Shown here piece after piece: positions 1 through 64,000 of a stretch of DNA of 64,000 bases. Each line of letters begins with the position of its first letter. The first letter of the stretch is position 1. The notes beneath the pieces were generated by a model that was given only the letters and a program-made list of their open reading frames with translations, did not search any database and was not told where the DNA came from. The stretch spans positions 16,944 through 80,943 of the forward strand of contig CAWADP010000017.1 of assembly GCA_963780805.1 (NCBI GenBank), written 5' to 3'. Origin of the DNA: an uncultured Alphaproteobacteria bacterium (GTDB lineage Bacteria; Pseudomonadota; Alphaproteobacteria; Acetobacterales; Acetobacteraceae). A program made the position numbers and the translations under genes.

Positions 1-167
1 GGGACTACCAGGCCGGCGCCTGGCAGCGGGACCTGGGCTTGCGCATCGACCACACGCTGTTGTCCCCGACCCTTGCCGAGCGCCTGGTTGCCGCCGCCCC
101 GGACCGCGAGGAGCGCGCCCAGCCGCAGCCCTCCGACCACGTGCCGGTGGTGGTCGAACTGCACTGA
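1..167 (+). CDS. xthA: exodeoxyribonuclease III / AP endonuclease, C-terminal end (5' part outside window)
   Basis: Frame 3 reads DYQAGAWQRDLGLRIDHTLLSPTLAERL...SDHVPVVVELH, stop TGA 165-167. RIDH..LS and SDH.PV are the conserved C-terminal His region of ExoIII-family nucleases. Confidence 0.7.
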   Translation, partial: DYQAGAWQRDLGLRIDHTLLSPTLAERLVAAAPDREERAQPQPSDHVPVVVELH

Positions 168-241
168 GGCCGCCGGCCGGCGACTTGGTCGAGCTTGACC
201 CACATGAGCGTCACGATACGGCACGCGGAGGGTGAGAACTG

Positions 242-324
242 CCCCCCTTGTGGGAGGGGGAGGGGCCGAAACGAGAAGACATCCTGTGTTGCGCCCCCTT
301 CCCCTCCCACAATGGAAGGGGGAG
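242..324. repeat. REP-like imperfect palindrome, family A (CCCCTCCC...GGGAGGGG arms)
   Basis: Arms ccccccttgtgggagggggaggggc (242-266) and gcgcccccttcccctcccacaatggaaggggg (291-322). Related copies at 30905, 38065, 39641, and a partial one at 59521. Confidence 0.7.
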
Positions 325-438
325 TATTCTTGGCTGCCCCCATCCGTTGCGGTCGCGGCCAACAATATCCACAGCATTTTGTGGTCGCGCGCCCGATTGG
401 TGTTGACCCACGCCGCGCCCCCGGATACCTCCGACTCG

Positions 439-1155
439 ATGGCAACCGTCGAGTCCCCTTCCTTCATCCGGCTGCGTGGCCGGTCCTTCATGGCCCTGGT
501 GCTCGCGCCCGAGACGCCGCTTGCCACCTGGATCACCTCGCTTGACGCGCAGATCGAACGCTCGCCGTCGTTCTTCGACAACCGCCCGGTAGTGCTGGAC
601 CTCGCCGGCCTGCCGCGCGAGCAACCGGACATCGAGGGCCTGATGACGGCGCTCGAAAGCCGCGGCATCCGCGTGATCGGGACCGAGGGCGCCCATCCGT
701 CGTGGCAGGGCGTCGAAACCTGGGGTCGCCCGTTGCCCAGCGGCGGACGCGCCACCCGCGACGTCACCCCGCCCGACGAATCCGTCCGCCAAACCGCCGC
801 GTCGGAACCATCCGCCGCCGAACCTGCCGGGGGCCTGCTGATCGCGAACCCCATTCGCTCCGGCCAGTCGGTAGTGTTCGAGAAGGGTGACGTGACCGTG
901 GTCGGCTCGGTCAGTTCCGGCGCCGAGGTCATCGCTGGAGGCTCGGTGCACGTTTACGGCGCACTCCGCGGCCGGGCGATCGCCGGGTTCGCCGGCAACC
1001 CGCGCGCCCGCATCTTCTGCCGCCGCCTGGACGCCGAACTGCTGGCGATCGACGGGGTTTACCAGACCGCCGACGACATGGACGCCAACCTGCGCGGACG
1101 CGCGGTGCAGGCTTGGCTGGAAGGCGAGCAAATGCGCATCACTGCCCTGGACTGA
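439..1155 (+). CDS. minC: septum site-determining protein MinC
   Basis: In ORF 232..1155. The ATG at 439 gives MATVESPSFIRLRGRSFMALVL. C-terminal beta-helix region GDVTVVGSVSSGAEVIAGGSVHVYGALRGRAIAG. Immediately upstream of minD and minE. Confidence 0.88.
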   Translation: MATVESPSFIRLRGRSFMALVLAPETPLATWITSLDAQIERSPSFFDNRPVVLDLAGLPREQPDIEGLMTALESRGIRVIGTEGAHPSWQGVETWGRPLPSGGRATRDVTPPDESVRQTAASEPSAAEPAGGLLIANPIRSGQSVVFEKGDVTVVGSVSSGAEVIAGGSVHVYGALRGRAIAGFAGNPRARIFCRRLDAELLAIDGVYQTADDMDANLRGRAVQAWLEGEQMRITALD

Positions 1156-1174
1156 AAGACGAGGGGGAGAGCAA

Positions 1175-1990
1175 ATGGCCAAGGTTGTGGTCGTGACTTC
1201 CGGCAAAGGCGGCGTTGGCAAGACGACGTCCACCGCGGCGCTGGGTGCCGCGCTGGCGCAGGAAGGCGCCAACGTCGTGGTGGTGGATTTCGATGTCGGA
1301 CTGCGCAACCTGGACCTGGTTATGGGCGCCGAACGCCGCGTGGTGTTCGACCTGATCAACGTGGTGCAGGGCGACGCCAAGCTGCCGCAGGCGCTGATCC
1401 GCGACAAGCGTGTCGAGACGCTGTCGCTGCTGCCCGCCTCGCAGACCCGCGACAAGGACTCCCTGACCGTGGAGGGCGTGCAGAAGGTCATCGCCGAACT
1501 CCGGGAGAAGTTCGACTGGGTGATCTGTGACAGCCCCGCCGGCATCGAGAAAGGCGCGGTCATGGCCATGCGCCATGCCGACATCGCGATCGTGGTGACC
1601 AACCCGGAAGTGTCCTCGGTGCGCGATTCGGACCGCATCATCGGCCTGCTGGATTCGAAAACGGAGAAGGCGGAAAACGGCGGGCGCATCGAGAAGCACC
1701 TGCTGCTGACCCGCTATGACCCGATCCGCGCGGCCCGCGGCGAGATGCTGAAGACCGAGGACGTGCTGGAGATTCTCTCCATTCCCTTACTCGGCATCAT
1801 CCCGGAGAGCGAGGAGGTGCTGCGGGCTTCCAATCTCGGTTCCCCGGTCACGCTGCTGAACCCGAACAGTGCGCCGGCCCGTGCCTATCGCGACGCGGCC
1901 AAGCGGCTGGGCGGCGCTAAGTTGGAAGTGGTGGTACCGCTGGAACGCAAAGGATTCATCGGCCGGCTGTTCGGGAGGAAGGTGGCATGA
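1175..1990 (+). CDS. minD: septum site-determining ATPase MinD
   Basis: 271 aa with deviant Walker [24 protein letters not shown] just upstream. Confidence 0.97.
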
Positions 1991-2295
1991 ACCTGATCAC
2001 CCTGTTCCGCCGCCGCAGCTCCGCCCCCGTGGCGCGCGAGCGGCTGCAAGTGCTGCTGGCGCATGAACGGGCGCTGACCGGCCGCTCCGACCTGCTGGCG
2101 ACGCTGCAGGACGAGATCCTGGCGGTGATCGCCAAGCATTTCACCATCGACCGCGACAAGGTGCAGATCAAGCTGGACCGCGGCGAGAACGTCTCCACGC
2201 TGGAGATCGACGTCGAGGTACCCGAGCCTGGTCGGGATGAAGGCCGCCGCCGGGGCTTAGAGGAACGGCGTCGAGGAAGCAGAAAAAAGGCATAG
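1987..2295 (+). CDS. minE: cell division topological specificity factor MinE
   Basis: ATGA overlap with the minD stop. N-terminus [28 protein letters not shown] is typical of MinE. Unusually basic C-terminal tail. Confidence 0.92.
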
Positions 2296-2504
2296 CCTTC
2301 TCTCTTGCGTCAGGGATTTGCACCGGCGCCGTCGACGCCGGAGGCGATACAGCAAGCGTTGGAGCAGTAAGCAGAGCAAGCGTGGCGGGCACGCAGCGCC
2401 GACAGGCAGCGCAAGTCTCACCAAGGCTGTGCGCGGCATCAGCGGCATCATGGACCAGCAAGGTCGGCGCGTCTTGAAACTGTCCGCGGCTCGCGGTCGG
2501 TTGA

Positions 2505-2802
2505 ATCGCGGCCTACAAGGCGGCGTTCCCGCTGAGCTGGGGACCTCTGGTGTGGGCTGGCGGAGTGTTGCCGCTTCAGGCGCCGGCGACGGGCGTGGCG
2601 AGTTTATTCAACTGGCTGGCCAATTTGTTCGTCGCGCTGACGTTTCCGGTATTGCTGGCGGCCGGCGCAGGCGCGGTGTTCGAAGTGCTCGGCTGCCTTG
2701 TTTTTTTGGCGTTTTTCTTCGCGCGCTCCCTGCTGCATGAAACCACTGGTCGCAGTCTGGGAGCAGATCGAGCTGCAGGACGCTCCGTTGACGGTGGGGT
2801 AA
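2505..2802 (+). pseudogene. remnant of the C-terminal about 100 aa of an MFS sugar-porter-type transporter (N-terminus absent, internal frameshift near 2760)
   Basis: AAFPLSWGPLVWAGGVLPLQAPATGVASLFNWLANLFVALTFPVLL...FFFARSLLHETTGRSL resembles the last two TM helices and the PET.GRSLE.IE tail of sugar porters. EQIELQDAPL continues in another frame. In-frame stop at 2502 upstream. Confidence 0.5.
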
Positions 2803-3440
2803 TCCGCTGGCGGTGGAGTAATACGAAGCACCCGAATGGCCGCTTTCTGTAGCGGCCTCCGCATCCGCCATTGCAAGTTGGCCACCCGCGGGCGGTGGCC
2901 GACCCGCCGTGAATGAAACGGTCATCGGAGCAGAAGGCTTCCCCAGCCCCCAACGGGCTTGGGCTGCGAAGCGGACCAAGGTTGGGAGAGGCGTCGAAAA
3001 GACGACATGTTTCGCCCTCGGCTCGCGGGCCGCTCCCGGGGAGAAACCTTGTTTCTCGCCAGGAGCGAGGCGACGAAGCAATCTTCTGCGTAAGTCGGCC
3101 ATGAGCGGTTACTCTGACCGGCGATTGGTTTGTCGTTTCGCTTCCGCTCAACGACATGTTGTGTAGATCTCACGTTCCAGCGCCCACACTGGCATGAGCG
3201 CCGGCGAACAACTGTGCTGAACAGGAACTAATCGCCCGATTCGAGTATTTTTATTCGGATTTTGGAAGATTTTATTGCGCGATCATTAACCGTGCGTACT
3301 TCTTTCGTCGCCTTAATATTCGCAATCCCCAAAAAGGGGCAAATGGATCAAATGAATGCGATTCCACTTGTTCCCCGTGCCCATCAGCGTCAAAAGTGAA
3401 CGCTGGTTTATAATGCTACGGCAACGGCCACGGGGGGTCC

Positions 3441-4541
3441 ATGCAACGGATCGTTACGGTTTTACTATGCCTACTGTCTGCCTCTCCCGCGCTGGCGCAG
3501 CGCCAACCACCGCCGCCTCAAGCCGCCACGGCGAACGAAGGCACCGTGGGCGTGATCACCGGCATGGAGGGCGGCACTTACGCACGCACCGGTTCAGATC
3601 TCACCTTGCTCGACGACGACCGGTTGCGCGTGCTTCCCGTGCTTGGGAAAGGTTCGTTGCAGAACCTGTCCGACATCCTCTACCTCAGAGGCATCGATGT
3701 CGGCTTCGTGCAGGCCGACGCCCTGACCTACGCCAAGGAGCACAACCTGTTCCCGGGCCTCGCCCAGAACATCCGCTACATCGCCAAATTGTACGATGAG
3801 GAAGTGCACGTCCTCGCCCGCAAGGATATCGCCCAGATCGCCGGTCTGAACGGTCAGCGCGTCAACGTCGATGTCGCCGGCAGCGGCTCGGCGATGACCG
3901 CGGAAATCCTCCTCGATGCCCTCGGCATCAAGGCGAAAATCGAGCACCAGAAACAGATCATCGGCTTGCATGAACTGGAGCAGGGCGACATCGCCGCCGT
4001 CATTCATGTCGGCGGGGCACCCATTCCGCTGTTCTCGGGGGTGCCCGGCAATCTTGGCCTGCATTTCCTGCCGATCGAACTCACGCCAACTCTGGCGCAG
4101 TCTTATCTGCCGGATCGGTTCACGGCCGACACATATCCCGCATTGGTTCCGTCGGGGGCGCCGGTATCGACGATCGCGGTCGGCGACGTGATGGCCGTGT
4201 TCGCATGGCAGTCTGGCTCGCCGCGGTACGCCAAGGTCGTCCGTTTCGTGAATGACTTCTTCAGCAAGTTCGATGAGTTCCGCCAACCGCCATGGGACCC
4301 CAAGTGGCGGGAGGTGAACCTGACGGCCGAGGTCCCCGGATGGACCCGGTTCCAACCCGCGCAGGACTGGCTGCAGCAGCATGTCGAAGCCGGCAACGCC
4401 AATGTCGCCACGCAAGTCCGGTTCAACCAATTTCTGTCGCAAACCAAGCCGGGGATGGACAACGCTCTGACCGATGCCGCGAAAACCGTCCTGTTCCAGC
4501 AATTCCTCGCCTGGGACCGGCAGCAACCGACGGCACATTGA
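3441..4541 (+). CDS. TAXI-family TRAP-type periplasmic solute-binding protein (orphan, no permease nearby)
   Basis: Signal peptide MQRIVTVLLCLLSASPALA. VGVITGMEGGTYARTGSDL motif and overall pattern of TAXI/NMT1-like binding proteins. Confidence 0.72.
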   Translation: MQRIVTVLLCLLSASPALAQRQPPPPQAATANEGTVGVITGMEGGTYARTGSDLTLLDDDRLRVLPVLGKGSLQNLSDILYLRGIDVGFVQADALTYAKEHNLFPGLAQNIRYIAKLYDEEVHVLARKDIAQIAGLNGQRVNVDVAGSGSAMTAEILLDALGIKAKIEHQKQIIGLHELEQGDIAAVIHVGGAPIPLFSGVPGNLGLHFLPIELTPTLAQSYLPDRFTADTYPALVPSGAPVSTIAVGDVMAVFAWQSGSPRYAKVVRFVNDFFSKFDEFRQPPWDPKWREVNLTAEVPGWTRFQPAQDWLQQHVEAGNANVATQVRFNQFLSQTKPGMDNALTDAAKTVLFQQFLAWDRQQPTAH

Positions 4542-4542
4542 T

Positions 4543-5775
4543 ATGACTGCCCCACAGTCGATACGGCCTTGGCACGCGGCGCTCCGGCTGGGATCGCAGT
4601 CGCGCGGCACAGTCAATCGATCCACCGTCTCTCCTTGGCGCGGGCCTTGGCGCGGGTGCCCTCTTCTTTGGGGGCTGGCACTATTTTCCGCTTGCGTGCT
4701 GTCGATTGGGCATACCTGCCTCGCCGCGGATGACCCGGCGGCCGCAGCAGCGATCCGGGCGGCACGCCCTGACCCGGTCGTAGCCGCGCTGTTGCGCAAG
4801 GTCGAGCAGCAGGTCGCCGAGGGGCATGACATGTCGCCCCCAAAGGACAATGCAATGGAGACCTGGCAACTGGTGATCGACAAGATGCCGTATCCGGTGT
4901 CCGCCGATTTCGCGCGGGCGCTGGCGGATTTCATTGCAGACGTCAAACAACAGTCGGTGCAGGAGTTGGCTGCGAAGAATCAGATCGCCGCGTATGATCT
5001 TTTGACATTCGCCGACCTGGCGGATGGCCAACTGAAGTACTTTCATAACCCTGAGCAATCGACCACTGCGCTCGCCGAGACAGCAATGCAGCCTGTCCCG
5101 CAGCAGTCCACCGCCTCGCCTGCAACGGCGCCGAAGGCAGGCGCCGGGCAGGAGCAAGCGGGTATCCACAGCGCTGTTGCTGTTGATGCGGTGCAACCAC
5201 CCGCCGGTTCGGCCGCAGATCCCAAAATTGCCTCGGAAACGCCTCCACGGGTCCGAAGCGCTGGAATCCAAAACGTTGCGGTTGCCGCCGCTCCAGCCGT
5301 GACGCACCCGTCAGTTACACCGGCGCCGGTTACACAGGCGCCAGGCATGCACCCACCAGTTGCAGACGCACCAGTCACGCAAGCGTCGATCACGCAGCCA
5401 CTGGCCACGCAGGCGCCATTTACGCAGGCGCCATTCACTCAGGCACCAGTCGCGCAGGCACCAGTTACGCACTCGGCCTTTGCGGTACCGGCGTCGCAGG
5501 CCGCTTTGTATGTCAGCCGTGGGGATCAGATGCTGGCCATCAAGGATGTGTCCGCTGCGCGCAAGTTCTTTGAATACGGTGCCGACGCCGGCAGTTCCGT
5601 CGCTGCCGCGGATCTTGCCAAGACCTATGATCCGCTGTTCCTCGGCCGATTGGGGGTGGCAGGCCTGCAACCCGACCTCGAGCAAGCCAGGAAATGGTAT
5701 CGCAAGGCAGCCACGCTTGGTGACGCCGATTCGCAAGCGCGATTGCGCACGCTGAGCGAGCAGGTCTCCCGTTAG
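4543..5775 (+). CDS. Sel1/TPR-like repeat protein with Pro/Thr/Gln/Ala low-complexity linker
   Basis: ATG 4543 sits 1 nt after the upstream stop. Hydrophobic N-terminal segment. TQAP-type repeats at about 5330-5470. C-terminal Sel1 signature ARKWYRKAATLGDADSQARL. Confidence 0.68.
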   Translation: MTAPQSIRPWHAALRLGSQSRGTVNRSTVSPWRGPWRGCPLLWGLALFSACVLSIGHTCLAADDPAAAAAIRAARPDPVVAALLRKVEQQVAEGHDMSPPKDNAMETWQLVIDKMPYPVSADFARALADFIADVKQQSVQELAAKNQIAAYDLLTFADLADGQLKYFHNPEQSTTALAETAMQPVPQQSTASPATAPKAGAGQEQAGIHSAVAVDAVQPPAGSAADPKIASETPPRVRSAGIQNVAVAAAPAVTHPSVTPAPVTQAPGMHPPVADAPVTQASITQPLATQAPFTQAPFTQAPVAQAPVTHSAFAVPASQAALYVSRGDQMLAIKDVSAARKFFEYGADAGSSVAAADLAKTYDPLFLGRLGVAGLQPDLEQARKWYRKAATLGDADSQARLRTLSEQVSR

Positions 5776-5795
5776 TCCAACCGGCTGAGCAGGCG

Positions 5796-6233
5796 TCAGA
5801 TCTCCCAACCGGGACGCGCGGCCGGATATCGTGGCAGTCCGTCTTCCACGCGAATCCACGACAGCCGCGTGCCGTCATGCACATGATCGGCCGGGGGCAC
5901 CTGCTCCGGATCGTCCAGGCTGGCTGACGCGATGTCGATTTCCTTGGAATGCTGATCGCTCTCGAACGTAAGCTGCGTGCCGCATTGCGCGCAGAATCGG
6001 CGAGTGGCGTGCTCGCTGGACCGATAGGCCGCAGGCGCTGTCGCCGTGAAGCGGAACGCCGACCGATCGACGCTGAACCACGCCATCACCGGTGCCCCGG
6101 CCGCGCGCCGGCACATCCTGCAATGACAGATCACGGGGTGGAACGGGGTGCCACCCGCTTCGTAGCGGACGGCACCGCAGAGACAACCTCCGGTCAGCAC
6201 CGCGCCTTCAGGTCCCGATGCCGCCGACCGCAA
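5796..6233 (-). CDS. GFA (glutathione-dependent formaldehyde-activating enzyme-like / CENP-V) family protein
   Basis: Zn-binding Cys pattern GGCLCGAVRY...CHCRMCRR...FCAQCGT. The annotated start overlaps the gabD 3' end by 26 nt. An internal GTG at 6200 is an alternative start. Confidence 0.85.
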   Translation of the reverse strand: MRSAASGPEGAVLTGGCLCGAVRYEAGGTPFHPVICHCRMCRRAAGAPVMAWFSVDRSAFRFTATAPAAYRSSEHATRRFCAQCGTQLTFESDQHSKEIDIASASLDDPEQVPPADHVHDGTRLSWIRVEDGLPRYPAARPGWEI

Positions 6234-7686
6234 GATATTTGACTTCCAGGTACTCTTCGATCCCGTATTTTGACCCCTCGCGTCCCAACCCTGAGAACTT
6301 CATCCCGCCGAACGGCGCCTCGGCAGTGGAGATGATGCCTTCGTTGATGCCGACCAGCCCATATTCCAGCGCCTCACCGACACGGAAGATCCTGCCCACG
6401 TCGCGCGCATAGAAATAGGCCGCAAGCCCGAACTCCGTGTCGTTCGCCAGCTTGATCGCCTCTTCCTCGGTCTTGAATCGGAACAATGGCGCGACGGGGC
6501 CGAAGGTCTCCTCGCGGAAGATCATCGCATCCTTCGGAACGTTTGCCAGCACCGTGGGTTCGAAGAACGTGCCGCCCAGTTTGTGGCGGTGCCCTCCGGT
6601 TACCACGCTCGCGCCGCGCTTCAACGCATCCGCGATGTGCTGTTCCACCTTCTTCACCGCGTCGGCGTTGATCAGCGGGCCTTGCGACACGCCAGGCTCC
6701 ATGCCATTGCCGACCTTCATCGACTCCACCGCGGCCTTCAGCTTGGCGGCGAACGCGTCATAGACGCCCTCCTGCACCAGCAGCCGGTTGGCGCAGACGC
6801 AGGTCTGGCCGGTGTTGCGATATTTGCTGCCCATCGCGCCCTGCACCGCCGCGTCCAGGTCAGCGTCGTCGAACACGATGAACGGCGCGTTGCCGCCCAG
6901 CTCCATGCTGGTCTTCTTGATGGTCGGCGCGCACATCGCCAGCAGCTTGGCGCCGATTTCGGTCGAGCCGGTGAACGACAGTTTCCGAACCAGCGGGTTG
7001 GCGGTCAGTTCCTCGCCCATCGGGCCGGACGGGCCGGTCAGCACGTTGCACACGCCGGCCGGCATGCCGGCGCGCTCGGCCAGCACCGCCAGCGCCAGCG
7101 CGCTGAACGGAGTTTGCGACGCCGGACGGATCACCCCCGTGCAGCCGGCAGCCCAGCCGGGACCGGCTTTGCGGGTGATCATCGCCGACGGAAAATTCCA
7201 CGGCGTGATCGCGGCGAACACGCCGATCGGCTCCTTCAGCACCAGGATGCGGCGGCCCTTGGCGTTCTGCGGGATGGTGTCGCCGTAGACCCGCTTCGCT
7301 TCGTCGGCGAACCAGTCGATGAAGCTGGCGGCATAGGCGATCTCGCCCTTGCTCTCGCTCAGAGGCTTGCCTTGCTCCGCGGTCATGATCACCGCGAGGT
7401 CCTCGGTATTGGCAAGCATCAGGTCCGACAGCTTGCGCAGGATCGCGGCACGTTCCTTCGCCAGCATGGCGCGCCAGGCGGGGTAGGCGCGGGCGGCGGC
7501 CTCGATGGCGCGGCGGGTTTCGGTGGTGCCCATGGCGGGGACCTCGCCGATCGCTTCGCCGTTGGCGGGGTTCTTCACCACGATGGTCTTGCCGCCGTCG
7601 GCCTCGACCCATTTGCCATCGAGGTAGTTCGCCTGACGGAACAGCGTCGGGTCCTGCAAGGGCAGCGGAGAGGTTGGGTTCAGCAT
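6208..7686 (-). CDS. gabD: NAD(P)-dependent succinate-semialdehyde dehydrogenase
   Basis: 492 aa from MLNPTSPLPLQDPTLFRQANYLDGKWVEA. Aldehyde dehydrogenase motifs ITPWNFP, ELGGNAP, and catalytic Cys in GQTCVCANR. Confidence 0.9.
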   Translation of the reverse strand: MLNPTSPLPLQDPTLFRQANYLDGKWVEADGGKTIVVKNPANGEAIGEVPAMGTTETRRAIEAAARAYPAWRAMLAKERAAILRKLSDLMLANTEDLAVIMTAEQGKPLSESKGEIAYAASFIDWFADEAKRVYGDTIPQNAKGRRILVLKEPIGVFAAITPWNFPSAMITRKAGPGWAAGCTGVIRPASQTPFSALALAVLAERAGMPAGVCNVLTGPSGPMGEELTANPLVRKLSFTGSTEIGAKLLAMCAPTIKKTSMELGGNAPFIVFDDADLDAAVQGAMGSKYRNTGQTCVCANRLLVQEGVYDAFAAKLKAAVESMKVGNGMEPGVSQGPLINADAVKKVEQHIADALKRGASVVTGGHRHKLGGTFFEPTVLANVPKDAMIFREETFGPVAPLFRFKTEEEAIKLANDTEFGLAAYFYARDVGRIFRVGEALEYGLVGINEGIISTAEAPFGGMKFSGLGREGSKYGIEEYLEVKYLAVGGIGT

Positions 7687-7856
7687 GGCGCAAGTCCTCC
7701 TTGCCTTGGTTCCCGCCCCTGCCTGCACGGCGGCGGGCCTGGCGGGGATGGGGGCGTTAACCGGAAGATAGGACGGGCGGCACCGAGTGTCAGGGGCGGG
7801 GGCCAGTTGGTCCTTGCCAGGCAGGTTTTTCGTATCTACATTCTGAGGGCGCCGCC

Positions 7857-8165
7857 GTGGGGTATGAATGGGACGAGACGAAGCGACGCAGCAACCTTGC
7901 GAAGCATGGCATCGATTTCACCGAGGTCACCGAGTTTGACTGGTCGTCGGCGTTTGATTGGTCGTCGGCGGTGATCCGGGCGCATCGGCGACGCTTCTAC
8001 GGCGACCGCCGATGGCATGCACTTGGTCCGATCCGTGAGCGATTGCACACCTTGGTCTATACCGAGCGAATGGGACGGACGCGCGTGATCGGTCTTCGCA
8101 AATCGAAGAAGCCAGAGGTCGACACATATGACCACGAGACAGCGCCTGATTCGCCCGACACCTGA
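7857..8165 (+). CDS. brnT: BrnT-family type II toxin (DUF497)
   Basis: GTG start. YEWDETKRRSNLAKHGIDF and LVYTERMGRTRVIGLRKSKKPE match the BrnT pattern. Paired with a downstream BrnA-like ORF. Confidence 0.8.
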   Translation: MGYEWDETKRRSNLAKHGIDFTEVTEFDWSSAFDWSSAVIRAHRRRFYGDRRWHALGPIRERLHTLVYTERMGRTRVIGLRKSKKPEVDTYDHETAPDSPDT

Positions 8166-8439
8166 AGAGGACGCAGAGATCCAGCGCGGCATGGATCAGG
8201 GCCCGGACAATCCGGAATGGACCGCCGAAGACTTCGCCCGTGCCCGCCCTGCCCGCGAGGTGCATCCCGAGCTCGTCGAGGACTACCTGCGTCGCACCCG
8301 AGGCAAGCAGAAGGCCCCGACCAAGGTGCTCGTCTCGCTCCGCCTGGAGCGTGAGGTGGTGGAGCGGCTACGTGCCTCCGGCCCCGGCTGGCAGAGCCGC
8401 GCCAACGACATGCTGCGAAGGGCGGTGCTGGGCGTGTAA
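8128..8439 (+). CDS. brnA: BrnA-family antitoxin
   Basis: DNPEWTAEDFARARPA...RGKQKAPTKVLVSLRLEREVVERLRASGPGWQSRANDMLRRAV is the BrnA_antitoxin pattern. Overlaps the brnT 3' end. Confidence 0.8.
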   Translation: MTTRQRLIRPTPEEDAEIQRGMDQGPDNPEWTAEDFARARPAREVHPELVEDYLRRTRGKQKAPTKVLVSLRLEREVVERLRASGPGWQSRANDMLRRAVLGV

Positions 8440-8536
8440 GGCCGCGTGCAGGTTCCAATCGCCCATCGGGATGTTGGTTCGCACGGCCACCTGAAGCTGA
8501 TCGATTGGAGGATTTTCCCGGCCCCGGAGCGCCAAG

Positions 8537-9070
8537 ATGATGACAACCTTCAGCGTTCCTTCGCTCGCAACAGATCGGCTGAAGCTGCGCGCGTTTCGCG
8601 CGGGCGACCTCGATGCCTATGCCGCGATGCAGACAAACCCAGAAGTGATGCGTTACCTGGTTACCGGCCGACCGTCTACCCGTGTCGAAGTTTGGCGGAC
8701 GATGGCGACTTATCTTGGCCAGTGGGCGTTGCGCGGCCATGGCATGTGGGCCTGCGAGGAAATCGCCAGCGGCACATTTATCGGAAGCGTCGGCATCTTC
8801 CAGCCGCTCGATTGGCCGGAACCGGAGCTCGCCTATTCGCTGGACCAACCGTTCTGGAGACAAGGTTTCGCGACCGAAGCAGCGACGGCCGCTCGCGATT
8901 GGTTGTTCCTGCGGTTTCCCTTGCCTCGGATTGCCAGTTTCATTCGGCCCGACAATCTGGCATCGAAGCGCGTCGCGCAACGGCTCGGCGCGATTTGCGA
9001 ATGCACCTTCGAACTGCGCGGTTCCACCTACGAACATTGGGTACACTACCGGGTCGGAGGAAGCAGCTGA
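8537..9070 (+). CDS. GNAT family N-acetyltransferase (RimJ/RimL-like)
   Basis: TDRLKLRAF..DLDAY...NPEVMRYL...W.CEE...G.FIGSVGI...ELAYSL...WRQGFATEAA is a typical Acetyltransf_3 layout. Confidence 0.85.
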   Translation: MMTTFSVPSLATDRLKLRAFRAGDLDAYAAMQTNPEVMRYLVTGRPSTRVEVWRTMATYLGQWALRGHGMWACEEIASGTFIGSVGIFQPLDWPEPELAYSLDQPFWRQGFATEAATAARDWLFLRFPLPRIASFIRPDNLASKRVAQRLGAICECTFELRGSTYEHWVHYRVGGSS

Positions 9071-9229
9071 ATCGTCCCCCGCGGTGAAGCAAGCGCGGCA
9101 CCGTGCCACCTCCTGCCGTCATTGGCCGCCGTCCGCGTCGAGGCGCACGCCGGCAGCCCGGGTTGACGAACCGCCCGGTCATGACGCCATACTCGACGGT
9201 ATCCCGCGCCCAGGAAACGGACCCACGCC

Positions 9230-10489
9230 ATGAAGCTCCTCTGGTTCCACCTGATGCCCTACACCGAGCTGCCGGACGACTTCCGCGACCAGCACCCTTC
9301 GGTCTGGGTGGACGTCCATTCCACCCTGTTCGATCCGAAACGCGCCCATCTCATGTACAACGACTTCATGGATGAGATGGAATACGCCGCCGATTGCGGC
9401 TTCGACGCGGTGTGCTGCAACGAGCACCATTCCAACGGCTACGGCCTGATGCCGTCGCCGAACCTGATCGCCTCGGCGCTGTCGCGCCGCACGCGCGATA
9501 CGGCGATCTGCGTGATGGGCAACTCGCTCGCGCTGTACAATCCGCCGACGCGCGTGGCGGAAGAGTTCGCCATGATCGACGTAATCTCCGGCGGTCGGCT
9601 GATTGCCGGCTTCCCGGTCGGCACGCCGATGGACACCTGCTACGCCTATGGCCAGAACCCGTCGCTGCTGCGCGAGCGCTATCTTGAAGCCCACGACCTG
9701 GTGATGAAGGCGTGGCAGGAACCGGAAACCTTCGCGTTCAACGGCCGCTACAACCAGCAGCGCTATGTGAACATCTGGCCACGTCCTGTGCAGAAGCCGC
9801 ACCCACCGGTGTGGATCCCCGGCGGCGGTTCCATTGAAACGTGGCAGTGGTGCGCTCGGATGGACTACGTCTACGCCTATCTGTCCTATTTCGGCTATAA
9901 GGACGGCAAGGCGACGATGGAGGGCTTCTGGAACGAAATGGCGCGCCTGGGCAAGGACCGCAATCCGTATCGCGCCGGCTTCCTGCAATTCGTCGGCGTG
10001 GCGGAGACGCGCGAAAAGGCTTGGGAACTGTATCGCGAACCCGCCGAGTATTTCTATGGCCGCTGCCTGCACGTCGATCCGATGTGGGCGACGCCGCCGG
10101 GTTATATCACCGAGGCCACCCAGCGCGCCGGCATCGAAAGCCAGATCGGCCGCGCTTCCGCCTCCGGGGCGCGGTCACGCATGCGCGCCACGGAGATGAA
10201 GGACATCGTCGATCTGGGGTACGTGATTTTGGGTTCGCCGGACGAGGTGGTGGCGCAGCTCACCGAAGTGGCGACCGAACTGAATGTCGGTCACCTGATG
10301 CTGCTGCTGCAATTCGGCAACATGGGCAAGGACCTTGCCAAGTACAACACCAAACTGTTCTCCGAGCAGGTGATGCCGAAGCTGCAGCCGCTGTTCTCGG
10401 AATGGGAAGATCGGTGGTGGCCGCAGCCGATGCCCGGCGCCGAGCGCGCTGAGGTGGCCGCGTTCGTGCCGGGGCTGGCAGCGGAGTAG
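9230..10489 (+). CDS. LLM-class flavin-dependent oxidoreductase (luciferase-like monooxygenase)
   Basis: 419 aa. NEHHSNGYGLMPSPNL, GGRLIAGFPVGT and WPRPVQKPHPPVWIPGGGS are characteristic of the family. Confidence 0.88.
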   Translation: MKLLWFHLMPYTELPDDFRDQHPSVWVDVHSTLFDPKRAHLMYNDFMDEMEYAADCGFDAVCCNEHHSNGYGLMPSPNLIASALSRRTRDTAICVMGNSLALYNPPTRVAEEFAMIDVISGGRLIAGFPVGTPMDTCYAYGQNPSLLRERYLEAHDLVMKAWQEPETFAFNGRYNQQRYVNIWPRPVQKPHPPVWIPGGGSIETWQWCARMDYVYAYLSYFGYKDGKATMEGFWNEMARLGKDRNPYRAGFLQFVGVAETREKAWELYREPAEYFYGRCLHVDPMWATPPGYITEATQRAGIESQIGRASASGARSRMRATEMKDIVDLGYVILGSPDEVVAQLTEVATELNVGHLMLLLQFGNMGKDLAKYNTKLFSEQVMPKLQPLFSEWEDRWWPQPMPGAERAEVAAFVPGLAAE

Positions 10490-10551
10490 CGCCGCGCCCG
10501 CCCGTCATGCCGGCCCGCCGCTATCATCGTGGCCACCTGTCATCGTGGCCA

Positions 10552-10639
10552 CCTGTCATTGCGAGCGTAGCGAAGCAATCTCCCGGAGAGTACGCACGTC
10601 ACTCGCGGGAGATTGCTTCGCTACGCTCGCAATGACAGG
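10552..10639. repeat. REP-like palindrome, family B (GTCATTGCGAGCG..CGAAGCAATCTCCCG arms)
   Basis: Perfect 34-bp inverted repeat (10552-10585 / 10606-10639) with a 20-nt spacer. Flanked by degenerate GTGACAG/ATGACAG short repeats at 10525-10710. Second copy at 30766-30850, fragment at 45506-45540. Confidence 0.85.
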
Positions 10640-10717
10640 TGGTCGCAATGACAGCTGCTCGTAGTGACAACTGCTCCTGGTGACAGCCGCTCGCAGTGAC
10701 AGCCGCAGGGGCGGCAC

Positions 10718-11491
10718 TCAAAACAACGAGTACCCCCCATCGATGACGAACGTATCGCCCGTGTGGTACCGCGACGCATCACTCTGCAAATACACCGCGA
10801 TCCCGGAAAAATCCTCGCCGGTTCCCCACCGGCGCATCGGCACACGCGGAGCCACTTTGGTGCGGAAGCCGTCGGTGGCGAACGCCCGCGCGGTCATGTC
10901 GGTCTCAATCCAGCCGGGCAGGATCGTGTGGGCGCGGATGCCGTGGCGCGCGAACTCCACCGCCAGCGCGCGGACCATTGAGATCATGCCGCCCTTGCTG
11001 GCGGCGTAATGCTCGCTGCGGGGCGCTGCCTCCACCGCGGCGAGCGACGCGGTGCCCACCAGCACGCCGCCGCCGCCCCGCCCCACCATGTGCTGCGCCG
11101 CGGCCCGGAACGTATGGAATGCGCCATCCAGGTTGACGCGCGTCACGCGGTGCCATTCCGCACTCGACATCTCCAGGAAGGATGCAACGCCGCGTCCACC
11201 CACCCCGGCATTGGCGAAGCACCCGTCCACCCGTCCGAACGCCGCCAGCGTCGCGGCGAAGATGTCGTTCACCGCCGCCTCGTCGCCTACGTCGCACTGC
11301 CAAGCCTGCACGCGGCGCCCATGTCGCGCGATGGTTTCGCACGCCGCCGCGTTCTTCTCGGCATTGGTGCCCCACACAGCGACATCCGCACCCGCCCGCG
11401 CCAGCCCCAGCGCCATACCGAGGCCGATGCCGCTGTTGCCGCCAGTGACCAGTGCCACCTTGCCGGTGAGATCGAACAAGTTGTCGGGCAT
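10718..11491 (-). CDS. SDR family oxidoreductase
   Basis: TGGNSGIG cofactor motif, NAG, and YAASKGG catalytic Tyr-Lys. 257 aa. Confidence 0.9.
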   Translation of the reverse strand: MPDNLFDLTGKVALVTGGNSGIGLGMALGLARAGADVAVWGTNAEKNAAACETIARHGRRVQAWQCDVGDEAAVNDIFAATLAAFGRVDGCFANAGVGGRGVASFLEMSSAEWHRVTRVNLDGAFHTFRAAAQHMVGRGGGGVLVGTASLAAVEAAPRSEHYAASKGGMISMVRALAVEFARHGIRAHTILPGWIETDMTARAFATDGFRTKVAPRVPMRRWGTGEDFSGIAVYLQSDASRYHTGDTFVIDGGYSLF

Positions 11492-11671
11492 ACGGACGTC
11501 TCCAATACTCTGTCGCGATGGTCATGTGCCCGGGGTTGGTGAGTACGCCGCCTGCACGCCGCGGCCACCGGCCGTCGCAGAGTGCCCACACGGACAGCCC
11601 GGTCAATCCCCACCCATGAACAACTCATGAACGGCCACCTTCACCGTCATCCGACTGGCGCAGGTGAATTA

Positions 11672-11685
11672 TTGATCCGGATCAA
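11672..11685. promoter_or_regulatory. perfect FNR/FixK-type box TTGAT-N4-ATCAA
   Basis: ttgatccggatcaa read directly, in the intergenic region about 186 bp upstream of ORF 11871 and about 180 bp upstream of the divergent SDR gene. Confidence 0.5.
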
Positions 11686-11870
11686 TGATCCAGTTGAAAG
11701 CGCATTGACGCCTGCCATGGGACACTTCCCGCGCGGCACCTGAGCCGCTCGAGATCAAGGGGACGGCAGATCAAGGGGACGGCTCCCCGCCGGTTCTTGA
11801 AGGACGCCAGCCGGCCGATAAGCGACCTTACGACCCGCAGCAGGGGACAACGCAGCACGGAGCGCTCGCG

Positions 11871-12356
11871 ATGCGATCGAGCAGCCATCGTAAGTCGGAC
11901 CACTTATACGCCACGCTGTGCGGGACTGTAGCCGCGGCCCTGACGATCACCGCAATCATCCGCGGCTCGCTGCGACTGGCGGACGCTTTGCGGCCGCGGA
12001 CCGGCGACATCATAGCCTTCGTTCCGACGAGCGCCGACGTCGCCGACACCAGGGCGACGATCGTCGCCATGCGCGCCGGACACTCGCCAGCCGCCTTTTG
12101 CGTACTCGACCCGACGATCATGCAGCAAGCCGGCGGCAGCCTGATCGTCGAGGCAGCCGGACTCGCCGGCGGCCGCCCCTATCGCGTTCATTGGGCTGGC
12201 GCCCGCACCAGCGGCTCCGGCACGGATTGCGGCCGCTCGGTCGACCTGCTGCTCGCGCCCGAGGACGTCGCGGTGCTGTTGTTCACTGCGGCCAACGGAA
12301 ACCAGCGTGCGAACGCTGCCTACAGCAACCCGGGGATCGGCCGGCGCGTCAGATAG
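11871..12356 (+). CDS. hypothetical protein with one predicted TM segment
   Basis: 161-aa ORF with hydrophobic stretch LYATLCGTVAAALTITAIIRG. No family recognised. 3' end overlaps the convergent Crp/Fnr gene by 37 nt. Confidence 0.35.
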   Translation: MRSSSHRKSDHLYATLCGTVAAALTITAIIRGSLRLADALRPRTGDIIAFVPTSADVADTRATIVAMRAGHSPAAFCVLDPTIMQQAGGSLIVEAAGLAGGRPYRVHWAGARTSGSGTDCGRSVDLLLAPEDVAVLLFTAANGNQRANAAYSNPGIGRRVR

Positions 12357-13102
12357 CGTTCATCGAATCCCGCCAGCGCCGACAGCGCGGCCACGTCGTG
12401 GATCACCACGCGCTGGCCCTCGATCGTCGCCAGCCCCTCGTCGCGCAGCGAGCGGATCATGCGGTTGATGTGCGGCCCGCTAAGGCCAAGCACGTCGGCC
12501 GTCAGCTCCTGCGTCAGCGGCAGCGTGTATGCGTTGTCTTCGCCCAGCCCAGCCGCGCGCAGCCGCACCATCAGTTCCAGAAGCAAGTGCGCAAGCCGTT
12601 CGTAGGCCGATCGGCGCCCCAGGTTGACCAGATGCTCGCCAAACATCGCCGCCTCGCTCGCCGAGGACCAGAACAGTGCCGTTGCAACCCGGGGGAACCG
12701 CGAGAACAGGAAGAACAGTTTTGAAAATGGGACTGGGGCCAGCACGACGTCGGTCAGGGCGGAGACGGAATTCACCGCGACATCGAACAGACTGGATGGC
12801 AAGCCGATTAGGTCGCCGGGCAACCCCAAATTCAAGATCTGTCGCTTGCCATCCGACAGCACCTTGTAGCGCGACACGACGCCGCCGCAGAGGATGAAAA
12901 GCTGATCGTAGCGTCGGCCCGCGACGATGATGTCCCGATGCCGCCCCAGCTTGCGCTTTGGCTCGTGCAGCTCGGCGAGAAACGCATGCTCATCCGGGTT
13001 CAGGGTCAGATAGGCCGCCAGCTTGTCCACCAACGGCAATGCCGCGGACGCAGTCGGCAACCCGTCCGGCACAGCCCCCTGAGCCATCGCTGCCCCCGGC
13101 AT
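12320..13102 (-). CDS. Crp/Fnr family transcriptional regulator
   Basis: cNMP-binding-like beta-roll (LFILCGGVVSRYKVLSDGKRQILNLGLPGDLIG) plus C-terminal HTH (LTQELTADVLGLSGPHINRMIRSLRDEGL). Start uncertain (13102 or 13087; ORF extends to 13198). Confidence 0.85.
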   Translation of the reverse strand: MPGAAMAQGAVPDGLPTASAALPLVDKLAAYLTLNPDEHAFLAELHEPKRKLGRHRDIIVAGRRYDQLFILCGGVVSRYKVLSDGKRQILNLGLPGDLIGLPSSLFDVAVNSVSALTDVVLAPVPFSKLFFLFSRFPRVATALFWSSASEAAMFGEHLVNLGRRSAYERLAHLLLELMVRLRAAGLGEDNAYTLPLTQELTADVLGLSGPHINRMIRSLRDEGLATIEGQRVVIHDVAALSALAGFDERYLTRRPIPGLL

Positions 13103-13346
13103 CGATTGTGCGAAACTTAGTCCGCCACCGCGGCAAATGCAGGGCGACTTGCCAACTGTCGTCCAGCCCGGCACGGCTGACAATACAAGATGGCGCAATA
13201 ACCTGCATCAATGTGCCAGTTTGTGGCTGGCTTCATCCGCTTCGCCTACGTCCCCCGCAGCGCGGATTGCTTCGATTGCTTCGGCATGACCTGCAACCGA
13301 TGGTTGATCAAGTCGCCCTGGCACAGGACGACGGATGGAGAAGTGA

Positions 13347-14192
13347 ATGAGCCTCAGGGATATCCTGGTGTTTCTCGATGCCGGGCCGGCCAGCGCCGGC
13401 CGCCTGCGCCTGGCGGCCGGCATCGCACGCGAGCATGGATCGGACCTCAGCGCCGCTTACCTGGACGATGGCACGGCGTTCAAACATGCCGCCGCCGTGC
13501 CGCGGTTCGGCCTGGTGGCGCAGCTCTGCCCGGACGCGACCGCCGCCCGACCACAAACGGTCCTCCCGCAAGAACAACGGCAGATCTTTCGCGAATGCCT
13601 CCACGGGTGCGGCGCCGACGGCGACTGGCACCACGTGGAGCACGGCGACTCCGCGCGGTTGATCGATCTTGCTCGCGCCGCAGACCTGATCGTGCTTGGG
13701 CAGATCAGCCCCTATCTCCGGCCGTCGCCCTGGTGGCGCACGGACGAGATCGTGGTCGCGGCCGGGCGCCCGGTGCTGCTGGTCCCCTATGTCGGCACCT
13801 ACACCGAAGTCGGACGCCGGGTGCTCGTAGCGTGGGATTGCTCGCGCGAGGCGGCGAGAGCTCTGCACGATGCCCTGCCCCTGATCGGCCGCGCGTCGGC
13901 GGTGACCGTGATGACTGTCCGTACCAACGGTGCCACCTACCAGCATGACCGCGCCGCGACGGAGCGCGTCATCCGTCTTCTGGCGCGGCACGACATCGCG
14001 GCCCGCGCGGAGCACCCGGTGCGTGGCAGTAACGCCGTCTCCGACGTGCTGCTGTCCGCGGCGATGGATTTCTCGGCCGATCTGCTCGTCGCCGGCGCCT
14101 ATCACCACTCGCCGTTACGCGAGGCGCTGATCGGTGGTGTCAGCCGCGAGCTGCTGCAGACCATGACCGTCCCGGTACTGATGTCGCATTAG
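13347..14192 (+). CDS. universal stress protein (tandem UspA domains)
   Basis: ILVFLD...DLIVLG...GRPVLLVP and VLVAWD...ADLLVAGAYHHSPLREALIGGVSRELLQTMTVPVLMSH. Confidence 0.85.
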   Translation: MSLRDILVFLDAGPASAGRLRLAAGIAREHGSDLSAAYLDDGTAFKHAAAVPRFGLVAQLCPDATAARPQTVLPQEQRQIFRECLHGCGADGDWHHVEHGDSARLIDLARAADLIVLGQISPYLRPSPWWRTDEIVVAAGRPVLLVPYVGTYTEVGRRVLVAWDCSREAARALHDALPLIGRASAVTVMTVRTNGATYQHDRAATERVIRLLARHDIAARAEHPVRGSNAVSDVLLSAAMDFSADLLVAGAYHHSPLREALIGGVSRELLQTMTVPVLMSH

Positions 14193-14196
14193 TGCC

Positions 14197-16008
14197 GTGA
14201 ACTTCATGCCTCCGCAGGGTCGTAAGACCCAGGCCGCGGCCACCGTCCATGCGGCGGCCGCGGGCATTCGCCATTTGGGTGACTTCACCACCAGTCCCCG
14301 GGTTTTGTTCATCTCCGCCGTCGCCATCGTGGTGGGCATCGGCGGGACCATCTCCGGCGTGATCCTGCTGCACCTGATCCGCCTGTTCACCAACATCGCC
14401 TATTTCGGGGTCTTCAGTTCGGCCAACATGAACCTCGGCTCGACGCCACTGCCGCTGTGGTCGGTCGCGGTGCCGGTGGCCGGATCGCTGATCATCGGCC
14501 TGATGGCCCGCTACGGCTCCGACAAGATCCGCGGCCACGGCATCCCCGAGGCGATCGAAGCGATCCTGCTGGGACGCAGCCGGCTCGACGTCCGGGTGGC
14601 AATCCTCAAGCCGCTGTCGTCGGCGATCTCGATCGGCACCGGCGGACCGTTCGGCGCCGAGGGCCCGATCATCATGACCGGCGGCGCCATCGGCTCGTTG
14701 ATCGCACAGGTGCTGCCGGTCAGCGACGCGGAGCGCAAGACGCTGCTGGTCGCTGGCGCCGCGGCGGGCATGACCACCGTGTTCGGCACGCCGATCGCCG
14801 CCGTCCTGCTCGCGGTCGAATTGCTGCTGTTCGAATGGACGCCGCGCAGCTTCGTCCCGGTCACCGCCGCGGCAATCACCGCGGAAGTGGCGCGCACCTA
14901 TATCGGCCTGCCCTCGCCGTTGTTCCCGTTCGCCGGCACCATGGACACAACGCTCTTGGCGGTCGGCTGCTGGCTGTTCATCGGGTTGGTCAGCGGCTTG
15001 CTGTCCGGAGTGCTGACGCAACTGGTGTACGCCTGCGAGGACGGCTTCCTGAAGCTGCCGATCCACTGGATGTGGTGGCCGATGCTGGGCGGCCTGGTCG
15101 TCGGCATCGGCGGCCTGATCGATCCACGCGCGCTCGGCGTCGGTTACTACAACATCGCGCAGATGCTGCAGGGCCATATCGTGGCAACCGGAGCGCTGCT
15201 GCTGCTGACGGTGAAGACCGTCATCTGGGCGGTTGCGCTGGGCTCCGGCACCTCGGGCGGCGTGCTGGCGCCGTTGCTGATCATTGGCGGCGGCCTCGGC
15301 GCGGCGATGGCGCATATCCTGCCGCCCGCCAGCCCCGGCTTCTGGGCGTTGCTGGGCATGTGCGCGACCATGGGCGGCACCATGCGCTCGCCGCTGACGG
15401 CGACGTTCTTCGCGGTGGAGCTGACCGGCAACACTCACGTGCTACTGCCCCTGCTGACCGCCTGCGCGACCGCGCACCTGGTCACGGTGCTGCTGATGCG
15501 GCGGTCTATCCTGACGGAGAAAGTGGCGCGCCGCGGTCACCATCTGGCGCGCGAATACCGGGTGGACCCGTTCGTCCTGACCCGCGTGCGGGAAATCATG
15601 GTGACCGACGTGCAGACCGTGCCGGACGGCATGACGCTGCACGAGCTGGCCGCGTTCCTGACCGATCCCGCCACGTATCATCCCAGCTTTCCGGTGATCG
15701 ACGGCGACGGGCTCGTGCTCGGCATCGTCGATCCGCCGGCGGTGCTTCACTGGCGGCGAGCCGGAAAAGGCCGCGGCACGACCCTGCGAGAGCTGCTTGC
15801 GAACAACAATCCGGTCGTGGCGTATCCGGACGAGTACCTCGACGAAGTCATCGAGCGCATGTCGCGTGCCAACGTGGCGCACGTGCCGGTGGTCTCGCGC
15901 GAGGGGTCGAAGCTGGCCGGCTATCTCGCGTGGAAAGATCTGCTGCAGGTACGCACCCGATTGCAGTCCGAGGAACGGGACCGCGTCGTGCTCTACCGGG
16001 TGCGATGA
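14197..16008 (+). CDS. ClC-family chloride channel/antiporter with C-terminal CBS pair
   Basis: GSGIPE-like GHGIPEA, GTGGPFGAEGP and GTPIAAVLLAVE selectivity motifs. C-terminal IMVTDVQTV...VLGIV...HVPVV CBS-like segments. GTG 14197 or ATG 14206 start. Confidence 0.9.
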   Translation: MNFMPPQGRKTQAAATVHAAAAGIRHLGDFTTSPRVLFISAVAIVVGIGGTISGVILLHLIRLFTNIAYFGVFSSANMNLGSTPLPLWSVAVPVAGSLIIGLMARYGSDKIRGHGIPEAIEAILLGRSRLDVRVAILKPLSSAISIGTGGPFGAEGPIIMTGGAIGSLIAQVLPVSDAERKTLLVAGAAAGMTTVFGTPIAAVLLAVELLLFEWTPRSFVPVTAAAITAEVARTYIGLPSPLFPFAGTMDTTLLAVGCWLFIGLVSGLLSGVLTQLVYACEDGFLKLPIHWMWWPMLGGLVVGIGGLIDPRALGVGYYNIAQMLQGHIVATGALLLLTVKTVIWAVALGSGTSGGVLAPLLIIGGGLGAAMAHILPPASPGFWALLGMCATMGGTMRSPLTATFFAVELTGNTHVLLPLLTACATAHLVTVLLMRRSILTEKVARRGHHLAREYRVDPFVLTRVREIMVTDVQTVPDGMTLHELAAFLTDPATYHPSFPVIDGDGLVLGIVDPPAVLHWRRAGKGRGTTLRELLANNNPVVAYPDEYLDEVIERMSRANVAHVPVVSREGSKLAGYLAWKDLLQVRTRLQSEERDRVVLYRVR

Positions 16009-16351
16009 GCACTCCAGCGACGCACACCATGGCGCTGCGACACGCCGGTTCTTGTACGAGCGCCTTTGCACCGAAGCTTTGATCGGTTGAATGGTGGCTA
16101 CCCGGACCCTCTGACCGCCCCGATGGGGCACGCTACCGGAGAGCCGGTTCCGATCCGATGCGGGTGTTGGCCGTCTGGACCGCGTTTTGCCTGGAAGAGT
16201 TAGAACGCCGTACCACGTGTCGAACGTTGTGAACATGCTGATTGAATCACAGTCCAAAAAAGCGGCGTAGTCACCGTGCGCCTCGGGTGCCGGAGTCGGG
16301 AAGTCTGGCCGTCAACGGTGAGGCCGGACGCTATTTCCGGAGACCCGACAC

Positions 16352-16690
16352 ATGCCTGCCGCGCACCGCAGCCAAGCCAGCGACAAGGCAACACTCGTCT
16401 CGATGGTCAAAGAGATGATCGAATCTATGACCGGAGCCCAAAGCACGCGCCACTGGGCCGATGATGCCTTGTGGTTCGACATCCCTCCGTTTGCCACACG
16501 AGGGGTTCCCTATCGTGCTGTTTCCAGCATCGAATAATTCAGAGATCAGCAGCGACGTTGCCCGCACGCAATGCGGCAAGGCGACATGCGGAAAGGTGGT
16601 GGGCCTTTCCTGGCGCCATGCCGCAAGGTTGGACGGGCATTCCGCACCGGAATTACGCGACAGAAAAGCGTCCGCTCGTGGCAAGAGCAT
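16352..16690 (+). pseudogene. possible decayed NTF2/SnoaL-like (DUF4440-type) gene
   Basis: ORF 16352..16537 encodes ...VSMVKEMIESMTGAQSTRHWADDALWFDIPPFATRG, which resembles the N-half of NTF2-like proteins. The expected C-half (DVA...FRTGITRQK...W.EH) is only recoverable across two other frames. Weak. Confidence 0.3.
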
Positions 16691-16959
16691 CTTTTCGCGT
16701 GTGAGCGGTCGAGTTTGGCGGCCTCGCGCACATGCACTAACCTGGGCTCCTTGCCGGTGAGCTCCGACGAACGATTTCTCCGTGCAACCTCTATTCGCGG
16801 ATCCACCGACGGCATCCCGGCCACACCCGGCGGCGCCGTCGTCATGTTTATCCGCAGGCAAGCGCCGTCGGCGATGGCGTCTATGGAAACCACCTGGCCG
16901 ACGGCAACTCGCGGCACGCCTGCTCACAAAAAACCGCAGCCGCTCGATAGCTCTTCGAT

Positions 16960-17673
16960 CTACGAAGCCCGAGCGCCGACCGCTGGTTTGACCATTTGTT
17001 GCAGCTTCGCCAGCAGGGTTTTCGCCGCTGCGCCTGACGAATGTGGGTTCTGTCCGGTGATCAGCAGGCCGTCGCTGACAACGTGAACGCCCCAGTTGGC
17101 TTTCTTCGAGAAGATCGCGCCCAGCTTCAACATCTCATCCTCGACAAGGAAGGGCACTACCGTGGTGAGGCCCACTTCCGCCTCCTCGCCGTTCGTGAAG
17201 CCGGTCACTTCCTTGCCATGCACCAGAAATTTGCCGTCTGCCGTCTTGACATGACGCAGCGCACCGGTGGAATGACAGACAATGCCGATCGGCTTACCGG
17301 CGGCAAGGAAGGACTCGATCAGCCTGGCCGAGTGCTTGTCCTCGGCGAGATCCCACATCGGGCCGTGGCCGCCCGGGTAGAAGACGGTGTCGAAGTCTTC
17401 CTGCCTGACGCTGTCCAGGCGAACAGTTTTGTCGAGCTGAGCTTCCGCGGTCGCATCCTTCTCGAACCGGAGCGTAAGGTCGGTGCGGAATTCCGGTTCG
17501 TTGCTTTTCGGGTCAAGCGGCGGCCGGCCGCCCTTCGGGGATGCGAGCGTGATCTCGGCTCCCGCATCCTTGAAAACAAAGTAGGGTGCCGCCAGTTCTT
17601 CGAGCCAGAAGCCCGTCTTGCGGCCAGTGTTGCCCAACTGATCGTGGGATGTCAGTACCGTAAGTATCTTCAT
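16960..17673 (-). CDS. DJ-1/PfpI family type 1 glutamine amidotransferase-like protein
   Basis: KILTVLTSHD...TGFWLEELAAPY...DTVFYPGGHGPMWDL...PIGIVCHSTGAL (nucleophile elbow Cys-His)...LITGQNPHSS. Confidence 0.9.
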   Translation of the reverse strand: MKILTVLTSHDQLGNTGRKTGFWLEELAAPYFVFKDAGAEITLASPKGGRPPLDPKSNEPEFRTDLTLRFEKDATAEAQLDKTVRLDSVRQEDFDTVFYPGGHGPMWDLAEDKHSARLIESFLAAGKPIGIVCHSTGALRHVKTADGKFLVHGKEVTGFTNGEEAEVGLTTVVPFLVEDEMLKLGAIFSKKANWGVHVVSDGLLITGQNPHSSGAAAKTLLAKLQQMVKPAVGARAS

Positions 17674-17775
17674 GTTCTTGCTCCTCTATCGAGCTGTTAT
17701 CTGACCGGTCCGTAGCGTCCCAAATCACATTTCACCGTGCTGGTACTTCGCCGCAAGCAGCCGCATGGGCAGGAG

Positions 17776-18146
17776 TCAGGCGTCTCGCAGTCCCGCCTCG
17801 AGGATCGCGACATCCTGCTCGACGGTGCCGCCGCTTACGCCAACGCCGGCGATCACCTGACCCTCGCGGGTGAGCGGCGCCCCGCGCCCATCGCGCAGTA
17901 CTTGCCCCCTGAGACCGCTATCAGCGGGAAGAGTTCATGCCCAGGCTGCACGAGCGGAAGCAGGTCGATCGTTCGCATCCCCACCAACGCCAACTCGATG
18001 GAGAAGGCCGGTGCCCCGCTCATGCGGTGCTGGAGGACCATGTTGCCGTGGATGTCGATTACTCAAACCGCGACCGGCACTTTGACGCGGGAGCCCTCCA
18101 GCTCGACACGGTCTGCGACACTCTTCGCCAACGTGAGCAAGTCCAT
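17776..18146 (-). pseudogene. GlcG/HbpS-like (DUF336) heme-binding protein gene, disrupted by in-frame TGA and a frameshift
   Basis: Minus strand: MDLLTLAKSVADRVELEGSRVKVPVAV-TGA(18065-18063)-VIDIHGNMVLQHRMSGAPAFSIELALVG...VSGG. The conserved tail QVLRDGRGAPLTREGQVIAGVGVSGGTVEQDVAILEAGL is in another frame. The shift falls in the C5 run at 17905-17909. Confidence 0.7.
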
Positions 18147-18167
18147 GCTGGGTGTCCTTTTCCAGGC

Positions 18168-18214
18168 AGCGGAGCGCGGAGACCAAGTCCAGCGAGCGGA
18201 GCGCGGAGACCAAG
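18168..18214. repeat. 20-bp direct repeat (agcggagcgcggagaccaag x2, 7-nt spacer)
   Basis: Copies at 18168-18187 and 18195-18214, just upstream of the glcG-like start on the minus strand. Confidence 0.8.
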
Positions 18215-18415
18215 GCGTGAACTTGTCTCGCCCGGGCCGGCAACCGCTCAGTGGCCGAGCCGCCCGACATACGATGCCAGGCGTTTTTCTACGTCTCCAG
18301 GCTTATGAAACCTGGGGCAGCCACAATCGGAATGCCCCACCATCTCAGATCACGGCGCGGTCATCTTGAACGAAGCCCGGGTACTGTTGGACGAACTTGC
18401 CAAAGCCATGCATCC

Positions 18416-18449
18416 GAATTGGGCCCGAAGCGGAATTGGGCCCGAAGCG
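18416..18449. repeat. 17-bp tandem duplication (gaattgggcccgaagcg x2)
   Basis: Read directly: 18416-18432 and 18433-18449. Confidence 0.85.
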
Positions 18450-18608
18450 GCGCTTGATGGGAGCCGTCGCCAACATCCGCTCCCCGCCCAACACGGCTCA
18501 CCGTAGGTAACTTGCCTGCCTCCAGGCCAAGGCCGCATGGAGCCGCGAGACCGGAGAACCGCCCCGCCATACGTCAGACCATCGAGCGGGCGGCCACACC
18601 CATCGCAT

Positions 18609-18640
18609 CCCAATCTCGTCTCACCCCAATCTCGTCTCAC
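18609..18640. repeat. 16-bp tandem duplication (cccaatctcgtctcac x2)
   Basis: Copies at 18609-18624 and 18625-18640, followed by hairpin cgtctcg-caaa-cgagacg at 18653-18670. Confidence 0.85.
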
Positions 18641-18787
18641 CACTGACGCGACCGTCTCGCAAACGAGACGCGAATGAGACGCGGCGCGCCCGCAAGACGG
18701 CAGCGCCAGAGCAACAAGCCGGCAATGCCACCACCCGGCGATGCCACCACAAGGTCCGATCGGTGACCGGCATGGCCATCGTCCGCG

Positions 18788-19171
18788 TCAGAATGGCCAG
18801 CGCCGCGTCCGGTTCGCCTCCTGCGCCGGGGTCAACCCCGCCGGTCCATCCGCCTGCTGCGGCGGCTGGCCGGCCGGATCGGCCCAGCAATCCGCGACCC
18901 CCAGGCTCCGCGTGCAATAGGGTTGCGGCGCGGGCGGCGGTTCCACCGGCCGGCAGTAGCTCAGCCCCTGGTCCAGCCGGACCGCGGAACAATCCCTGCC
19001 TGTCACCAGCGAATACAGCGCATCGAGCGGAGTGCGCTGGATCACCGCGACGCTGCCCGCCGTGGTGCCGACCACCACCGAGGTCAGCGTCACCGGATCT
19101 GCCCCGCAGCCACCCAGCGGGACCAGCAACGGGAGCAGCAACGGCATCATCACCCAGAGCGCGTATCGCAT
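18788..19171 (-). CDS. small lipoprotein, unknown function
   Basis: C-terminal 127 codons of the long ORF 18788..20326. MRYALWVMMPLLLPLLVPLGGCG has a signal peptide plus lipobox (LGGC). ATG confirmed at 19171. Confidence 0.6.
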   Translation of the reverse strand: MRYALWVMMPLLLPLLVPLGGCGADPVTLTSVVVGTTAGSVAVIQRTPLDALYSLVTGRDCSAVRLDQGLSYCRPVEPPPAPQPYCTRSLGVADCWADPAGQPPQQADGPAGLTPAQEANRTRRWPF

Positions 19172-19279
19172 GCGCCGCAGGCTGCGCCACAAAGGTAAAC
19201 CAACGGTTTCCGCCAGTTTGCCGACGCGCCGCCCCGCCGCTATGGTCCGCCGCCCAGCCAGAGTCGGGACCGGAGTCCA

Positions 19280-19933
19280 TTGCCAGACATCTTCGATGAG
19301 GTAGCGGAAGACCTGCGCGCCGAACGCACGCAGATCCTGATGAAGCGCTACGCCCCGCTGATGATTGCTCTTGTCCTGGTAGTCGTCGCCGCCACGGCCG
19401 GCTGGCAGGTGTGGCGCTGGCGCCAGGCCCGGGAAGATGTGGCCGCCGGCCAGCATTACCTGTCCGCGATGGCGCTGGAATCGACGCCCGCCGCCGCCGC
19501 CGACCGCAAGGCACTGATCTCCGAGTTCGATGCCATCGCCAAGGCATCGCCGGAGGGCTACCGCACCCTCGCCCGACTGCAAGCCGCGGCATTCCAGGCC
19601 GAGAACGGCGACCTGCCTGCGGCGCTGGCCCTGTGGAACGCCGTCGCCACCGACGATGGCGCCGACCCCCTGCTGCGCGGCGCTGCCAACTTGCTCTGGT
19701 GCGAGCATCAGATCGACACCGGCGATCCCGGCATCCTGGCCGGGCGCCTGAAGGCTCTGGCCGAGCCCGGCAACGTCTGGCGCCCGCTGGCCGAGGAGCA
19801 ACTTGCCCTGCTCGACCTCCGCCAGGGCAAGACGGCGGCGGCCAAGGCCACGCTGACCAAGCTGACGCAGGACTTCACGGCGCCCGAGGGCGTGCGCGGG
19901 CGGGCGGCTGCCCTGCTGGCACAGCTCGGCTGA
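19280..19933 (+). CDS. YfgM-like membrane-anchored TPR protein
   Basis: TTG start. N-terminal TM (LMIALVLVVVAATAGWQVW) followed by a TPR-like Ala/Leu-rich domain. Conserved position upstream of bamB-der. Confidence 0.72.
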   Translation: MPDIFDEVAEDLRAERTQILMKRYAPLMIALVLVVVAATAGWQVWRWRQAREDVAAGQHYLSAMALESTPAAAADRKALISEFDAIAKASPEGYRTLARLQAAAFQAENGDLPAALALWNAVATDDGADPLLRGAANLLWCEHQIDTGDPGILAGRLKALAEPGNVWRPLAEEQLALLDLRQGKTAAAKATLTKLTQDFTAPEGVRGRAAALLAQLG

Positions 19934-19938
19934 GCGGC

Positions 19939-20052
19939 ATGCCAAGGGAAATGCCGCGGCAAACGCCCGGGGGAACGCCCAGGGGGACTCCCAGCGGAAC
20001 GCTCGGGGAAATGCCCAACGAAACGCCCAGGAACACGGCGAGGGAAACGGCG
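19939..20052. repeat. degenerate 10-12-nt periodic repeat (GGGAAATGCC / GGCAAACGCC / GGGAACGCCC ...)
   Basis: Read directly. Translates as MPREMPRQTPGGTPRGTPSGTLGEMPNETPRNTARETA in the bamB frame, ahead of the signal peptide. Confidence 0.6.
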
Positions 20053-21384
20053 TTGGAACCAACCCGACTGGCGCGGCGCGCGGCGCTGCTGGCACCGCTC
20101 GCCCTGACCGGCTGCGGGCTGTGGGACAAGTGGTTCGGCGAGGCTCCGAAGCCACCGCTGCCTGGGATGCGGGAGCCGGTGCTGCCGCCGGGCCGCAGCC
20201 TGATGATGGATCCTTCGGCCCCGAAGGTCGTGCTGCCGCCGCCGGTGCGCAACGCCGCCTGGCCGCAGGCGGGTGGCAATCCGGCGCACGACATGGACCA
20301 TCTCGCCGCCAATCCGGCGCTGGCACAGGCCTGGTCCGTCAGCATCGGCGAGGGCGGCGGCTACCGCCGCAAGATCCTGGCGCAGCCGGTGGTGGCGAAC
20401 GGGCTGGTTTACACCATGGATTCCGCCGGCACCGTGACCGCCTTCACGCTCGCCGCCGGCGCGCAGGTCTGGCGCACCGAGACCAGGGGCAAAGATGTCA
20501 GCAGCAGCAACGTCGGCGGCGGACTGGGCGTGGGCGGTGGCATCCTGTATGCCGTGAACGGCCTGGGCGACCTTGTGGCGCTCGACGCCGCCAAGGGGAC
20601 TGAGCATTGGCGCACCTATCTCGGCGCGCCCGGGCGCTCTGCCCCGACCATCGTGGAAGGCCGTCTGTTCTTGACCACCATCGAGGACAAGCTGCTGGCC
20701 GTGGCCGCCACGGACGGGCACGTGATCTGGACCTTCCAGGGTGCCTCGGTGCAGCCCGCCGTGCTTGGCCGCCCGGCCCCGGCCTTTGCCAACGGGCTGG
20801 TCGTCGCCGGCTTCAGCTCCGGCGAGCTGGCCTGCCTGCGCGCGGAGAACGGCGCCGTGTTGTGGAGCGACAGCCTGGGCGGCTACGCCGGGGGCGCCGC
20901 CGGCGCGGACTTCGCGGCGATCCGCGGCCGCCCGGCGATCAGCGCGGGGCGGGTGGTAGCCACCGGCATGGGCGGGCTGATGCTCTGCCTGGACCTGCCG
21001 ACCGGCCGCCGGCTGTGGGAACTTCAGGTAAGCAGTGAGAACAGCCCGTGGGTGGCGGGGGAGTGGGTATTCATGGTGTCGCTGTCGCAGCAGATGGCGG
21101 CGCTGACCATGGCCGGGGGCAACGTCGCCTGGATGGCCCAGCTGCCGCGCTGGGTGAATGTGCAGAAGTCCACCAACCCGATCACCTGGTACGGGCCGAC
21201 CCTGCTGGGCGACCGGCTGGTGGTGGCCGGCACCGACAAGGAGGCGCTGTCGGTCAGCCCCTATACCGGTGCGATCCTGGGACGGCAGACGCTGCCCAGC
21301 GCGGCCTCGCCGCTGGAGCCGGTGGTGGCGGACGGCACGCTGCTGATGATCTCCGATGACGGGAAGCTGTTGGCGCTGCGCTAA
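19939..21384 (+). CDS. bamB: outer membrane protein assembly factor BamB (PQQ-like beta-propeller lipoprotein)
   Basis: Lipobox LALTGCG, then repeated WR/W-containing propeller blades (GLVYTMDSAGTVTAF, GILYAVNGLGDLVAL, GRLFLTTIEDKLLAV...). First ATG is 19939. An in-frame TTG at 20053 gives a canonical short N-terminus. Confidence 0.88.
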   Translation: MPREMPRQTPGGTPRGTPSGTLGEMPNETPRNTARETALEPTRLARRAALLAPLALTGCGLWDKWFGEAPKPPLPGMREPVLPPGRSLMMDPSAPKVVLPPPVRNAAWPQAGGNPAHDMDHLAANPALAQAWSVSIGEGGGYRRKILAQPVVANGLVYTMDSAGTVTAFTLAAGAQVWRTETRGKDVSSSNVGGGLGVGGGILYAVNGLGDLVALDAAKGTEHWRTYLGAPGRSAPTIVEGRLFLTTIEDKLLAVAATDGHVIWTFQGASVQPAVLGRPAPAFANGLVVAGFSSGELACLRAENGAVLWSDSLGGYAGGAAGADFAAIRGRPAISAGRVVATGMGGLMLCLDLPTGRRLWELQVSSENSPWVAGEWVFMVSLSQQMAALTMAGGNVAWMAQLPRWVNVQKSTNPITWYGPTLLGDRLVVAGTDKEALSVSPYTGAILGRQTLPSAASPLEPVVADGTLLMISDDGKLLALR

Positions 21385-21405
21385 GCGCGTGCCATCTCCG
21401 TTGCC

Positions 21406-22743
21406 ATGCTTCCCGTCGTGGTGATCGCCGGCCGCCCCAACGTCGGCAAATCGACCCTGTTCAACCGGCTGGTGGGCCGGCGCACGGCGCTGGTCGCCGA
21501 CACGCCGGGGGTGACGCGCGACCGCAAGGAAGCGGAGGCGCTGCTGCGCGGCCGCCAGGTGCGGCTGGTGGATACCGCCGGGCTGGAGGAGGCCGCGCCG
21601 GAGACGCTGGCCGGCCGTTTGCGCTCCGGTGCCGAGACCGCGGTCGGGTCCGCCGACCTGGTGTTGTTCGTGGTGGACGCGCGCGAGGGGCTGGTGCCGG
21701 CGGACCGACACTTCGCTCAGTGGCTGCGCCGGCAGGGCCGGCCGGTGCTGCTGGTCGCCAACAAGGCGGAGGGCCGCGCCGCCGATTCCGCCGTGCTGGA
21801 GACTTATGCGCTGGGGTTGGGCGACCCGGTCGCGGTGTCCTCGGAGCATGGCGAAGGCATCGCGGCGCTGATGACGGAGATCGCCGAGCGTTTGCCTGCG
21901 GCGGACGCGGTGGCCGAGACGGATGCGCGGCCGCTGAAGCTGGCGGTAGTCGGCCGGCCGAATGCCGGGAAATCGACCCTGATCAACCTGCTGCTCGGCG
22001 AGGAGCGGATGATCACCGGCCCCGAACCCGGCCTGACGCGCGACGCCGTGGCGTCGGTGCTGCACGACACCGAGGGACCGATCGAACTGGTGGATACCGC
22101 CGGCCTGCGCCGCCGCGCCCGCATCGAGGCACCGTTGGAGAAGCTATCGGTGGGCGCGGCAATCGGCGCCCTGAAGCTGGCCGAGGTAGTGGTGCTGGTG
22201 GTGGACGCCGCCGAGGGCCTGCACGATCAGGACCTTCAGATCGCCCGCCTGATAGAGCGCGAAGGTCGTGCCTGCGTCATCGCGCTGAACAAGTGGGACG
22301 CGGTGCCGGATCGCGGCGCGGCCCGCCGGGCGGTGATGGAGCGGCTTGAGGAGAGCCTGGCGCAGATGAAGGGCGTGGAGGTGGTGGCCGTGTCGGCGCT
22401 GACCGGCGTCGGGATGGAGCGGCTGCTGCCGGCGGTGCGCCGCGCCCATGCGGTGTGGAACCGGCGCCTGCCCACGGGCGAGCTGAACCGCTGGTTCGAG
22501 ACGGCGCTGGAACGCCACCAGCCGCCGCTGGTGAACGGGCGACGGCTGCGGCTGCGCTACATGACGCAGGCGAAGGCGCGCCCGCCCACGTTCGTGGCAT
22601 TCGGCACGCGCGCGGAGCTGATCCCCGAGGACTACCAGCGGTATTTGGTGAACGGCCTGCGCGAGACGTTCGATCTGCCGGGCACACCTATCCGGCTGCA
22701 ACTGCGGGGGACGAAGAACCCGTTTGTCGCCGGGTCTGGCTGA
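21406..22743 (+). CDS. der: ribosome biogenesis GTPase Der (EngA)
   Basis: Two GTPase domains (GRPNVGKST x2, DTAGL x2, NKAE/NKWD) and a KH-like C-terminus. Confidence 0.97.
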   Translation: MLPVVVIAGRPNVGKSTLFNRLVGRRTALVADTPGVTRDRKEAEALLRGRQVRLVDTAGLEEAAPETLAGRLRSGAETAVGSADLVLFVVDAREGLVPADRHFAQWLRRQGRPVLLVANKAEGRAADSAVLETYALGLGDPVAVSSEHGEGIAALMTEIAERLPAADAVAETDARPLKLAVVGRPNAGKSTLINLLLGEERMITGPEPGLTRDAVASVLHDTEGPIELVDTAGLRRRARIEAPLEKLSVGAAIGALKLAEVVVLVVDAAEGLHDQDLQIARLIEREGRACVIALNKWDAVPDRGAARRAVMERLEESLAQMKGVEVVAVSALTGVGMERLLPAVRRAHAVWNRRLPTGELNRWFETALERHQPPLVNGRRLRLRYMTQAKARPPTFVAFGTRAELIPEDYQRYLVNGLRETFDLPGTPIRLQLRGTKNPFVAGSG

Positions 22744-23030
22744 AGCGGCGTCATCGTCATGCCGGCGAAATCCGGCATCCACGATCTGCATTCGGCTGGT
22801 TGACCGCCCGCCGTTGTGATCTTCTCCGGGTGCAGTTTGTTGTTGATCAATTCGGGCGCCGGTGCGATTGTGGTCCTCAAGGTGCCGGAAATAAGACGGA
22901 TCTAGATTTCGATTGCCGCCGCGTATCCGGCCAAGCGAAGAGACATGCCCAGGATGGGTGCTCCCAAAGATGGGTGCGCGCCTCATAAAAGCCTTGCGAG
23001 GTTCAAACCTCGCCACGCCGGGGGATATGG

Positions 23031-24129
23031 ATGTCTGAGCAACGAACTCCTTCTCGAGAAGCATCGATTGTCTTGCAAGCTCCACCATGCGACGTGAGAC
23101 CGGCGCTTTGCCTGGGTGTCAGCGTCTCAACCGTGGGGAGCGAACACCTTCTCGTCGCCGACGATCTTGAGATCTGTGTCGAGGGGTTGCCCGACGCTAT
23201 GGCGCGCCGGGTCGTGTCTCGCTTCAATGGCCGCGAGACCGCCACCTCCATCGCGGCGGCAGCTGGATTACCCGTGGCGCAGGTGATCGCCATTGTGACA
23301 AGGCTTATGGCAGCCGGCGTCGTGGTGGACCTGCGCGGCGGCAGGGAGTCGGATCTGACACCGGATGCCTTCATTGCCCTTTGTCAGCGCTCGTATTCAA
23401 TGTGGAAAACGCGCCTCTTCGGTCATCCGCTGTGGCGTGGATTGAACACGGGAGAGGCGGCGCCATCCCAGTTCATAGGCTGGCTGCTGGAGAGTTACCA
23501 CTTCGCGGAAGGCGTGAACCTGCGCTTGCCGTTGGCGATCGCGCATTGCCACCAGCGCGAAATCCGCGATCTGCTGTCTCAGCACTATGCCGAAGAGTAT
23601 GATCATGAAAGGTTCTTCTTGTCGGCGCTGGCGGAACTGGGCGTCGAACCGGAGATTGTCATAGCGGCGCGGCCCTTGCCTGGTACCCGGGCCATCCTGA
23701 ACCATATGCGCGACTGTGCTCGCACGGATCCGCTGCACTACGCGGTGTGCGGCGGCTTCCTTGAAGCGACCGGGACTGATCGCACGCTTGGGCGCGTATT
23801 CATCGCAAACCTCGAACGGCACTATGCACCGGAAAATCCGCTGGTTGTACCAGCCACTGATCGATCACGCAGCCCTCGACGACCTGTACGGACACCGTGG
23901 GCTGCTTGCCGCGCTCTGCCGCTGCGTACCCGAGCTGCCATGGGAGCGTGCATCGGCCGCGCTTGGCTCCTGCGCCTTGTTCGTCGAGACGCTGGAGCTT
24001 TGGTCGACGGACATCATGATGACGTACGCGCAGCCAGCACTTACGCCTGACCGGAGCCCCTGGCATTACCGTAGAATGGTTGCCGCGAGAGACACCGGGC
24101 ACGTTGGACTGGCGGGTGAGCGGCCATGA
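23031..24129 (+). pseudogene. RRE(PqqD)-like winged-helix domain fused to heme-oxygenase-like iron-containing redox enzyme domain, paralog 1; frame broken by an apparent 1-nt insertion near 23847
   Basis: Frame A 23031..23846 (...GWLLESYHF...HYAEEYDHERFF...LERHYAPENPLV) continues colinearly with paralog 2 only in frame B from 23848 (YQPLIDHAALDDLYGH...). Frame B ends in an ATGA overlap with the next gene at 24126-24129. Confidence 0.7.
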
Positions 24130-25145
24130 CCCCCCATTTGCATTCGGCCAGTCGTCCACTGCTCAGCGCTCGCGCACGCACGCTGACGTCGGACAGCGAA
24201 CTCGTGGTCGATACGCGGGACATGGAGTTGACCTTCAGTGGGAGAAGCGCGGCCCTGCTTGCTCGCGTGCTCGACCACCTGGACGGCCGGCGCCGGATCG
24301 ACGAGATCAGTGCACAACTGGATCTAAGCGAGAACGAACTGCGGAAAACGCTCCAGGTGCTGGTGGATGAAGACGTCATGTTCGACGCCGGCGCCGTTTT
24401 CGACGCGCGCTCTTCGCAGGCGTTCCTGGACGCGTATTTCGCCGAGTGCCGGTTCTTGAGCAACGAGATCTTCGCCCAACCGTTCTGGGAGACATTGCTG
24501 TCGGGGCGCGCCGGGCGCAACCTCGTGCTCGGCTGGGGCATCGAGTTCCACCACTTCGTCGACGCTGCCAACGAGCATATGGCGGTCGCGGTCGCGCAGT
24601 GCCGGGATGGCGCGCGCACGCGCGCCTGGCTCGCAAAACATTACGTCGAAGAGCGCGACCACGGGTCGATTTTTCTCGACGGACTGGCAGGCACCGGCCT
24701 TGATCGTGAGCTGGTCCGCAGGGCGCCACCGCTGCCATCGACCAGGGCATTGATAAACTATCTGACCGAGCTGGCATCGGTGGACACGATCGCATACGCG
24801 GGAACATTCGGGGTCATGCAAGCCAATCGCGAGGCGATGTCCCGAGACGCGCTAGAGCGATTGTTCACGTTTCTTGCCGGTCAATACCCATTCGCGGCAC
24901 GATTGTTCGATGCCTTCCGCGAGCACGCGCTGATCGATGCCGACCTGCAGCATCAACATCTGATTCTGGAGGAGATGTTGGAAGACGGCAAAGCATTGCC
25001 ACCTGACGTCGTCGCCCGGCCGATCAATGCGGCGCGAAGCGTCACGGAGCATTTCATCATGTTTTTCGAAGGTATTCATCAATACTATAGTCTTGCCGAG
25101 GCCGAGATGCCGCGCTGTGCATTCGACGTTCGTCTTGTCCGATGA
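24126..25145 (+). CDS. RRE(PqqD)-like winged-helix domain fused to heme-oxygenase-like iron-containing redox enzyme domain, paralog 2
   Basis: 339 aa. N-terminus ELVVDTRDMELTFSGRSAALLARVLDHLDGRRRIDEISAQLDLSENELRKTLQVLVDEDVM. C-terminal helical domain with GWGIEFHHF, HYVEERDHGSIF and FREHALIDAD. Clearly homologous to 23031-24129. Confidence 0.75.
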   Translation: MTPHLHSASRPLLSARARTLTSDSELVVDTRDMELTFSGRSAALLARVLDHLDGRRRIDEISAQLDLSENELRKTLQVLVDEDVMFDAGAVFDARSSQAFLDAYFAECRFLSNEIFAQPFWETLLSGRAGRNLVLGWGIEFHHFVDAANEHMAVAVAQCRDGARTRAWLAKHYVEERDHGSIFLDGLAGTGLDRELVRRAPPLPSTRALINYLTELASVDTIAYAGTFGVMQANREAMSRDALERLFTFLAGQYPFAARLFDAFREHALIDADLQHQHLILEEMLEDGKALPPDVVARPINAARSVTEHFIMFFEGIHQYYSLAEAEMPRCAFDVRLVR

Positions 25146-25163
25146 CGAGGCCGCAGAGCATGC

Positions 25164-26492
25164 ATGGTCGAAGCCGTGGCATACGCTGAGCGATTCAGCG
25201 GGTCCGCCGCGATGTCCCGGCGCGCCGAGCGCGTGGTCGCCGGCGGGACGCAACACGACAGTTGGCGGCTGCAGCCTTTCCCGGTGTACTTCAGCGAAGC
25301 GCGCGGCCCATTCAAGTGGGACATCGACGGGCATCGCCTGGTGGACTGCTGGATGGGGCACGGCGCACTGTTGTTCGGCCACGGTTATCGACCGGTTGTC
25401 GACGCAGTCGCCCGTCAACTGGTCCGCGGTACCCATCTCGGGGGGGCACACGATCTTGAAGTGCGTTGGGCGGAGCTGGTCTGTGAACTGATCCCCTCTG
25501 CGGAGCGTGTCCGCTTTACCTCATCCGGCACCGAAGCGACCCAGCTCGCGCTCCGGGTCGCCCGAGCATTCACCGGCCGTAACCACGTCGTGAAACTCGA
25601 TGGTCACTTCCACGGCTGGCACGACGAGGCGCTCGCGCATTTTGTGGAACCAGCTTCGGCCGGTCTCAATGCCGGCTCGCTCGACGGTGTCAGTATTGGC
25701 GATCCGTGGTCTGTGGCGTCCATCGCCCGGCTTCTCGCCGAGGAGCCCACGGCTGCCGTCATACTTGAACCGGGAGGCGGTGGCAGTGGTGCGTTGCCGT
25801 GGAGCCCGGACTTCCTTCGAGAGCTGAGGCAAGCAACGCAGGAGCACGGCACACTGCTGATCTTCGACGAAGTCGTCAGTGGATTCCGCTATAGCTCCGG
25901 TGGTGTGCAGCAACTCTGTGGTGTGACACCCGATCTTACGGTGCTTGGGAAGATCCTGGCTGGCGGGCTTCCGGGGGCTGCGGTCGCCGGCCGAGCCGAT
26001 GTCATGGCAGTGTTCGGCGCGGGAACAACAGGCGCGGGCGGACCGGCAAAGGTCGTGCACACCGGCACATTCAACGCAAACCCGCTGTCTGCCGCTGCCG
26101 GCATAGCGGCGCTCGAGCGGGTTGGGGATGGCACAGCGCAGGAGGCCGCAGCTTCGGCGGCCGAGACGCTCGCCCGGCTGGTCAATGAGGCGGCTCGCGC
26201 TAACGACGTCGATGTCTGCTTATATACCCAAAGTTCGATCTTCCACGTGCTGATAGGCGCGCGACGTGCAGGATCTCCACTTGGACCGTCTGCGTCGGCG
26301 ATGACACTTTACAAAGCGCATGCGAACTCATATAACATTCTTAGAAGAGCGCTGCTGGTTGAGGGGGTTGACTGCCATCCGCTGCACGGTTGGCTTTCAG
26401 CTGCGCACGAAACCTCAGCCGTGCATGAGGCGGCGGCCGCGTTCGATCGCGCGTTTCGCCAACTCCACCGGTCCACGGAATTCGCGCTATAA
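25164..26492 (+). CDS. class-III PLP-dependent enzyme, glutamate-1-semialdehyde 2,1-aminomutase-like
   Basis: RVVAGGTQHD..., SSGTEATQLALRVARAFTGR, IFDEVVSGFR, and PLP-lysine context DLTVLGKILAGGLPGAAV as in HemL-type enzymes. 442 aa. Confidence 0.88.
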   Translation: MVEAVAYAERFSGSAAMSRRAERVVAGGTQHDSWRLQPFPVYFSEARGPFKWDIDGHRLVDCWMGHGALLFGHGYRPVVDAVARQLVRGTHLGGAHDLEVRWAELVCELIPSAERVRFTSSGTEATQLALRVARAFTGRNHVVKLDGHFHGWHDEALAHFVEPASAGLNAGSLDGVSIGDPWSVASIARLLAEEPTAAVILEPGGGGSGALPWSPDFLRELRQATQEHGTLLIFDEVVSGFRYSSGGVQQLCGVTPDLTVLGKILAGGLPGAAVAGRADVMAVFGAGTTGAGGPAKVVHTGTFNANPLSAAAGIAALERVGDGTAQEAAASAAETLARLVNEAARANDVDVCLYTQSSIFHVLIGARRAGSPLGPSASAMTLYKAHANSYNILRRALLVEGVDCHPLHGWLSAAHETSAVHEAAAAFDRAFRQLHRSTEFAL

Positions 26493-26605
26493 AGGGAGGA
26501 CCCTGCCAATGGCTTAGCGATTATTGACCCCGAATACGTCGACCATAGGCCCGCGCCACACATGTGATGCGCTGTACGCTTACCATCAGCACTGAGGAGG
26601 ATGCC

Positions 26606-26782
26606 ATGGCGGATACTAAGGCCCTAGACCCCCACGAAGTCGTCGTGACTGTCTCAAAGGGTGAGGCCAAGCACGTGAAGATCGTCGAGCGCGACACGCC
26701 GGAAAGCGCCGAGATCACCGTCAAAGTCAGCCGGAAGCGGCCAGGCGGGTCGTTGCCGTTACTGGGATTGATGTTGAAATAG
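26606..26782 (+). CDS. 58-aa small ORF, candidate precursor/scaffold peptide
   Basis: GAGGAGGA (26594-26601) lies 4 nt before the ATG. Product MADTKALDPHEVVVTVSKGEAKHVKIVERDTPESAEITVKVSRKRPGGSLPLLGLMLK. Sits between the PLP and radical SAM genes on the same strand. No homology evidence available. Confidence 0.45.
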   Translation: MADTKALDPHEVVVTVSKGEAKHVKIVERDTPESAEITVKVSRKRPGGSLPLLGLMLK

Positions 26783-27194
26783 TCCTTGCCCGCCGAGACA
26801 AAAGCGACCGAGATCGACGACCCGATCGAGCTTTGACAAGATGAAGCCGGTTGGCAAGATCCGGTTCGAATCCCTGTGCGGTGCGGTGTCAAAGCGGTCA
26901 CTGTGCCGGGCAGCGGTCGGTGCACTGGGGTTCAGGACCGGGTCCCAGATAGCGTTCATTCGCTGGTCGGTTCGCAACGTGTCGGATATTCAGATAACGT
27001 GAGTCGAGAACGGAGGGGCGCACCGTCGCCCCTTCGCGCCGTACAGGGCCGGGTGGGCGATAGAAGCCGACACCGTGCAAGTGTCTGCATACCAGTTTCA
27101 CGAGCCGGTGTTCTGCGACGCGGATATGGTGTCCACAGCGCCCGCTGGCTATCCTGGAATGCGGCTGAACCACCTGAAATCAACGGGGGAAGCG

Positions 27195-28994
27195 ATGGCC
27201 AACTCGCGAAAGACGTTCGTGCTGATCTACAACGATCAGTGGGGCCGCGTTCGATCGCATTCCTCGAATCGAGCTACCGGCTTGCGTCCGCGGAAGTTCA
27301 CGCCGCTTCACGAATTTCTCGGGCTGGATGAGGAAGAATTTTCTTCACTCAGATATGGCGGTTCAGAGCACCCGATTTGGAGCCCTCGCCCGATATTCGC
27401 CAATGCCACCTTCCTGACCACGGCGGCGGTGATGACAATTCTCGACCGTCACAGAATTCCAACCCACGCCTATGGGGAGAGCAGCCTGCTCGACGATCGG
27501 GTGCAGCTCGATGGGCTTACTTCAGAGAACGTCGTTGCCGTTGGTATTTCAACCACGTTCATCTTCGATGACAAGTCACTGGATTTCCTGGTACGTAGGG
27601 CCAAACAGCTCATACCCGGCGTGCCGGTCATCGTTGGTGGGGCGGGGATCACGCTCAATCCGGACTGGTTTGAGGCAACGGACGCCGATTTCTGTATCGT
27701 GGGGGACGCCGAGTTTGCTCTTCCAGAGCTCCTGAACCGTCTGGAAGCCGGCCACGACTTCACAGATATACCGAATCTTACGTGGCGCGTTCGATCTTCA
27801 ATTCCCGTGTCCGATGCCAGGTCTGATGCCAGTCATGCGGTTCGACGAAACCCACGGGACAACAGCATTAAGCTTGACGCAATTCCCACGCCTCGGTGGG
27901 ATTTGACGACCGAGGATGGCGAATGGCCCGAGAGCATTTTTTACGAATCCCTGCGCGGATGCCCATTCAAATGCAAGTTCTGCAGCTACCCGCAGCAATC
28001 GCCGGTCTGGCGCGTGAAGAGTGCGGAGCGAATGGCGGAGGAATTTGCGTATTATGCGTCGCACGGCGTGCGCTACATCATGTGCCTTGATTCAACGATG
28101 CTTACGCCCATCGCGCGTATGCGTAAATTCACCCAGCTTCTCATCGAGCTTAATGCTCCGATTTTGTGGGGCTGCTGGGCGCATCCGAGCCAAGTTCAAG
28201 ATCCTGAACTCTGCCACATGTTGTATCGGTCAGGATGCAGGGTGGTATCAATGGGCATCGAATCCGGAAGCGAACAAATTCTTGATAATATGGCTAAACA
28301 TATCTCTACGCAAAAAGCAGTTCGTGCCATTGACAATCTAAGGCAGGCGGGGCTGTATGTCCACGCGAACTATATCATCGGCTTTCCCGGTGAGACGCAG
28401 GAGACAGCCAGGGAAACCATCAATTTCATGAAACGCACGCAGGCCGATTCATACACCCTGCAGGCGTTCCAGGTGCGCGATAAGCTGATTCCGATCCTGG
28501 CGGAGGCCGCATCCTATCAGCTTAGCATTCATATGGACGAAGAAGGAAATTACCAAGGGTGGACACACGCGGAGATGAATAGCGAGGAAGCCGAGCAACT
28601 GGTCAGAAACGCACAACGGGAGTTGATTGCTTCCTGCCCGAGCGTCATTTCATTTGCCATGCTCGCCTCTGGCACCCATTATGCTCCCGGGCTTAGCGAA
28701 GATACCAGCGATATTGCCTATCGCCGGAGCGCGATTACTCCAATTGTAAAAGAGTATGAACAATTCCTCTTCGCAACACCCAGTTTTGGACTGATGGGAA
28801 ACGGTCATAAATCCTATAAGGTCGCGAACAAGCATCGGCAGATTGGCCGAGGCCTGTTAAGGGAAGAGCTATCGCGTGGCCGAATTATCTCCGGCGCCAC
28901 ACACCAGCGTGTCCAGGCGCGGTCCACGATGGCGGGGAAATCGATAGCGCCTGGGGATTCCGCCAGCAAAGCGGTTTTTCGACACACCGATTAG
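27195..28994 (+). CDS. B12-binding-domain radical SAM enzyme (class B)
   Basis: GGGGGA RBS. N-terminal cobalamin-binding-type Rossmann segment (VVAVGISTTF...PVIVGGAGITLNPDWF..DFCIVGDAEFALPELL). Radical SAM cluster motif ESLRGCPFKCKFCSYP (CX3CX2C). GIESGS and GFPGET motifs. An alternative ATG at 27159 exists. Confidence 0.9.
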   Translation: MANSRKTFVLIYNDQWGRVRSHSSNRATGLRPRKFTPLHEFLGLDEEEFSSLRYGGSEHPIWSPRPIFANATFLTTAAVMTILDRHRIPTHAYGESSLLDDRVQLDGLTSENVVAVGISTTFIFDDKSLDFLVRRAKQLIPGVPVIVGGAGITLNPDWFEATDADFCIVGDAEFALPELLNRLEAGHDFTDIPNLTWRVRSSIPVSDARSDASHAVRRNPRDNSIKLDAIPTPRWDLTTEDGEWPESIFYESLRGCPFKCKFCSYPQQSPVWRVKSAERMAEEFAYYASHGVRYIMCLDSTMLTPIARMRKFTQLLIELNAPILWGCWAHPSQVQDPELCHMLYRSGCRVVSMGIESGSEQILDNMAKHISTQKAVRAIDNLRQAGLYVHANYIIGFPGETQETARETINFMKRTQADSYTLQAFQVRDKLIPILAEAASYQLSIHMDEEGNYQGWTHAEMNSEEAEQLVRNAQRELIASCPSVISFAMLASGTHYAPGLSEDTSDIAYRRSAITPIVKEYEQFLFATPSFGLMGNGHKSYKVANKHRQIGRGLLREELSRGRIISGATHQRVQARSTMAGKSIAPGDSASKAVFRHTD

Positions 28995-29020
28995 TCTGGC
29001 TCGAGTTAGTCTGGCTCGAG
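28991..29020. repeat. 15-bp tandem duplication (ttagtctggctcgag x2) overlapping the radical SAM stop codon
   Basis: Copies at 28991-29005 and 29006-29020, read directly. At the right edge of the low-GC cassette. Confidence 0.85.
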
Positions 29021-29170
29021 ACGGCTTTGCGGACCGAATGCACTAACTTCTTCGTCCGTTGCCGCACCACCCCTTGGCGCGCGGCCATTTCCTGGCCGGG
29101 GCTTCGTGTGTTCTGCTGAGGTGCATGGGGCCGCCGCCCCTTGTCAGTGCCCGCCGCGAACAGGTCGAGG

Positions 29171-30668
29171 TCAGCCGCGGGCAAACAACGCCGCGCCACT
29201 GCCGGCGATACGGCCGAAGGTGACCCCGGCCACCAGTCCCGTGCCGCTGCCGTAATTATGATAATAAAGGCCACCGACGATCTCCCCGGCGGCGAACAGT
29301 CCGGCAATCGGCGTGCCGCAGGTGTCTTCGACCTGCGCGGCGGTGGACACCTTGAGGCCGCCGAAAGTGAACGTCACGCCCGCCGTCACGCCGTAAGCAT
29401 GATATGGCGGCGTATCCAGCTTCTGCGCCCAATTGGTCTTGTCCACGGTGAGGCCAAACGTGCGCAGCCCGTCATGGATGTTCGGGTTGAACGCCACGTC
29501 CGGCCGCGGCGCATCGTTATAGGCGTGCAGCGTCGCCAGCACCGCCTGCGGATCGACCCCCGTCAGCTTGGGCGCCAGCACCTCCAGCGTATTCGCGGTC
29601 TCCTTGGTGATGCGGGCGATGCGATACTCCTCGCGCAGCAGGTGGTTGATCTTCGAGTCGAAGATCTGCCAGCCGAACAAGCCGGGCTGCTTCATCACCT
29701 CATGGCCGTACTTGGCGTAGGTGTAGGAATGGAAGTCGGCACCTTCATCCAGGAACCGCTCCCCCCGCGCGTTCACCAGCACGCCGAACGGATAGTTGTG
29801 CTTCTGGAACCGGTCGCCGATGGTCAGATCGCCGAACGGCGGGGCGTTCATGTCCCACTGCACCGCATGTGCGCCGGACCAATGTCCGGCGACCGCGGCG
29901 CCAATGTCGATCGCCATGCGGTGGCCGTAGCCCTGGTTGAAGCGGGTGCCGCGCACCTTGGCCAGGTCCCAGTTTGGTCCCAGGTAGCGTGCCCGCATCT
30001 CGGCGTTGGATTCGAAGCCGCCGCAGGCCAGCACCACCGACTTCGCGCGCAGATCGAAGCCGCGGCCGTCGGTGGCGCACGCGCACGCCCTGGATGCGCG
30101 CATCGTCGTGCAGCAGCGCATAGGCGGTGGTGTCGTACAGCACCGGCACGCCGGCCTTCTCCAGCGCCGCGTGCAGCGTCGGCACGAGTTGCGCGCCCCC
30201 GCCCAGCAGGTGGCACGCCAGCCCGCCCCAGAACTTGAATTTCCCCCCGACGTTGAACGCCTGCCGCCCGAGCGCCGGCTGGAACCGCACGCCATGCTGG
30301 CGCAGCCACAGCGCCGAGGCGTAGCTGTTGGAGATCAGCACCTCGGTCAGGTCCGGATCGCAGCGGTATTCGGTCAGCCGGCCCATATCGTCGAAATACT
30401 GGCCCTCGGTGTAGGTGCCGAAATCGATAGTCGAAAGGTCCAGGTCCTTGATGTCCGGCGCCAGCGCGAGGAGGTCGTCCACGCCGGCGTAGACGAAACG
30501 AAACGCTCCCCCGGTAAAGGCCGAGTTGCCGCCGCGTGCTTCCTGTGGCGCGGTTTCCAGCATCGCCACCGAGGCACCCGCCTCATGCGCCGCCAGCGCC
30601 GCGTTGGCCGCCGCGTTGCCCGCGCCGATCACGAGCACGTCCACTTGCGTATAGGTCGTTGGAGTCAT
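29171..30668 (-). pseudogene. tcuA: FAD-dependent tricarballylate dehydrogenase (TcuA)-like gene, frame broken near 30077
   Basis: N-part VDVLVIGAGNAAANAALAAHEAG...NSAFTGGAFRF...ARIQGVRV in one frame. C-part ATDGRGFDLRAKSVVLACGGFESNAEMRARYLGPNWDLAKVRGTRFNQG...TFTFGGL...LFAAGEIVGGLYYHNY in another. The junction is consistent with a 1-nt insertion in a gcgcgtgcgcc context. Confidence 0.8.
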
Positions 30669-30765
30669 GGCGCTGGATCCTGGCGAAACGAGCATCAGGA
30701 CCGTGTGGGCCGCGCTGCCGCCTGTCAATCGTTGGACCGGGGGAATGCTGGTGTTCGACAGCAAG

Positions 30766-30850
30766 TGTCATTGCGGAGCGCAGCGAAGCAATCTCCCGCC
30801 AGCGACTTGCGTACTCTCCGGGAGATTGCTTCGCTGCGCTCGCAATGACA
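30766..30850. repeat. REP-like palindrome, family B
   Basis: tgtcattgcggagcgcagcgaagcaatctcccg / cgggagattgcttcgctgcgctcgcaatgaca arms. Followed by GCAATGACAGA short repeats at 30841-30875 and 30999-31035. Confidence 0.85.
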
Positions 30851-30904
30851 GATGGACGCAATGACAGACGTTCGCGATGGCAGAACCCTGGCAAGCAACC
30901 AAGG

Positions 30905-30936
30905 CTCCCCCTCCCCCTGGCCAAGGGGAGGGGGTG
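30905..30936. repeat. REP-like palindrome, family A
   Basis: ctccccctccccctggccaaggggagggggtg. Confidence 0.7.
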
Positions 30937-31096
30937 TTCTTCCCCTCTCCGATCGGCGTTTCATTCAACTCGGGTTGGCCGCCAGACCGGTGGTCAACTC
31001 GCGATGACAGATGTGCGCAATGACAGATGCTCGCGATAACGGCCTCGCCGCCAGCATTGCAGCGTCATGACACAACACTGGCCGGTCGGCGCCGCA

Positions 31097-31480
31097 CTAG
31101 CTGGACGGCGTCGCGGGTTCGAAATCCGACGGCGCAAAGAAGCGGCGCAATTCGATTTCGCCGTGGCCGCTGCCGAACGCCGGATCGGGCGCCCGCATGG
31201 CCCACTCGAGCGCTTCCTCCGCCGATTTCACGTCGATGATCCAATAGCCCGAAACGATCTGCCCCCCGCCGTCGAACGGGCCGTTGGTAAGGATGCGCTC
31301 GCCGCCGGCGAACCGGATGCGGGCGCCACGGGACGTGGGGTGCAGGCCCGCCAGGTCTACCAGCACGCCGGCCTTGGACAGTTGGTCGTTGTAGGCTCCC
31401 ATTTCCGCGATCTGTGCCGGAGTGGGCATGGTGCCGGCTTCACTCGCCGGCGTAGCTTTCACCATCATCATGAAGCGCAT
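31097..31480 (-). CDS. YciI family protein
   Basis: 127 aa from ATG 31480: MRFMMMVKATPASEAG...NDQLSKAGVLVDLAGLHP...NGPF....IVSGYWIIDVKSAEEALEWA is the typical YCII/DGPF pattern. Confidence 0.85.
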   Translation of the reverse strand: MRFMMMVKATPASEAGTMPTPAQIAEMGAYNDQLSKAGVLVDLAGLHPTSRGARIRFAGGERILTNGPFDGGGQIVSGYWIIDVKSAEEALEWAMRAPDPAFGSGHGEIELRRFFAPSDFEPATPSS

Positions 31481-31795
31481 GGCTGTCTCCTTCGGTCGGG
31501 TTCGCGCGCAGGCTCGTTTGACCCCGCTGCATGAAACGACGCACGACGAGGCTTGGCACCGACAGCGTCGACGCAATCTTTTCGTCTGCCAGGGTACACT
31601 CACTTTACGTCTGCCATTATACGTCTGCCAGGCTACAGTCACCCCGCCAAGGCCGACCGCCCGCGTGCGATGCGGAGGAACGCGCCCGTGGTCACGCACC
31701 CCGGATTCGGCAACGGTCAAATCTCGGCACTTGACGGCGGCATCGCGAGGCAGCCCACATTGGGCGATCCGGGACGGGTATAAGGAACCGCGACA

Positions 31796-32770
31796 ATGTC
31801 CTCACGTATCAACCGCGCGATCGAACTGCGGTCGCAGGACCAGGCGATCTACTATGTCGGCCCGCACAGCGGCCATGTGCTGACCTATGCGCAGGGCAAG
31901 GACGATGCCGGCACCTGGGCGGACTACATCAACGTCGGCATGGAGCATGGCTGCTTCGACGTGACCGGCCTCGCCGAGTACATGCGCGGCCTGGCTGATG
32001 GCGGCCCGACCCGTTCCGACCACCGCACGCCCACGGTGATCGTGGAGGCACCGGTGAACGGCATCAACGCCAACCACGTCCGCTTCAACGCCTGGCAGTT
32101 CCGCCAGATCCTCGGCCGCGGCGTGCACGGCATCCTGCTCTGCCAGGCGGAAAACGCCGACGCCACCCGCGCGTTCGTCGAATCCTGCCGCTACCCGCAT
32201 CACCAGCAAGGCGTCGATCCGGCGATTCCCTCGGCCCTGGACCGCATGCGCGGCGCTACCGGCGGCACCCACGGGGGCACTTACGGCGGCACCTCCCGGG
32301 ACGGCCGCCTGCTGCTCGGCGTCGGCACCCGCGGCCGAGGTTCCGAATCCACCGCCGCCGCCATCTGGGGCCTGCCGCAGCCGGACTACATGCGCCGCTG
32401 CGATCCCTGGCCGCTGAATCCCGAAGGCGAGCTATTGCTCGGCGTGAAGTTGGAAAGCCCCGAGGGCATCGCCAACTGCGAATCGATCTGCGCCGTCCCA
32501 GGCCTCGGCTTCGCGGAAATGGGACCGGGCGATTTGGGGCTGTCGCTCGGCTACACCACGCTGCGGCGCGATCCCTATCCGCCCGAGATGCAGGAGGCGC
32601 GCGACCGCGTGCTCGCCGCGTGCAAGAAGAACGGCATCGCCTTCCTGGAAGGGGGCACGGCTGCCAACATCATCCAGCGGCTGAACGACGGCGTGCGGGT
32701 GATCGCCGATCACAACGAGGAATCCGCCCGCCTCGGCCGTGCCCACCAGAAGCGGACGATGGCGGTCTAG
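31796..32770 (+). CDS. HpcH/HpaI aldolase / citrate-lyase family protein
   Basis: VGMEHG..., VIVEAPVNG...QILGRGVHGILLCQAE, LLLGVKLESPEGIAN...PGLGFAEMGPGDLGLSLG. Carries a Gly/Thr-rich insertion GATGGTHGGTYGGTS. Confidence 0.82.
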   Translation: MSSRINRAIELRSQDQAIYYVGPHSGHVLTYAQGKDDAGTWADYINVGMEHGCFDVTGLAEYMRGLADGGPTRSDHRTPTVIVEAPVNGINANHVRFNAWQFRQILGRGVHGILLCQAENADATRAFVESCRYPHHQQGVDPAIPSALDRMRGATGGTHGGTYGGTSRDGRLLLGVGTRGRGSESTAAAIWGLPQPDYMRRCDPWPLNPEGELLLGVKLESPEGIANCESICAVPGLGFAEMGPGDLGLSLGYTTLRRDPYPPEMQEARDRVLAACKKNGIAFLEGGTAANIIQRLNDGVRVIADHNEESARLGRAHQKRTMAV

Positions 32771-33274
32771 GTGAGCCATCGCACGCGAGTTGGGCTGGGG
32801 CTGGGGCTTGCCGTCTTCGTTCTGGTGCTGGATCAGGTCAGCAAGGCGCTCGTGCTGGGGGCGCCGGTGCTGCAGGACGGCGGCTCGATCACCATCGTGC
32901 CCGGCATCCTGAACGTCGTGTTCACCTGGAACCTTGGCATCACGTTCGGCATGTTCCGCTACAGTTTCGCCTGGATCGTGGTGATCCCGGTCGCTCTTGC
33001 CGTCATCGCCGCGCTGCTGGTGTGGCTGATCAAGGCCGAGAATGTGCGCGTTTCCTGCGCGGTCGGCGCCATCCTTGGGGGTGCGATCGGCAACGTCACG
33101 GACCGGGTGCAGTACGGCAAGGTGGTGGACTTCCTGCATCTCCATCTCGGTGCGTTCGATCCGTTTCCCTACATCTTCAATGTCGGTGATTCGGCGATCG
33201 TGCTCGGGGTGGCGACGCTGTTGCTCGACATGGCGCTTTCCGGCAGCAGGCAGGCCAATGCCGCCGGGAAATAA
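32771..33274 (+). CDS. lspA: lipoprotein signal peptidase II
   Basis: GTG start directly after the upstream stop. DQVSK..., NLGITFG, GGAIGNVTDR, VVDFL..., FNVGDSAI motifs. Confidence 0.9.
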   Translation: MSHRTRVGLGLGLAVFVLVLDQVSKALVLGAPVLQDGGSITIVPGILNVVFTWNLGITFGMFRYSFAWIVVIPVALAVIAALLVWLIKAENVRVSCAVGAILGGAIGNVTDRVQYGKVVDFLHLHLGAFDPFPYIFNVGDSAIVLGVATLLLDMALSGSRQANAAGK

Positions 33275-33389
33275 GCCTCGGGGAATAAATAAGCCTCGGG
33301 GAACAGGTCCTCGAAGGATAAGTCCCCATGGAGTGCATCCTCGGGGAATGCGTCCTCGGGAATGCGTCCTCGGGAATGCGTCCTCGGGG
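33269..33389. repeat. intergenic short tandem repeats (ataagcctcgggga x2; aatgcgtcctcggg x3 plus one degenerate copy)
   Basis: Read directly. 14-nt units at 33347-33360, 33361-33374 and 33375-33388. Begins inside the last codons of lspA. Confidence 0.85.
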
Positions 33390-33424
33390 TATGACTGTTA
33401 GAATCACGGCAAGGGGATGCACCC

Positions 33425-34811
33425 ATGACAGCCGCCGCTACCATCGCCGCCACCTTGGCCGAACGTATCGCCGCCGTGCGCTACGACGACCTGCCGCCGG
33501 AGGCGGTGCACTGGGCAAAGGTCGCGATCCTCGACACCATTGGCTGCACGCTGGCCGGCTCGACCGAGCCCTGCGCCCGCATCGTCGATCTCGTGACGAC
33601 GGGAGGTGCATCCGCCGGCCCGTGCCTGATCTTCGGCACCAACCGCCGGACCGCAGCGCTGGACGCGGCGCTGATCAACGGCACCGCGGCGCACGCGTTG
33701 GACTATGACGATGTCAGCAACACGCTGGGCGGTCATCCGTCGGCGCCCATCGTTCCGGCGCTGTTTGCGCTGGCCGAAACGCGTAACGCCGGCGGCCAGG
33801 CGTTCATCACCGCCTTCGTCACCGGCTTCGAAACCGAGACCCGCATCGCCCGCGGTGTGAATTTTCATCATTACGAAAAGGGCTGGCACCCGACCGCGAC
33901 GCTCGGCGTGTTCGGTGCCACCGCGGCGTGCTGCCACCTGCTCGGCCTGCCCGCGGACCGGACTGCCGTGGCGCTCGGGCTGGCGGCGTCGTTCGCCTCC
34001 GGCGTGAAGGCGAATTTCGGTACCATGACGAAGCCGCTGCATGTCGGGCATTGCTCGCGCAACGGTCTGCTGGCCGCGTTGCTGGCGGCCGACGGCTTCA
34101 CCGCCAATCCCGGCGCGTTCGAGCACAAGCAGGGCTTTCTGCAGGTGTTCAACGGGGCAGGGAATTTCGATGCCGACGCGATCACGCACGGCTGGGGCGA
34201 TCCCTGGGACATCGAGCAGCCGGGTGTCGGCATCAAGCAGTACCCGTGCTGCGGCAGCACGCATCCGGCGGTGGATGCGATGCTGATGCTGGTGCGCGCG
34301 CATGATTTGACTCCGGCGATGGTGGAACGGGTGGATTCCTGGACCCATCCGCGCCGCCTGGCACACACCAACCGGCCGGCGCCGAACAGTGATCTGGATG
34401 CGAAATTCAGCGTGCAGTACCTGCCTGGCGCGCGCGCTGACGAACCGTGCGGTGAAACTGGAGCACTTCGTCGGCGACACTTACCGCGATCCGGACGTCC
34501 AGGCGCTGCTGCCGCGCATCCACGCGGCGCCGCACCCCGAGATGCGCATGGACAACAGCGGCGAACATTTCGGCGCCGAGGTGCGGGTCACGTTGACCGA
34601 CGGCCGCGTGTTGGCGCAGCGCGTCCGGCAGGCGATCGGGCGCGGCGTGGCCAATCCGCTGCCGGCGGAATTGCTGGAGGCGAAGTTCCTCGATTGTGCG
34701 TCGCGTGTGCTACCGGAGGCGAAGGCGCAGCGGTTGCTGACGTTGCTGCGGGGACTGGAGGAGGTCGATGACCTGTCCCTCGATGTTGGAGACAGGCTGG
34801 CAGCGGGTTGA
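33425..34811 (+). pseudogene. MmgE/PrpD family protein gene, frame broken by an apparent 1-nt insertion at about 34421
   Basis: Frame A to ...DLDAKFSVQY (34420). Frame B from 34422: CLARALTNRAVKLEHFVGDTYRDPDVQALLPRIH... The two parts together make a colinear, full-length PrpD-like protein (AHALDYDD, GWHPTAT, KPLH.GH motifs). Confidence 0.85.
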
Positions 34812-34883
34812 TCTTCTATTGCACTGCTTGTGCGAGACTGCCTGGCACGGTGGGGGCGGCAATTCCAGTGATGGTGGATAAAC

Positions 34884-35972
34884 TCATTTCCACGTCAGCC
34901 GGAACACCCGCATCCAATTGTCGAAGGCGATCTTCCGCACCGCGGTCTCGCCGAAGCCGTGCATCCGCAAGGCCTCGATCAAATGCTGCAGGCGGCTGGC
35001 GTCCCCCACCGGGCGCGGCATCACCGCGCCGTCGAAATCCGAACCGAGCGCGATATGGTCCTCGCCCAACCGGTCCACCAGATAGGCGAGATGCGACACC
35101 ACCGTCTCCATCGATGTGTCGGCATCGAGATGCGCATCCGGGCGCAGGTCGTTCACGCAGAGATTGAACCCCACCACGCCATCGGTTTCCCGCACCGCGT
35201 CCAGCTGCCGGTCCGTGAGATTGCGCGTGGACGCACAGACCGCGTGGGCGCAGGCATGGGTGGCAACCAGTGGCGCGGCGGTGATCGCCGCTACGTCCCA
35301 GAAGCCGCGCTCGTTCAGGTGCGACAGGTCGATCATGATGCCCAGCCGGTTGCAGGCACGCACAAGGTCCTTGCCAGCGTCGGTCAGGCCCGGGCCGGTA
35401 TCGGGCGAGCGCGGATAGGCGAACGGCACGCCGTGGCCGAAGATGTTGGGGCGGCTCCAGACCAGCCCCAGCGAGCGCAAGCCGGCGGCGTGCAGGCGAT
35501 GCAGCCCGGCGAGATCGGGGTCGATCGCATCGGCGCCCTCCATGTGCAGCACGATGGCAAAGGCGTTGTCGCGGCGCGCGGCATCGATCGCGGCTACGCT
35601 GGTGGCGAAGCGGATTTGCCCGGCCGATCTGGCCACCAGCGCGGTCAGCGCGGCGCGTTGCGCTTCGATGCGCTCGCTAGCGAAGGCGGGATCGAGCGGG
35701 TCCGCCAACCGCACTTCGTAGCCGTCGCTGGTGCGGGTGAAATCGTCCTTCGGGGGATGTTCGGGTTTTGCGAACAGGGCGAAGAGGCCGCCGGCCATGC
35801 CGCCTTCGCGGGCACGCGGAAGATCGAGATGGCCTTCCTCCGATCGCGCTAGGAAGTCGCGGCCGCCGGGGCGATACTCGGCGATGTGCTGGACAGCGTC
35901 GTTGTGGCCGTCGAAGGCCGGGACCGGGGTCGGTACCGGGATTGGGATTGGGATCGGAACGGTGGCGGGCAT
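34884..35972 (-). CDS. membrane dipeptidase (peptidase M19) family protein
   Basis: FDGHND, HMEGA, DLSHLNE, THACAHAV, GSDFDG motifs. N-terminus MPATVPIPIPIPVPTPVP. ORF extends to 36038. Confidence 0.9.
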   Translation of the reverse strand: MPATVPIPIPIPVPTPVPAFDGHNDAVQHIAEYRPGGRDFLARSEEGHLDLPRAREGGMAGGLFALFAKPEHPPKDDFTRTSDGYEVRLADPLDPAFASERIEAQRAALTALVARSAGQIRFATSVAAIDAARRDNAFAIVLHMEGADAIDPDLAGLHRLHAAGLRSLGLVWSRPNIFGHGVPFAYPRSPDTGPGLTDAGKDLVRACNRLGIMIDLSHLNERGFWDVAAITAAPLVATHACAHAVCASTRNLTDRQLDAVRETDGVVGFNLCVNDLRPDAHLDADTSMETVVSHLAYLVDRLGEDHIALGSDFDGAVMPRPVGDASRLQHLIEALRMHGFGETAVRKIAFDNWMRVFRLTWK

Positions 35973-36116
35973 CGTCTCTAACCCGTCATGGCCGCGCTTG
36001 ACCCGGCCATCTACGCACGCTGATCGGGCGGGCATCAATCATCGGGGCCCGATCGTCACTGGGTAGGTGGCCGGGTCAAGCCAAGGCTTGGCCCGGCCAT
36101 GACGCAGGAAGAGAAA

Positions 36117-37508
36117 TTACGCATGCGTCATGCGGTTCCAGGCATCCAGCGCCGCGATCTTGTACGCCTCCGCCAGCGTGGGATAGTTGAACGTGTTCTC
36201 GATGAAATAATCCAGCGTGCCTTGCAGGTTCAGCACCGCCTGGCCGATATGCACCAGCTCGGTCGCGCCCTCGCCGACGATATGCACGCCGAGCAGCCGC
36301 CGCGTGTCCAGCGCGAACAGCATTTTCAGCAGGCCGGCATTCAGGCCCATGATATGGCCGCGCGAGGTCTCGCGGAACCGCGCGATCCCACATTCATACG
36401 GGATGTCGCGCCTGCGCACCTCCTGCTCGCTCATGCCGACAGTGGAGATTTCCGGCACCGAATAGATGCCATAGGGAAAGAACTCCGGCGCCGGCGGCAT
36501 CGGCATGTTGAACGCGTGGCACGCGGCGATCCGCCCCTGCTCCATCGACGTTGACGCCAGGCTAGGGAAACCGATGGCGTCGCCGGCGGAGTAGATATGC
36601 GGCACCTCGGTCTGGAACGTCACCGGGTTGACCTTCAGCCGCCCGCGCTGATCCGGCACCAGCCCGCAGGAATCCAGGTTCAGCGCGTCGGTCGCGCCGA
36701 CGCGGCCGGCGGCGTAGAGCAGCATCTCGGACCGCAGGCGGCGGCCATTCTCCAGCACGGTGACCGGCCAGTCGTTCTCGAATTCGATGCGCGCCACCTT
36801 GCAGCCGAAACGCAGCGCCATGCCGCGGTCGCGCAACTGGTGGGTGAAGTCCTCGATCAGCTCGTCGTCGATGAACTCCAGCAAGCCGGGCCGCGCCTCC
36901 ACCAGCGCCACGCTGACATCCAGCGCACTGAAGATGGTGGCGTATTCGACGCCGATGACGCCGGCGCCCACCACCGTCAGGCTGCGCGGCAGGCGCGGCA
37001 CGTCGACGATCTCGTCGCTGTCCAGCACGTTGTGGCCGTTGAACGGCACGTCGGCCGGGCGATGCGGCCGGGTGCCGACGGCAATCAGGAAGCGCTCGCC
37101 CTCGATCGCGCGGACGTCGCCGTTGTCGAGCACCACCTCCACGCGGTGCGGGTCGAGGAAGCGCGCGGTGCCGCGCAGCGTGTGCACCGAATTGCGGGCG
37201 AACTGGTGTTCCAGCACATCCACCTCGTGGTCGAGGGTCATGTGCAGGCGCATCATCAGGTCCTTGGCCTCGATGTCTTTCTTCACCCGATAGGCACGGC
37301 CGTAGAAGCCGCGCTCGCGCCAGCCGGTCAGGTTCAGCACGGTCTCGCGCAGGGTCTTCGACGGGATCGTGCCGGTGTGCACGGACACGCCGCCGACGCG
37401 GCGGCCCCTCTCCACCACCAGCACCGAACGGCTGAGCTTGGCGGCCTGGATGGCGGCGCGCCGACCGGCCGGACCGCTGCCGATGACGACAAAATCGTAG
37501 TTGGTCAT
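36117..37508 (-). CDS. sthA: soluble pyridine nucleotide transhydrogenase (Si-specific)
   Basis: 463 aa. GSGPAG dinucleotide fold. VGGVSVHTGTIPSKTLRE has Thr in place of the redox-active Cys pair, as in SthA. Second GAGVIGVEYA fold. ATG confirmed at 37508. Confidence 0.9.
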   Translation of the reverse strand: MTNYDFVVIGSGPAGRRAAIQAAKLSRSVLVVERGRRVGGVSVHTGTIPSKTLRETVLNLTGWRERGFYGRAYRVKKDIEAKDLMMRLHMTLDHEVDVLEHQFARNSVHTLRGTARFLDPHRVEVVLDNGDVRAIEGERFLIAVGTRPHRPADVPFNGHNVLDSDEIVDVPRLPRSLTVVGAGVIGVEYATIFSALDVSVALVEARPGLLEFIDDELIEDFTHQLRDRGMALRFGCKVARIEFENDWPVTVLENGRRLRSEMLLYAAGRVGATDALNLDSCGLVPDQRGRLKVNPVTFQTEVPHIYSAGDAIGFPSLASTSMEQGRIAACHAFNMPMPPAPEFFPYGIYSVPEISTVGMSEQEVRRRDIPYECGIARFRETSRGHIMGLNAGLLKMLFALDTRRLLGVHIVGEGATELVHIGQAVLNLQGTLDYFIENTFNYPTLAEAYKIAALDAWNRMTHA

Positions 37509-37559
37509 GCCCGCATGGTAGCCACGTCGGGCCGGCTTGTGGGAGAAAAAGCAGCGACT

Positions 37560-38033
37560 ATGATCGCCGCACAGCCCTTCGAGAGGAGACCAGCGTTGGC
37601 GACCATCCCCAAGACCTTGCAGCCGCACATCAACACGGCATTCCCCGATCATGTCTGCCTGATCGGCTCGGCACTGCCGAGCGGGTATGCTCAGATCACC
37701 CCGCGCGGCAGCACGATGGTGTACGACGACGAGCACATCGCGCTGTGGGAGCGGGGCAAGGGCTCCACCACCGGCAGCCTGCACGATGGCAGCAAGATGA
37801 CCATCTATTTCCGCAAGCCGCAGCTTCGGGCGGATGGAGTGCTGCCGCTGGGCGGCATCGCCCGGTTCTACGGTGTTGCCGCGATCCACAAGTCCGGTCC
37901 GGCGTATGAGGAAGTGTGGCGGCGCCTGGTGCAGCCGGAGAAGGACCGTGATCCGGATAAGAAGGGCTTCGCGGTGCTGATCAAGATCGAACGCGCCGAG
38001 GACCTGAACGGGGCGCCGCTGACGCTGGAGTGA
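37560..38033 (+). CDS. pyridoxamine 5'-phosphate oxidase family (FMN-binding split-barrel) protein
   Basis: Divergent from sthA. ...HVCLIGSALPSGYAQITPRGSTMVYDDEHIALWERGKGSTTGSL..GSKMTIYFR... An alternative ATG at 37515 exists. Confidence 0.7.
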   Translation: MIAAQPFERRPALATIPKTLQPHINTAFPDHVCLIGSALPSGYAQITPRGSTMVYDDEHIALWERGKGSTTGSLHDGSKMTIYFRKPQLRADGVLPLGGIARFYGVAAIHKSGPAYEEVWRRLVQPEKDRDPDKKGFAVLIKIERAEDLNGAPLTLE

Positions 38034-38064
38034 CGGAGGCGGGGAACTCAGGGCATCCAGGACA

Positions 38065-38157
38065 CTCCCTCCCCTTGGGGGAGGGGGAGGGTGCGAACCG
38101 CGACAAGCGGCAGTTGGACGCACCCCTCCCCCCAGCCCCCTCCCTCAAGGGGGGGTG
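38065..38157. repeat. REP-like palindromes, family A (two adjacent units)
   Basis: ctccctccccttgggggagggggagggtgcg and cgcacccctccccccagccccctccctcaagggggggtg. Confidence 0.7.
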
Positions 38158-38187
38158 CCTTTTCTTTCTACGCTTCCCGCGCATTGC

Positions 38188-39489
38188 TCAATGCCCCGAC
38201 CGGTCCTTCCAGCGGTAATACGCGATGGACGGCGCCAGGAACCATGGGTTGCCCCAATAGTACGGGCGGGATGCGAAAGGCAGGTTGTCGAATGCCGTCG
38301 CACCCTCGGCGCGTCCCAGTATCTGTTGGCCGATGCGCGTGCCCAGATAGCCGGCCATGCCGACGCCTGATCCGCAATAGCCCATCGCGTAGTACAATCC
38401 CTCACGCTCGCCGACATGCATCATCTCGTCGAACGTGTAGGCGACAAAACCAGCCCAGGAATGGCTAACGCGAATACCCGCAAGGTCCGGGAAGATCCGC
38501 ACCATCTCGGCATGTAGTGGCGGACCGCTGCGTCTGGGGTCGGTCTCGTCATACGAAACCCGGCCGCCGAACAGGATGCGGCATCGGTCGGGCGAGGGGC
38601 GGTAGTAGTAAACGACCTTGCGAGTGTCGCTGACGATGCGGTCGCGTGGCATCAGCCGCGCCATGGTGGCGGCGGGGATTTCCTCTGTCGCGATGATGTA
38701 GCTGCCGATCGGGATGACGCGGCGGCGCAGCCAGGGGGTCAGCCGGCCGGTATACCCGTTGGTGGCCACCACCACGTTGCGCGCGACGATACTGCCGCCG
38801 GTGCACTCGACGCGGAAGCCACCGCGGTCGCGATCGATCGCGGTGGCGGGACAATGCGGGATGACCGTTGCCCCCGCGTGCCGGGCGCGGTCCAGCATCC
38901 CCTGATGCAGCCGCGCCGGGTGCACCGACGCGTGTTGCTCGTACAATACGCCGCCGTAATATGCGTCGGTGCCGAGCTCGTGCCATTGCTCCGCGCGCGG
39001 AACCATGTGGGCGGCGACGTCCAGCCCCTTCGGCTGCGTCGCCAGCATCTGCGCGAGCGCTTCGTAGCGGGCCGGATTGTGCGCCGCGTGGAAGCGGCCG
39101 GCGATGCGGAAATCGCAGTCGATACCTTCGGCCGCGACGAAAGCCCCGACCCAGGCGAGCGAATTCTGGCCCTCCTTGACGATGCGGAACGCATGCTCTG
39201 GCCCGAACCGGCGCACCAGCGCGGCGTAGTTCGGCTTGACGCTGGTGGAGATCTGGCCGCCGTTGCGGGTGCTGCAGCCCCAGCCGGCATCCTCGGCATC
39301 GAGCACGACGGTGGCGCGTCCGCCGCGCGCGGTCTGCAACGCGACCGCGAGGCCGGTGTAACCCGAGCCGACCACCACCACGTCAGCCTTCGCGGGCGGT
39401 GGCACCTGCGGCAACGCCGGGCGCGGCACGTCGTCCCACCAGTAGGGCGTAAGCTTCAGGTCGTCGGCGAACAGGGCGGCGTTGCTCAT
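38188..39489 (-). CDS. FAD-dependent oxidoreductase (DAO family, gamma-glutamylputrescine-oxidase-like)
   Basis: VVVVGSGYTGLAVAL dinucleotide motif, STRNGGQ, VVATNGYTG, GYCGSGVGMA. ATG confirmed at 39489. Confidence 0.87.
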   Translation of the reverse strand: MSNAALFADDLKLTPYWWDDVPRPALPQVPPPAKADVVVVGSGYTGLAVALQTARGGRATVVLDAEDAGWGCSTRNGGQISTSVKPNYAALVRRFGPEHAFRIVKEGQNSLAWVGAFVAAEGIDCDFRIAGRFHAAHNPARYEALAQMLATQPKGLDVAAHMVPRAEQWHELGTDAYYGGVLYEQHASVHPARLHQGMLDRARHAGATVIPHCPATAIDRDRGGFRVECTGGSIVARNVVVATNGYTGRLTPWLRRRVIPIGSYIIATEEIPAATMARLMPRDRIVSDTRKVVYYYRPSPDRCRILFGGRVSYDETDPRRSGPPLHAEMVRIFPDLAGIRVSHSWAGFVAYTFDEMMHVGEREGLYYAMGYCGSGVGMAGYLGTRIGQQILGRAEGATAFDNLPFASRPYYWGNPWFLAPSIAYYRWKDRSGH

Positions 39490-39640
39490 TCCGGCGGCGG
39501 CTCCGGGTGGCACGGGAGGAGACCGTTACGAGGATCGTGTCAGCGGGCGGCGGCGAAGGCAACCGAGCTCCGCCGCCATGCTTGCAGTCCCCGGCGTTGG
39601 AAGTGAGGCTAGCTTTTTTCTCAACAGTCTATCCCCAGTA

Positions 39641-39680
39641 GCCACCCCTCCCCTTGTGGGCGGGGTTGCGGGAGGGGTGC
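39641..39680. repeat. REP-like palindrome, family A
   Basis: gccacccctccccttgtgggcggggttgcgggaggggtgc, followed by a gcaatgacagat family-B-type tail. Confidence 0.65.
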
Positions 39681-39840
39681 ATGCACGCAATGACAGATTA
39701 GCCGACGGGTCCGAAGCGTCAGGGTCACAACCGGTTCCGATTCATATGCGCGGCATCGAAGGTTGCCGATATTCGACGGTATTGATTACGCCGCTCTTTG
39801 CCACAGCCGTCGCGGGTCACGACGCTCCTCAATATGCGGT

Positions 39841-41112
39841 TCACTCCGCCGCCACTACCACCATATCGGCCCGCGCCGAGGCCCGGGCGCTGCCCATGCA
39901 GAGCAGGCTTGCCAGCAGCAACGCCGCAACCAGGAACAGTACCATCTCCGGGTGGTGATGGTCGATCAGCATGCCGAACGGCACCGGCGTCAGTGCGCTG
40001 CCCAGTGGCAAGCCGGCGCTGACGAAGCCGAACACCTTGCCGATCTGTCCCGGCGGCGACGCCTCCTTCAGCATCACGTCGCGCGGCGTGCGGCTGGCCC
40101 CCAGGGCGAGGCCGGACACGAACATCAGTCCGATCACCGACGCGGGTGACAGCAACAGCATTGCCACCACCAGCACCAATGCCGCCGATACGATCGTCAG
40201 TCCCACCGCGAAGCTCTGCACATGCTTGCGGTAGGCATCGGCGAACCAGCCGCCGAACAACACTCCGCAGGTGGTGCCGACCATGTAGCCGGTGAGAGCC
40301 GTCGAGGCGAGTGGCAGCGCCATTCCCTTCACCGCGTGCAGCACCGTGATCAGCCAGGCCTGCACGCCTGCCCCCGCCATCGATCCCAGCAGATAGAAGC
40401 CAAAGAACAGCAGCATGGTGCGCGAGAACAGCAGGGCGCGACCGGTGATGGCGTCGTCGGCCTCGGTTGGTTCGTGCCGTACCTGGTCGTTCAGGACGGC
40501 GCTTTGCAGCAGGATTGAAATGACCACCGGAATGCCGAGCAAACCGACCAACAACAATCCGGCGCGCCAGCCGATCGTCACCGTCAACAGGGCCATGACC
40601 GGCGGGCCTGCCGCGAAACCAAGATTGCCGCTGAACGTGTGCAGGGCGAATGAGGAGCCCATGCGCTCATGGTCCACGGAGCCGCTGAGGATCGAATAGT
40701 CGCACGGATGGATGACGGAGTTGCCCAAACCCGACAGCATCGCCAACGCCGCGATTTGCCAGAAGCTGGTGGCGGTCGACATCGCGGCGACCGAGAGCGA
40801 CATCAGCAACGCGCCGCACACCAGAAACCGCCGTGCCCCGTAACGGTCCACCAGGAACCCCATCGGGGTCTGCATCAGCGCCGTCGTGCCGGCCATCAGC
40901 GCAACCGCGAGTCCAAGTTCGGCGAAGGACACACCGAAGGCCTTTTGCCAGACCAGGAACAGGGGCGGCAGGCACAACTGATAAAAGTGCGATAGGAAGT
41001 GGCCGTTGCCGATCAGGAAGTTGACGCGGGTCGTGCGGCTCAGGACCATTGTGCGGGCGTCCGGTCGGTGTGTTCTTTCCGCAAGCATGGAAGCAGGTTT
41101 GCGCTGCGTCAA
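39841..41112 (-). CDS. MFS transporter
   Basis: 12-TM-like hydrophobic pattern and MFS loop motif GFLVDRYGARR. The 41112 codon is TTG. ATG alternatives at 41088 and 41049. Confidence 0.87.
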   Translation of the reverse strand: MTQRKPASMLAERTHRPDARTMVLSRTTRVNFLIGNGHFLSHFYQLCLPPLFLVWQKAFGVSFAELGLAVALMAGTTALMQTPMGFLVDRYGARRFLVCGALLMSLSVAAMSTATSFWQIAALAMLSGLGNSVIHPCDYSILSGSVDHERMGSSFALHTFSGNLGFAAGPPVMALLTVTIGWRAGLLLVGLLGIPVVISILLQSAVLNDQVRHEPTEADDAITGRALLFSRTMLLFFGFYLLGSMAGAGVQAWLITVLHAVKGMALPLASTALTGYMVGTTCGVLFGGWFADAYRKHVQSFAVGLTIVSAALVLVVAMLLLSPASVIGLMFVSGLALGASRTPRDVMLKEASPPGQIGKVFGFVSAGLPLGSALTPVPFGMLIDHHHPEMVLFLVAALLLASLLCMGSARASARADMVVVAAE

Positions 41113-41114
41113 TC

Positions 41115-41300
41115 GAGGGAGGCCGGGCGCGAGGGAAGACGGGCGCGAGGGAAGACGGGGACGCGGAGAGAAGAAGCGAGGGAAGTAGAGTCGCGGGAAG
41201 ACGGGGACGCGGAAAGGAGAGGCGAGCGAAGTAGAGTCGCGGGAAGTGGAGGCGCGGGAAGTGGAGAGGCGCGGGAAGAAGAGGCGAAGGAAGCAGGAGA
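41115..41300. repeat. purine-rich (GA) array of nested short direct repeats
   Basis: gggcgcgagggaagac x2, acggggacgcgga x2, gaagtagagtcgcgggaag x2, gcgcgggaagtggag x2. In the divergent intergenic region between the MFS gene and 41366. Confidence 0.8.
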
Positions 41301-41365
41301 CCGAGCAGAGGTTGGGAAGCCGTGCAAGGGCAGGTTGCCGGTGGAAGCACGATGAGGGAGGGCGA

Positions 41366-42718
41366 ATGAGCGATCGGACCGTGCCGAGTCTGGCGCAGCG
41401 GTTGACGGCGCTGTGGGACTACCTCGGCATCGGCACGGCACATGTGTCGGCGCCGATGCCGGGCGACGTGGCCGGGCTGGTCGCGGCGGCGCCGGACCGC
41501 GTGGCGGGGCTGGTGCTGTGCGTGCCGTCGCGGCTCGATCCGGCAGCGTTCGCCGGCATCCCGCGGCGCGTGCTGATGATCGCCGGGGACGGCGACATGA
41601 CCGACGCGGTGACCGCCCGGGCGTTGCCTCGGCTGCCCGGGGCGCAGCGGCAGGTGCTGGCAGGCTATGCGGCGCCCGGCTGGGCTGACGTGATAGCCGA
41701 CCGCACCGATGCGGTGGTTGGCCGGTTGACCGGCTTTCTGGACCACTTCTCCGCCGATCCGCCGCGCGCCGTGGCGCCGGAGGGGACGGTCGCCGGCATC
41801 TCCTACCGCATCCACGGTGCCGGGCCGGCGCTGGTGCTGCTGCCGTTCTTCCTGGCGCCGTCGCAATGGGAGCCGGCGATTCCGCTGTTGGCGCGGCGGT
41901 TCTCGGTGGTGACCCTGGGCGGGCGCCATGTCGGCGGCATCGCGGCGCTGGAGGACCGGGCCCGCGCGCCAAGCTACCGGGCCATGGTGCGCACCCTGGT
42001 TACGCAGATGGCGCCGCAACCGGGCGAGACGATGCTCGACATCGGCAGCGGCTCCGGCGCGCTGGACCGCATGGTGGCGCGGTTATGGCCGGGATGTCCG
42101 CTGACGGCGGTGGACGTAAACCCGTTCCTGCAACGAGAGGCGAAGGCGTTGGCAGCGGAGGAGGGATTGGGCGCCATCGCGTTCCTTCCAGGCAGTGCCG
42201 AGGCGCTGCCGTTCCCGGATGCGTCGTTCGACTGCGTATTCAGCGTGACCGTGCTGGAGGAATGCGACGCGGACAAGGCACTGCGCGAAGCATGGCGAGT
42301 ACTGCATCCGGGTGGACGGCTGGGCGTGGTCGTGCGGGCGATCGACCTGCCGCAATGGTGGAACCTGGATTTGCCGCCGGGCTTTCGCGCGCGTGCCGAG
42401 ACTCCGCCGCAGTCGGTCGGGCCGCGTGGCGTGGCGGATGCAAGCCTCTACCGGCGCATGCACGCGGCGGGGTTTGCCAGCCTCGTGTGCTTCCCATCGC
42501 TGGTGACACTGGATCAACCGGACGGCCCGATCTGGCGCTATCGCGAAGATCACCTGCTGTCTTTGTTGACGGCGGAGGAGACGCGGACGTGGCACGCTCT
42601 GACGGAAGCCGGGCGGCGGGAAGCGGTGTTGATGATGGCTCACCCGATGCACTGTGTTGTAGGGACCAAACAAGCCTCAGGCGATGGGATGGGCATAAAT
42701 GGGCCGGATCAGTCATGA
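41366..42718 (+). CDS. class I SAM-dependent methyltransferase with N-terminal degenerate alpha/beta-hydrolase-like region
   Basis: GAGGGAGGG RBS. SAM motif I MLDIGSGSGAL, then FDCVFS...LHPGGRLGVVV. N-terminal about 220 aa contain hydrolase-like segments (VLMIAGDGD; HGAGPALVLLPFF) without a GxSxG nucleophile. Confidence 0.78.
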   Translation: MSDRTVPSLAQRLTALWDYLGIGTAHVSAPMPGDVAGLVAAAPDRVAGLVLCVPSRLDPAAFAGIPRRVLMIAGDGDMTDAVTARALPRLPGAQRQVLAGYAAPGWADVIADRTDAVVGRLTGFLDHFSADPPRAVAPEGTVAGISYRIHGAGPALVLLPFFLAPSQWEPAIPLLARRFSVVTLGGRHVGGIAALEDRARAPSYRAMVRTLVTQMAPQPGETMLDIGSGSGALDRMVARLWPGCPLTAVDVNPFLQREAKALAAEEGLGAIAFLPGSAEALPFPDASFDCVFSVTVLEECDADKALREAWRVLHPGGRLGVVVRAIDLPQWWNLDLPPGFRARAETPPQSVGPRGVADASLYRRMHAAGFASLVCFPSLVTLDQPDGPIWRYREDHLLSLLTAEETRTWHALTEAGRREAVLMMAHPMHCVVGTKQASGDGMGINGPDQS

Positions 42719-43195
42719 GCTAATCAGCAATGCCGATACGTGAGCAGGCAATACGTCACGGACCGTGTGGTCGAGGCCCATTCACGACATACTCACGACA
42801 TGGCGTCTTTGCGCCGCAGGTGCCGATCGAATACAGGCGGTTCGAATACAAACGGTCGCCGTTTCCAGCATTTCGACGACGCTTTGACATTCGATGATGC
42901 TTTAACATTCGATGTCATTGCGTTTTGGGGCTGCTGATCGATTGTGGACCATGCGCGACCTGTGCCGCGGGCGGCTGCAAAATTTATCGCAAAGGAAGCG
43001 GAGCCTCATAATCAGGGGGCGCAGAGAAAGACCACTTGCTATTTTCAAACGATCTCGGATGCCGTCATTTCGCGTGAAATGCCGTTCATTGTTGCCTGCG
43101 ATCTCTCCGCCTCCGTTTCCTCTGCGATAAATTTGCCAGTTGCCCGCGGCACCGGCCCGACATTATGTGCTGCCGTCGTCGATGAGCCGCGTCTG

Positions 43196-43447
43196 CTATC
43201 GCCAGATCGGAGTTCCAAGATTGATCGCGTGGCCGCTGGTCACCGCACCACCCAAGGCACCCGCCGCACCGCCGATCGCGGCGCCCACCAACGGAGAGCC
43301 ACCGGTGATGGCCGCAATGCCCGCGCCGCCGGCCGCGCCAATCAGCCCGCCGGACGCGGCACGGTCGCCCGGGTCATAGCCGCATCCCGCAAGGCCGAGC
43401 ACCAGTACCATCAAGCCGGCAATTCCAATGATCCTATTCATAGCCAA
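43196..43447 (-). CDS. glycine-zipper (17-kDa surface antigen / SlyB-like) lipoprotein
   Basis: Lipobox LGLAGC and GxxxG-rich GGLIGAAGGAGIAAITGG...GAAIGGAAGALGGAV. First codon is TTG (43447). ATG at 43441. Confidence 0.8.
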   Translation of the reverse strand: MAMNRIIGIAGLMVLVLGLAGCGYDPGDRAASGGLIGAAGGAGIAAITGGSPLVGAAIGGAAGALGGAVTSGHAINLGTPIWR

Positions 43448-43704
43448 TCCCTCGTTGCACGCTTCGCCGAAAATATGGGGCCGGTCATCAGTTTGATATC
43501 TGTCGGCACAAGGTCACGATCGCGGCATCAACATGCATCTGTTTGACCTACGTCACAAAATCCCATGCCAGACAAGTCGGCTGTCCTGATCGCCGCCCGA
43601 CCTGCTCTTCCGCACTTGCCACCCGCGCCACTGAATCCGACGCAACCAGTGCGGGACGGCGAACTATCTCCCCCCAGACCCCGCTTTGCGCTACCTATTT
43701 CCGT

Positions 43705-44400
43705 ATGTCGTCGTGGACCCAACTCGCCCGTGCTCATACCGCAAGCGGCGATCTGCTTGTCCTGCGCGAGCGCGCCGGCACCATCGAGCTCCGCTGCAAC
43801 GGCTGGGACCTGATGTCCAACCGGGCCCACTATTCCGAGGAAGCCCTGGCGGCCCTCGCCTGCCCTCACGTCGCCTCGGCGGAGCCGGTGGTCCTGATCG
43901 GCGGCCTTGGCTTCGGCTACACCCTGCGCGCCGTGCTGGACCGCCTGCCGCCCGCCGCCCGGATCACCGTCGCCGAAATTCTGCCCGACATCATCGCCTG
44001 GAACAGGGGCATGCTCTCGGCCCTGGCGGGCCACCCGCTGGCGGACCGGCGTGTTATCGTTGCCAACGCCGACATTGGCGCCCTCCTCAGTGCCACGGCC
44101 CCGTCCCGGTTCGACGCCATCCTGCTCGACATCGACAATGGTCCCGACGCCATCATGCTGTCGGGCAATGCGCCGCTCTACGCCGCGGCCGGTATAGCCC
44201 AGATCCGCCGTGCCCTGCGGCCGCACGGTGTTCTGGCGGTCTGGTCCGCCGACCGCTCTCCGGCCTTTGCCGCCCGCCTGCGCGCCGCCGGCTTCCGGCA
44301 GGAGGCGCACGACGTCCCCGCCCGCGGCGCCCCCGACGATCCGCTGCACACGATCTACCTGGCGTGGCCGGCGTCGGAGCAGTGCGCGCCGCCGGCGTGA
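43705..44400 (+). CDS. spermidine-synthase-like (polyamine aminopropyltransferase fold) protein
   Basis: LLVLRERAGTIELRCNGWDLMS...VLIGGLGFGYTLRAVL...DAILLDIDNGP...LRPHGVLAVWS. ATG 43705 within ORF 43543..44400. Confidence 0.72.
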   Translation: MSSWTQLARAHTASGDLLVLRERAGTIELRCNGWDLMSNRAHYSEEALAALACPHVASAEPVVLIGGLGFGYTLRAVLDRLPPAARITVAEILPDIIAWNRGMLSALAGHPLADRRVIVANADIGALLSATAPSRFDAILLDIDNGPDAIMLSGNAPLYAAAGIAQIRRALRPHGVLAVWSADRSPAFAARLRAAGFRQEAHDVPARGAPDDPLHTIYLAWPASEQCAPPA

Positions 44401-44667
44401 TCCCGGCCCCGGCCGAGCCACCCGTATCGGCGGGCGCACGCATCCCCGGGTCGCTCTCTGGCCTGCCGTCAGCGCCTGCGCTGCCTGCTCTCCGCGCCCG
44501 GCCCGCGAGCCGCCGGCAGGTTCGCGCACCAACCGGTTCGCGCACCAAATCGGCATGCGCCGGGTTGATTTCTCGATGCAGAAGTGGGACCGGTTTCTCA
44601 ACGTCAACACCGCGGCTGATCTGGCGATCGTTCGTGCGCTGGCGCCGCGACCGCAGGAGGACAGCGC

Positions 44668-45471
44668 ATGACGACCACCGTCGCGATCGGCGGGCTCGGC
44701 GCGATCGGCCTCCCGCTCGCTCGCGCGCTGGACTTCGGGGTGGAGGGGCTGTCCCTGATCGCGGTCGCCGCTAGGGACCCGGACAAGGCGAAGGCCAACC
44801 TGACCCGTTTCCGAACCCTGCCGCGCATCGTGCCGCTGGAAGCGCTGGCCGCGGCCGACATCGTCGTGGAAGCTGCGCCCGCAGCGGTGTTCGAAACCAT
44901 CGCCCGAGCCGCGATCGAGGCCGGCCGGATTCTGGTGCCCGCCTCGGTGGGAGCGCTGCTGCCGCGCATGCATCTGGTGGAACGTGCCAAGGCGACCGGC
45001 GCCCGCATCGTGGTGCCCACCGGCGCCTTGCTCGGCCTGGACGCGGTGCGGGCAGCGGCCGAGGGCCCGGTGCACAGCGTCACCATGGTCACACGCAAGC
45101 CGCCGGCCGGCCTGGCGGGCGCGCCGCATCTGCTGCGCCATGGCATCGACGTCTCCGGCCTGACCGCGCCGCTGCTGGTGTTCGAGGGCAACGCCTTCGA
45201 CGCCGCCGCGGGCTTCCCCGCCAACGTCAACGTCGCCGCGGCTCTGGCGCTGGCCGGCGTCGGACCGATGCGCACGCGGGTGCAGATCTGGGCGGACCCG
45301 GGCGTCACCCGCAACACCCACACGATCCAGGTGGAAGCCGAAGCGGCGCGCTTCACCATGACCATCGAGAACGTCCCCAGCGAGGACAACCCGCGCACCG
45401 GCAAGCTGACGGCGCTGTCGGTGCTGAGCTGCCTGCGCGGCCTGGTGTCCACGCTGAAGGTCGGCAGCTAG
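44668..45471 (+). CDS. nadX: L-aspartate dehydrogenase
   Basis: IGGLGAIG..., VVEAA..., VPTGALLGLDAVRAA..., FPANVNVAAALALAG..., GVTRNTHTIQVEAEAARFTMTIEN.PS..NPRTG are typical of NadX. Confidence 0.88.
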   Translation: MTTTVAIGGLGAIGLPLARALDFGVEGLSLIAVAARDPDKAKANLTRFRTLPRIVPLEALAAADIVVEAAPAAVFETIARAAIEAGRILVPASVGALLPRMHLVERAKATGARIVVPTGALLGLDAVRAAAEGPVHSVTMVTRKPPAGLAGAPHLLRHGIDVSGLTAPLLVFEGNAFDAAAGFPANVNVAAALALAGVGPMRTRVQIWADPGVTRNTHTIQVEAEAARFTMTIENVPSEDNPRTGKLTALSVLSCLRGLVSTLKVGS

Positions 45472-45853
45472 CGTTGCTAACGCTTGGATCGCATCGGAGA
45501 ATCCCGTCATTGCGAGCTTGGCGGAACCTGTCATTGCTAGAAGGGGTTCTGGTCGCGGATTTTCGTGCGGGCAGGTCGATGCTCTGTTGCATGGGGTTCT
45601 AATACGGGAATTTTGTGCACGCGGCCGACGGCCGGAGGCAAAGGCGGGCAGCAATAGTTTTGTGTCTCACGGTCGTCTCGTTAGGAAATCCGCGAGATTC
45701 CGTTGGGAGATATGAGACTCGATCCCGGCATTTCTCGCGATCGTCTCGTTTCGTTCGCTGTGAGACGGATGCCGTCAGGCGCGGGGCGCTGCCGCGCGTG
45801 CGGTGCGGTTGGGCACCCGGCTGTCCCGCTTTGGGGATGGCGTTGGTAAAGGA

Positions 45854-46009
45854 TTTCACACCGAGAACCACGGAGGCAGTTAAAGCCACCGAGCGCCACC
45901 GAGGGTGAGAGGCCAGGTCACCGCGCGCACGCGGCCGATGCCGTGCATGACCCGGTGGCGCTCGGTGGCTTTACCTTTCTCCGGTGATCCGGTGGTTTTC
46001 GGTGTGAAA
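45854..46009. repeat. MITE/REP-like nested palindrome, family C
   Basis: Inner perfect 21-bp inverted repeat taaagccaccgagcgccaccg (45881-45901) / cggtggcgctcggtggcttta (45953-45973). Outer 18-bp arms at 45854-45871 / 45992-46009 have one mismatch. Confidence 0.8.
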
Positions 46010-46138
46010 CACTGCTGCCGCAAACAATCGACCCCGCGGGTTGTCGGCCACCGCTGTGGCGACACGAATCGGAACGGCGGGGCCAGCCATGCTCTGGCCC
46101 CGTTCGTCAGCGTTGGGTTGTCGTGTGAAGCAATCAGG

Positions 46139-47080
46139 TCAGGGCGGCCCGGTCGCCGTGGCGACGATTGCGGGACCCTCTAACGTCCACTCGGTCAGAC
46201 TTGGGGTGGCAGGCTCTGGACGGCACGGATCGGCTGGCGGGTCGCCGATGAAAAATCCTAGCACCCGTTGGACGCCGTCGCGTGTTTCCTCCGGCCAGCC
46301 GAGCTTCGGGTGCCGCCATTGCTCTGCTTCAAACCGTATCTCGCGGCGGCGCTTCTCGGCGAGGAACTTGTTCAGGCTGCCACCGTAGCAGCGGATCGCC
46401 AGGAAGAGCTGCGTCCAGAATGTGCCTTCGCACAGCGTGGGGGCAACGCCGAAGTCGCTCATGATATTGGCGAGGACCTGGCCCGGCTGCTGACGGCGCA
46501 CCTCGGCTTCGATTTCCTCCATGCTGGGAAGGTTGGCGAGTGTGAGAGGCTCCTTCGGGCTGCGGTGGCGGCTGGGGCGCTGCGCGGGTTCGGGCGTGGC
46601 CGGTGCTTCGGCGCGTTGCAGTGCGGCGTCGGGTCCCGCAATAGGATCGGGAGATGGCGGACCGACCGGTGGCTTGCCGCGCCGGGAATGCACGCGCCGC
46701 GCCAGGATCACCAGATCGCGGCCGTGCGCTGCGCGCGCCAGCAGCACACGCTCCAGCGCGACGGCGCGCATGATGCCGCGCTGGATGTGAGCCAGAATCA
46801 TCGGCATCGCGGCGGTGCCGAAGAACTGCGCGATGGTGGCGAAGCCGCGCCAGAGGGCGCGATGCTCGATTGTCTCGGCCATGTGGCGGCCGTAACCGAG
46901 CAGGACCTGAACGATCTCAAGCATGACCGCGATGCGTTCGGGCACGGGCTTGCCACCCTGATCCGGTTGTGGATCAGGTCGGGTAGCGAGACCAGGGGCG
47001 TTGCCTGCGGTTACCATAACGTCTGATAGTATAATTAACGCAAGCAAGATCGTCAAGCCCTTTCCGGGCCGGCGGAACAA
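46139..47080 (-). CDS. hypothetical protein
   Basis: 313-codon ORF with coding-like composition and a Pro-rich central linker. No family recognised. Alternative ATG at 47017. Confidence 0.5.
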   Translation of the reverse strand: MFRRPGKGLTILLALIILSDVMVTAGNAPGLATRPDPQPDQGGKPVPERIAVMLEIVQVLLGYGRHMAETIEHRALWRGFATIAQFFGTAAMPMILAHIQRGIMRAVALERVLLARAAHGRDLVILARRVHSRRGKPPVGPPSPDPIAGPDAALQRAEAPATPEPAQRPSRHRSPKEPLTLANLPSMEEIEAEVRRQQPGQVLANIMSDFGVAPTLCEGTFWTQLFLAIRCYGGSLNKFLAEKRRREIRFEAEQWRHPKLGWPEETRDGVQRVLGFFIGDPPADPCRPEPATPSLTEWTLEGPAIVATATGPP

Positions 47081-47204
47081 GATTTCCGACTTGCCTTGTT
47101 GCTGGCTTCCACCTCGGGGCAGTGCTGGCTCGTGGTCAGGTGTGATCGCTACGCGTCCCCGTCGAGCCCAGCCGTCTCATCGACCATGGCGCCCGCCACA
47201 GGCG

Positions 47205-47922
47205 CTATTTCCTCAGCATCATGCCGCCGTCGATCTGCAACACCTGGCCCGTTATGTACGCGTTGGTCATCAGGAAGATATAGGCCGATGCGACTTCTTC
47301 CGGCGTCCCGAGACGCCCCAGTGGATTGGCCTGGGAATAGGAGCGTATCCTGGCGTCTATGTCCTCGCGCGGCTTCGCGCGCCACAGCGCGGTGTCCATG
47401 AACGCCGGGGCGACGACGTTCACACGCACACGCGGCCCGAGTTCCGAACCCAGTCCTTGCGCCATGGCGGCGAGCGCCCCGTTCGCCACGTAGCTCGCCG
47501 CCGCGTCCTGCGCCCGAACACCGCTCCCCGAGGTGAACGTCATGCTACCGCCGTCGCGGACCAGGGGTGCGGCGAAACGGGCGATCAGCAGATTGGTCCA
47601 GAAACTTCGAGTGCAGCACATGCCGCATCGTGTCGAGCGGCGTCCGCAGGAAGCCGCCCGCCATGGTGTCGCCGATCATCGAGACAAGATGGTCGTGCTC
47701 ACGCAACGCCGCGATGAGTTTCTCAAGCGCAGCATGATCATGGGCATCGCCCTCGATGCTCTGCACGTCGCCGCCGAGTTCTGACGCTGCTGTCGAGAGC
47801 TTCACCGGATCCCGCCCGACGATGACCAGCGAAGCGCCTTGTGCCCGAGCCTGGCGGGCAATCTCCAAGCCGATGCCGGAGCTGCCGCCAATGACGACAA
47901 CTTTGCTACCCTCGAGCAGCAT
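47205..47922 (-). pseudogene. SDR family oxidoreductase gene, frame broken by an apparent 1-nt insertion at about 47601
   Basis: N-part MLLEGSKVVVIGGSSGIGLEIAR...MRHVLHSKF. C-part WTNLLIARFAAPLVRDGGSMTFTSG...YVANGALAAMAQGL...GRLGTPEEVASAYIFLM...ITGQVLQIDGG in the adjacent frame. Confidence 0.8.
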
Positions 47923-47923
47923 G

Positions 47924-48670
47924 TCAGAGTCCTCCTGAGACGAACAGGGTTTCGCCGGTCACCCAGCGCGCGCCATCGGATGCCAGAAACACCGCGACCG
48001 GTGCGATGTCGCCCGGTTGCCCAACCCGGCCGAGCGGTGTCTGTTGCGCCGCCATCCGCTCGAAGTCGCTGCCGATGATCCCCCCGGCATGCGTTCCTTC
48101 GGTTTCCACGACGCCGGGACTGATGGCATTCACCCGGATCTTTCGTGGGCCGAGCTCTTTCGCGAGCACACGGGTAATGGCTTCCACAGCGCTTTTCGTC
48201 GCCGCGTACACGGCATTGTCCGGCGGCGTCAATCGGCTCGCGACCGAACTGATATTGATGATGCTGCCGCCATTGGACGCGAAGTGTTTGAGTGCTTCCC
48301 TGATCGCCAGAAGCACACCAAGAACGTTGGTGTTGAAATGGCGATGGAATTCCTCTTCCGAGACCGTTTCTATCCCGCCGAACTGGTAGACCCCGGCGTT
48401 GTTCACCACGATGTCGATCGGCCCGAAGACGCGTGCCGTCTCGGCGAACAGGCGCTCCACATCTGCTGCTTTCGCGACGTCGCCCTGGATCGCCATGGCG
48501 CTGCCACCATGGCTGGTGATTTCGGCCACGACTTTGTCCGCCCCGTCACGGCTGCTCGCGTAATTCACCACGACGGCAGCCCCCGCGGCCGCCAGCTCGC
48601 GGGCGATCTCCGCGCCGATCCCCTTCGATGCACCCGTAACGACCGCAACCTTGTTCGATAGCTTGCTCAT
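47924..48670 (-). CDS. SDR family oxidoreductase (FabG / glucose-1-dehydrogenase-like)
   Basis: TGASKGIG, NNAG, S...YAATK triad, PGVVETE. 248 aa. Confidence 0.92.
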   Translation of the reverse strand: MSKLSNKVAVVTGASKGIGAEIARELAAAGAAVVVNYASSRDGADKVVAEITSHGGSAMAIQGDVAKAADVERLFAETARVFGPIDIVVNNAGVYQFGGIETVSEEEFHRHFNTNVLGVLLAIREALKHFASNGGSIINISSVASRLTPPDNAVYAATKSAVEAITRVLAKELGPRKIRVNAISPGVVETEGTHAGGIIGSDFERMAAQQTPLGRVGQPGDIAPVAVFLASDGARWVTGETLFVSGGL

Positions 48671-48700
48671 GGCATCCTCCTTGCGATCTGTACAAAAGCC

Positions 48701-48931
48701 TCAACAACGGACGAGCAGAGCGGACAGCGCCACGGGATTGCCGTTCGCGTCGTTCAGCGCGAAGGGAGGAGCCTTGTCGCCCGCCTTCGAAACGCACGCG
48801 GCGGCACCGGAGGCGACCGGCTCGGCGGTCGCGCGGTGCATGGTGTCGACCGCGGAACGGGGCACGTTGTGCGGTGGTTTGCCTGCCTCAAAATCGGCCT
48901 TGAAGGCATCGACCCTGGCTTGCAGCGACAT
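48701..48931 (-). pseudogene. 5' fragment of a peroxiredoxin-like (AhpC/TSA/redoxin) gene, truncated before the CxxC region
   Basis: MSLQARVDAFKADFEAGKPPHNVPRSAVDTMHRATAEPVASGAAA..KAGDKAPPFALNDANGNPVALSALL, then stop. The thioredoxin-fold core that normally follows is missing, and the next gene starts 31 nt later. Confidence 0.5.
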
Positions 48932-49211
48932 CACGTTTCTCCTGAATCTCGTGCTGACGGTCGTGTGCACCGCGGTCAATGTGGTGAACACAGGGTTGGA
49001 CCGGCAGCCGTGGCGCGGCGATAACCCTTGTTCCTTGGCGGAATAGGTCCTGGATAAGCGGATGGATCGGTTGGGCCGCGATGGCAACCCTTGTCCGCGT
49101 CTTCTGCACGGCGCGGGACGGCTGCATGTCCAGCGAACGCGATGGTTCTCGACCTTTGGGGACTGGCCCAAGGCGGCTGGGGCTATTTTGGGCAACTATA
49201 TACTTGACGCA

Positions 49212-49517
49212 CTATTTCGCTGGCAAACTAAACCGTTGGAAGGGTCGTGTTTCGCCCGGTCGAGAACCGGGTACCATTCGGCCCATATAGGTTAGGCCGT
49301 CCCCACCGCCGTATTGCCCGGTTGATGTCGCCTCCCACCACTGCCACAAATCGCCAGTGGTGGTGTCAAGGATCATCACTCTATCGCCGAATTCGTTCGG
49401 AGCCTTTGGCAACGGCACCATTTGGTATCGACCGACGTCCTCTGCGTTTGCAAGACGTAAAGGAACCGCAACCAGCAGGGCGAGCGTGATAAGCCAGCAG
49501 CAGCGACAACTCATCAT
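49212..49517 (-). CDS. small secreted protein, unknown function
   Basis: Signal-peptide-like MMSCRCCWLITLALLVAVPLRLANA. ATGA overlap with the upstream ORF. In the low-GC islet. Confidence 0.5.
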   Translation of the reverse strand: MMSCRCCWLITLALLVAVPLRLANAEDVGRYQMVPLPKAPNEFGDRVMILDTTTGDLWQWWEATSTGQYGGGDGLTYMGRMVPGSRPGETRPFQRFSLPAK

Positions 49518-50212
49518 TTCACCTCGACGGTATGCCCAAACGTGTGGAAAACGATTATCTTTTCGAACACCGTCGAGTCAACGTGCAGCCCGTCGATCCG
49601 CACTTCTTGTTCCTGAGCGGCGTCGATCCCATCTACCACGATCAACAACCAATAAGGATCACACCCCTCATAACCCGAAGCTTTTTCTCCTTTCTCTCGG
49701 ATTATAGCCTCAAGATCGCTCGTTGACATGAGGCCAAAGGAATGTACCTTCGTGGCTGTCCACTTTGCTCCTTGGTACACACCGGCATTCCATAGGCGGA
49801 ATATCTCTTTCGGGGCCTGATTGAGTTCCAGTAGAATATCGCCGTTCTGCGCTTCGATTCGCTTAGCCAAGGCCGCAAGCTCTTTTGGCAATGATCGGCG
49901 GCGATCAGCCTCGATAGGAAACCTTCCGTCAAAACAGAAAGTCAATCCAATGGCATGACCACCAGCATCCATGTACCGCTTATAGGCTTCGGCAACAACC
50001 GCTTCACGCAACGGCTTCTGTCGCTGTTCACTACGTATGTTGCCGCCGGGTTGCAGGAAGAAGTTTCGGATTTCGATGCCGATCTTCCTTGTGCCAATGA
50101 TTTTGAGATCAGGTTTGTCGCCGTACACGATACAACCGTCAGGCAGTGAATATGTCTGCCGGAACTGCTCGAAGTAATGCCGCTCTATCTTGTCGTTTGA
50201 TGGCGCACTCAT
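49514..50212 (-). CDS. hypothetical protein, possible PD-(D/E)xK-like N-terminal region
   Basis: 232-codon ORF in an about 48% GC segment. KPDLKIIGTRKIGIEIRNF could be read as a D...E.(K/R) nuclease-type motif (weak). No family recognised. Confidence 0.55.
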   Translation of the reverse strand: MSAPSNDKIERHYFEQFRQTYSLPDGCIVYGDKPDLKIIGTRKIGIEIRNFFLQPGGNIRSEQRQKPLREAVVAEAYKRYMDAGGHAIGLTFCFDGRFPIEADRRRSLPKELAALAKRIEAQNGDILLELNQAPKEIFRLWNAGVYQGAKWTATKVHSFGLMSTSDLEAIIREKGEKASGYEGCDPYWLLIVVDGIDAAQEQEVRIDGLHVDSTVFEKIIVFHTFGHTVEVK

Positions 50213-50226
50213 GTCTGCACGCTTAT

Positions 50227-50466
50227 CTATAAATCAATCGGCCAAACGAGCGATCCAAATGTGAAGTCGCACGATTGCGCCTCGCAAGACGGGTTCTGGA
50301 TTTGCATTGAAACCTCAAAATCTCCCTTGCCTCGTTTGCTCACGTACAGCATCCGGTCTATCGCCGCCCTGAGCAACATCGGGATGTCAATTCTCATACA
50401 ATCTCGTGCGTCAGCAAGCATTTCCTCCGGGATTTTGGCGACAACGCCGCTATGTTCCAACTCCAT
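50227..50466 (-). CDS. hypothetical small protein
   Basis: 79 codons, with AGGAGGA 4 nt upstream of the ATG on the minus strand. Confidence 0.5.
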   Translation of the reverse strand: MELEHSGVVAKIPEEMLADARDCMRIDIPMLLRAAIDRMLYVSKRGKGDFEVSMQIQNPSCEAQSCDFTFGSLVWPIDL

Positions 50467-50508
50467 CTATTCCTCCTACTTCATCCCAGCGCAACGCTTC
50501 AACGTTCT

Positions 50509-50637
50509 CTACGGCGGTTGAATGCCCTTTTGGTCATATTCTGGAATGGTCAAGTCGGTAGTCCATGTCCCTGCTTCGTCAACACGAACGCCATTAACCT
50601 TCCCATCCTTGACCAGCAAACATTGACCAATTCGCAC
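50509..50637 (-). CDS. possible 42-aa ORF
   Basis: Not in the ORF track (<60 aa). GTG start preceded by AGGAGAG at 6-nt spacing. Product MRIGQCLLVKDGKVNGVRVDEAGTWTTDLTIPEYDQKGIQPP. Confidence 0.3.
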   Translation of the reverse strand: MRIGQCLLVKDGKVNGVRVDEAGTWTTDLTIPEYDQKGIQPP

Positions 50638-50658
50638 TATTTACTCTCCTGAAGTTTT

Positions 50659-51075
50659 CTACGTGTGCGGCGTTTTCTTCCAATCTTCCTCTTTCTGTTT
50701 GACCTCGCTTCGGCTCACGTGGGGCAGCCGACGTGTCAGGGCGAGAAACCTGTCCATCGTCGGCCTTTCTCGATCTCGAATTACGGCGGCGTCCGCTTTG
50801 GCGGCGCCTCGTCCGATGAGTTCATGATACGTTAGCCTCTTGCCTACCACCGCAGAGGCTACCATACAGAATCGCCCGCCGTCATCTTTCTCCCGTTCAT
50901 TGAAGCGGAACGCTTGCCCGTCACCATACCGATCCAGATGTGGCGGCATGACTGAGACATAGGTTCCCTTGATTGACCGCTTGAGCACAACCAGAAGTGC
51001 CCCACCATACCACGGATGGGGATATAGTTGCCCTATTTTGGGCACGCGGGGCAGCGACGGGCACCAGACGGCCAA
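50659..51075 (-). mobile_element. IS1595-family (ISXO2-like) transposase gene remnant, C-terminal part only
   Basis: ...ALLVVLKRSIKGTYVSVMPPHLDRYGDGQAFRFNEREKDDGGRF...GKRLTYHELIG matches the conserved C-terminal LKR..GTYH.VS.KHL.RY..EF.FR.N.R block. No DDE N-terminal part and no inverted repeats seen. Confidence 0.6.
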
Positions 51076-51085
51076 CGAAAGCTGG

Positions 51086-51550
51086 TCAGGGTGGCGGAGG
51101 ACTCACGTTGTAGGTTTCCTGCTGGATTTTCCAGGTGTCGCCGTCACGCACATCCGTGTCCGACCAATAGCCCTTCAGGCGCACCGGCCCGCGTGACCCG
51201 TTGTAAGTCCCGCTCCAGGTCCCGGTTCTCAACATAACCCCACTCCCAATCATCTTCACCTGCTCAAGCTTGCTGGGATCAAATGTGAAATCCTTGAATG
51301 TCTCGGTTGCGTCGCGTTCGATTGCCGCCCGACCGGAGATCAACCCCTCTGGCGTCACCTGGATAGCATCTTCGGTGAACAGGGCAGCTTGCGAGGCCGC
51401 ATTCTTTTGCAGCGATGTTTTGTTCCAGGCATCGAGGACACTTTGCCCAGCCTGGTGCGCGTCTTGTTCGGAAACCTGCTGCGCAGTGGCCGAAGCTGCC
51501 AGACCCACCGCCAACGCCGGCACAATCATGAGGAATCGTAGCATCGTCAC
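51086..51550 (-). CDS. secreted SnoaL-like / DUF4440 (NTF2 fold) protein
   Basis: Signal peptide MTMLRFLMIVPALAVGLAASATA. ...LDAWNK.....AALFTEDAIQVTPEG...GRAAIE...G.W.....G.....G.W.......DG.WKI. Confidence 0.72.
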   Translation of the reverse strand: MTMLRFLMIVPALAVGLAASATAQQVSEQDAHQAGQSVLDAWNKTSLQKNAASQAALFTEDAIQVTPEGLISGRAAIERDATETFKDFTFDPSKLEQVKMIGSGVMLRTGTWSGTYNGSRGPVRLKGYWSDTDVRDGDTWKIQQETYNVSPPPP

Positions 51551-51649
51551 ACTCCATTACAACATGGAACGAGCGGGAAACAGCATTCTCCCGTAACGGT
51601 CAGACTTCGTCGGGGAGAATGCCGGCGGCACGGACTTCCGATATAAGTC

Positions 51650-51955
51650 TCAACCGCCATCTGACACAAGGTCCGCACTTTGCGGCAGCCGTTTAGGCAA
51701 TCCGTCATCAGCAAAGTCATGCGGCGCTTCCCACGGCAGATTGTGGCCGTAGTCCACAAAGCGATGCTCGTAACAAGTGGTGAACATCGTGGCGTGGCTC
51801 GCAGTACCGCCGGGCTTGAGCGGCTCTTGCGTGCCATCCAAAGTGATCGTGGGAACGCCGATCTTTGGTTTTTCCGCCAGCCGATCTTCCAGCGATGCGA
51901 GAGCCGGGTCGCCTGCCGCCGTCCCGAAGCAGAAGCGATAGCAGTCGATCACCAC
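51650..51955 (-). pseudogene. C-terminal fragment of an alpha/beta hydrolase gene
   Basis: ...KIGVPTITLDGTQEPLKPGG...YEHRFVDYGHNLPWEAPHDFAD is the catalytic His region. The N-terminal about 200 aa (nucleophile elbow) are absent. Confidence 0.55.
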
Positions 51956-51982
51956 ATTAGGCTGGCTGGCGCCAACGCGGCT

Positions 51983-52627
51983 TTATCGCATCCGATCCTG
52001 CCGCGCTCGCGAGGCACGCGGCGGTTGAGAATGTTGCTCCACCAGGTCGTGGAGCAATCCAGGCAAACGGGTCACCGGCTCGTCCGACTCGAGGCTCTGG
52101 GAAGCGATCCGGGCGCCTTCGCACAACAGAAACGCCTCCACGGCAAATCCGTCGGGATCGGTCAGTCCGGCATCGCGGCACAGCTCGGCCAATCGTTGCC
52201 GGAACGCGGATTTGTGTTGCCTGATGACCAGCCGGGCGGGGTGCTCGCCGTCAGGGAGTTCGACGGCCGCGTTGGCAAGCGCACATCCCCGTCCACCCTC
52301 GCGAGCCAACCATTCACTGAGATACTGCAACCATGCCAGCAACTGGCCTCTTGGGTCGCCCTGATGCGCGGCAGCAATAGCTTCCCAGTCCGAGTCTATC
52401 TCACGCACGAATTCCCTCAGGCATGCGGCGACCAGCGCGTCTTTGGAGGCAAAGTGCCGATAGAGGGTCATCTTGTTGGTGCCGGCCGCCTCGGCGATCG
52501 CGTCGACACCAACGGCATGAATGCCGCGACGATAGAACAGCTCACGGGCCACCGCGAGGATGCGCTCGCGGGGCGGCGGCAGCGTGGGGAGCGGCGCGGC
52601 GGCGGATTTGGCGGCCGGCGCGGTCAT
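51983..52627 (-). CDS. TetR/AcrR family transcriptional regulator
   Basis: N-terminal HTH RERILAVARELFYRRGIHAVGVDAIAEAAGTNKMTLYRHFASKDALV. Divergent from the RND pump gene. Confidence 0.92.
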   Translation of the reverse strand: MTAPAAKSAAAPLPTLPPPRERILAVARELFYRRGIHAVGVDAIAEAAGTNKMTLYRHFASKDALVAACLREFVREIDSDWEAIAAAHQGDPRGQLLAWLQYLSEWLAREGGRGCALANAAVELPDGEHPARLVIRQHKSAFRQRLAELCRDAGLTDPDGFAVEAFLLCEGARIASQSLESDEPVTRLPGLLHDLVEQHSQPPRASRARQDRMR

Positions 52628-52646
52628 GGTCGGGCCTCCCGATTAT

Positions 52647-52691
52647 GTTACCGACCGGTCACTCCCGGGTAGGGTGTTACCGATCAGTCAC
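52647..52691. promoter_or_regulatory. candidate TetR operator: two direct copies of a 16-bp imperfect palindrome
   Basis: gttaccgaccggtcac (52647-52662) and gttaccgatcagtcac (52676-52691), in the 122-bp tetR / RND divergent region. Confidence 0.35.
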
Positions 52692-52749
52692 GCACTATCT
52701 AGTGCCGCGACCAGCAATTGCCTACCCCGCTTCGCAAGGAACTCCCCCG

Positions 52750-55700
52750 ATGGTGAACTTCTTCATCCATCGCCCGATTTTCGCGGCTGCCATCGCCATC
52801 ATCATGGTGCTCGCCGGGGCCGTCGCCTACCAATTCCTTCCGGTGGCGCAGCTCCCGGACGTCACGCCGCCGCAGGTGGTGGTGACCGCCACGTATCCGG
52901 GCGCCAGTGCCGACGTGGTCGCCAGCACCGTGACAACGCCGCTCGAAGAGCAGATCAATGGGGTGAAGGGCATGGCCTACATGTCCTCGGTCAGTGCCAA
53001 TGATGGCAGTGCGACCATCACCGTTACCTTCAACGTCGGCTACCCGATCGACATTGCCGCGGTCGATGTGCAGAACCGGGTAGCACAGGCACAGGGCGAC
53101 CTGCCTTCGATCGTCAATCAGGCAGGCGTCGTCGTCGACAAGAAGAACCCCGATATCCTCCTGGGGGTGACGCTGTATTCGCCGGACAACTCGGTTTCTC
53201 TGCTCGATATCAGCAACTACGCGTATCTGCAGTTGGTGGACCCGCTGAAGCGGCTGCCGGGGGTCGGCGACGTGGTCATATTCGGTGAGCGCCGGTATTC
53301 GATGCGAATCTGGCTCAACCCCGACAAGCTGGCCAAACTCGGCATCACCGCGACCGATGTGCAGCAGGCCATCGCCGAGCAGAATGTGCAGGTTGTGGCG
53401 GGCAGGCTGGGGCAGTCGCCGGCGCCGCCGGGCACCGAGTTCGAGTATCAGGTGAATGCACTCGGCCGGCTGAGCGATCCCGCGCAATTCGGCAACATCG
53501 TCATCCGCGCCGGCACCGGCAGCGAGGCCGTGGTTCGCCTGCGCGATGTCGCGCGCATCGAGCTTGGCGCTTTGCAATACACGTCGAGTGCGCGGCTGGA
53601 CACCCGGCCCACCGTCTTTACCGCGGTTTATCAGACCCCCGGATCGAACGCGTTGCAGGTGGGTCGCGAAGTGCAGAACGAGATGGCGACGCTCAGCAAG
53701 CGCTTTCCTCCAGGTCTCGCCTGGCGGATTCCCTATAACACGACGATGTTCGTGTCCGCCTCCATGCATGACGTGCTGGTGACGCTCGCCGAGGCGCTCG
53801 CGCTGGTGATCGCCGTCGTATTCCTGTTCTTGCAGAGCTGGCGGACCACGATCATTCCGACCATCGCTATTCCCGTATCGCTCCTCTTCACATTGGCCGT
53901 GATGCTGGCGGCGGGGTTCTCGCTCAACCTGGTCAGCATGCTCGGCATGGTGCTGGCGATCGGGTTGGTGGTGGACGATGCGATCGTGGTGGTCGAGAAC
54001 GTGGAACGCCAGCTCGAACGGGGGCTTGCGCCGATCGACGCCGCGGTGACAGCGATGAAGGAGGTTACCGGGCCGATCGTCGCGACCACGGCGGTGCTGA
54101 TGGCGGTGTTCGTGCCGGTCGCTTTTCTGCCCGGTGTCACGGGCCGGCTGTATAACCAGTTCGCGCTGACCATTGCCATCTCGGTCGCGATCTCGGCGTT
54201 CAATTCGCTGACCCTCAGCCCGGCTCTCGCGGCTGTGCTGCTGCGCCATCGTGCGCCCTCCAGCTTTCTGCCGTTTCGCGCGTTCAATGCTGGCTTCACC
54301 CGCGCGGCGGACGCCTATGCACGCGGCGTGCGCTGGGTGATCGGCGCGCGTTGGGGTGTGCTTGCCATATTCGCCGGCCTGATGGTCGTCACCTATGGCC
54401 TGTACTCCCGGATTCCCACCGGGTTCCTGCCGGTCGAGGATCAGGGCTACTTCTTCGCGGTGATCCAGCTTCCTCCCGGCGCGGCGTTGCAACGGACGGA
54501 CGCGGTGGCGGAGAAGGTGCGGAAGATCCTGACCGCCCAACCGGGCGTGCAGGACGTCGTCTCGGTGACCGGCCTGAACTTCCTGACCGGCGCCAATCAG
54601 TCGAATGCGGCGGCGGAATTCGCCATCCTGAAACCATGGGCTGAGCGGGGCGCCAGGCTGGACGCCGCGAATATCATCGCCGCCGTACGGCCAAAACTGC
54701 TGGCGGTCCCGGAGGCGATCGTGCTCAGCTTCGACCCCCCGTCGATTCCGGGCATTTCCACCACAGGCGGCTTCGAATTCGAATTGGAAGACCTGACCGG
54801 TCAAGGCCCGCAAGCCTTGAACAACGCGGCGCAGGCGCTGTTGGCAGCAGCCCGTAAACAGCCCGAGCTCGATCCCCATCAGCTTTTCACCACGTTCAAC
54901 ACCGCGACTCCCGGGTATCAATACGATCTCGACCGAAGCAAGGTGAAGCTGCTTGGGCTCAATCTGTCAGATGTGTTCAACACACTGCAGATCTATCTCG
55001 GCTCGCTCTACATCAACGACTTCAATCTGTTCGGCCGCACCTTCCGGGTGACGATGCAGGCCGAGCGAGGGGCGCGAGCCGACGCCAGGGATCTGTCGCG
55101 CCTGTATGTGCGCAATACGGGCGGGCAGATGATCCCCCTGGACACTCTCGGCAGGCTGACTTCGACAGCCGGGCCGGAATACGTCTCGCATTACAACGTC
55201 TATGGTTCTGCCCTGATCAATGGTGCACCCGCGCCTGGATACAGCTCGGGGCAGGCGATCGCGGCGATGCAGCGCGCGGCGTCGGAGGCACTTCCGGCCG
55301 GTTTCGGTTACGAATGGACCGGCATCGCGTACCAGGAACTTCAGGCAGGCTCGACCGCCACGATCGTATTCCTGCTGGCCATGGTCTTCGTGTTTCTGGT
55401 CTTGGCAGCGCAGTACCAGAGTTGGTCGATGCCGTTCATGGTCATCCTGTCGGTGCCGCTCGCCCTGCTCGGCGCGGTGCTGGCGGTCTGGCTGCGAGGC
55501 ATGGAGTTCGACGTCTACTCGCAGATCGGCATGGTCATGCTGATCGGGCTGGCGGCGAAGAACGCGATCCTGATCGTGGAGTTCGCCAAGCAGTTGCGCG
55601 AGCGCGGCGCCGGCATCGTGGAGGCAGCCATGGAAGCGGGGCGGCTTCGGCTGCGGCCTATCCTGATGACGGCCTTCGCCTTCATCCTCGGTACCTTGCC

Positions 55701-55905
55701 GCTGATGGTGGCAACAGGTGCCGGGGCAGGCAGCCGGCATTCGATCGGCACCACGGTTGTTGGCGGCATGCTGGCCGCGACGGTGTTCGGGCTCGCACTC
55801 GTACCGGTGCTTTACGCGGTGATCGAGCGGCTGCGCGAAGGCCGTGGGGCTGAGACTGGGCAAACGGGTGATCAATCCCGGCTCGAACACGCCCCGGGCG
55901 ATTAA
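52750..55905 (+). CDS. RND multidrug efflux permease (HAE1 / AcrB-like)
   Basis: 1051 aa from MVNFFIHRPIFAAAIAIIMVLAG. Typical 12-TM architecture with two large periplasmic loops. GLVVDDAIVVVENVER motif. Confidence 0.95.
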   Translation: MVNFFIHRPIFAAAIAIIMVLAGAVAYQFLPVAQLPDVTPPQVVVTATYPGASADVVASTVTTPLEEQINGVKGMAYMSSVSANDGSATITVTFNVGYPIDIAAVDVQNRVAQAQGDLPSIVNQAGVVVDKKNPDILLGVTLYSPDNSVSLLDISNYAYLQLVDPLKRLPGVGDVVIFGERRYSMRIWLNPDKLAKLGITATDVQQAIAEQNVQVVAGRLGQSPAPPGTEFEYQVNALGRLSDPAQFGNIVIRAGTGSEAVVRLRDVARIELGALQYTSSARLDTRPTVFTAVYQTPGSNALQVGREVQNEMATLSKRFPPGLAWRIPYNTTMFVSASMHDVLVTLAEALALVIAVVFLFLQSWRTTIIPTIAIPVSLLFTLAVMLAAGFSLNLVSMLGMVLAIGLVVDDAIVVVENVERQLERGLAPIDAAVTAMKEVTGPIVATTAVLMAVFVPVAFLPGVTGRLYNQFALTIAISVAISAFNSLTLSPALAAVLLRHRAPSSFLPFRAFNAGFTRAADAYARGVRWVIGARWGVLAIFAGLMVVTYGLYSRIPTGFLPVEDQGYFFAVIQLPPGAALQRTDAVAEKVRKILTAQPGVQDVVSVTGLNFLTGANQSNAAAEFAILKPWAERGARLDAANIIAAVRPKLLAVPEAIVLSFDPPSIPGISTTGGFEFELEDLTGQGPQALNNAAQALLAAARKQPELDPHQLFTTFNTATPGYQYDLDRSKVKLLGLNLSDVFNTLQIYLGSLYINDFNLFGRTFRVTMQAERGARADARDLSRLYVRNTGGQMIPLDTLGRLTSTAGPEYVSHYNVYGSALINGAPAPGYSSGQAIAAMQRAASEALPAGFGYEWTGIAYQELQAGSTATIVFLLAMVFVFLVLAAQYQSWSMPFMVILSVPLALLGAVLAVWLRGMEFDVYSQIGMVMLIGLAAKNAILIVEFAKQLRERGAGIVEAAMEAGRLRLRPILMTAFAFILGTLPLMVATGAGAGSRHSIGTTVVGGMLAATVFGLALVPVLYAVIERLREGRGAETGQTGDQSRLEHAPGD

Positions 55906-56003
55906 GTTCAGGGCGATCGAGTTCAGGGCCATCGAGTTCAGGGCCATCGAGTTCAGGGCGATCGAGTTCAGGGCGATCGAGTTCAGGGGCGATCGAGTTC
56001 AAA
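55906..56003. repeat. 15-bp tandem repeat, about 6.5 copies (gttcagggc[g/c]atcga)
   Basis: Starts 1 nt after the RND stop codon and ends 12 nt before the adaptor gene ATG. Read directly. Confidence 0.9.
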
Positions 56004-56015
56004 AGGACAACAGCG

Positions 56016-57179
56016 ATGCGTTTCTCAGTGAAGAACCTTGGCCTGGCAGCCTTCGGTGTTGCTCTGGCCGCGACGGGGTCCGTGCTGCTGGACGGCTCCA
56101 GCCATGGTGCCGCGCAGGCGCCCGCCGTGACCATGCCAGCCATGCCAGCGCCGGTCGTGGCGGTGGTGCAGCGGACAGTGCCGGTTTATCTCGCCTTCGT
56201 CGGCACGACCGAGGCGATCCGCAGTATCACCGCCGAGGCACAGGTCACCGGATATCTTGATCGCCAGGTTGTCCCGGACGGGGCGGACGTGCGTCAGGGC
56301 CAATTGATCTATCAGATCGATCCACGCAACTACCAGGCGTCGCTCGACCAGGCGACGGCGCAGGCCCGCCGCGACGCCGCTGCTCTTGTCTATGCACAGG
56401 CCAACAGCCGCCGGAATACCACGCTCAACAAAGACGGTTGGGTGTCGAACGACATATCCGATCAGTCAACGAGTTCGTTCCGCCAGGCACAAGCGACACT
56501 CGGCGCCGACGCGGCGGCGATCGAGACGGCGCGACTCAATCTGGGATGGACCGAGATCAGGGCCCCGTTCGCGGGTCGCCTTGGGCGAAGCCTGGTGCAT
56601 GAAGGCACGCTGATCAGTGCGGCGGGGACGCAGCTGAATACGCTGGTTCAGCTCGACCCGATCTATGTCACCTTCAATCCAAGCGAGACCGATCTCTCGC
56701 TGCTGGGTAAATACCATGCAGGAACGACGATCCCCGCCGAGGTGACGGTCCCGGATGATGGCGGAAAGCGATACAAGGGGCAGCTTACGTTCTTGAATAA
56801 TACGGTGGATGGGAGCACCGGGACTATTGTGGCACGCGCCACCATCGCCAATCCCGACCACACCCTGCTACCTGGCGAGTTCGTCCATGTGCGTCTGCTG
56901 GTGGCGGATCGGCCCGATACGCTGCTGGTCCCGCAGGTGGCGCTGGGTTCCAGCCAGTTCGGCAAGTACGTGTATGCCGCTGAACGCGGCAAGGCAGTGC
57001 AGCGGATGGTTTCCGTCGGTGCGACGTATGGCGATCTGGTCGTTATCGACAAGGGCGTGACGGCGCATGATGCGGTGATTGTCGGCAATCTGCAGAAGAT
57101 CGCACCCGGCGCCGCGGTGCAGCCGGTTACCGAACACGCAGTGTCGCGCACCACGGCGTCGCCTGATGTTCCGGGTTGA
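56016..57179 (+). CDS. RND efflux periplasmic adaptor (membrane fusion protein)
   Basis: ...VTGYLDRQVVPDGADVRQGQLIYQIDPRNYQASLDQA...LGWTEIRAPFAGRLGRS... Lipoyl, hairpin and beta-barrel pattern. Confidence 0.92.
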   Translation: MRFSVKNLGLAAFGVALAATGSVLLDGSSHGAAQAPAVTMPAMPAPVVAVVQRTVPVYLAFVGTTEAIRSITAEAQVTGYLDRQVVPDGADVRQGQLIYQIDPRNYQASLDQATAQARRDAAALVYAQANSRRNTTLNKDGWVSNDISDQSTSSFRQAQATLGADAAAIETARLNLGWTEIRAPFAGRLGRSLVHEGTLISAAGTQLNTLVQLDPIYVTFNPSETDLSLLGKYHAGTTIPAEVTVPDDGGKRYKGQLTFLNNTVDGSTGTIVARATIANPDHTLLPGEFVHVRLLVADRPDTLLVPQVALGSSQFGKYVYAAERGKAVQRMVSVGATYGDLVVIDKGVTAHDAVIVGNLQKIAPGAAVQPVTEHAVSRTTASPDVPG

Positions 57180-57321
57180 GACAGCGAACGTTCCGGTTTG
57201 GTCAGGACGATCCGCGAGGGCAGGGCAAACGGTTGAAGGGACGGGAGGGGCCGCCGCTCTGGCGGCTGCAATGCGGACACGAGCCGCGGGATCAATCCAA
57301 CCGGCGATGACGTTGGCAGCA

Positions 57322-57452
57322 CCGCATTTTCACCACGGAGATAGCGCGGAGAGCCACGGTGCCCACGGAGTCGGAGCTTCCCCGGCAGTCGGGGAGCCTC
57401 CGTCTCCGTGATCACCGTGGCTCTCCGCGCTATCTCCGTGGTGAAAATGCGG
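57322..57452. repeat. MITE/REP-like element, family C: perfect 40-bp inverted repeat with 51-nt spacer
   Basis: ccgcattttcaccacggagatagcgcggagagccacggtg (57322-57361) is the exact reverse complement of 57413-57452. The spacer contains a second imperfect hairpin. Confidence 0.9.
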
Positions 57453-57752
57453 CGAATCGTGAGGCACCACCAGTGGATGATCCCCCTGCGTTTCGTCCGG
57501 ACTGTGGTTCACCCGATTGCCCTGCTTTGCCGGCGGCCTAAATCAACCTCACCCCGACAACACCCCGACAGTGTCAACCTATATAAGGGCTGGTATAACA
57601 CCCATCCGCCTCTATCCCACCCGCTACCCTCTGTCTGGCGCCGCCGCCGCGCATCCTCTATCCGCTCCGCCACGCCGGGCACGCCCCACGCATGCCCCTG
57701 GGCACGCCCCGCATGCCCCGGGCCCGCCCGGCACAGGAGACCGCGCTGCCCG

Positions 57753-58373
57753 ATGACCGAAACCCGCTTCTGGCTGATCCGCCACGCCCTGGTGGACGAG
57801 AACGCCCGTGCCATCCTCTACGGCGTCATGGACGTGGCCCTGTGCGAGACCACCTTGCTCGGGCAGGGACCGATGTATCGCTCGCTGGCGCAGCGGCTGC
57901 CGCGGGAGGCGGATTGGATCGTCACCCCGCTCACCCGCACCCGCCGCACCGCCGAGGCCATCTTCGCCGCCGGCTACCCCCGCGCCGAGCTGACCGAGGA
58001 ACCCGGCCTGATCGAGCAATCCCTCGGCGACTGGCAGGGCCTGCCGCATGCCGAGCTGCCCGCCCGCCTGACCCTGCCGGCGCACGCCTTCTGGCCGCTG
58101 GCCGGCCAGGAGCACCCGCCGGGCGGCGAGAGCATGACCCAGGTCATCGCCCGCGTCGGCGCTACCCTGGAACGGCTAGCGGAAACGCATGACGGCGCCG
58201 ACGTGATCGCGGTCGCCCATGGCGGCTCGATCCGTGCCGCGGTGGCGCATGCGCTGCGCATCGGCCCGGACAACGCGCTGCACCTCGCCGTCCAGAACCT
58301 GTCGCTGACCCGGCTGGAGCGCTCCCCCGAGGGCTGGCGGGTGTCCTGCGTCAACGAACTCCCCGGTTATTGA
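57753..58373 (+). CDS. histidine phosphatase family protein (phosphoglycerate-mutase-like / CobC-like)
   Basis: RFWLIRHA catalytic RHG-type motif, ...E.SLGDWQG..., VAHGGSIRA. Confidence 0.83.
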   Translation: MTETRFWLIRHALVDENARAILYGVMDVALCETTLLGQGPMYRSLAQRLPREADWIVTPLTRTRRTAEAIFAAGYPRAELTEEPGLIEQSLGDWQGLPHAELPARLTLPAHAFWPLAGQEHPPGGESMTQVIARVGATLERLAETHDGADVIAVAHGGSIRAAVAHALRIGPDNALHLAVQNLSLTRLERSPEGWRVSCVNELPGY

Positions 58374-58478
58374 CCGGCAATCCGGCCTCAACTCGGCCGC
58401 TTGCGGCAGGATGCTTGCGCCCGAACTCGCGTCATCCGCGCTATGCAGGCGCCAGTTGCCCTGCGAAGGAGGATCGTC

Positions 58479-59483
58479 ATGCGCCGCTTTCTGTCGGCTG
58501 CCATCGCTCTGGCGGCAATACTGATGCCGGGGCTCGCCCACGCCCAGGGCCAGCCGCAGACCCTGGTGGACCGCGCCACGCTCGCGATCCAGGAGATGAT
58601 GACGCAGCAGGTCTCCCAGGATCCGCGCATCATGCTGCAGCGTGCCCGTGCGGTGATGATCTGCCCGCGGGTGTTCAAGGCCGGGTTCATCCTGGGCGGC
58701 TCGGGCGGCGATTGCGTATTGCTCGCGCGGGCGGGCAACGGCACCTGGTCGTATCCGTCGTTCTACACCATCGGCAGCGGCAGCATCGGCTTCCAGGCCG
58801 GCATCGAGGACAGCTCGCTGATGATGACGATCATGACGCAGCGTGGGCTGAAAGCGGTGATGGACAGCCAGTTCAAGCTGGGGGCGGACGCCTCGGTGGC
58901 GATCGCCACGGTCGGCGGCACGCTGGGTGGCGCGACCACCGCGGCGGTGGGGGCGGACATCGTGGTGTTCGCGGCGACGCGCGGATTGTTCGGCGGCGTT
59001 TCGGTGGAGGGCAGCCTCATGTCGCTGCTCAGCACCTGGAACGCGGCGTATTACGGCCAGCCGTATGCGGCACGGCAGATCGTGCTGCAGATGCAGGGGG
59101 CCAATCCCGGGGCGAACCCTCTGCGCGAGGTGCTGACGCGCTACGGCACCCCCTCGACGATGAAGGTATCCGTGCCACCACCCGTGTATGGACCGAACGC
59201 GCAGGGGGGGTATCCGCCGCCGGGGCAGGGATACGTAGCGCCGGCCCAGGGGTATCCGCCGCCCGGCCAGGGCGACAGGGCGCCGCCGCAGGGGAATCCG
59301 CAGCCGGGACAACAGAGCTATGCCCCGACCGGTCCTGGCTATGCGCCCGCCTATCCGGCGGCGAACCAGGACGGTGGTGGTCAGAACGAAGCTGCGGCCG
59401 GTGCCGACCAGGGCGGTCAGCCGGTGCAGTTGCAGCCGAACGCGCCGGTACAGCAGCAATCGCTGCCGCCACCGACGCGGTAG
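58479..59483 (+). CDS. SYLF (DUF500/Ysc84-like) lipid-binding domain protein with Pro/Gly/Gln-rich C-terminal tail
   Basis: GAAGGAGGA RBS. Signal peptide MRRFLSAAIALAAILMPGLAHA. ...KAGFILGGSGGDCVLLAR...FYTIGSGSIGFQAG... Tail GYPPPGQGYVAPAQGYPPPGQG. Confidence 0.8.
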   Translation: MRRFLSAAIALAAILMPGLAHAQGQPQTLVDRATLAIQEMMTQQVSQDPRIMLQRARAVMICPRVFKAGFILGGSGGDCVLLARAGNGTWSYPSFYTIGSGSIGFQAGIEDSSLMMTIMTQRGLKAVMDSQFKLGADASVAIATVGGTLGGATTAAVGADIVVFAATRGLFGGVSVEGSLMSLLSTWNAAYYGQPYAARQIVLQMQGANPGANPLREVLTRYGTPSTMKVSVPPPVYGPNAQGGYPPPGQGYVAPAQGYPPPGQGDRAPPQGNPQPGQQSYAPTGPGYAPAYPAANQDGGGQNEAAAGADQGGQPVQLQPNAPVQQQSLPPPTR

Positions 59484-59667
59484 AGGCCTTGGCTGGATAG
59501 GGCGGGGAAAGTTCGGAACCCTTGAGGTCCCTCAAGGAGGGGGTGTTCTTTCCACCTCCGCCTCCACTTCCAACGATAACTCCAACTCCACCCCCAACTC
59601 TTCGCTTCTAACTTCCGACTCCCCGCGCTTCCAACCGTCCGCTTCAACGCATCGCCGCTTCGCCGCA

Positions 59668-60652
59668 TCACGCGACCGCGTATTCCCGCGTCTCGCCAAA
59701 CCCCAGCACGTCGAAATCCTCCACCGCAACACCGGCCTCCGCCTGTGCCGCGCGCAGCGCCCGCACCGGCGCATCGATGCCTTCGTCGGTCAGTTGGAAG
59801 GTGCCGAAATGCATGCCCAGGCTGCGGCCCGGCCGCAGGTCGCAATGCGCCCGCACGGCTTCCTCCGGGTTCATATGCTGCTGGCGCATGAACCAGCGCG
59901 GTTCATAGGCGCCGATCGGGAGCAATGCGAGATCGATGCGGGGAAACCGCTCGGCGATCTCGGTAAAATGCGGGCAGTAGCCGGAATCCCCGGCGAAATA
60001 CACCACCGCGCCGCCGGCCTCGACGACGAACCCACCCCACAGGCTGCGGTTCCTGTCATGCAACGTCCGCGCCGAGAAATGCTGTGCCGGCACGTAGGTG
60101 ACGCGAGCGCGGGCCAGGTCCGTGCTCTGCCACCAGTCCAGCTCCACCGCACCGCTGATGCCCGCCTTGGCCAGAGTGGCGCGCATTGCCAAGCCCGGTC
60201 GCCGCCGGTGGCGCCCAACGCGCGCGCACGCGGCGCAACGTGGGCAGGTCCATGTGGTCGTAATGATTGTGCGAGACCAGCAGCAGATCCACCGCCGGCA
60301 ACACGTCCAGGCCCTGTCCGGGCCGGCGCGCCCGGCGTGGGCCCGCGAACGCCACGGGGCTGCAGCGCTGCGACCAGATCGGATCGAACAACACCGCGAC
60401 GCCGCCGACCTGCACCAGGAACGTCGAGTGGCCGACGAAGGTCACCGCGATGCGGTCGGGTGCCGCACGCGAGGGCGGCGCGAAGGGCGGGTCCTCGACA
60501 TGCGCCGGCCACGGATGCCTGCGGCGGGTGCGGCGCCAGCGGCGCAGGTCCTCGCGGGTCTTGCCGTAGGGCGCGTAGGGATTGAAAAATCGTTCGCCGT
60601 TGAAATGATCACTGCGCTCCGCCACCGGCGGCACCCGGATTGATCCGTCCAT
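59668..60652 (-). pseudogene. MBL-fold metallo-hydrolase (NAPE-PLD-like) gene, frame broken near 60178-60181
   Basis: N-part ...VTFVGHSTFLVQVGGVAVLFDPIWS...LLVSHNHYDHMDLPTLRR...GLGNA in one frame. C-part TLAKAGISGAVELDWWQS...YFAGDSGY...LPIGAYEPRWFM...HMNPEEAV in the adjacent frame. Confidence 0.8.
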
Positions 60653-60710
60653 TCGTCCAGTCCTGTTGGGCCCCTGCCCGCTCCGATATGGGGCGGCGCA
60701 CGCGGCCACG

Positions 60711-61145
60711 CTACGCGAGAGGCACCCGCAAGATCAGCGCGTCGCCGCCATCGGCATAATAGCGCCGACGGCGCCCGGCTTCGACAAATCCCGCCTGTCG
60801 GTAGAGCGCCTGGGCGGCGGCATTGTCTACCGCAACCTCGAGGAACATCGTCCGCGCATCCTGCTCGCGCCCCGCCGCCATCGCGGCGGCCAGCAGGGCG
60901 CGCGCCACGCCCTGACGGCGCGCTTCGGGCGCGACCGCCAGGGTGAGCACCTCTGCCTCATCCATGGTGACGCGGGCCAGCAGCAGGCCGCCGCGCGGAT
61001 CAACCAGGCCGAACACACCCGGCATGACGAGTTGAAGGGCGAAGGCGTCCTCGGCCCAGGCTTCGCGCGGCGGGAAGGCAGCGGCATGGATCGCCACCAT
61101 CGCCGGGATGTGCACCGGGGTGGCGCGCTGCAACGGCTCTGCCAT
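60711..61145 (-). CDS. rimI: ribosomal-protein-alanine N-acetyltransferase RimI
   Basis: MAEPLQRATPVHIPAMVAIHAAAF...LTLAVAPEARRQGVARALL...LEVAVDNAAAQALYRQAGF. The open frame continues upstream to 61253 through the 12-nt repeat, giving (GGII)n. Confidence 0.83.
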   Translation of the reverse strand: MAEPLQRATPVHIPAMVAIHAAAFPPREAWAEDAFALQLVMPGVFGLVDPRGGLLLARVTMDEAEVLTLAVAPEARRQGVARALLAAAMAAGREQDARTMFLEVAVDNAAAQALYRQAGFVEAGRRRRYYADGGDALILRVPLA

Positions 61146-61241
61146 GCCACCGGTCATCCCACTGATGATCCCACCGGTGATCCCACTGATGACCCCACCG
61201 ATGACCCCACCGATGATCCCGCCGATGATCCCACCGATGAT
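61146..61241. repeat. 12-nt tandem repeat, 8 copies (ccaccgatgatc and variants)
   Basis: Read directly. Lies in the tsaB 3' end / rimI 5' extension, so it is open in both minus-strand frames. Confidence 0.9.
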
Positions 61242-61909
61242 CTGGGTGGCCATCCCGCTGGTGGCGGGCGAAGGCCGCCCGCCGGCGGCCGCACCGCGGG
61301 CGGATCGACGTAGAGCGGCTGGGCCGGCAAAGGCGACAGTTCGCCGCCGAGGCGGCGGCCGCCCGCCACCGCGACATGGCGTGCGGTGGGCAGGCGGGCG
61401 TCGGTCAGCATCACGTCGGCGCCGCGAGCCGCCAGCCGGGCCGCGACCGCAATGGCGGCGTCACCGGCCACCGCGACCGGGCCGTCCGGGCGGGGCAGGT
61501 CGTCCAGCGCATAGGCGAGGACAATGCCTTCGCGTTCCAGGAACACGCGGCCGCGACGGCTGTCGATCGCGGTCCAAAGCCGCCGGACGCCCAGGTACGG
61601 CAGAGCGTCGGCCAGCGCCTCGCCGACCGTCACGCCCACCACCGGGACGCCGGCACCGAGTGCAACCCCGTGCGCCAGCGCGAGGCCTGCCCGGATGCCG
61701 GTAAAGCTGCCGGGGCCGACGGTGACGGCGATCAGATCGAGGGCGGGGGCAGCGACGCCGGCCTCGCGCAGGACCGCGTCGGCCATCACCGGCAACAGCG
61801 CGGCGTGACCCTGCGCCGCGGCCTGCTGGCGGACGGCCCGCAGGGCGCCGTCCAGCACGACGCCGGCGGAGCACTGTGCCAGAGCGGAATCGAGGGCGAG
61901 CACAAGCAT
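61154..61909 (-). CDS. tsaB: tRNA threonylcarbamoyladenosine biosynthesis protein TsaB
   Basis: MLVLALDSALAQCSAGVV...AVTVGPGSFTGIRAGLALAHG... C-terminal tail SSVGSSAGSSVGSSVGSSVGSPVGSSVG is encoded by the 12-nt repeat. ATG confirmed at 61909. Confidence 0.85.
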   Translation of the reverse strand: MLVLALDSALAQCSAGVVLDGALRAVRQQAAAQGHAALLPVMADAVLREAGVAAPALDLIAVTVGPGSFTGIRAGLALAHGVALGAGVPVVGVTVGEALADALPYLGVRRLWTAIDSRRGRVFLEREGIVLAYALDDLPRPDGPVAVAGDAAIAVAARLAARGADVMLTDARLPTARHVAVAGGRRLGGELSPLPAQPLYVDPPAVRPPAGGLRPPPAGWPPRSSVGSSAGSSVGSSVGSSVGSPVGSSVG

Positions 61910-62228
61910 GTCGTGCAGATGTAGCTGCGGACCGGAGATTTCTCCAATCGGCGGAGGACGGCGCGGCAGGCGCCGCGGAACACACATAACCGGACACCCA
62001 CGACAAGCAGCTCCGCCCGACCGCCTCGTTGCACTGACACGGCAACGCTTTTGTGTTTCGCCTGGGTGGGTTGGCCTATCCCGGCCGTCGTCGCTAAGGT
62101 CTGCCCGCGGCGGCAGTCCAGCCGCCGTCTGCCTGCTGCGGAACGCTGACACTTCGCGGTTACGACCGGATCATGCCTCGATCAATGCGTCGATGCCGGT
62201 TACCGACCTCCACCGATCGGGTATCCAT

Positions 62229-63795
62229 ATGATCCGCCTGTCCACTTCCGCCCCCGATTTTTCCGACGCCTTCGCCAACCTGCTCGCCCAGACGCGCGAG
62301 ACCACCGAAGACGTCGGCCAGGCGGTCGCCGCCATCATCGCCGACATCCGCGCCCGCGGCGACGCCGCCCTGCTCGAGTACACCGCGCGCTTCGACCGCC
62401 TGTCATTGAGCGCCGACCGCCTGCGCATCCCCGCCGGCGAAATCGATTCCGCCGTCGCCGCGGTGCCGCGCGAACAAGCCGCCGCGCTCGACCTCGCCGC
62501 CACCCGCATCGAGGCCTTCCATCGCGCCCAGCTCCCCGCCGACCTCCGCTTCACCGACGATGCGGGCCTGACGCTGGGGATGCGCTGGACGCCGCTGGAT
62601 GCGGTCGGCCTCTATGTGCCGGGCGGCAAGGCGGCGTATCCGTCATCGGTGCTGATGAACGCCGTTCCGGCGCGCGTTGCCGGCGTAGACCGCATCGCCA
62701 TGTGCGTCCCGACGCCGGATGGTGTGCTGAACCCGCTGGTCCTGGCGGCCGCGCGCCGCGCCGGCGTGGCGGAGGTCTACCGTATCGGTGGCGCCCAGGC
62801 GGTGGCGGCGCTGGCCTATGGCACCGCCAGCATCGCCCCGGTGGACCGCATCGTCGGCCCGGGCAACGCCTATGTCGCCGAGGCCAAGCGGCAGGTGTTC
62901 GGCCATGTCGGCATCGACGCCATCGCCGGCCCGTCGGAGGTGGTCATCCTCGCCGACCGCTCCAACGATCCGACGCCGAATCGCCCTGGATCTGCTCGCC
63001 CAGGCCGAACATGACGAGGCAGCGCAAGCGATCCTGATCACCGACGACACCCGCTTCGCCGACGCGGTGGCCGAAGCGGTGGCCGCGGCGATCCCCACCC
63101 TGCCCCGCGCCGCCATCGCCGGCGCAAGCTGGCGGGCGCATGGCGCGGTGATCGTGGCGCGCGACTGGGCGGAGGCGGTGGAGCTGGTCAATCGTCTGGC
63201 GCCAGAGCACCTGGAACTGATGCTGCCGGACCCGGAGCCGGTGTTTGCCCGGATACGGCACGCCGGAGCGGTATTCCTGGGCGGCTGGTGCCCGGAGGCG
63301 CTGGGCGACTACGTCGCCGGCCCCAACCACGTGTTGCCCACCGGGCGCACGGCGCGATTCGCCTCCGGCCTGTCGGTGTTCGATTTCCTGAAGCGCACGA
63401 CTTTCGTGGCGGCGGACGCGGCGGCGTTGGCGCGGGTCGGTCCCGCCGCCGTGGTGCTCGCCGAGGCCGAAGGCTTGCAGGCACACGCCCGCAGCGTTGC
63501 CGTGCGGCTCGCGGACAGGATGGTGTCGGGCGGAAAAATCGTCGGGCGGAAAAGCGCAGCGCCTGCCGCCGTCCCCAGGCGCGGCGGAAGGCGCGGCGCC
63601 CGCCCTACGTTTTTCCGCCCGACGCATGTTCGGGTGCACTACAGTCGGGCGCACCATAGTCGGGCGCACCACAGTCGGGCGCACCACAGTCGGGCGCACT
63701 ACAGGGCGCACCACGGTCGCGTGCTTGACCTCGCCCTCCCCGCCGCTCATCTTCGCCCGAGAATCGACCAAAATCAACCCATGAACGAGGTCTGA
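62229..63795 (+). pseudogene. hisD: histidinol dehydrogenase gene with an apparent 1-nt insertion at 62973 and an about 85-codon C-terminal read-through
   Basis: Frame A ...GLYVPGGKAAYPSSVLMNAVPARVAGV...GPGNAYVAEAKR...AGPSEVVILADRSNDP. Frame C from 62974: RRIALDLLAQAEHDEAAQAIL...PEHLEL...GDYVAGPNHVLPT...HARSVAVRL. No stop until 63795. Confidence 0.9.
63628..63714. repeat. 15-nt tandem repeat, about 5.5 copies (agtcgggcgcaccac and variants)
   Basis: Read directly. Translated as HYSRAHHSRAHHSRAHHSRAHY in the hisD read-through frame. Preceded by 14-bp inverted repeat arms at 63525-63538 / 63610-63623. Confidence 0.9.
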
Positions 63796-64000
63796 TGTCG
63801 AAGGAAGACATGATCGAATTCAGCGGCACGGTGACGGAGCTGCTGCCCAACGCCATGTTCCGCGTGAAGCTCGACAACGAACACAGCATCCTGGCGCATA
63901 CCAGCGGCAAGATGCGCAAGAACCGCATCCGGGTGCTGGCGGGCGACCGGGTGAACGTCGAAATGACGCCCTACGACCTGAGCAAAGGGCGCATCACTTT
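63795..64000 (+). CDS. infA: translation initiation factor IF-1 (3' end outside window)
   Basis: [68 protein letters not shown] is nearly invariant IF-1 sequence. The ATG overlaps the preceding TGA by 1 nt. Confidence 0.95.

Follow-up and report, generated by a model that had tools for sequence, protein, structure and literature searches.

Where true gene decay is under way, deletions, insertions and nonsense codons occur in a mixture and essential genes are spared, and the classic error of nanopore sequencing is deletion of a base within a homopolymer. Nanopore basecalling errors linked to methylation have also been documented (Lohde et al. 2024, PMC11610573; a study of strand-specific mismatches, PMC11610603), with the published methylation-induced errors mainly being purine-to-purine or pyrimidine-to-pyrimidine substitutions, not insertions (PMC11610573, PMC11610603). 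We here analyzed frame breaks in a stretch of 64 000 nucleotides (the window), which comes from an uncultured Acetobacteraceae species and would belong to a metagenome-style assembly built from long reads, as deduced for the sequencing platform from Flye-style contig names together with the error mode. A sequence-only reading had proposed that seven genes of the window are split by frame breaks, and all seven cases were indeed present, none of them more than about 20 nt away from its proposed position:

17779..18146, minus strand, GlcG/HbpS-like gene, with a Pfam PF03928 match on the joined translation
23031..24129, plus strand, TenA/PqqC-like (haem-oxygenase-like) gene, the 'first cassette gene' of the sequence-only reading, extra C at 23849/23850
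29174..30668, minus strand, tcuA-like FAD-binding oxidoreductase, extra C at 30070, CCGTCGGTGG versus CCGTGGTGG
33425..34811, plus strand, MmgE/PrpD-family gene, extra C at 34420/34421, GTACTG changed to GTACCTG
47205..47922, minus strand, short-chain dehydrogenase (SDR) gene, extra A in the A3 run 47600–47602, CAGAAACT versus CAGAACT
59668..60652, minus strand, metallo-beta-lactamase-fold (MBL) hydrolase gene, extra G at 60176, CCAGAGTGG versus CCAGATGG
62229..63795, plus strand, hisD, the syntenic hisD-infA copy, extra C at 62975/62976, GACGCCGAAT versus GACGCGAAT

Six of these genes carried an extra single base (at 23850, 30070, 34421, 47602, 60176 and 62976), in agreement with the initial claims that six of the seven breaks behave as one extra base and that most are found outside long homopolymers. 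With regards to the exact break positions, that proposed for PrpD at 34421 was exact, but the other five insertions had to be moved by a few nucleotides on the basis of sister assemblies, i.e. from 23847 in the TenA/PqqC-like gene (where GTACAG has become GTACCAG), from about 30077 in the tcuA-like gene, from 47601 in the SDR gene, from 60178–60181 in the MBL hydrolase gene and from 62973 in hisD. Rejoining of the frames into colinear proteins could also be confirmed, with a single Pfam match spanning the junction in five of the joined genes (HbpS-like, FAD_binding_2, MmgE/PrpD N and C domains, adh_short_C2 and Histidinol_dh). The joined tcuA-like protein covered positions 1–414 of the PF00890 profile and the joined SDR protein covered positions 5–235 of 236 in adh_short_C2, while the two MBL fragments matched positions 3–63 and 65–200 of Lactamase_B_2 and the PF00815 matches of hisD divided at profile position 232/233. 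Orthologues of the tcuA-like protein aligned in frames -3 and -1, giving a net +1 shift, alignments of PrpD orthologues stopped at 34420 and restarted at 34422, and those of the MBL hydrolase changed frame within 60161–60195. An eighth candidate break suggested by tblastn at 58394 was rejected, being only an intergenic frame difference between a histidine-phosphatase gene and a Ysc84-like gene.

Each of the six sites was judged by comparison with assemblies of the same species, located via protein look-ups, that represent other samples with different populations (0.1–1.2% divergent) and that were 99.4–99.9% identical to the window. The extra base was absent in 7/7 such sister assemblies at 23850, in 5/5 at 30070, in 3/5 at 34421 and in 9/9 at 47602, as well as in the one sister assembly (L195) that could be compared for each of the sites at 60176 and 62976 (1/1 in both cases). 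Intact copies had furthermore been called in sister assemblies for all six of the broken genes. These included a 365-aa TenA/PqqC-like protein (P0001, 99% identity, encoded on L194), a 498-aa tcuA-like gene in each of the five assemblies, a 461-aa PrpD gene in L196, L198 and L200, a 238-aa SDR gene in the eight sister loci holding the whole gene (L206–L213, with the ninth locus, L214, holding only part of it), a 327-aa MBL hydrolase gene in L195 and a 437-aa HisD protein (P0139, 99% identity), also on the 2.1-Mb contig L195. The bases on either side of the six sites were identical across all assemblies, and the PrpD site occurred in three readings, as GTACTG (L198, L199 and L200), GTACCTG (L197) or GTACCG (L196). 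In the sister species, no nucleotide-level orthologues of the glcG-like, TenA/PqqC-like or SDR genes were found. Given its absence from other assemblies of the same species, the extra base in these six genes, including hisD, has very probably arisen as a consensus error in the long-read assembly, with a smaller chance of a few of the breaks being true private alleles.

The hisD gene is required for histidine prototrophy. In every relative having an unbroken hisD match, hisD was followed by infA, and a hisD paralogue was present on contig C9 of the studied genome. The stop codon of the syntenic copy was also lost, at 63541–63543, in comparison to L195, the only sister copy, with an extra G at 63541 and a C at 63543 where L195 has an A and reads ATC TAG.

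The glcG-like gene was found to carry lesions of another kind. Using tblastn with the homologue P0019 (85% identity), we found the TGA at 18063–18065, an in-frame deletion of eight codons near 17993 that takes out ISERKAYT, and loss of one base near 17884–17888. The TGA was hence present on the minus strand as originally described, but the frame shift had been wrongly assigned to the C5 run at 17905–17909, since translation through this run stays in frame and gives SGGKY, as in the homologues. Homologues at 85% identity were intact, having 131–136 aa. Both the -1 shift and the eight-codon deletion were identical in L192 and L193, and since these two lesions are thus common to two other assemblies, the glcG-like gene is, as judged from this comparison, a genuine species-level pseudogene and the sole real one of the seven. 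The sequence-only reading had kept real decay open on account of this gene, which was justified in view of the lesions shared between independent assemblies. The TGA was private to the studied assembly, with both L192 and L193 reading TGC at this position, and may represent either a genuine mutation of later date or an erroneous substitution. That it would encode selenocysteine was also considered, but this idea was dropped because the homologues carry Cys (TGC) there.

For an analysis of the genome as a whole (8.1 Mb in 28 contigs, with a marker-gene completeness of only 90%), we compared it with two sister species over 794 kb, where 276 ORFs had an orthologue and the alignments covered 330 kb of coding sequence. 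This revealed 39 breaks spread over 13 contigs, with 32 being net +1 and one net -1 (sign test, 8e-9). A reverse control using ORFs of the studied genome against the references gave nine 'breaks', most of which appeared to mirror the shifts of the studied genome itself because out-of-frame tails stay open in GC-rich DNA; breaks were therefore instead assigned to either genome by codon-position GC. That pattern was unbroken in the reference at 32 of the 39 breaks, 29 of those being net +1, and the studied genome showed phase shifts at its breaks as checked for the first 25. The error density was roughly one in every 10 kb of coding sequence, with about 9–14% of conserved genes affected genome-wide. 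When counted without references, +1 phase shifts numbered 81 per Mb for the studied genome and 24 per Mb for the two reference genomes. Essential single-copy genes were among those broken, including leuS (contig C10, 207782–207787) and class I lysS (contig C6, 468527–468529), neither having a second copy, and ilvE was broken twice. No nonsense codons in a credible coding frame were found when each stop was inspected for the initial 147 orthologues, which span 186 kb. In-frame stops noted for 16 reference ORFs were located, by inspection, either upstream of the true start or in frames resembling non-coding sequence. When the genome-wide break density was compared with that of the window, six breaks were found versus 3.9–4.5 expected (P = 0.2–0.3), i.e. 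a rate about 1.5 times the genome-wide estimate and not significantly different from it. Sister assemblies with 'contig_' names each had their own private indels, comprising 45 insertions versus 13 deletions, and these broke other genes, such as that of an RND pump.

It was thus the genome-wide rate, the affected essential genes, a window not being unusual and the independent assemblies that together led us to read the six breaks as consensus errors. The original preference for consensus or assembly errors, motivated by hisD being required for prototrophy, was thereby upheld, with the six insertions fitting a genome-wide insertion-only error mode and being absent in assemblies of the same species. 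With high confidence, we consider the six breaks as probable residual consensus errors in genes that would be intact in the organism, and the glcG-like gene as a species-level pseudogene; the assembly would in general contain residual consensus errors that almost all are single inserted bases.

The sequence context of the insertions was not random. A GTAC motif was found within 4 nt at 12 of the 32 insertions (about 38%) versus 1.8% expected (p = 2e-13), and the GTAC-associated insertions added a G or C directly next to the palindrome. When analyzed without references, a plain 4-mer phase test gave only a diluted GTAC signal, which was sharpened by splitting the sites according to flanking base, whereupon +1 phase shifts were seen at 6.3% of GGTACd/hGTACC sites (one flanking G or C) versus 2.5% of other GTAC sites (p = 6e-11). 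No comparable GTAC excess of +1 phase shifts was seen in the two reference genomes. About 60% of the insertions were located away from GTAC, with many found in CGAA-like contexts, a second type of context that recurred, e.g. as CG[A]A and CC[G]AAC. The GTAC-adjacent insertions are most likely, we infer, caused by nanopore miscalling, in that modified GTAC sites would be misread by the basecaller with an extra flanking G or C as the result. A further and more tentative possibility, which we consider somewhat less probable than its opposite, is that these insertions are the footprint of a DNA modification specific to GTAC in this uncultured lineage of Acetobacteraceae.

It could alternatively be argued that the six insertions are real mutations in a population undergoing gene decay, being a histidine auxotroph among other things. 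The true pseudogene in the same window, the location of the window in a variable region where assemblies differ in IS content, and the fact that the sister assemblies are other samples, such that private alleles are possible in principle, would all agree with that notion. We nonetheless find it very improbable, because 9–14% of the conserved genes would be affected, including the single-copy leuS and lysS that cannot be lost, because insertions outnumbered deletions 32:1 with zero credible nonsense codons, and because the insertions were linked to a motif and private insertions differed in each sister assembly. Protein identity was moreover 79–94% on both sides of the breaks in the tcuA-like, PrpD and hisD genes, and 68–72% before versus 82–83% after that of the MBL hydrolase. 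Marginally less probable still is that co-existing strains were collapsed into one consensus, with insertions arising where haplotypes differ and not from basecalling. This species is found in many samples with 0.1–1.2% divergence, and contig C17 was 99.5% identical to L195 when the adjoining contig C14 was 99.95% identical to it, but strain collapse predicts neither the 32:1 insertion bias nor the GTAC link, and the flanking bases of the six sites did not differ between assemblies. If true, the genes would still be intact in the organism and the practical verdict would be the same. That the breaks are decoded, e.g. by programmed +1 ribosomal frameshifting or transcriptional slippage, has only the colinear rejoining of frames in its favor and is exceedingly unlikely, as no slippery sequence or stimulatory context was common to the six sites, the same proteins are encoded in one frame in sister assemblies and sister species, and a genome with some 700–800 sites of this kind would have no precedent.

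Read literally, the breaks would depict a histidine auxotroph with widespread gene decay, instead of the assembly noise that they very probably represent. Similar splitting probably affects about one in ten of the conserved genes in this genome, and frame-shift correction is therefore needed before annotation, pseudogene counts, completeness estimates and metabolic reconstructions, both for the studied bin and for the sister bins of the same data set. The GTAC link provides a cheap flag for suspect sites and hints at DNA modification. If such a GTAC modification holds true, errors in long-read bins could yield methylation motifs without signal data and flag false pseudogenes.

Comparing these findings with the known systems, the genome resembles the decaying genomes of recently host-restricted bacteria in having many conserved genes interrupted, with several independent lesions in the glcG-like gene, but differs from these in that 32 of 33 single-base shifts were insertions, that no credible nonsense codons were found and that leuS and lysS were affected. 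From long-read-only (nanopore) assemblies it differs in having almost only insertions, mostly outside homopolymers, instead of homopolymer deletions. It is similar to these in its single-base indels over all large contigs, in genes being split into two colinear ORFs, in a completeness of 90% despite long contigs and in errors occurring at different places in each sister long-read assembly; the errors were absent from a k141_ assembly (a name in the style of short-read assemblers) and from Logan contigs. In comparison to methylation-induced nanopore errors, the effect is here an added flanking G or C whereas those published are mainly substitutions, but the short palindromic motif (GTAC) and the recurrence at the same site in independent assemblies, as with the three readings at the PrpD site, are features in common.

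Six-frame translation revealed a colinear continuation in a second frame for all seven genes that the sequence-only reading had listed as split, and conceptual joining of the HbpS-like (glcG-like), FAD_binding_2 (tcuA-like), MmgE/PrpD, SDR and histidinol dehydrogenase proteins gave a single unbroken Pfam match over each junction. The two MBL hydrolase fragments covered Pfam Lactamase_B_2 profile positions 3-63 and 65-200, and for the TenA/PqqC-like 'cassette' gene confirmation came from homologues that bridge its junction. An eighth candidate, at 58394, was dropped as merely an intergenic frame difference. Six of the seven breaks are, in our judgement, very probably assembly artefacts, and one of the genes, the glcG-like, is an ordinary pseudogene.

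Using orthologues from sister species, a single surplus base in the window could be placed at 30067-30084 in the tcuA-like gene, at exactly 34421 in PrpD, within 60161-60195 in the MBL gene and at 62973-62976 in hisD. A protein search also found intact versions of the TenA/PqqC-like and hisD proteins, each at 99% identity, and exact-protein look-ups gave 24 loci in other public assemblies of the same species, forming three groups (ENA 'contig_' names, Flye-style; ENA 'k141_' names, MEGAHIT default style; and Logan contigs), with the likely sequencing platforms read from the contig names. Most loci were 98.8-100% identical to the window, with the two k141_ loci at 92.8-96.5% and one locus (L212) at about 98%.

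Extra bases of the window in same-species sister assemblies, with the length of the unbroken gene called there.
23850, TenA/PqqC-like gene: absent in 7 of 7; 365 or 362 aa
30070, tcuA-like gene: absent in 5 of 5; 498 aa
34421, PrpD gene: absent in 3 of 5; 461 aa
47602, SDR gene: absent in 9 of 9; 238 aa
60176, MBL hydrolase gene: absent in 1 of 1; 327 aa
62976, hisD: absent in 1 of 1; 437 aa

The PrpD site was read as GTACCTG in one sister locus (L197), as in the window, as GTACCG in another (L196) and as GTACTG in three, which is what a systematic miscall would give. Since every 'contig_' assembly carried private indels (45 insertions versus 13 deletions in 27 kb), the error mode is a property of the data set and not of the organism; these assemblies also split other genes, such as that of an RND pump. 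Two more indels set the window apart from sister assemblies and broke no confirmed coding frame. One, an additional C at 25269 that is missing in Logan contig L194 only, lies close to the 5' end of an aminotransferase ORF; the other, a private GG at 41263-41264, is located upstream of a methyltransferase gene. The region at 50500-50516 varies among strains, with a 2.6-kb IS66-family element of three genes found in L206, L207, L209, L211 and L212 and absent from the window; in L208 the element is reversed and lies beside a longer peroxiredoxin gene.

The density of frame breaks was determined over the whole genome assembly (8.13 Mb, 28 contigs, marker-gene completeness only 90%), using 794 kb of reference DNA from G004 and G001, sister species at about 85% nucleotide identity; ORFs with a coding GC pattern were retained and searched against the genome by tblastn. 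The alignments, 330 kb over 276 orthologous ORFs, showed 39 frame breaks, 32 of them net +1 and one net -1. The codon-position GC pattern of the reference ran unbroken at 32 of the 39 (29 being net +1), spread over 26 genes and 13 contigs, and in the first batch the GC phase of the studied genome shifted by one at such breaks. By inspection of the first 147 orthologues, no in-frame stops were seen outside pre-start stretches or non-coding-looking ORF frames. The broken genes included two without a second copy, for leucine-tRNA ligase and for class I lysine-tRNA ligase, and ilvE was broken twice. A reference-free scan gave 81 +1 GC3 phase shifts per Mb, versus 24 in the two references, with -1 shifts being similar (52 versus 45 per Mb). 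The window, with six +1 breaks against 3.9-4.5 expected at the genome-wide rate (P = 0.2-0.3), could thereby be compared with its genome as the sequence-only reading had proposed, and the consensus or assembly error favoured there is supported for six breaks by the genome-wide +1 excess together with the missing bases in sister assemblies.

Two histidinol dehydrogenase family genes were found in this genome. The broken copy is the syntenic hisD, because it is followed by infA, as in every relative with an unbroken match, and the copy on contig C9 falls with a separate paralogue group. The window is furthermore chromosomal, since a sister assembly has a 2.1-Mb contig (L195) on which the window's contig (C17) runs straight on into C14. 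This also places C17 and C14 next to each other on the chromosome; the C17 end (83016) joins the C14 end (349655) after about 27 nt. An IS element (DDE_Tnp_1) is present in L195 and absent from C14. At the hisD stop codon (63541-63543) the window reads ATCGTCGGG versus ATC TAG GG in L195, the sole sister copy, whereby the stop is lost and the frame, even without the break at 62976, would continue for another 84 codons, to 63795, crossing a spacer rich in repeats as far as the start of infA. The stop loss is probably a further consensus error. The spacer (63540-63700) holds an element of about 70 nt with more than 20 matches across the contigs of the genome, on both strands at 76-92% identity, which translates to HHSRA repeats and resembles a family of REP-like intergenic repeats. 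In a sister species (G003, contig C77, locus L005) hisD leaves its frame for about 190 codons before regaining it; that assembly (9.4 Mb, 130 contigs) may contain the same kind of indel errors.

The glcG-like gene, with homologues of 131-136 aa at 85% identity, carries three lesions relative to these.

Near 17884-17888: frame change, acting as a one-base loss
Near 17993: 8-codon in-frame deletion (ISERKAYT)
18063-18065: TGA replacing Cys28

The shift had earlier been assigned to a C5 run, which is in fact read in frame, the frame change lying near 17884-17888. Both the shift and the 8-codon deletion recur in two other assemblies, each having TGC where the window has TGA, and the genuine decay that had been kept open holds for this gene, which is a real pseudogene of the species. 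Its TGA would be a private mutation that arose later, or else a substitution error.

GTAC occurred within 4 nt of 12 of the 32 genome-wide insertions (expected 1.8%, p = 2e-13), 10 of the 12 being GGTAC or GTACC, and the PrpD and TenA/PqqC-like sites of the window both have GTAC followed by the extra C. Reference-free, a +1 phase shift was seen at 6.3% of GTAC sites with exactly one flanking G/C versus 2.5% of other GTAC sites (p = 6e-11), with -1 shifts at GTAC sites being flat in this genome and no GTAC +1 excess in the two reference genomes. A second inconsistently read GTAC is the intergenic one at 18379-18385, where the window has GGGTACTG, L192 has GGTACTG and Logan contig L193 has GGGACCG, three readings from three assemblies. 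The remaining approximately 60% of insertions had mixed contexts, often CGAA-like, perhaps a second context of systematic error. Examples are CC[G]AACTCG, at 58423 in the window and also in leuS, CG[A]AAT or CG[A]ATT, found in sister assemblies, and GACG[C]CGAAT, the hisD site (62976).

The GTAC motif itself is real, being equally common in this genome and the references (1.53 versus 1.55 per kb). We infer a modified GTAC in this organism, and nanopore sequencing as the source of the reads; nearby methylation is a documented source of nanopore errors, mostly substitutions (PMC11610573, PMC11610603).

Follow-up and report, generated by a model that had tools for sequence, protein, structure and literature searches.

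What do two adjacent, related genes at positions 23031–25145 of a 64,000-nucleotide stretch of DNA from an uncultured alphaproteobacterium (the whole stretch being called the window below) encode, and on what substrate would their products act? An earlier note on this DNA, made from the sequence alone, had read the two genes, here A and B, as tandem paralogs that each join a PqqD-like domain to a heme-oxygenase-like iron-enzyme domain. In public resources (JGI, UniRef) such proteins are named "PQQ biosynthesis protein C" or "thiaminase", with others left as "hypothetical"; for A and B these labels are misleading. The reading that we favor, to which we give a probability of roughly 0.65, is that the two genes form the core of an uncharacterized RiPP-type cluster, in which a pair of diiron oxidases guided by RiPP recognition elements (RREs) would modify the C-terminal residue of a peptide.

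Tandem paralogs and the reading frame of gene A

Two homologous open reading frames are indeed present in this region, and every peptide string quoted in the earlier note could be located in the window sequence. Over 280 aa the proteins are 30% identical (BLASTP E 7e-33), which excludes a chance match and identifies A and B as true paralogs. The coordinates of both genes, their domains and the neighboring genes discussed below are collected in Table 1.

As sequenced, gene A lacks a single continuous open frame. The frame that opens with the ATG at 23031 passes into meaningless out-of-frame sequence and ends at 24050, and the DHAALD motif and the ATGA overlap with B (24126–24129) sit in the +1 frame, within an ORF at 23716–24129. 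The earlier reading, which took A as a single open frame, had crossed this frameshift unnoticed. The break is caused by one extra C at 23850/23851, where the window reads GTTGTACCAGCC and five related assemblies (L033–L037) read GTTGTA-CAGCC. Removal of the extra C gave a 365-aa A protein in which 1 residue differs from the unbroken copy of one of these assemblies (L036). A run of four A residues at about 23833 was ruled out as the indel site, as the run is conserved in the five relatives, and programmed +1 frameshifting was rejected, the frame being continuous in all relatives. Since the extra C is absent from the five related assemblies, and assemblies of the same ENA series hold other broken genes, the frameshift is most likely an assembly error. 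The window matched ENA metagenome contigs at 99.7–99.9%.

The ATGA overlap, which had been cited as coupling the two genes, is real in the repaired frame of A but absent from the frame as sequenced. Among 22 loci examined, an NTGA overlap forms the A–B junction in 8, and in the others a start codon in the B frame lies no more than 17 nt from the A stop. At the loci examined, A and B lie in tight linkage, and some genomes encode them as a single polypeptide: single-ORF fusions were seen at three loci (L005, L027, and L029), and many two-domain A–B matches of 570–716 aa were recovered among the 1.84 billion representatives searched. Such natural fusion proteins lend support to the earlier suggestion that the two proteins form a heteromer or act sequentially.

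Table 1. Features of the A–B locus, in window coordinates
Feature	Position	Strand	Basis
Paralog A: predicted RRE and canonical HDO domain, 365 aa once repaired	23031..24129	+	Pfam, relatives, MboA ligand alignment
RRE-like N-domain of A, about residues 23–100 (predicted)	23097..23330	+	BLASTP alignment to B N-domain
CC dinucleotide with single-base insertion shifting the frame of gene A	23850..23851	+	Alignment with L033, L034, L036; BLASTN gap count L033–L037
Paralog B: predicted RRE and non-canonical HDO domain, 339 aa	24126..25145	+	Pfam, AlphaFold2 model, fold search
Predicted RRE (PqqD-like winged-helix) of B, residues 11–93: four β-strands, three helices, one strand	24156..24404	+	AlphaFold2 model, Foldseek
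Heme-oxygenase-like helical bundle of B, residues about 97–339	24414..25142	+	Profile search, AlphaFold2 model, fold search
Class-III (GSA-aminomutase-like) PLP aminotransferase	25164..26492	+	Directly after B in 23/25 loci with Lys-ending precursors
Candidate precursor, 58 aa: MADTKALDPHEVVVTVSKGEAKHVKIVERDTPESAEITVKVSRKRPGGSLPLLGLMLK	26606..26782	+	Family HMM E 4e-23; 58-aa gene called in L035–L037
B12-binding radical SAM (class B, methyltransferase-like)	27159..28994	+	Start uncertain: 27159 or 27195

Domain assignment and predicted metal ligands

For the N-terminal domain of B, the AlphaFold2 model (pLDDT 93.7) places strands at residues 11–13, 18–21, 25–29, and 34–38, followed by helices at 39–51, 58–64, and 69–81. 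The best Foldseek match of this model in the PDB was the RRE of PbtF (8t19; E 1.4e-4, TM 0.67/0.73), with further matches to LynD, TruD, TbiB1, ThcOx, McbB, PqqD (5sxy), MccB, and a lasso B1 protein. Apart from GATOR1/NPRL3 winged-helix entries, the first 25 PDB matches were all RRE domains, and several of the RRE structures matched had been solved with a leader peptide bound. By sequence, the best matches were generic winged helix-turn-helix (wHTH) regulators; a profile search against the PDB reached PbtF at E 0.041 and PqqD at no better than E 0.31. PF05402, the Pfam model for PqqD, whose scan the earlier note had proposed, matched neither A nor B at E ≤ 0.01. The strands-then-three-helices fold, together with top structural matches that are almost all RRE/PqqD-like, bears out the PqqD/RRE-like assignment, and the prediction that the N-terminal domain of B is an RRE is supported at the level of modeled structure; for A, the prediction follows from its BLASTP alignment with the domain of B.

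For the C-terminal domain, the Pfam family "iron-containing redox enzyme" (PF14518) passed its gathering cut-off of 28.9 bits in both proteins (35.1 bits for A and 39.3 bits for B). The AlphaFold2 model of B (pLDDT 93.1) matched CADD, PqqC, UndA, and BesC in Foldseek, with TenA also among the fold matches, and these results agree with a seven-helix heme-oxygenase-like fold, as suggested previously for an iron-enzyme domain. The closest solved structure overall was the structural-genomics entry 3DDE (Sden_3740, "DUF with heme oxygenase-like fold"; profile E 3e-11, TM 0.81 normalized to target), which shares an E-x-x-H motif upstream of the core as well as the core-helix-1 EExxH but has no RRE domain. 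The sole NCBIfam match for A or B was a weak one of B to the CADD family, at 16.7 bits against a cut-off of 200.

The putative ligands of A (E189, H192, E245, H279, D283, and H288) are invariant in 20–21 A-type proteins and align one-to-one with E86, H89, E143, H172, D176, and H181 of the mangotoxin acetylenase MboA, the H-x3-D-x4-H spacing included; the UndA ligand motifs also align with those of the A-type proteins. By this alignment A would carry a complete 3-His/3-carboxylate set, consisting of ExxH on core helix 1, E on helix 2, and H-x3-D-x2-4-H on helix 3. Of the motif pairs put forward in the earlier note as resembling metal ligands, EEYDH/EERDH corresponds to the core-helix-1 ExxH, and DHAALD/EHALID with its following His to the core-helix-3 motif. 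The x4 position of that His, previously regarded as a departure from the canonical spacing, is no anomaly because it is identical in MboA. The third pair, ESYHF/EFHHF, falls outside the six canonical positions, and its His varies among A-type proteins. The core-helix-2 Glu (E245 of A, in FLEAT) had been overlooked.

In B, residues E140, H143, E176, H179, H267, D271, and H276 are invariant. The position of the core-helix-2 Glu is occupied by Gln232 in the window and by Q, H, or R across 31 B-type sequences, leaving B without a complete 3-His/3-carboxylate set. Because one canonical ligand is missing, B may be inactive; the additional invariant E140 and H143 might compensate for the missing ligand. 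The ligand comparisons support a prediction of A as a canonical diiron heme-oxygenase-like oxidase (HDO) and of B as a non-canonical HDO.

Candidate precursor peptide and gene neighborhood

The small gene downstream of the aminotransferase gene is preceded by a GAGGAGG Shine–Dalgarno sequence 6 nt upstream, and its product has the C-terminal end LLGLMLK. Neither this candidate precursor nor the biosynthetic context had been noticed in the earlier reading. Using a regular expression and an HMM, ORFs of the same family, 43–61 aa in length, were found to adjoin A–B in at least 25 loci, with HMM E-values from 2e-26 to 1e-5 across the family. The N-terminus is variable in these peptides, and conservation is seen in a motif E-I-T-V-x-V-S-K-K-R and in the C-terminus, (V/L)(L/V)G(V/L)(I/M)(V/L)K. 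A search of the peptides against Pfam gave no match, and one against NCBIfam gave a single weak and irrelevant match (HPE1 effector family, E 0.062) for a Xenorhabdus peptide; the 288-bp gap upstream of A contained no precursor-like ORF. A short, syntenic candidate precursor with a conserved motif and C-terminus, as expected of a RiPP cluster, is present.

The A–B tandem was found in 29 genome loci spread over five phyla (Acidobacteriota, Myxococcota, Alpha/Beta/Gammaproteobacteria, and Cyanobacteria), and the recurring module is precursor–A–B–aminotransferase, usually with an aldehyde dehydrogenase. Precursors ending in Lys occur at 25 loci; 20 of the 23 that have the aminotransferase directly after B also have the aldehyde dehydrogenase. 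The dehydrogenase, present in most of the other clusters, is replaced by a B12-radical-SAM enzyme in 3 of the Lys-type loci (the window, L001, and L007). At the 4 loci where the precursor ends in PRGVLAE, AMP-binding enzymes replace the aminotransferase; the set of tailoring enzymes thus goes with the residue at which the precursor ends.

The closest solved structure to the aminotransferase of the window is D-phenylglycine aminotransferase (2cy8, E 1e-75), and the enzyme is most similar to enzymes that aminate carbonyls (GSAM as well as D-phenylglycine aminotransferase, and the GntE and daptide models) rather than to Lys/ornithine ω-aminotransferases. The B12-radical-SAM protein scored 200 bits with the PhpK family model TIGR04479, under its cut-off of 600. 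In several clusters the exporter is of the MFS type and not a peptidase-ABC transporter, and the clusters have no dedicated leader protease in common. No pqq genes (pqqA/B/E) were found near A–B, the neighbors being the aminotransferase and the radical-SAM or aldehyde dehydrogenase genes. Scans for Rfam families, tRNAs, and promoters or terminators returned nothing useful.

Proposed pathway, related systems and alternative readings

In the pathway that we propose, A and B would pair as a heterodimer, and their RREs would dock the leader of the 58-aa precursor. By analogy with the Leu-Ala-Arg tripeptide on MboA, the free carboxylate of the C-terminal Lys would ligate Fe1 of the canonical diiron site of A. 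O2-dependent C–H activation would then alter the side chain of this residue, desaturation or hydroxylation being most likely and oxidative decarboxylation possible. B, without the core-helix-2 Glu, would perform a second, different oxidation or would assist as a partner that holds the peptide or regulates. The class-III aminotransferase would subsequently work on the same C-terminal residue, with the aldehyde dehydrogenase next in most clusters. The simplest series would run from the Lys ε-amine to an aldehyde and on to a carboxylate, a proposal weakened by the similarity of the aminotransferase to carbonyl-aminating enzymes; alternatively, a carbonyl made by the HDOs could be aminated by the aminotransferase. 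In the window, the B12-radical-SAM enzyme would substitute for the dehydrogenase and would probably methylate. The end product could be the peptide in tailored form or a modified amino acid set free from it.

[quoted passage not shown] The sequence similarity to A is marginal, and the chemistry is likened by analogy. Unlike A and B, MboA has no RRE, its tripeptide substrate is non-ribosomal and comes from ATP-grasp ligases, and its redox partner is MboB, whereas the proposed partner of A is a paralogous subunit. A heme-oxygenase-like enzyme in a ribosomal-peptide pathway, likened here by description, is VarO of the thiovarsolin RiPP cluster, which genetics implicates in Arg side-chain dehydrogenation (PMC6511847). 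That pathway, in contrast, is an actinomycete YcaO/TfuA thioamide pathway for which neither an RRE fusion nor a paralog pair is reported, and VarO may act only after proteolysis.

The daptide pathway resembles the proposed one in that RRE-guided oxidation of a ribosomal C-terminal residue is followed by a class-III aminotransferase, the set consisting of a DUF-RRE protein (MpaB), a dehydrogenase (MpaC), and an aminotransferase (MpaD) (bioRxiv 10.1101/2023.03.08.531785). There, however, an NAD(P)-dependent alcohol dehydrogenase performs the oxidation, the DUF protein carries its RRE at the C-terminal end, and the last residue is always Thr. Membership of the daptides was rejected for the present cluster, whose precursor ends in Lys, which has no such alcohol dehydrogenase or MpaB-like gene, and for which the model NF041821 scored 104 bits against 450. 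A heme-oxygenase-like domain and a PqqD/RRE domain are joined in one protein in PqqCD, the PqqC-PqqD fusion of Methylobacterium extorquens (5VRD/5SXY), both halves of which were among the fold matches; the domain order is reversed there, with PqqC before PqqD. PqqC works without a cofactor, on a small-molecule intermediate that has already been released. In MbnBC and TglHI, multinuclear non-heme iron oxidases (MNIOs) are brought to a ribosomal peptide by an RRE-type partner in a heteromeric complex, but these DUF692 proteins are TIM barrels, a fold unrelated to that of A and B, and their RRE is on a separate, non-homologous partner.

Of the alternatives to be weighed, the nearest is a variant of the main reading with another end product, in which the peptide is a scaffold: the C-terminal Lys would be oxidized and transaminated on the carrier and then released by cleavage, for export as a free non-proteinogenic amino acid or antimetabolite, the peptide perhaps being recycled as in the logic of 3-thiaglutamate (pearlin) and PQQ biosynthesis. 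The restriction of conservation to the last 5–7 residues and one leader motif, the tailoring enzymes that follow the last residue only, and the MFS exporters, with no conserved leader protease, are all consistent with this. Against it, the clusters share neither a releasing peptidase nor a peptide-aminoacyl-tRNA ligase, and conservation extends to the hydrophobic G-V-I-V ahead of the Lys, which would suit a part of the product or of the recognition site. We regard this route as unlikely, with perhaps one chance in four. A free-metabolite pathway is much less probable. In such a pathway A and B would, like BesC and HrmI, have a free amino acid as substrate, for example lysine, with the wHTH domain serving dimerization or regulation and the small ORF not being a substrate. 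An aminotransferase with an aldehyde dehydrogenase is a classic pair of ω-amino-acid catabolism. Free amino or fatty acids are the substrates of most characterized HDOs (PMC13108848). Against this, the N-terminal domain matches RREs specifically in structure, and the small ORF keeps its synteny over five phyla, has a conserved C-terminus, and covaries with the tailoring enzymes.

Least probable of all, and only slightly below the free-metabolite pathway, is the reading implied by the database names, namely cofactor-less quinone-forming oxidases of the PqqC/PqqD type, thiamin-salvage hydrolases, or wHTH-TenA transcription factors. Apart from the JGI and UniRef names, it can draw on Pfam PF03070 (TENA/THI-4/PQQC), which is over its cut-off of 22 in both proteins (37.6 and 23.6), on PqqC and TenA as fold matches, and on the wHTH regulators matched by the N-terminal domain. 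PF03070 is, however, a superfamily-level model, the NCBIfam PqqC and TenA models gave no match at E ≤ 0.01, and pqqA/B/E are absent nearby. PqqC and TenA are not known to have the complete His/carboxylate diiron ligand set, which is invariant in A. For membership in either family, that superfamily-level Pfam model was the sole backing.

In the favored reading, an RRE-guided oxidase pair acting on the C-terminus of a peptide, the combination of precursor, A, and B suggests that enzyme-tailored ribosomal peptides of a family not yet described occur in many phyla. A limited literature search found no description of the RRE-HDO pair family; a paper on nitrilobacillin was unrelated. More speculatively, and at clearly less than even odds, the clusters may define a new RiPP class, in which a leader-guided heterodimer of heme-oxygenase-like diiron oxidases, one canonical and one without the core-helix-2 Glu, would perform chemistry unseen on ribosomal peptides at the C-terminal Lys (e.g. 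alkene or alkyne formation, N-oxygenation, or C–C cleavage). The aminotransferase with the dehydrogenase or B12-radical-SAM enzyme would then yield a short peptide bearing a warhead or a released antimetabolite, and a sister branch would work on a C-terminal Glu via adenylating enzymes.

The HDO superfamily is young and versatile, with characterized members that form alkene, alkyne, nitrile, nitro, N-nitroso, and azetidine groups, nearly all of them on free small molecules. If the favored reading is true, the HDO-RRE fusion puts such chemistry under leader-peptide control, where the substrate is gene-encoded and programmable, and the A–B pair is a natural experiment on a ligand-deficient paralogous subunit partnering a diiron enzyme. 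With a precursor of 43–61 aa and two to four enzymes, the family is a directly testable system, and it occurs in culturable Xenorhabdus, Serratia inhibens, Pseudomonas mosselii, Chromobacterium sphagni, Sorangium, and Sphingomonas.

Domain composition and predicted metal ligands of the paralogs

Repaired A and B could be aligned over 280 residues at 30% identity (E 7e-33), and both passed the Pfam gathering threshold of PF14518 (Haem_oxygenas_2, "iron-containing redox enzyme") as well as that of PF03070, a superfamily-level model. The AlphaFold2 model of B (31 homologues, pLDDT 93.1) has four short strands, three helices and one strand in residues 11–87, followed by a helical bundle in residues 97–339; as a whole it resembles the heme-oxygenase-like folds of 3dde, CADD, PqqC, TenA, UndA and BesC. 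By sequence alone the N-domain looks like a generic winged helix. When it was modelled in isolation (pLDDT 93.7), the fold matches were almost all RiPP recognition elements (RREs): LynD, TruD, TbiB1 (leader bound), ThcOx, McbB, PqqD and MccB, with the PbtF RRE at E 1.4e-4 and TM 0.67/0.73. The earlier note had described a PqqD/RRE-like domain joined to a heme-oxygenase-like iron-enzyme domain; the modelled fold favours the former and PF14518, together with the UndA, BesC and CADD folds, the latter. The Pfam scan that it proposed found Haem_oxygenas_2 in both proteins and PqqD in neither.

The best solved structure for the A-type catalytic core profile was MboA (E 0.0015), whose diiron ligands are E86, H89, E143, H172, D176 and H181 (crystal structure paper, PMC13185094). 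In the profile alignment these pair exactly with A residues E189, H192, E245, H279, D283 and H288, which are invariant in 20–21 A-type proteins; the ExxH, E and H-x3-D motifs of UndA align with the core too. B retains E176, H179, H267, D271 and H276, with Gln232 replacing E245 of A; 31 B-type proteins have Q, H or R there. [quoted passage not shown] The x4 spacing of the last His, which had seemed uncanonical, is that of MboA. Among the ligand motifs suggested earlier, EEYDH/EERDH and DHAALD/EHALID fall at MboA ligand positions, whereas ESYHF/EFHHF sits on an earlier helix, its Glu invariant in both paralogs and its His conserved in B only.

Reading frame of A and its linkage to B

Features of the window and their coordinates
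Feature	Position	Strand	Remark
bamB, der			Housekeeping; upstream of A
BamB ORF	19411-21384	+	657 aa from GTG start
A, repaired	23031-24129		365 aa
A, ORF as listed	23031-24050	+	339 aa
A, +1-frame ORF	23716-24129		DHAALD motif, ATGA overlap
B	24126-25145	+	339 aa
Class-III aminotransferase	25164-26492		Directly after B
Candidate precursor ORF	26606-26782		58 aa; strong Shine-Dalgarno
B12-binding radical SAM	about 27159-28994		After precursor
TcuA-like FAD-dependent dehydrogenase	29171-30761	-	Two overlapping ORFs, different frames
TcuA-like N-terminal FAD-binding part	29745-30761	-	ORF
TcuA-like remainder	29171-30295	-	Matches TcuA residues 171-462
Low-G+C segment	26001-30000		0.59
Low-G+C segment	48001-52000		0.555-0.59

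The final ~70 residues of the ORF listed for A are low-complexity junk. An exact-sequence look-up of B recovered the locus from three ENA metagenome assemblies (L035–L037, 99.7–99.9% identity), and two further contigs (L033 and L034) carry it at ~97%. At the site of the frameshift all five relatives read GTTGTA-CAGCC, vs GTTGTACCAGCC in the window; removal of one C at 23850/23851 gave an A protein differing from the L036 copy by 1 residue, the TGA stop of which overlaps the ATG of B. The tandem paralogs are both real but A is frameshifted as sequenced, so that the earlier observation is confirmed in part; the ATGA overlap described there exists in the repaired frame but not in that of the listed ORF. 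The TcuA-like gene 4 kb downstream is likewise split over two frames, a second frameshift <6 kb from the first that fits either assembly indel errors or decay of the region. With the extra C missing from the relatives, and other genes broken in the same assembly series (Der of L035, 244 aa; aminotransferase of L035, 388 aa; B of L001, split), an assembly error is the probable cause, although A could instead be a true pseudogene.

A scan that took a single genome for each species gave 29 loci encoding B-type relatives, with A immediately 5′ at nearly all and fused to B as a single ORF in three. At 8 of 22 junctions an NTGA overlap was seen, the others having B-frame start codons ≤17 nt from the A stop. 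Among 1.84 billion representative proteins there were just 820 relatives at E ≤ 1e-3 (172 at E ≤ 1e-30), many of them 570–716-aa proteins with two such domains. Adjacency, fusions, two-domain proteins and tight junctions all argue that A and B would form a heteromer, one of the two possibilities raised in the earlier note.

Among the matches of ~570–630 aa (e.g. proteins P0147, P0151 and P0153), a group of roughly 600-aa proteins has two matched stretches each. The best of these aligns solely with the heme-oxygenase-like portion of the query (~100–330) and lies in the C-terminal half of the protein; such proteins may be tandem heme-oxygenase-like proteins with a different N-terminal arrangement. 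Five loci (L005, L009, L011, L013 and L021) hold a third, B-like RRE–HDO paralog a few kb past the aminotransferase/dehydrogenase genes, preceded in L005 by a precursor copy. The BamB ORF compares with 409–457 aa called in related assemblies, and its long N-terminal extension is probably untranslated.

Candidate precursor peptides and tailoring genes

The small ORFs beside A–B have in common a motif resembling E(I/L)TVxVSKKR and the C-terminus (V/L)(L/V)G(V/L)(I/M)(V/L)K, which is RRALGALVK in the Xenorhabdus, Serratia and Robbsia peptides. The window peptide, MADTK…SRKRPGGSLPLLGLMLK, matched the family HMM at E 4e-23, and gene callers predicted the precursor in L035–L037 and L001; Pfam had no model for these peptides and NCBIfam none that was meaningful. 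Where the precursor ends in Lys (25 loci), an aminotransferase directly follows B in 23, joined by an aldehyde dehydrogenase in 20 of the 23; in three (the window, L001 and L007) a B12-binding radical SAM gene takes the place of the latter. Four loci with precursors ending …PRGVLAE instead carry AMP-binding enzymes. Tailoring enzymes thus track the last residue of the precursor, a covariation that, of all the computational evidence, speaks most strongly for a pathway acting at the peptide's C-terminal residue.

The sister branch (L026, L028, L030 and L031, from Myxococcota and Cellvibrionaceae MAGs) has the motif EF(K/R)(V/L)T(V/I)(R/K)KLE and ends …(V/K)(R/K)PRGVLAE, with adenylating enzymes after A–B replacing the aminotransferase/aldehyde dehydrogenase pair. 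At L024, two tandem precursor genes (3434–3848, +) lie 3′ of A–B, each ending in a duplicated core …CKGIMLADYCRGIMLAD that contains Cys residues and has Asp at the C-terminus; no aminotransferase is present at this locus, and the next large ORF resembles a MacB/FtsX-type permease by sequence. The 79%-identical cluster of L001 stands in another context, adjoining IS66-family transposase genes. Beside it (L001, 104–4858) are genes for an S8 peptidase and a radical SAM/SPASM protein as well as a small ORF that weakly matches DUF1843; they may represent another RiPP-like module, or else accessory genes that the window lacks. Window G+C (~66%) is 0.63–0.72 outside the two low segments, the first of which spans the precursor and radical SAM genes; both may have been acquired horizontally.

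Proposed pathway and known systems

In MboA, Leu-Ala-Arg is bound via its C-terminal carboxylate and Cβ–Cγ of the C-terminal Arg is desaturated (PMC13185094); carboxylate ligation of Fe1 is common among HDO substrates. For VarO, also heme-oxygenase-like, genetics implicates Arg side-chain dehydrogenation in ribosomal thiovarsolins (PMC6511847). By analogy, the RREs of A and B would dock the precursor leader, the carboxylate of the C-terminal Lys would bind Fe1 of A, and the pair would then oxidize the side chain of that residue. We put our confidence in this general mechanism at about 0.65; that in any specific chemistry is low. The simplest reading has the aminotransferase and aldehyde dehydrogenase converting the ε-amine via aldehyde to acid. 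Since the aminotransferase is closest to D-phenylglycine aminotransferase (E 1e-75), then to GSAM and GntE-like enzymes, all carbonyl-aminating, a live alternative with a parallel in daptides is that it aminates a carbonyl made by the HDO pair. The B12-binding radical SAM enzyme would be methyltransferase-like, judged by family.

The proposed oxidation at the C-terminal residue resembles MboA and VarO in chemistry, and delivery of the oxidant by an RRE resembles MbnBC, TglHI and daptide MpaBC (bioRxiv 10.1101/2023.03.08.531785) in logic; the A–B system is a member of none of these. The tests for daptide and PqqC membership failed, the sole NCBIfam match being a weak CADD-family match of B far under the cut-off. 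For TenA, both proteins pass PF03070, which spans TENA, THI-4 and PQQC together, and no NCBIfam TenA model matched. We rate the system a probable RiPP-type pathway with an RRE-fused, heterodimeric HDO as core enzyme. The overall interpretation of the earlier note holds with a corrected ligand map; the conserved uncharacterized biosynthetic cluster is a larger finding than the paralog pair. The literature searched contained no paper describing an RRE–HDO fusion or the precursor family, and on ribosomal peptides the thiovarsolin study is the one work cited in a 2026 review of HDOs (PMC13108848). Publicly, A/B-type proteins are named "PqqC", "thiaminase" or "hypothetical".

Follow-up and report, generated by a model that had tools for sequence, protein, structure and literature searches.

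A small peptide with a C-terminal lysine, the likely substrate of RRE-fused heme-oxygenase-like enzymes and an aminotransferase in a probable new class of RiPP pathway

The window, by which we mean the whole 64,000-nucleotide stretch of DNA that was analysed (from an uncultured Alphaproteobacteria bacterium, GCA_963780805.1 CAWADP010000017.1:16944-80943), contains genes in the order Der GTPase, HDO-1, HDO-2, aminotransferase, small peptide, B12 radical SAM enzyme and a convergent FAD oxidoreductase. The Der GTPase gene (21406-22743, plus strand) is the 5' neighbour of HDO-1 (23031..24129, plus strand), and HDO-2 is read from the same strand, with its N-terminal domain encoded at 24126..24425 and its heme-oxygenase-like dimetal domain at 24426..25145. 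The class-III PLP aminotransferase gene lies at 25164..26492, the peptide gene at 26606..26782 and the B12-binding radical SAM gene at 27195..28994 (all plus strand), and the FAD oxidoreductase gene comes after the radical SAM gene. The first-pass annotation of this DNA had picked out the peptide gene as a 58-residue open reading frame (ORF) with a good Shine-Dalgarno sequence and the layout of a leader-core precursor. Direct reading of the window bears out the frame and its start signal: the ORF runs from an ATG to a TAG stop codon and is translated exactly as MADTKALDPHEVVVTVSKGEAKHVKIVERDTPESAEITVKVSRKRPGGSLPLLGLMLK (58 amino acids plus the stop), the Shine-Dalgarno sequence GAGGAGGA stands at 26594..26601 (plus strand), 4 nt before the ATG, and its core has no Cys, as had also been stated.

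Four relatives of this peptide, with 98, 74, 73 and 65% identity, came out of a word-indexed search of 5.8 billion proteins. On every contig that has a close relative the peptide gene comes directly after the aminotransferase gene, and on those contigs that extend further the radical SAM gene directly follows it; a conserved small ORF in this slot of related cassettes is what the earlier annotation had proposed looking for, and the four relatives supply it. On other contigs the small ORF was independently called as a gene by the gene callers of the source collection, and a similar purine-rich Shine-Dalgarno sequence also stands 5' of the homologues on two related contigs (L002 and L003). Pairwise Nei-Gojobori comparison of the window, L002 and L003 gave dN/dS values of 0.22-0.29 at dS 0.5-0.85, and among these three the spacers on either side of the peptide gene can hardly be aligned except for the Shine-Dalgarno region and one 49-nt block. 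Low dN/dS values in a frame flanked by essentially unalignable spacers lead us to conclude that the 58 codons encode a protein and are under purifying selection, and a chance ORF in GC-rich DNA is ruled out by the dN/dS values and by conservation across phyla (below). No conserved counterpart was found for a 134-residue antisense ORF (26521-26925) that overlaps the peptide gene or for a 53-residue ORF at 26841-27002, Rfam gave no structured-RNA match in 22600-29300, the terminator scan near the peptide gene scored at the level of shuffled sequences, and a hairpin 3' of its stop codon is not significant (z -1.3). The peptide has no match in Pfam or NCBIfam, which rules out a known peptide family, and its public copies all carry the name "hypothetical protein".

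HDO-1 and HDO-2 are paralogues of about 31% identity, and they match the Pfam heme-oxygenase-like families above cut-off (PF03070/PF14518 for HDO-1 and PF14518 for HDO-2). The full-length AlphaFold2 model of HDO-2, built with 21 homologues, has a pLDDT of 92 and a pTM of 0.88, and Foldseek matches its C-terminal domain to 3dde, CADD, PqqC (including a natural PqqCD fusion), TenA, UndA and BesC; in a sequence search of the PDB, 3dde was the only solid relative, with MboA, BesC and PqqC marginal. The residues that are candidates for metal ligands, E140, H143, E176, H179, H267, D271 and H276 in HDO-2 and E154, E189, H192, E245, H279, D283 and H288 in HDO-1, are invariant in 17 of 17 orthologue pairs, and position 157 of HDO-1 is variable (H/F/W/Y). 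Retention of these putative His/carboxylate ligand sets in both paralogues makes plausible the iron-dependent oxidation that had been suggested for this locus.

The N-terminal domain of HDO-2 (residues 1-100, AlphaFold2 pLDDT 95.3) is modelled as three strands (18-22, 25-29 and 34-38) followed by three helices (39-51, 58-65 and 69-81). Its best Foldseek match is the RRE of PbtF with bound peptide (8t19, E 1.4e-4, TM 0.75), and further matches are the RREs of LynD, TruD, TbiB1 with leader peptide, ThcOx, TigE and McbB, as well as PqqD (5sxy), MibB, TbtB and MccB; the top identifiers are 8t19, 4v1u, 4bs9, 5v1v, 5lq4, 8vpo and 5sxy. RREs thus make up the majority of its best fold matches in the PDB, and several of these were solved with bound leader peptides. 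The PqqD/RRE profile of Pfam (PF05402) does not match the N-terminal domain of either HDO, and the sub-threshold Pfam matches there are to winged-helix families (HTH_20, HTH_24, TrmB and PaaA-like_N, E 0.07). As modelled, then, the N-terminal domain of HDO-2 has the RRE fold, and since HDO-1 can be aligned to HDO-2 from residue 10 onward the domain appears to be common to both paralogues. The RRE-type N-terminal domains that the first-pass annotation ascribed to the two enzymes are therefore supported by a model for HDO-2 and by alignment for HDO-1.

The aminotransferase (PF00202) belongs, by its sequence, in the glutamate-1-semialdehyde aminomutase (GSAM)/D-phenylglycine aminotransferase/beta-transaminase branch, and it falls below every curated NCBIfam cut-off, including that of the daptide model. 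Its nearest solved structure is that of a D-phenylglycine aminotransferase (D-PhgAT, 2cy8, E 1e-75). That enzyme acts at alpha-carbons, so action on a Lys epsilon-amine is not implied by homology. An aldehyde dehydrogenase gene comes after the aminotransferase gene in ten lineages and an aldo-keto reductase gene in one (L013); several cassettes have a third HDO, and those of Xenorhabdus have an added MFS transporter. The window cassette has no aldehyde dehydrogenase gene, the only homologue in the window being 20 kb away. The best subfamily matches of the aldehyde dehydrogenases were HpaE, BADH and aminobutyraldehyde dehydrogenase, all below cut-off, and this generic result was dropped as a clue to substrate.

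How far the peptide extends beyond its close relatives was measured with a profile built from the five close sequences and searched against 1.84 billion representative proteins. It gave 27 matches, 25 of which are clusters of the peptide family, about 55-107 residues long, from Acidobacteriota, Myxococcota, Proteobacteria and a cyanobacterium; the family is rare but widespread. Scanning the species representatives of GTDB with an HDO-2 profile gave 28 loci, from Acidobacteriota, Myxococcota (including Sorangium sp. So ce134), Sphingomonas, Reyranellaceae, Montanilutibacter, Pseudomonas mosselii, Chromobacterium sphagni, Robbsia, Serratia inhibens, five Xenorhabdus species, an Alteromonadaceae MAG and a cyanobacterium; the species of the window was not among them. 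An orthologue of HDO-1 is present in every locus, and the order HDO-1, HDO-2, aminotransferase is found in 20 of the 28 (L010-L028 and L030). One of the 20, L010, was left out of the peptide count, as its contig ends within HDO-1 and the upstream region cannot be read; in each of the 19 loci where the trio is complete and the upstream region intact, a small ORF with a C-terminal Lys stands beside the trio, nearly always immediately upstream of HDO-1. These 19 loci come from Acidobacteriota, Myxococcota, Alpha-, Beta- and Gammaproteobacteria and a cyanobacterium, and the peptide, HDO-1, HDO-2 and the aminotransferase also occur together in Massilia sp. W12 and Xenorhabdus miraniensis. We looked for a remnant peptide gene 5' of HDO-1 in the window and found none.

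Comparison of 46 non-redundant peptides shows which parts of the molecule are kept. Lys is the C-terminal residue in 45 of them, Gly stands at -5 in 44 and Pro at -8 in 32, the hydrophobic residues from -2 to -8 are likewise conserved, and the consensus of the family core is P-V-L-G-V-I-V-K. The corresponding C-terminal target module of the window peptide is PLLGLMLK (residues 51-58, 26756..26779, plus strand), so that the Leu/Pro/Met composition on which the first-pass annotation had based its view of the core is not what the family conserves; the Gly at -5 and the terminal Lys are. The other constant element is a strand motif, phi-x-phi-x-phi-[ST]-[KR], which 45 of the 46 peptides have; in 43 of them its end lies 15-17 residues (mostly 15) from the C-terminus. 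It reads ITVKVSR in the window (residues 37-43, 26714..26734, plus strand, ending 15 residues before the C-terminal Lys) and ITVQVSK in most other peptides, and even the short Lys-rich peptides of Xenorhabdus, Serratia and Robbsia keep both it and the end (FSLNVKK...RRALGALVK). A basic patch (SRKR in the window) and an aliphatic tail, both remarked on before, are found family-wide. Two beta-prone segments had been proposed as sites of RRE binding, and both are present in the window peptide. The second (AEITVKVS) is family-wide; almost every lineage retains it at a constant distance from the C-terminus, as binding to an RRE by strand addition predicts. The first (HEVVVTVSKG, residues 10-19, 26633..26662, plus strand) is confined to the long-leader subfamily, where its consensus is EVVIHVPKG with variants EVV[VI][TH]VPKG, and it is absent from the alignments of the Xenorhabdus/Serratia/Robbsia, Alteromonadaceae and Massilia variants.

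The leaders differ by lineage and are of three types: some are long and beta-rich, others are short and Lys-rich, and the third type is a true double-glycine leader accompanied by a C39 ABC exporter. Only the Massilia variant has the last of these; its peptide (MNAINTNVANEKELSAEEIAAVSGG followed by AAQAVEVVKSPAANTAALGAMMK) carries a classical double-glycine leader, and its gene lies downstream of those for a C39-ABC exporter and an HlyD-type protein. The Pro-Gly-Gly of the window peptide had been read as a leader cleavage motif, a reading that we abandon. The position of G47-G48 falls in the variable spacer and reads GG, GA, GA, AA and PA across the closest relatives, Gly-Gly itself being specific to the lineage of the window, which rules out Gly-Gly as the cleavage site, and there is no C39 transporter in the window cassette; the gene set shared by the family includes no conserved protease or exporter. 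The conserved unit, as far as the alignments tell, is a 22-residue C-terminal module: the proposed docking strand comes first, then a spacer whose length is fixed, and last G-x-x-x-K, which has a free carboxylate. A presumed recognition strand followed by a conserved C-terminal target region agrees with the leader-core layout first proposed, and the swapping of leader types around an unchanged strand motif and G-x-x-x-K is the pattern expected of a substrate and not of a structural partner.

We therefore think it quite likely that the ORF encodes the precursor (substrate) peptide of a RiPP-type pathway whose enzymes are two RRE-HDO fusions and a class-III PLP aminotransferase, because the peptide co-occurs with the trio, its leaders are swapped, a constant distance separates its strand motif from the C-terminus and an RRE fold is predicted on both oxidases. 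Peptide-enzyme binding, the site of modification and all of the chemistry are what we infer from these patterns, as follows: ITVKVSR would dock by adding a further beta-strand to the sheet of the RRE in HDO-1, HDO-2 or both, with help from EVVVTV in the subfamily to which the window peptide belongs, and the fixed 15-residue spacer would bring P-L-L-G-L-M-L-K and its free carboxylate to the dimetal site. O2-dependent oxidation by both HDOs, together with amine/carbonyl exchange by the aminotransferase, would then alter the lysine at the C-terminus or the residues next to it. The intermediate that bears the carbonyl is probably an aldehyde, as is suggested by the recurrence of aldehyde-processing accessory genes (an aldehyde dehydrogenase in most cassettes elsewhere and an aldo-keto reductase in one); the aldehyde could be allysine, made from the Lys epsilon-amine by the transaminase, or it could be generated by an HDO and then aminated by the transaminase. 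In the clade of the window the peptide gene has left its place 5' of HDO-1 for one 3' of the aminotransferase gene, and the B12 radical SAM enzyme, probably a methyltransferase, has been added and would serve as a tailoring step. Overall, we moderately favour the view that RRE-fused HDOs and a transaminase use a 15-residue ruler to convert a C-terminal lysine to a new group by way of an aldehyde, and that the system is the first member of a new RiPP class and the first clear case of RRE-recruited HDO chemistry on a peptide.

The radical SAM gene (PF02310 and PF04055) could instead encode the main modifier of the peptide, through class-B C-methylation of the Leu/Pro/Met tail, with the HDOs secondary; we consider this very unlikely. 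The gene lies immediately 3' of the peptide gene and on the same strand in all close relatives (it adjoins the peptide gene in the window, L002, L003, L004 and L007), and a distant cassette, L013 from Blastocatellia, has a B12 radical SAM gene too, 29% identical and on the opposite strand. Both radical-SAM-bearing lineages also have the most deviant cores, PLLGLM[LV]K and AGGTIAK as against PVLGVIVK elsewhere, which is weak evidence for action of the radical SAM enzyme on the core as well. These two cores, however, have no Leu, Pro or Met in common, and L013 is the only locus outside the clade of the window in which the gene occurs; the remaining genome cassettes of the family gave no homologue. 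The relatives of the enzyme that are 41-46% identical to it, from a Candidatus Entotheonella genome and from other assemblies, are found in unrelated neighbourhoods with no HDO, aminotransferase or such peptide around them, which rules the gene out as an anchor of the family; the first-pass annotation had taken it as the reference enzyme for finding related peptides, and it does not serve as one. The NCBIfam models for radical SAM enzymes of RiPP pathways, too, all score far below their cut-offs; the best NCBIfam match, TIGR04479 (PhpK), reaches 200 bits against 600, TIGR03975 92 against 282, and NF050148 (ApyD) 84 against 750.

Two other explanations concern the role of the peptide itself. 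It might be a sacrificial scaffold, a single-use carrier from which a modified lysine-derived small molecule (a cofactor, signal or antimetabolite) is excised, so that the product is not a peptide. There is precedent for this, since PQQ is excised from PqqA and mycofactocin from MftA, and near-invariance of the C-terminal module across phyla is typical of cofactor-type precursors and not of diversifying antibiotics. The HDOs have the Pfam family and the fold of PqqC, natural PqqC-PqqD fusions are in the PDB, an aminotransferase with an aldehyde dehydrogenase is a typical small-molecule pair, and the MFS transporter of the Xenorhabdus cassettes would suit such a product. We nevertheless judge a scaffold to be unlikely: there is no conserved peptidase in the cassette, the Massilia double-glycine leader and C39 ABC exporter would export a 23-residue peptide, and the conserved hydrophobic residues at -2 to -8 would be needless if the Lys alone mattered, except in the case that recognition is their sole function. 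The peptide might also be no substrate but a small regulatory or accessory protein that is merely co-transcribed with the dimetal enzymes, for instance their effector or assembly factor; this has a still smaller claim, and we give it next to no weight. The leader of the peptide is more conserved and richer in beta-strand than is usual in RiPPs and might adopt a small fold of its own, and small effector proteins do serve diiron oxygenases of other families. Against a role of this kind, whole leaders are swapped while only the 22-residue module with its terminal Lys is kept, the enzymes appear to bear a domain known for binding precursor peptides, and one variant has a secretion leader.

Among known systems the PQQ pathway is an obvious comparison, and the JGI annotation calls the HDO genes "PQQ biosynthesis protein C". 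Like that pathway, the system described here pairs a small precursor peptide with an RRE and an oxidase of the TENA/THI-4/PqqC fold, which can be fused to one another in the PQQ case (e.g., PDB 5vrd), and the window cassette, as the PQQ pathway does in PqqE, also includes a radical SAM enzyme. The differences are considerable, however. The peptide has no Glu-X3-Tyr and indeed no Tyr at all, and the HDOs retain predicted ligand sets for two metals, unlike PqqC, which works without a cofactor on a free small molecule. The RRE is N-terminal in the HDOs and C-terminal in the PqqCD fusion, the window radical SAM enzyme is of the B12 type and is not conserved where PqqE is of the SPASM type, an aminotransferase is a core component of the HDO cassettes, the window cassette has no PqqB, and the sequence similarity of the HDOs to PqqC is marginal (E 0.3). 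In the daptide pathways, oxidative decarboxylation, transamination and methylation turn the C-terminal Thr of the peptide into an amine. These resemble our proposal in the RRE-dependent rewriting of the C-terminal residue of a peptide with a class-III aminotransferase, but here Lys takes the place of Thr as the invariant residue, HDOs serve as the oxidases, an N-methyltransferase is lacking, and the aminotransferase scores 104 bits against the cut-off of 450 of the daptide model NF041821. The HDO/peptide system thus does not have the defining features of either the PQQ or the daptide pathways.

Iron oxidases that act at the C-terminus of a peptide are known from the MNIO (DUF692) systems, in which multinuclear iron oxidases modify C-terminal residues; one of these, ApyHI, works with the B12 radical SAM enzyme ApyD and on a C-terminal Asp. 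The likeness lies in the iron oxidases at the peptide end and in the B12 radical SAM gene of the same cluster, but MNIOs have a TIM-barrel fold and not the helical HDO fold, and the window radical SAM enzyme is far from the ApyD model (above). The closest solved relative of both HDO domains, PDB 3dde (Sden_3740 of Shewanella denitrificans; E 4e-11 and 3e-4, TM 0.81), is a 239-residue heme-oxygenase-like domain of unknown function without an RRE domain. HDOs that act on lysine have been described, namely BesC (fragmentation of 4-chloro-lysine) and HrmI/BelK (lysine N6-oxygenation) (PMC13108848). They share with HDO-1 and HDO-2 the HDO fold and, on the proposal above, dimetal chemistry and a lysine substrate, and BesC is among the fold and sequence matches; unlike the proteins studied here, they use free amino acids as substrates and have no RRE, and the similarity is weak (E 0.2).

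The HDO superfamily is growing fast and carries out unusual oxidations such as C-C cleavage, N-oxygenation and desaturation, and to our knowledge its substrates so far are almost only free amino acids and fatty acids. As a type of oxidase, HDOs have hardly any precedent on peptides; the only ribosomal-peptide example in a 2026 review of HDOs is a RiPPER genome-mining paper on thioamidated peptides (PMC13108848). A search of the full-text literature found no description of a system of RRE-HDO and aminotransferase or of the peptide, and the combination is probably a new RiPP class. If the proposal is correct, it would bring peptides within the reach of HDO chemistry and establish a new kind of modification at the C-terminus, and the peptide signature (G-x-x-x-K) together with the RRE-HDO pair would be a handle for genome mining. 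Members of the family occur in culturable and genetically tractable bacteria, including Xenorhabdus, Serratia inhibens, Pseudomonas mosselii, Chromobacterium sphagni, Sorangium, Sphingomonas and Massilia, so the hypothesis can be tested directly.

The window copy of HDO-1 contains a frameshift at about 23845-23850, mapped by comparison with L004 and L001, in both of which the gene is intact. If it is real and not an assembly error, this copy of HDO-1 may be defective. The near-identical metagenome contig L001 (99.2% identity) differs from the window by 22 gap openings in 21.8 kb, and because indels are this frequent between the two the frameshift is probably a consensus error. The gene order of L001 is the same as that of the window, and the small ORF is called as a gene there.

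Across positions 26001-30000 of the window, where the cassette carries its peptide and radical SAM genes, the G+C content falls to 59%; the flanks have 65–72%. The surroundings of the cassette in other genomes are unrelated to one another, and in Xenorhabdus it adjoins TraU/TraG conjugation genes and an integrase. Taken together, the drop in G+C, these unrelated contexts and the Xenorhabdus neighbors suggest that the cassette was acquired horizontally.

Several cassettes in other genomes have a third HDO paralogue, placed after the aldehyde dehydrogenase (14589-15596 of L011, 13760-14851 of L017, 13808-14884 of L019, 13811-14800 of L027); in L015/L041 (12432-13505) it comes directly after the aminotransferase. 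The peptide gene of L011 lies just upstream of this third HDO and not of HDO-1. The Alteromonadaceae MAG locus L026 has two peptide genes (8706-8858 and 13931-14131) whose products end in KRPLGVMIK and RRPIGVMIK, one upstream of HDO-1 and the other after the aldehyde dehydrogenase. The region 3904-8758 of the Massilia sp. W12 locus (L040) encodes a variant peptide with a true double-glycine leader, and genes for an HlyD-type protein and a C39-peptidase ABC exporter are present upstream of the peptide gene; in no other lineage found do the genes themselves indicate export and removal of the leader. More distant HDO genes (≤35% identity to HDO-2), paired in most cases, are found in genome loci L031–L037, which contain neither the aminotransferase nor a G-x-x-x-K peptide; they resemble a sister system that has another substrate.

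The sole aldehyde dehydrogenase homologue within the window (6226-7383, minus strand) shares 33% identity with the P. mosselii enzyme of the cassette type, and since it is 20 kb away from the cassette it is probably unrelated to it. The peptide gene and the radical SAM gene are separated by a 412-nt spacer in the window and by a much shorter one in the relative L003; a 49-nt block within the window spacer (27025-27073) is 82% identical to the L003 spacer, and the rest does not align. This block may serve the radical SAM gene as a promoter or regulatory element. Two small ORFs in this region look spurious, of the kind that arises in GC-rich DNA: a 134-aa antisense ORF that overlaps the peptide gene (26521-26925, minus strand) and a 53-aa plus-strand ORF in the spacer (26841-27002). 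Gene calling picked up the spacer ORF on L005 and L006, but the divergent relatives L002 and L003 carry nothing that corresponds to it.

Two genes are split by frameshifts in the window: HDO-1 (at 23845-23850, plus strand) and a FAD oxidoreductase (29171-30764, minus strand). Each is a single unbroken ORF on the close relative L004 and on metagenome contig L001, which is 99.2% identical to the window. Comparison of the window with L001 gave 22 gap openings over 21.8 kb, a pattern resembling the consensus indel errors of long-read assembly.
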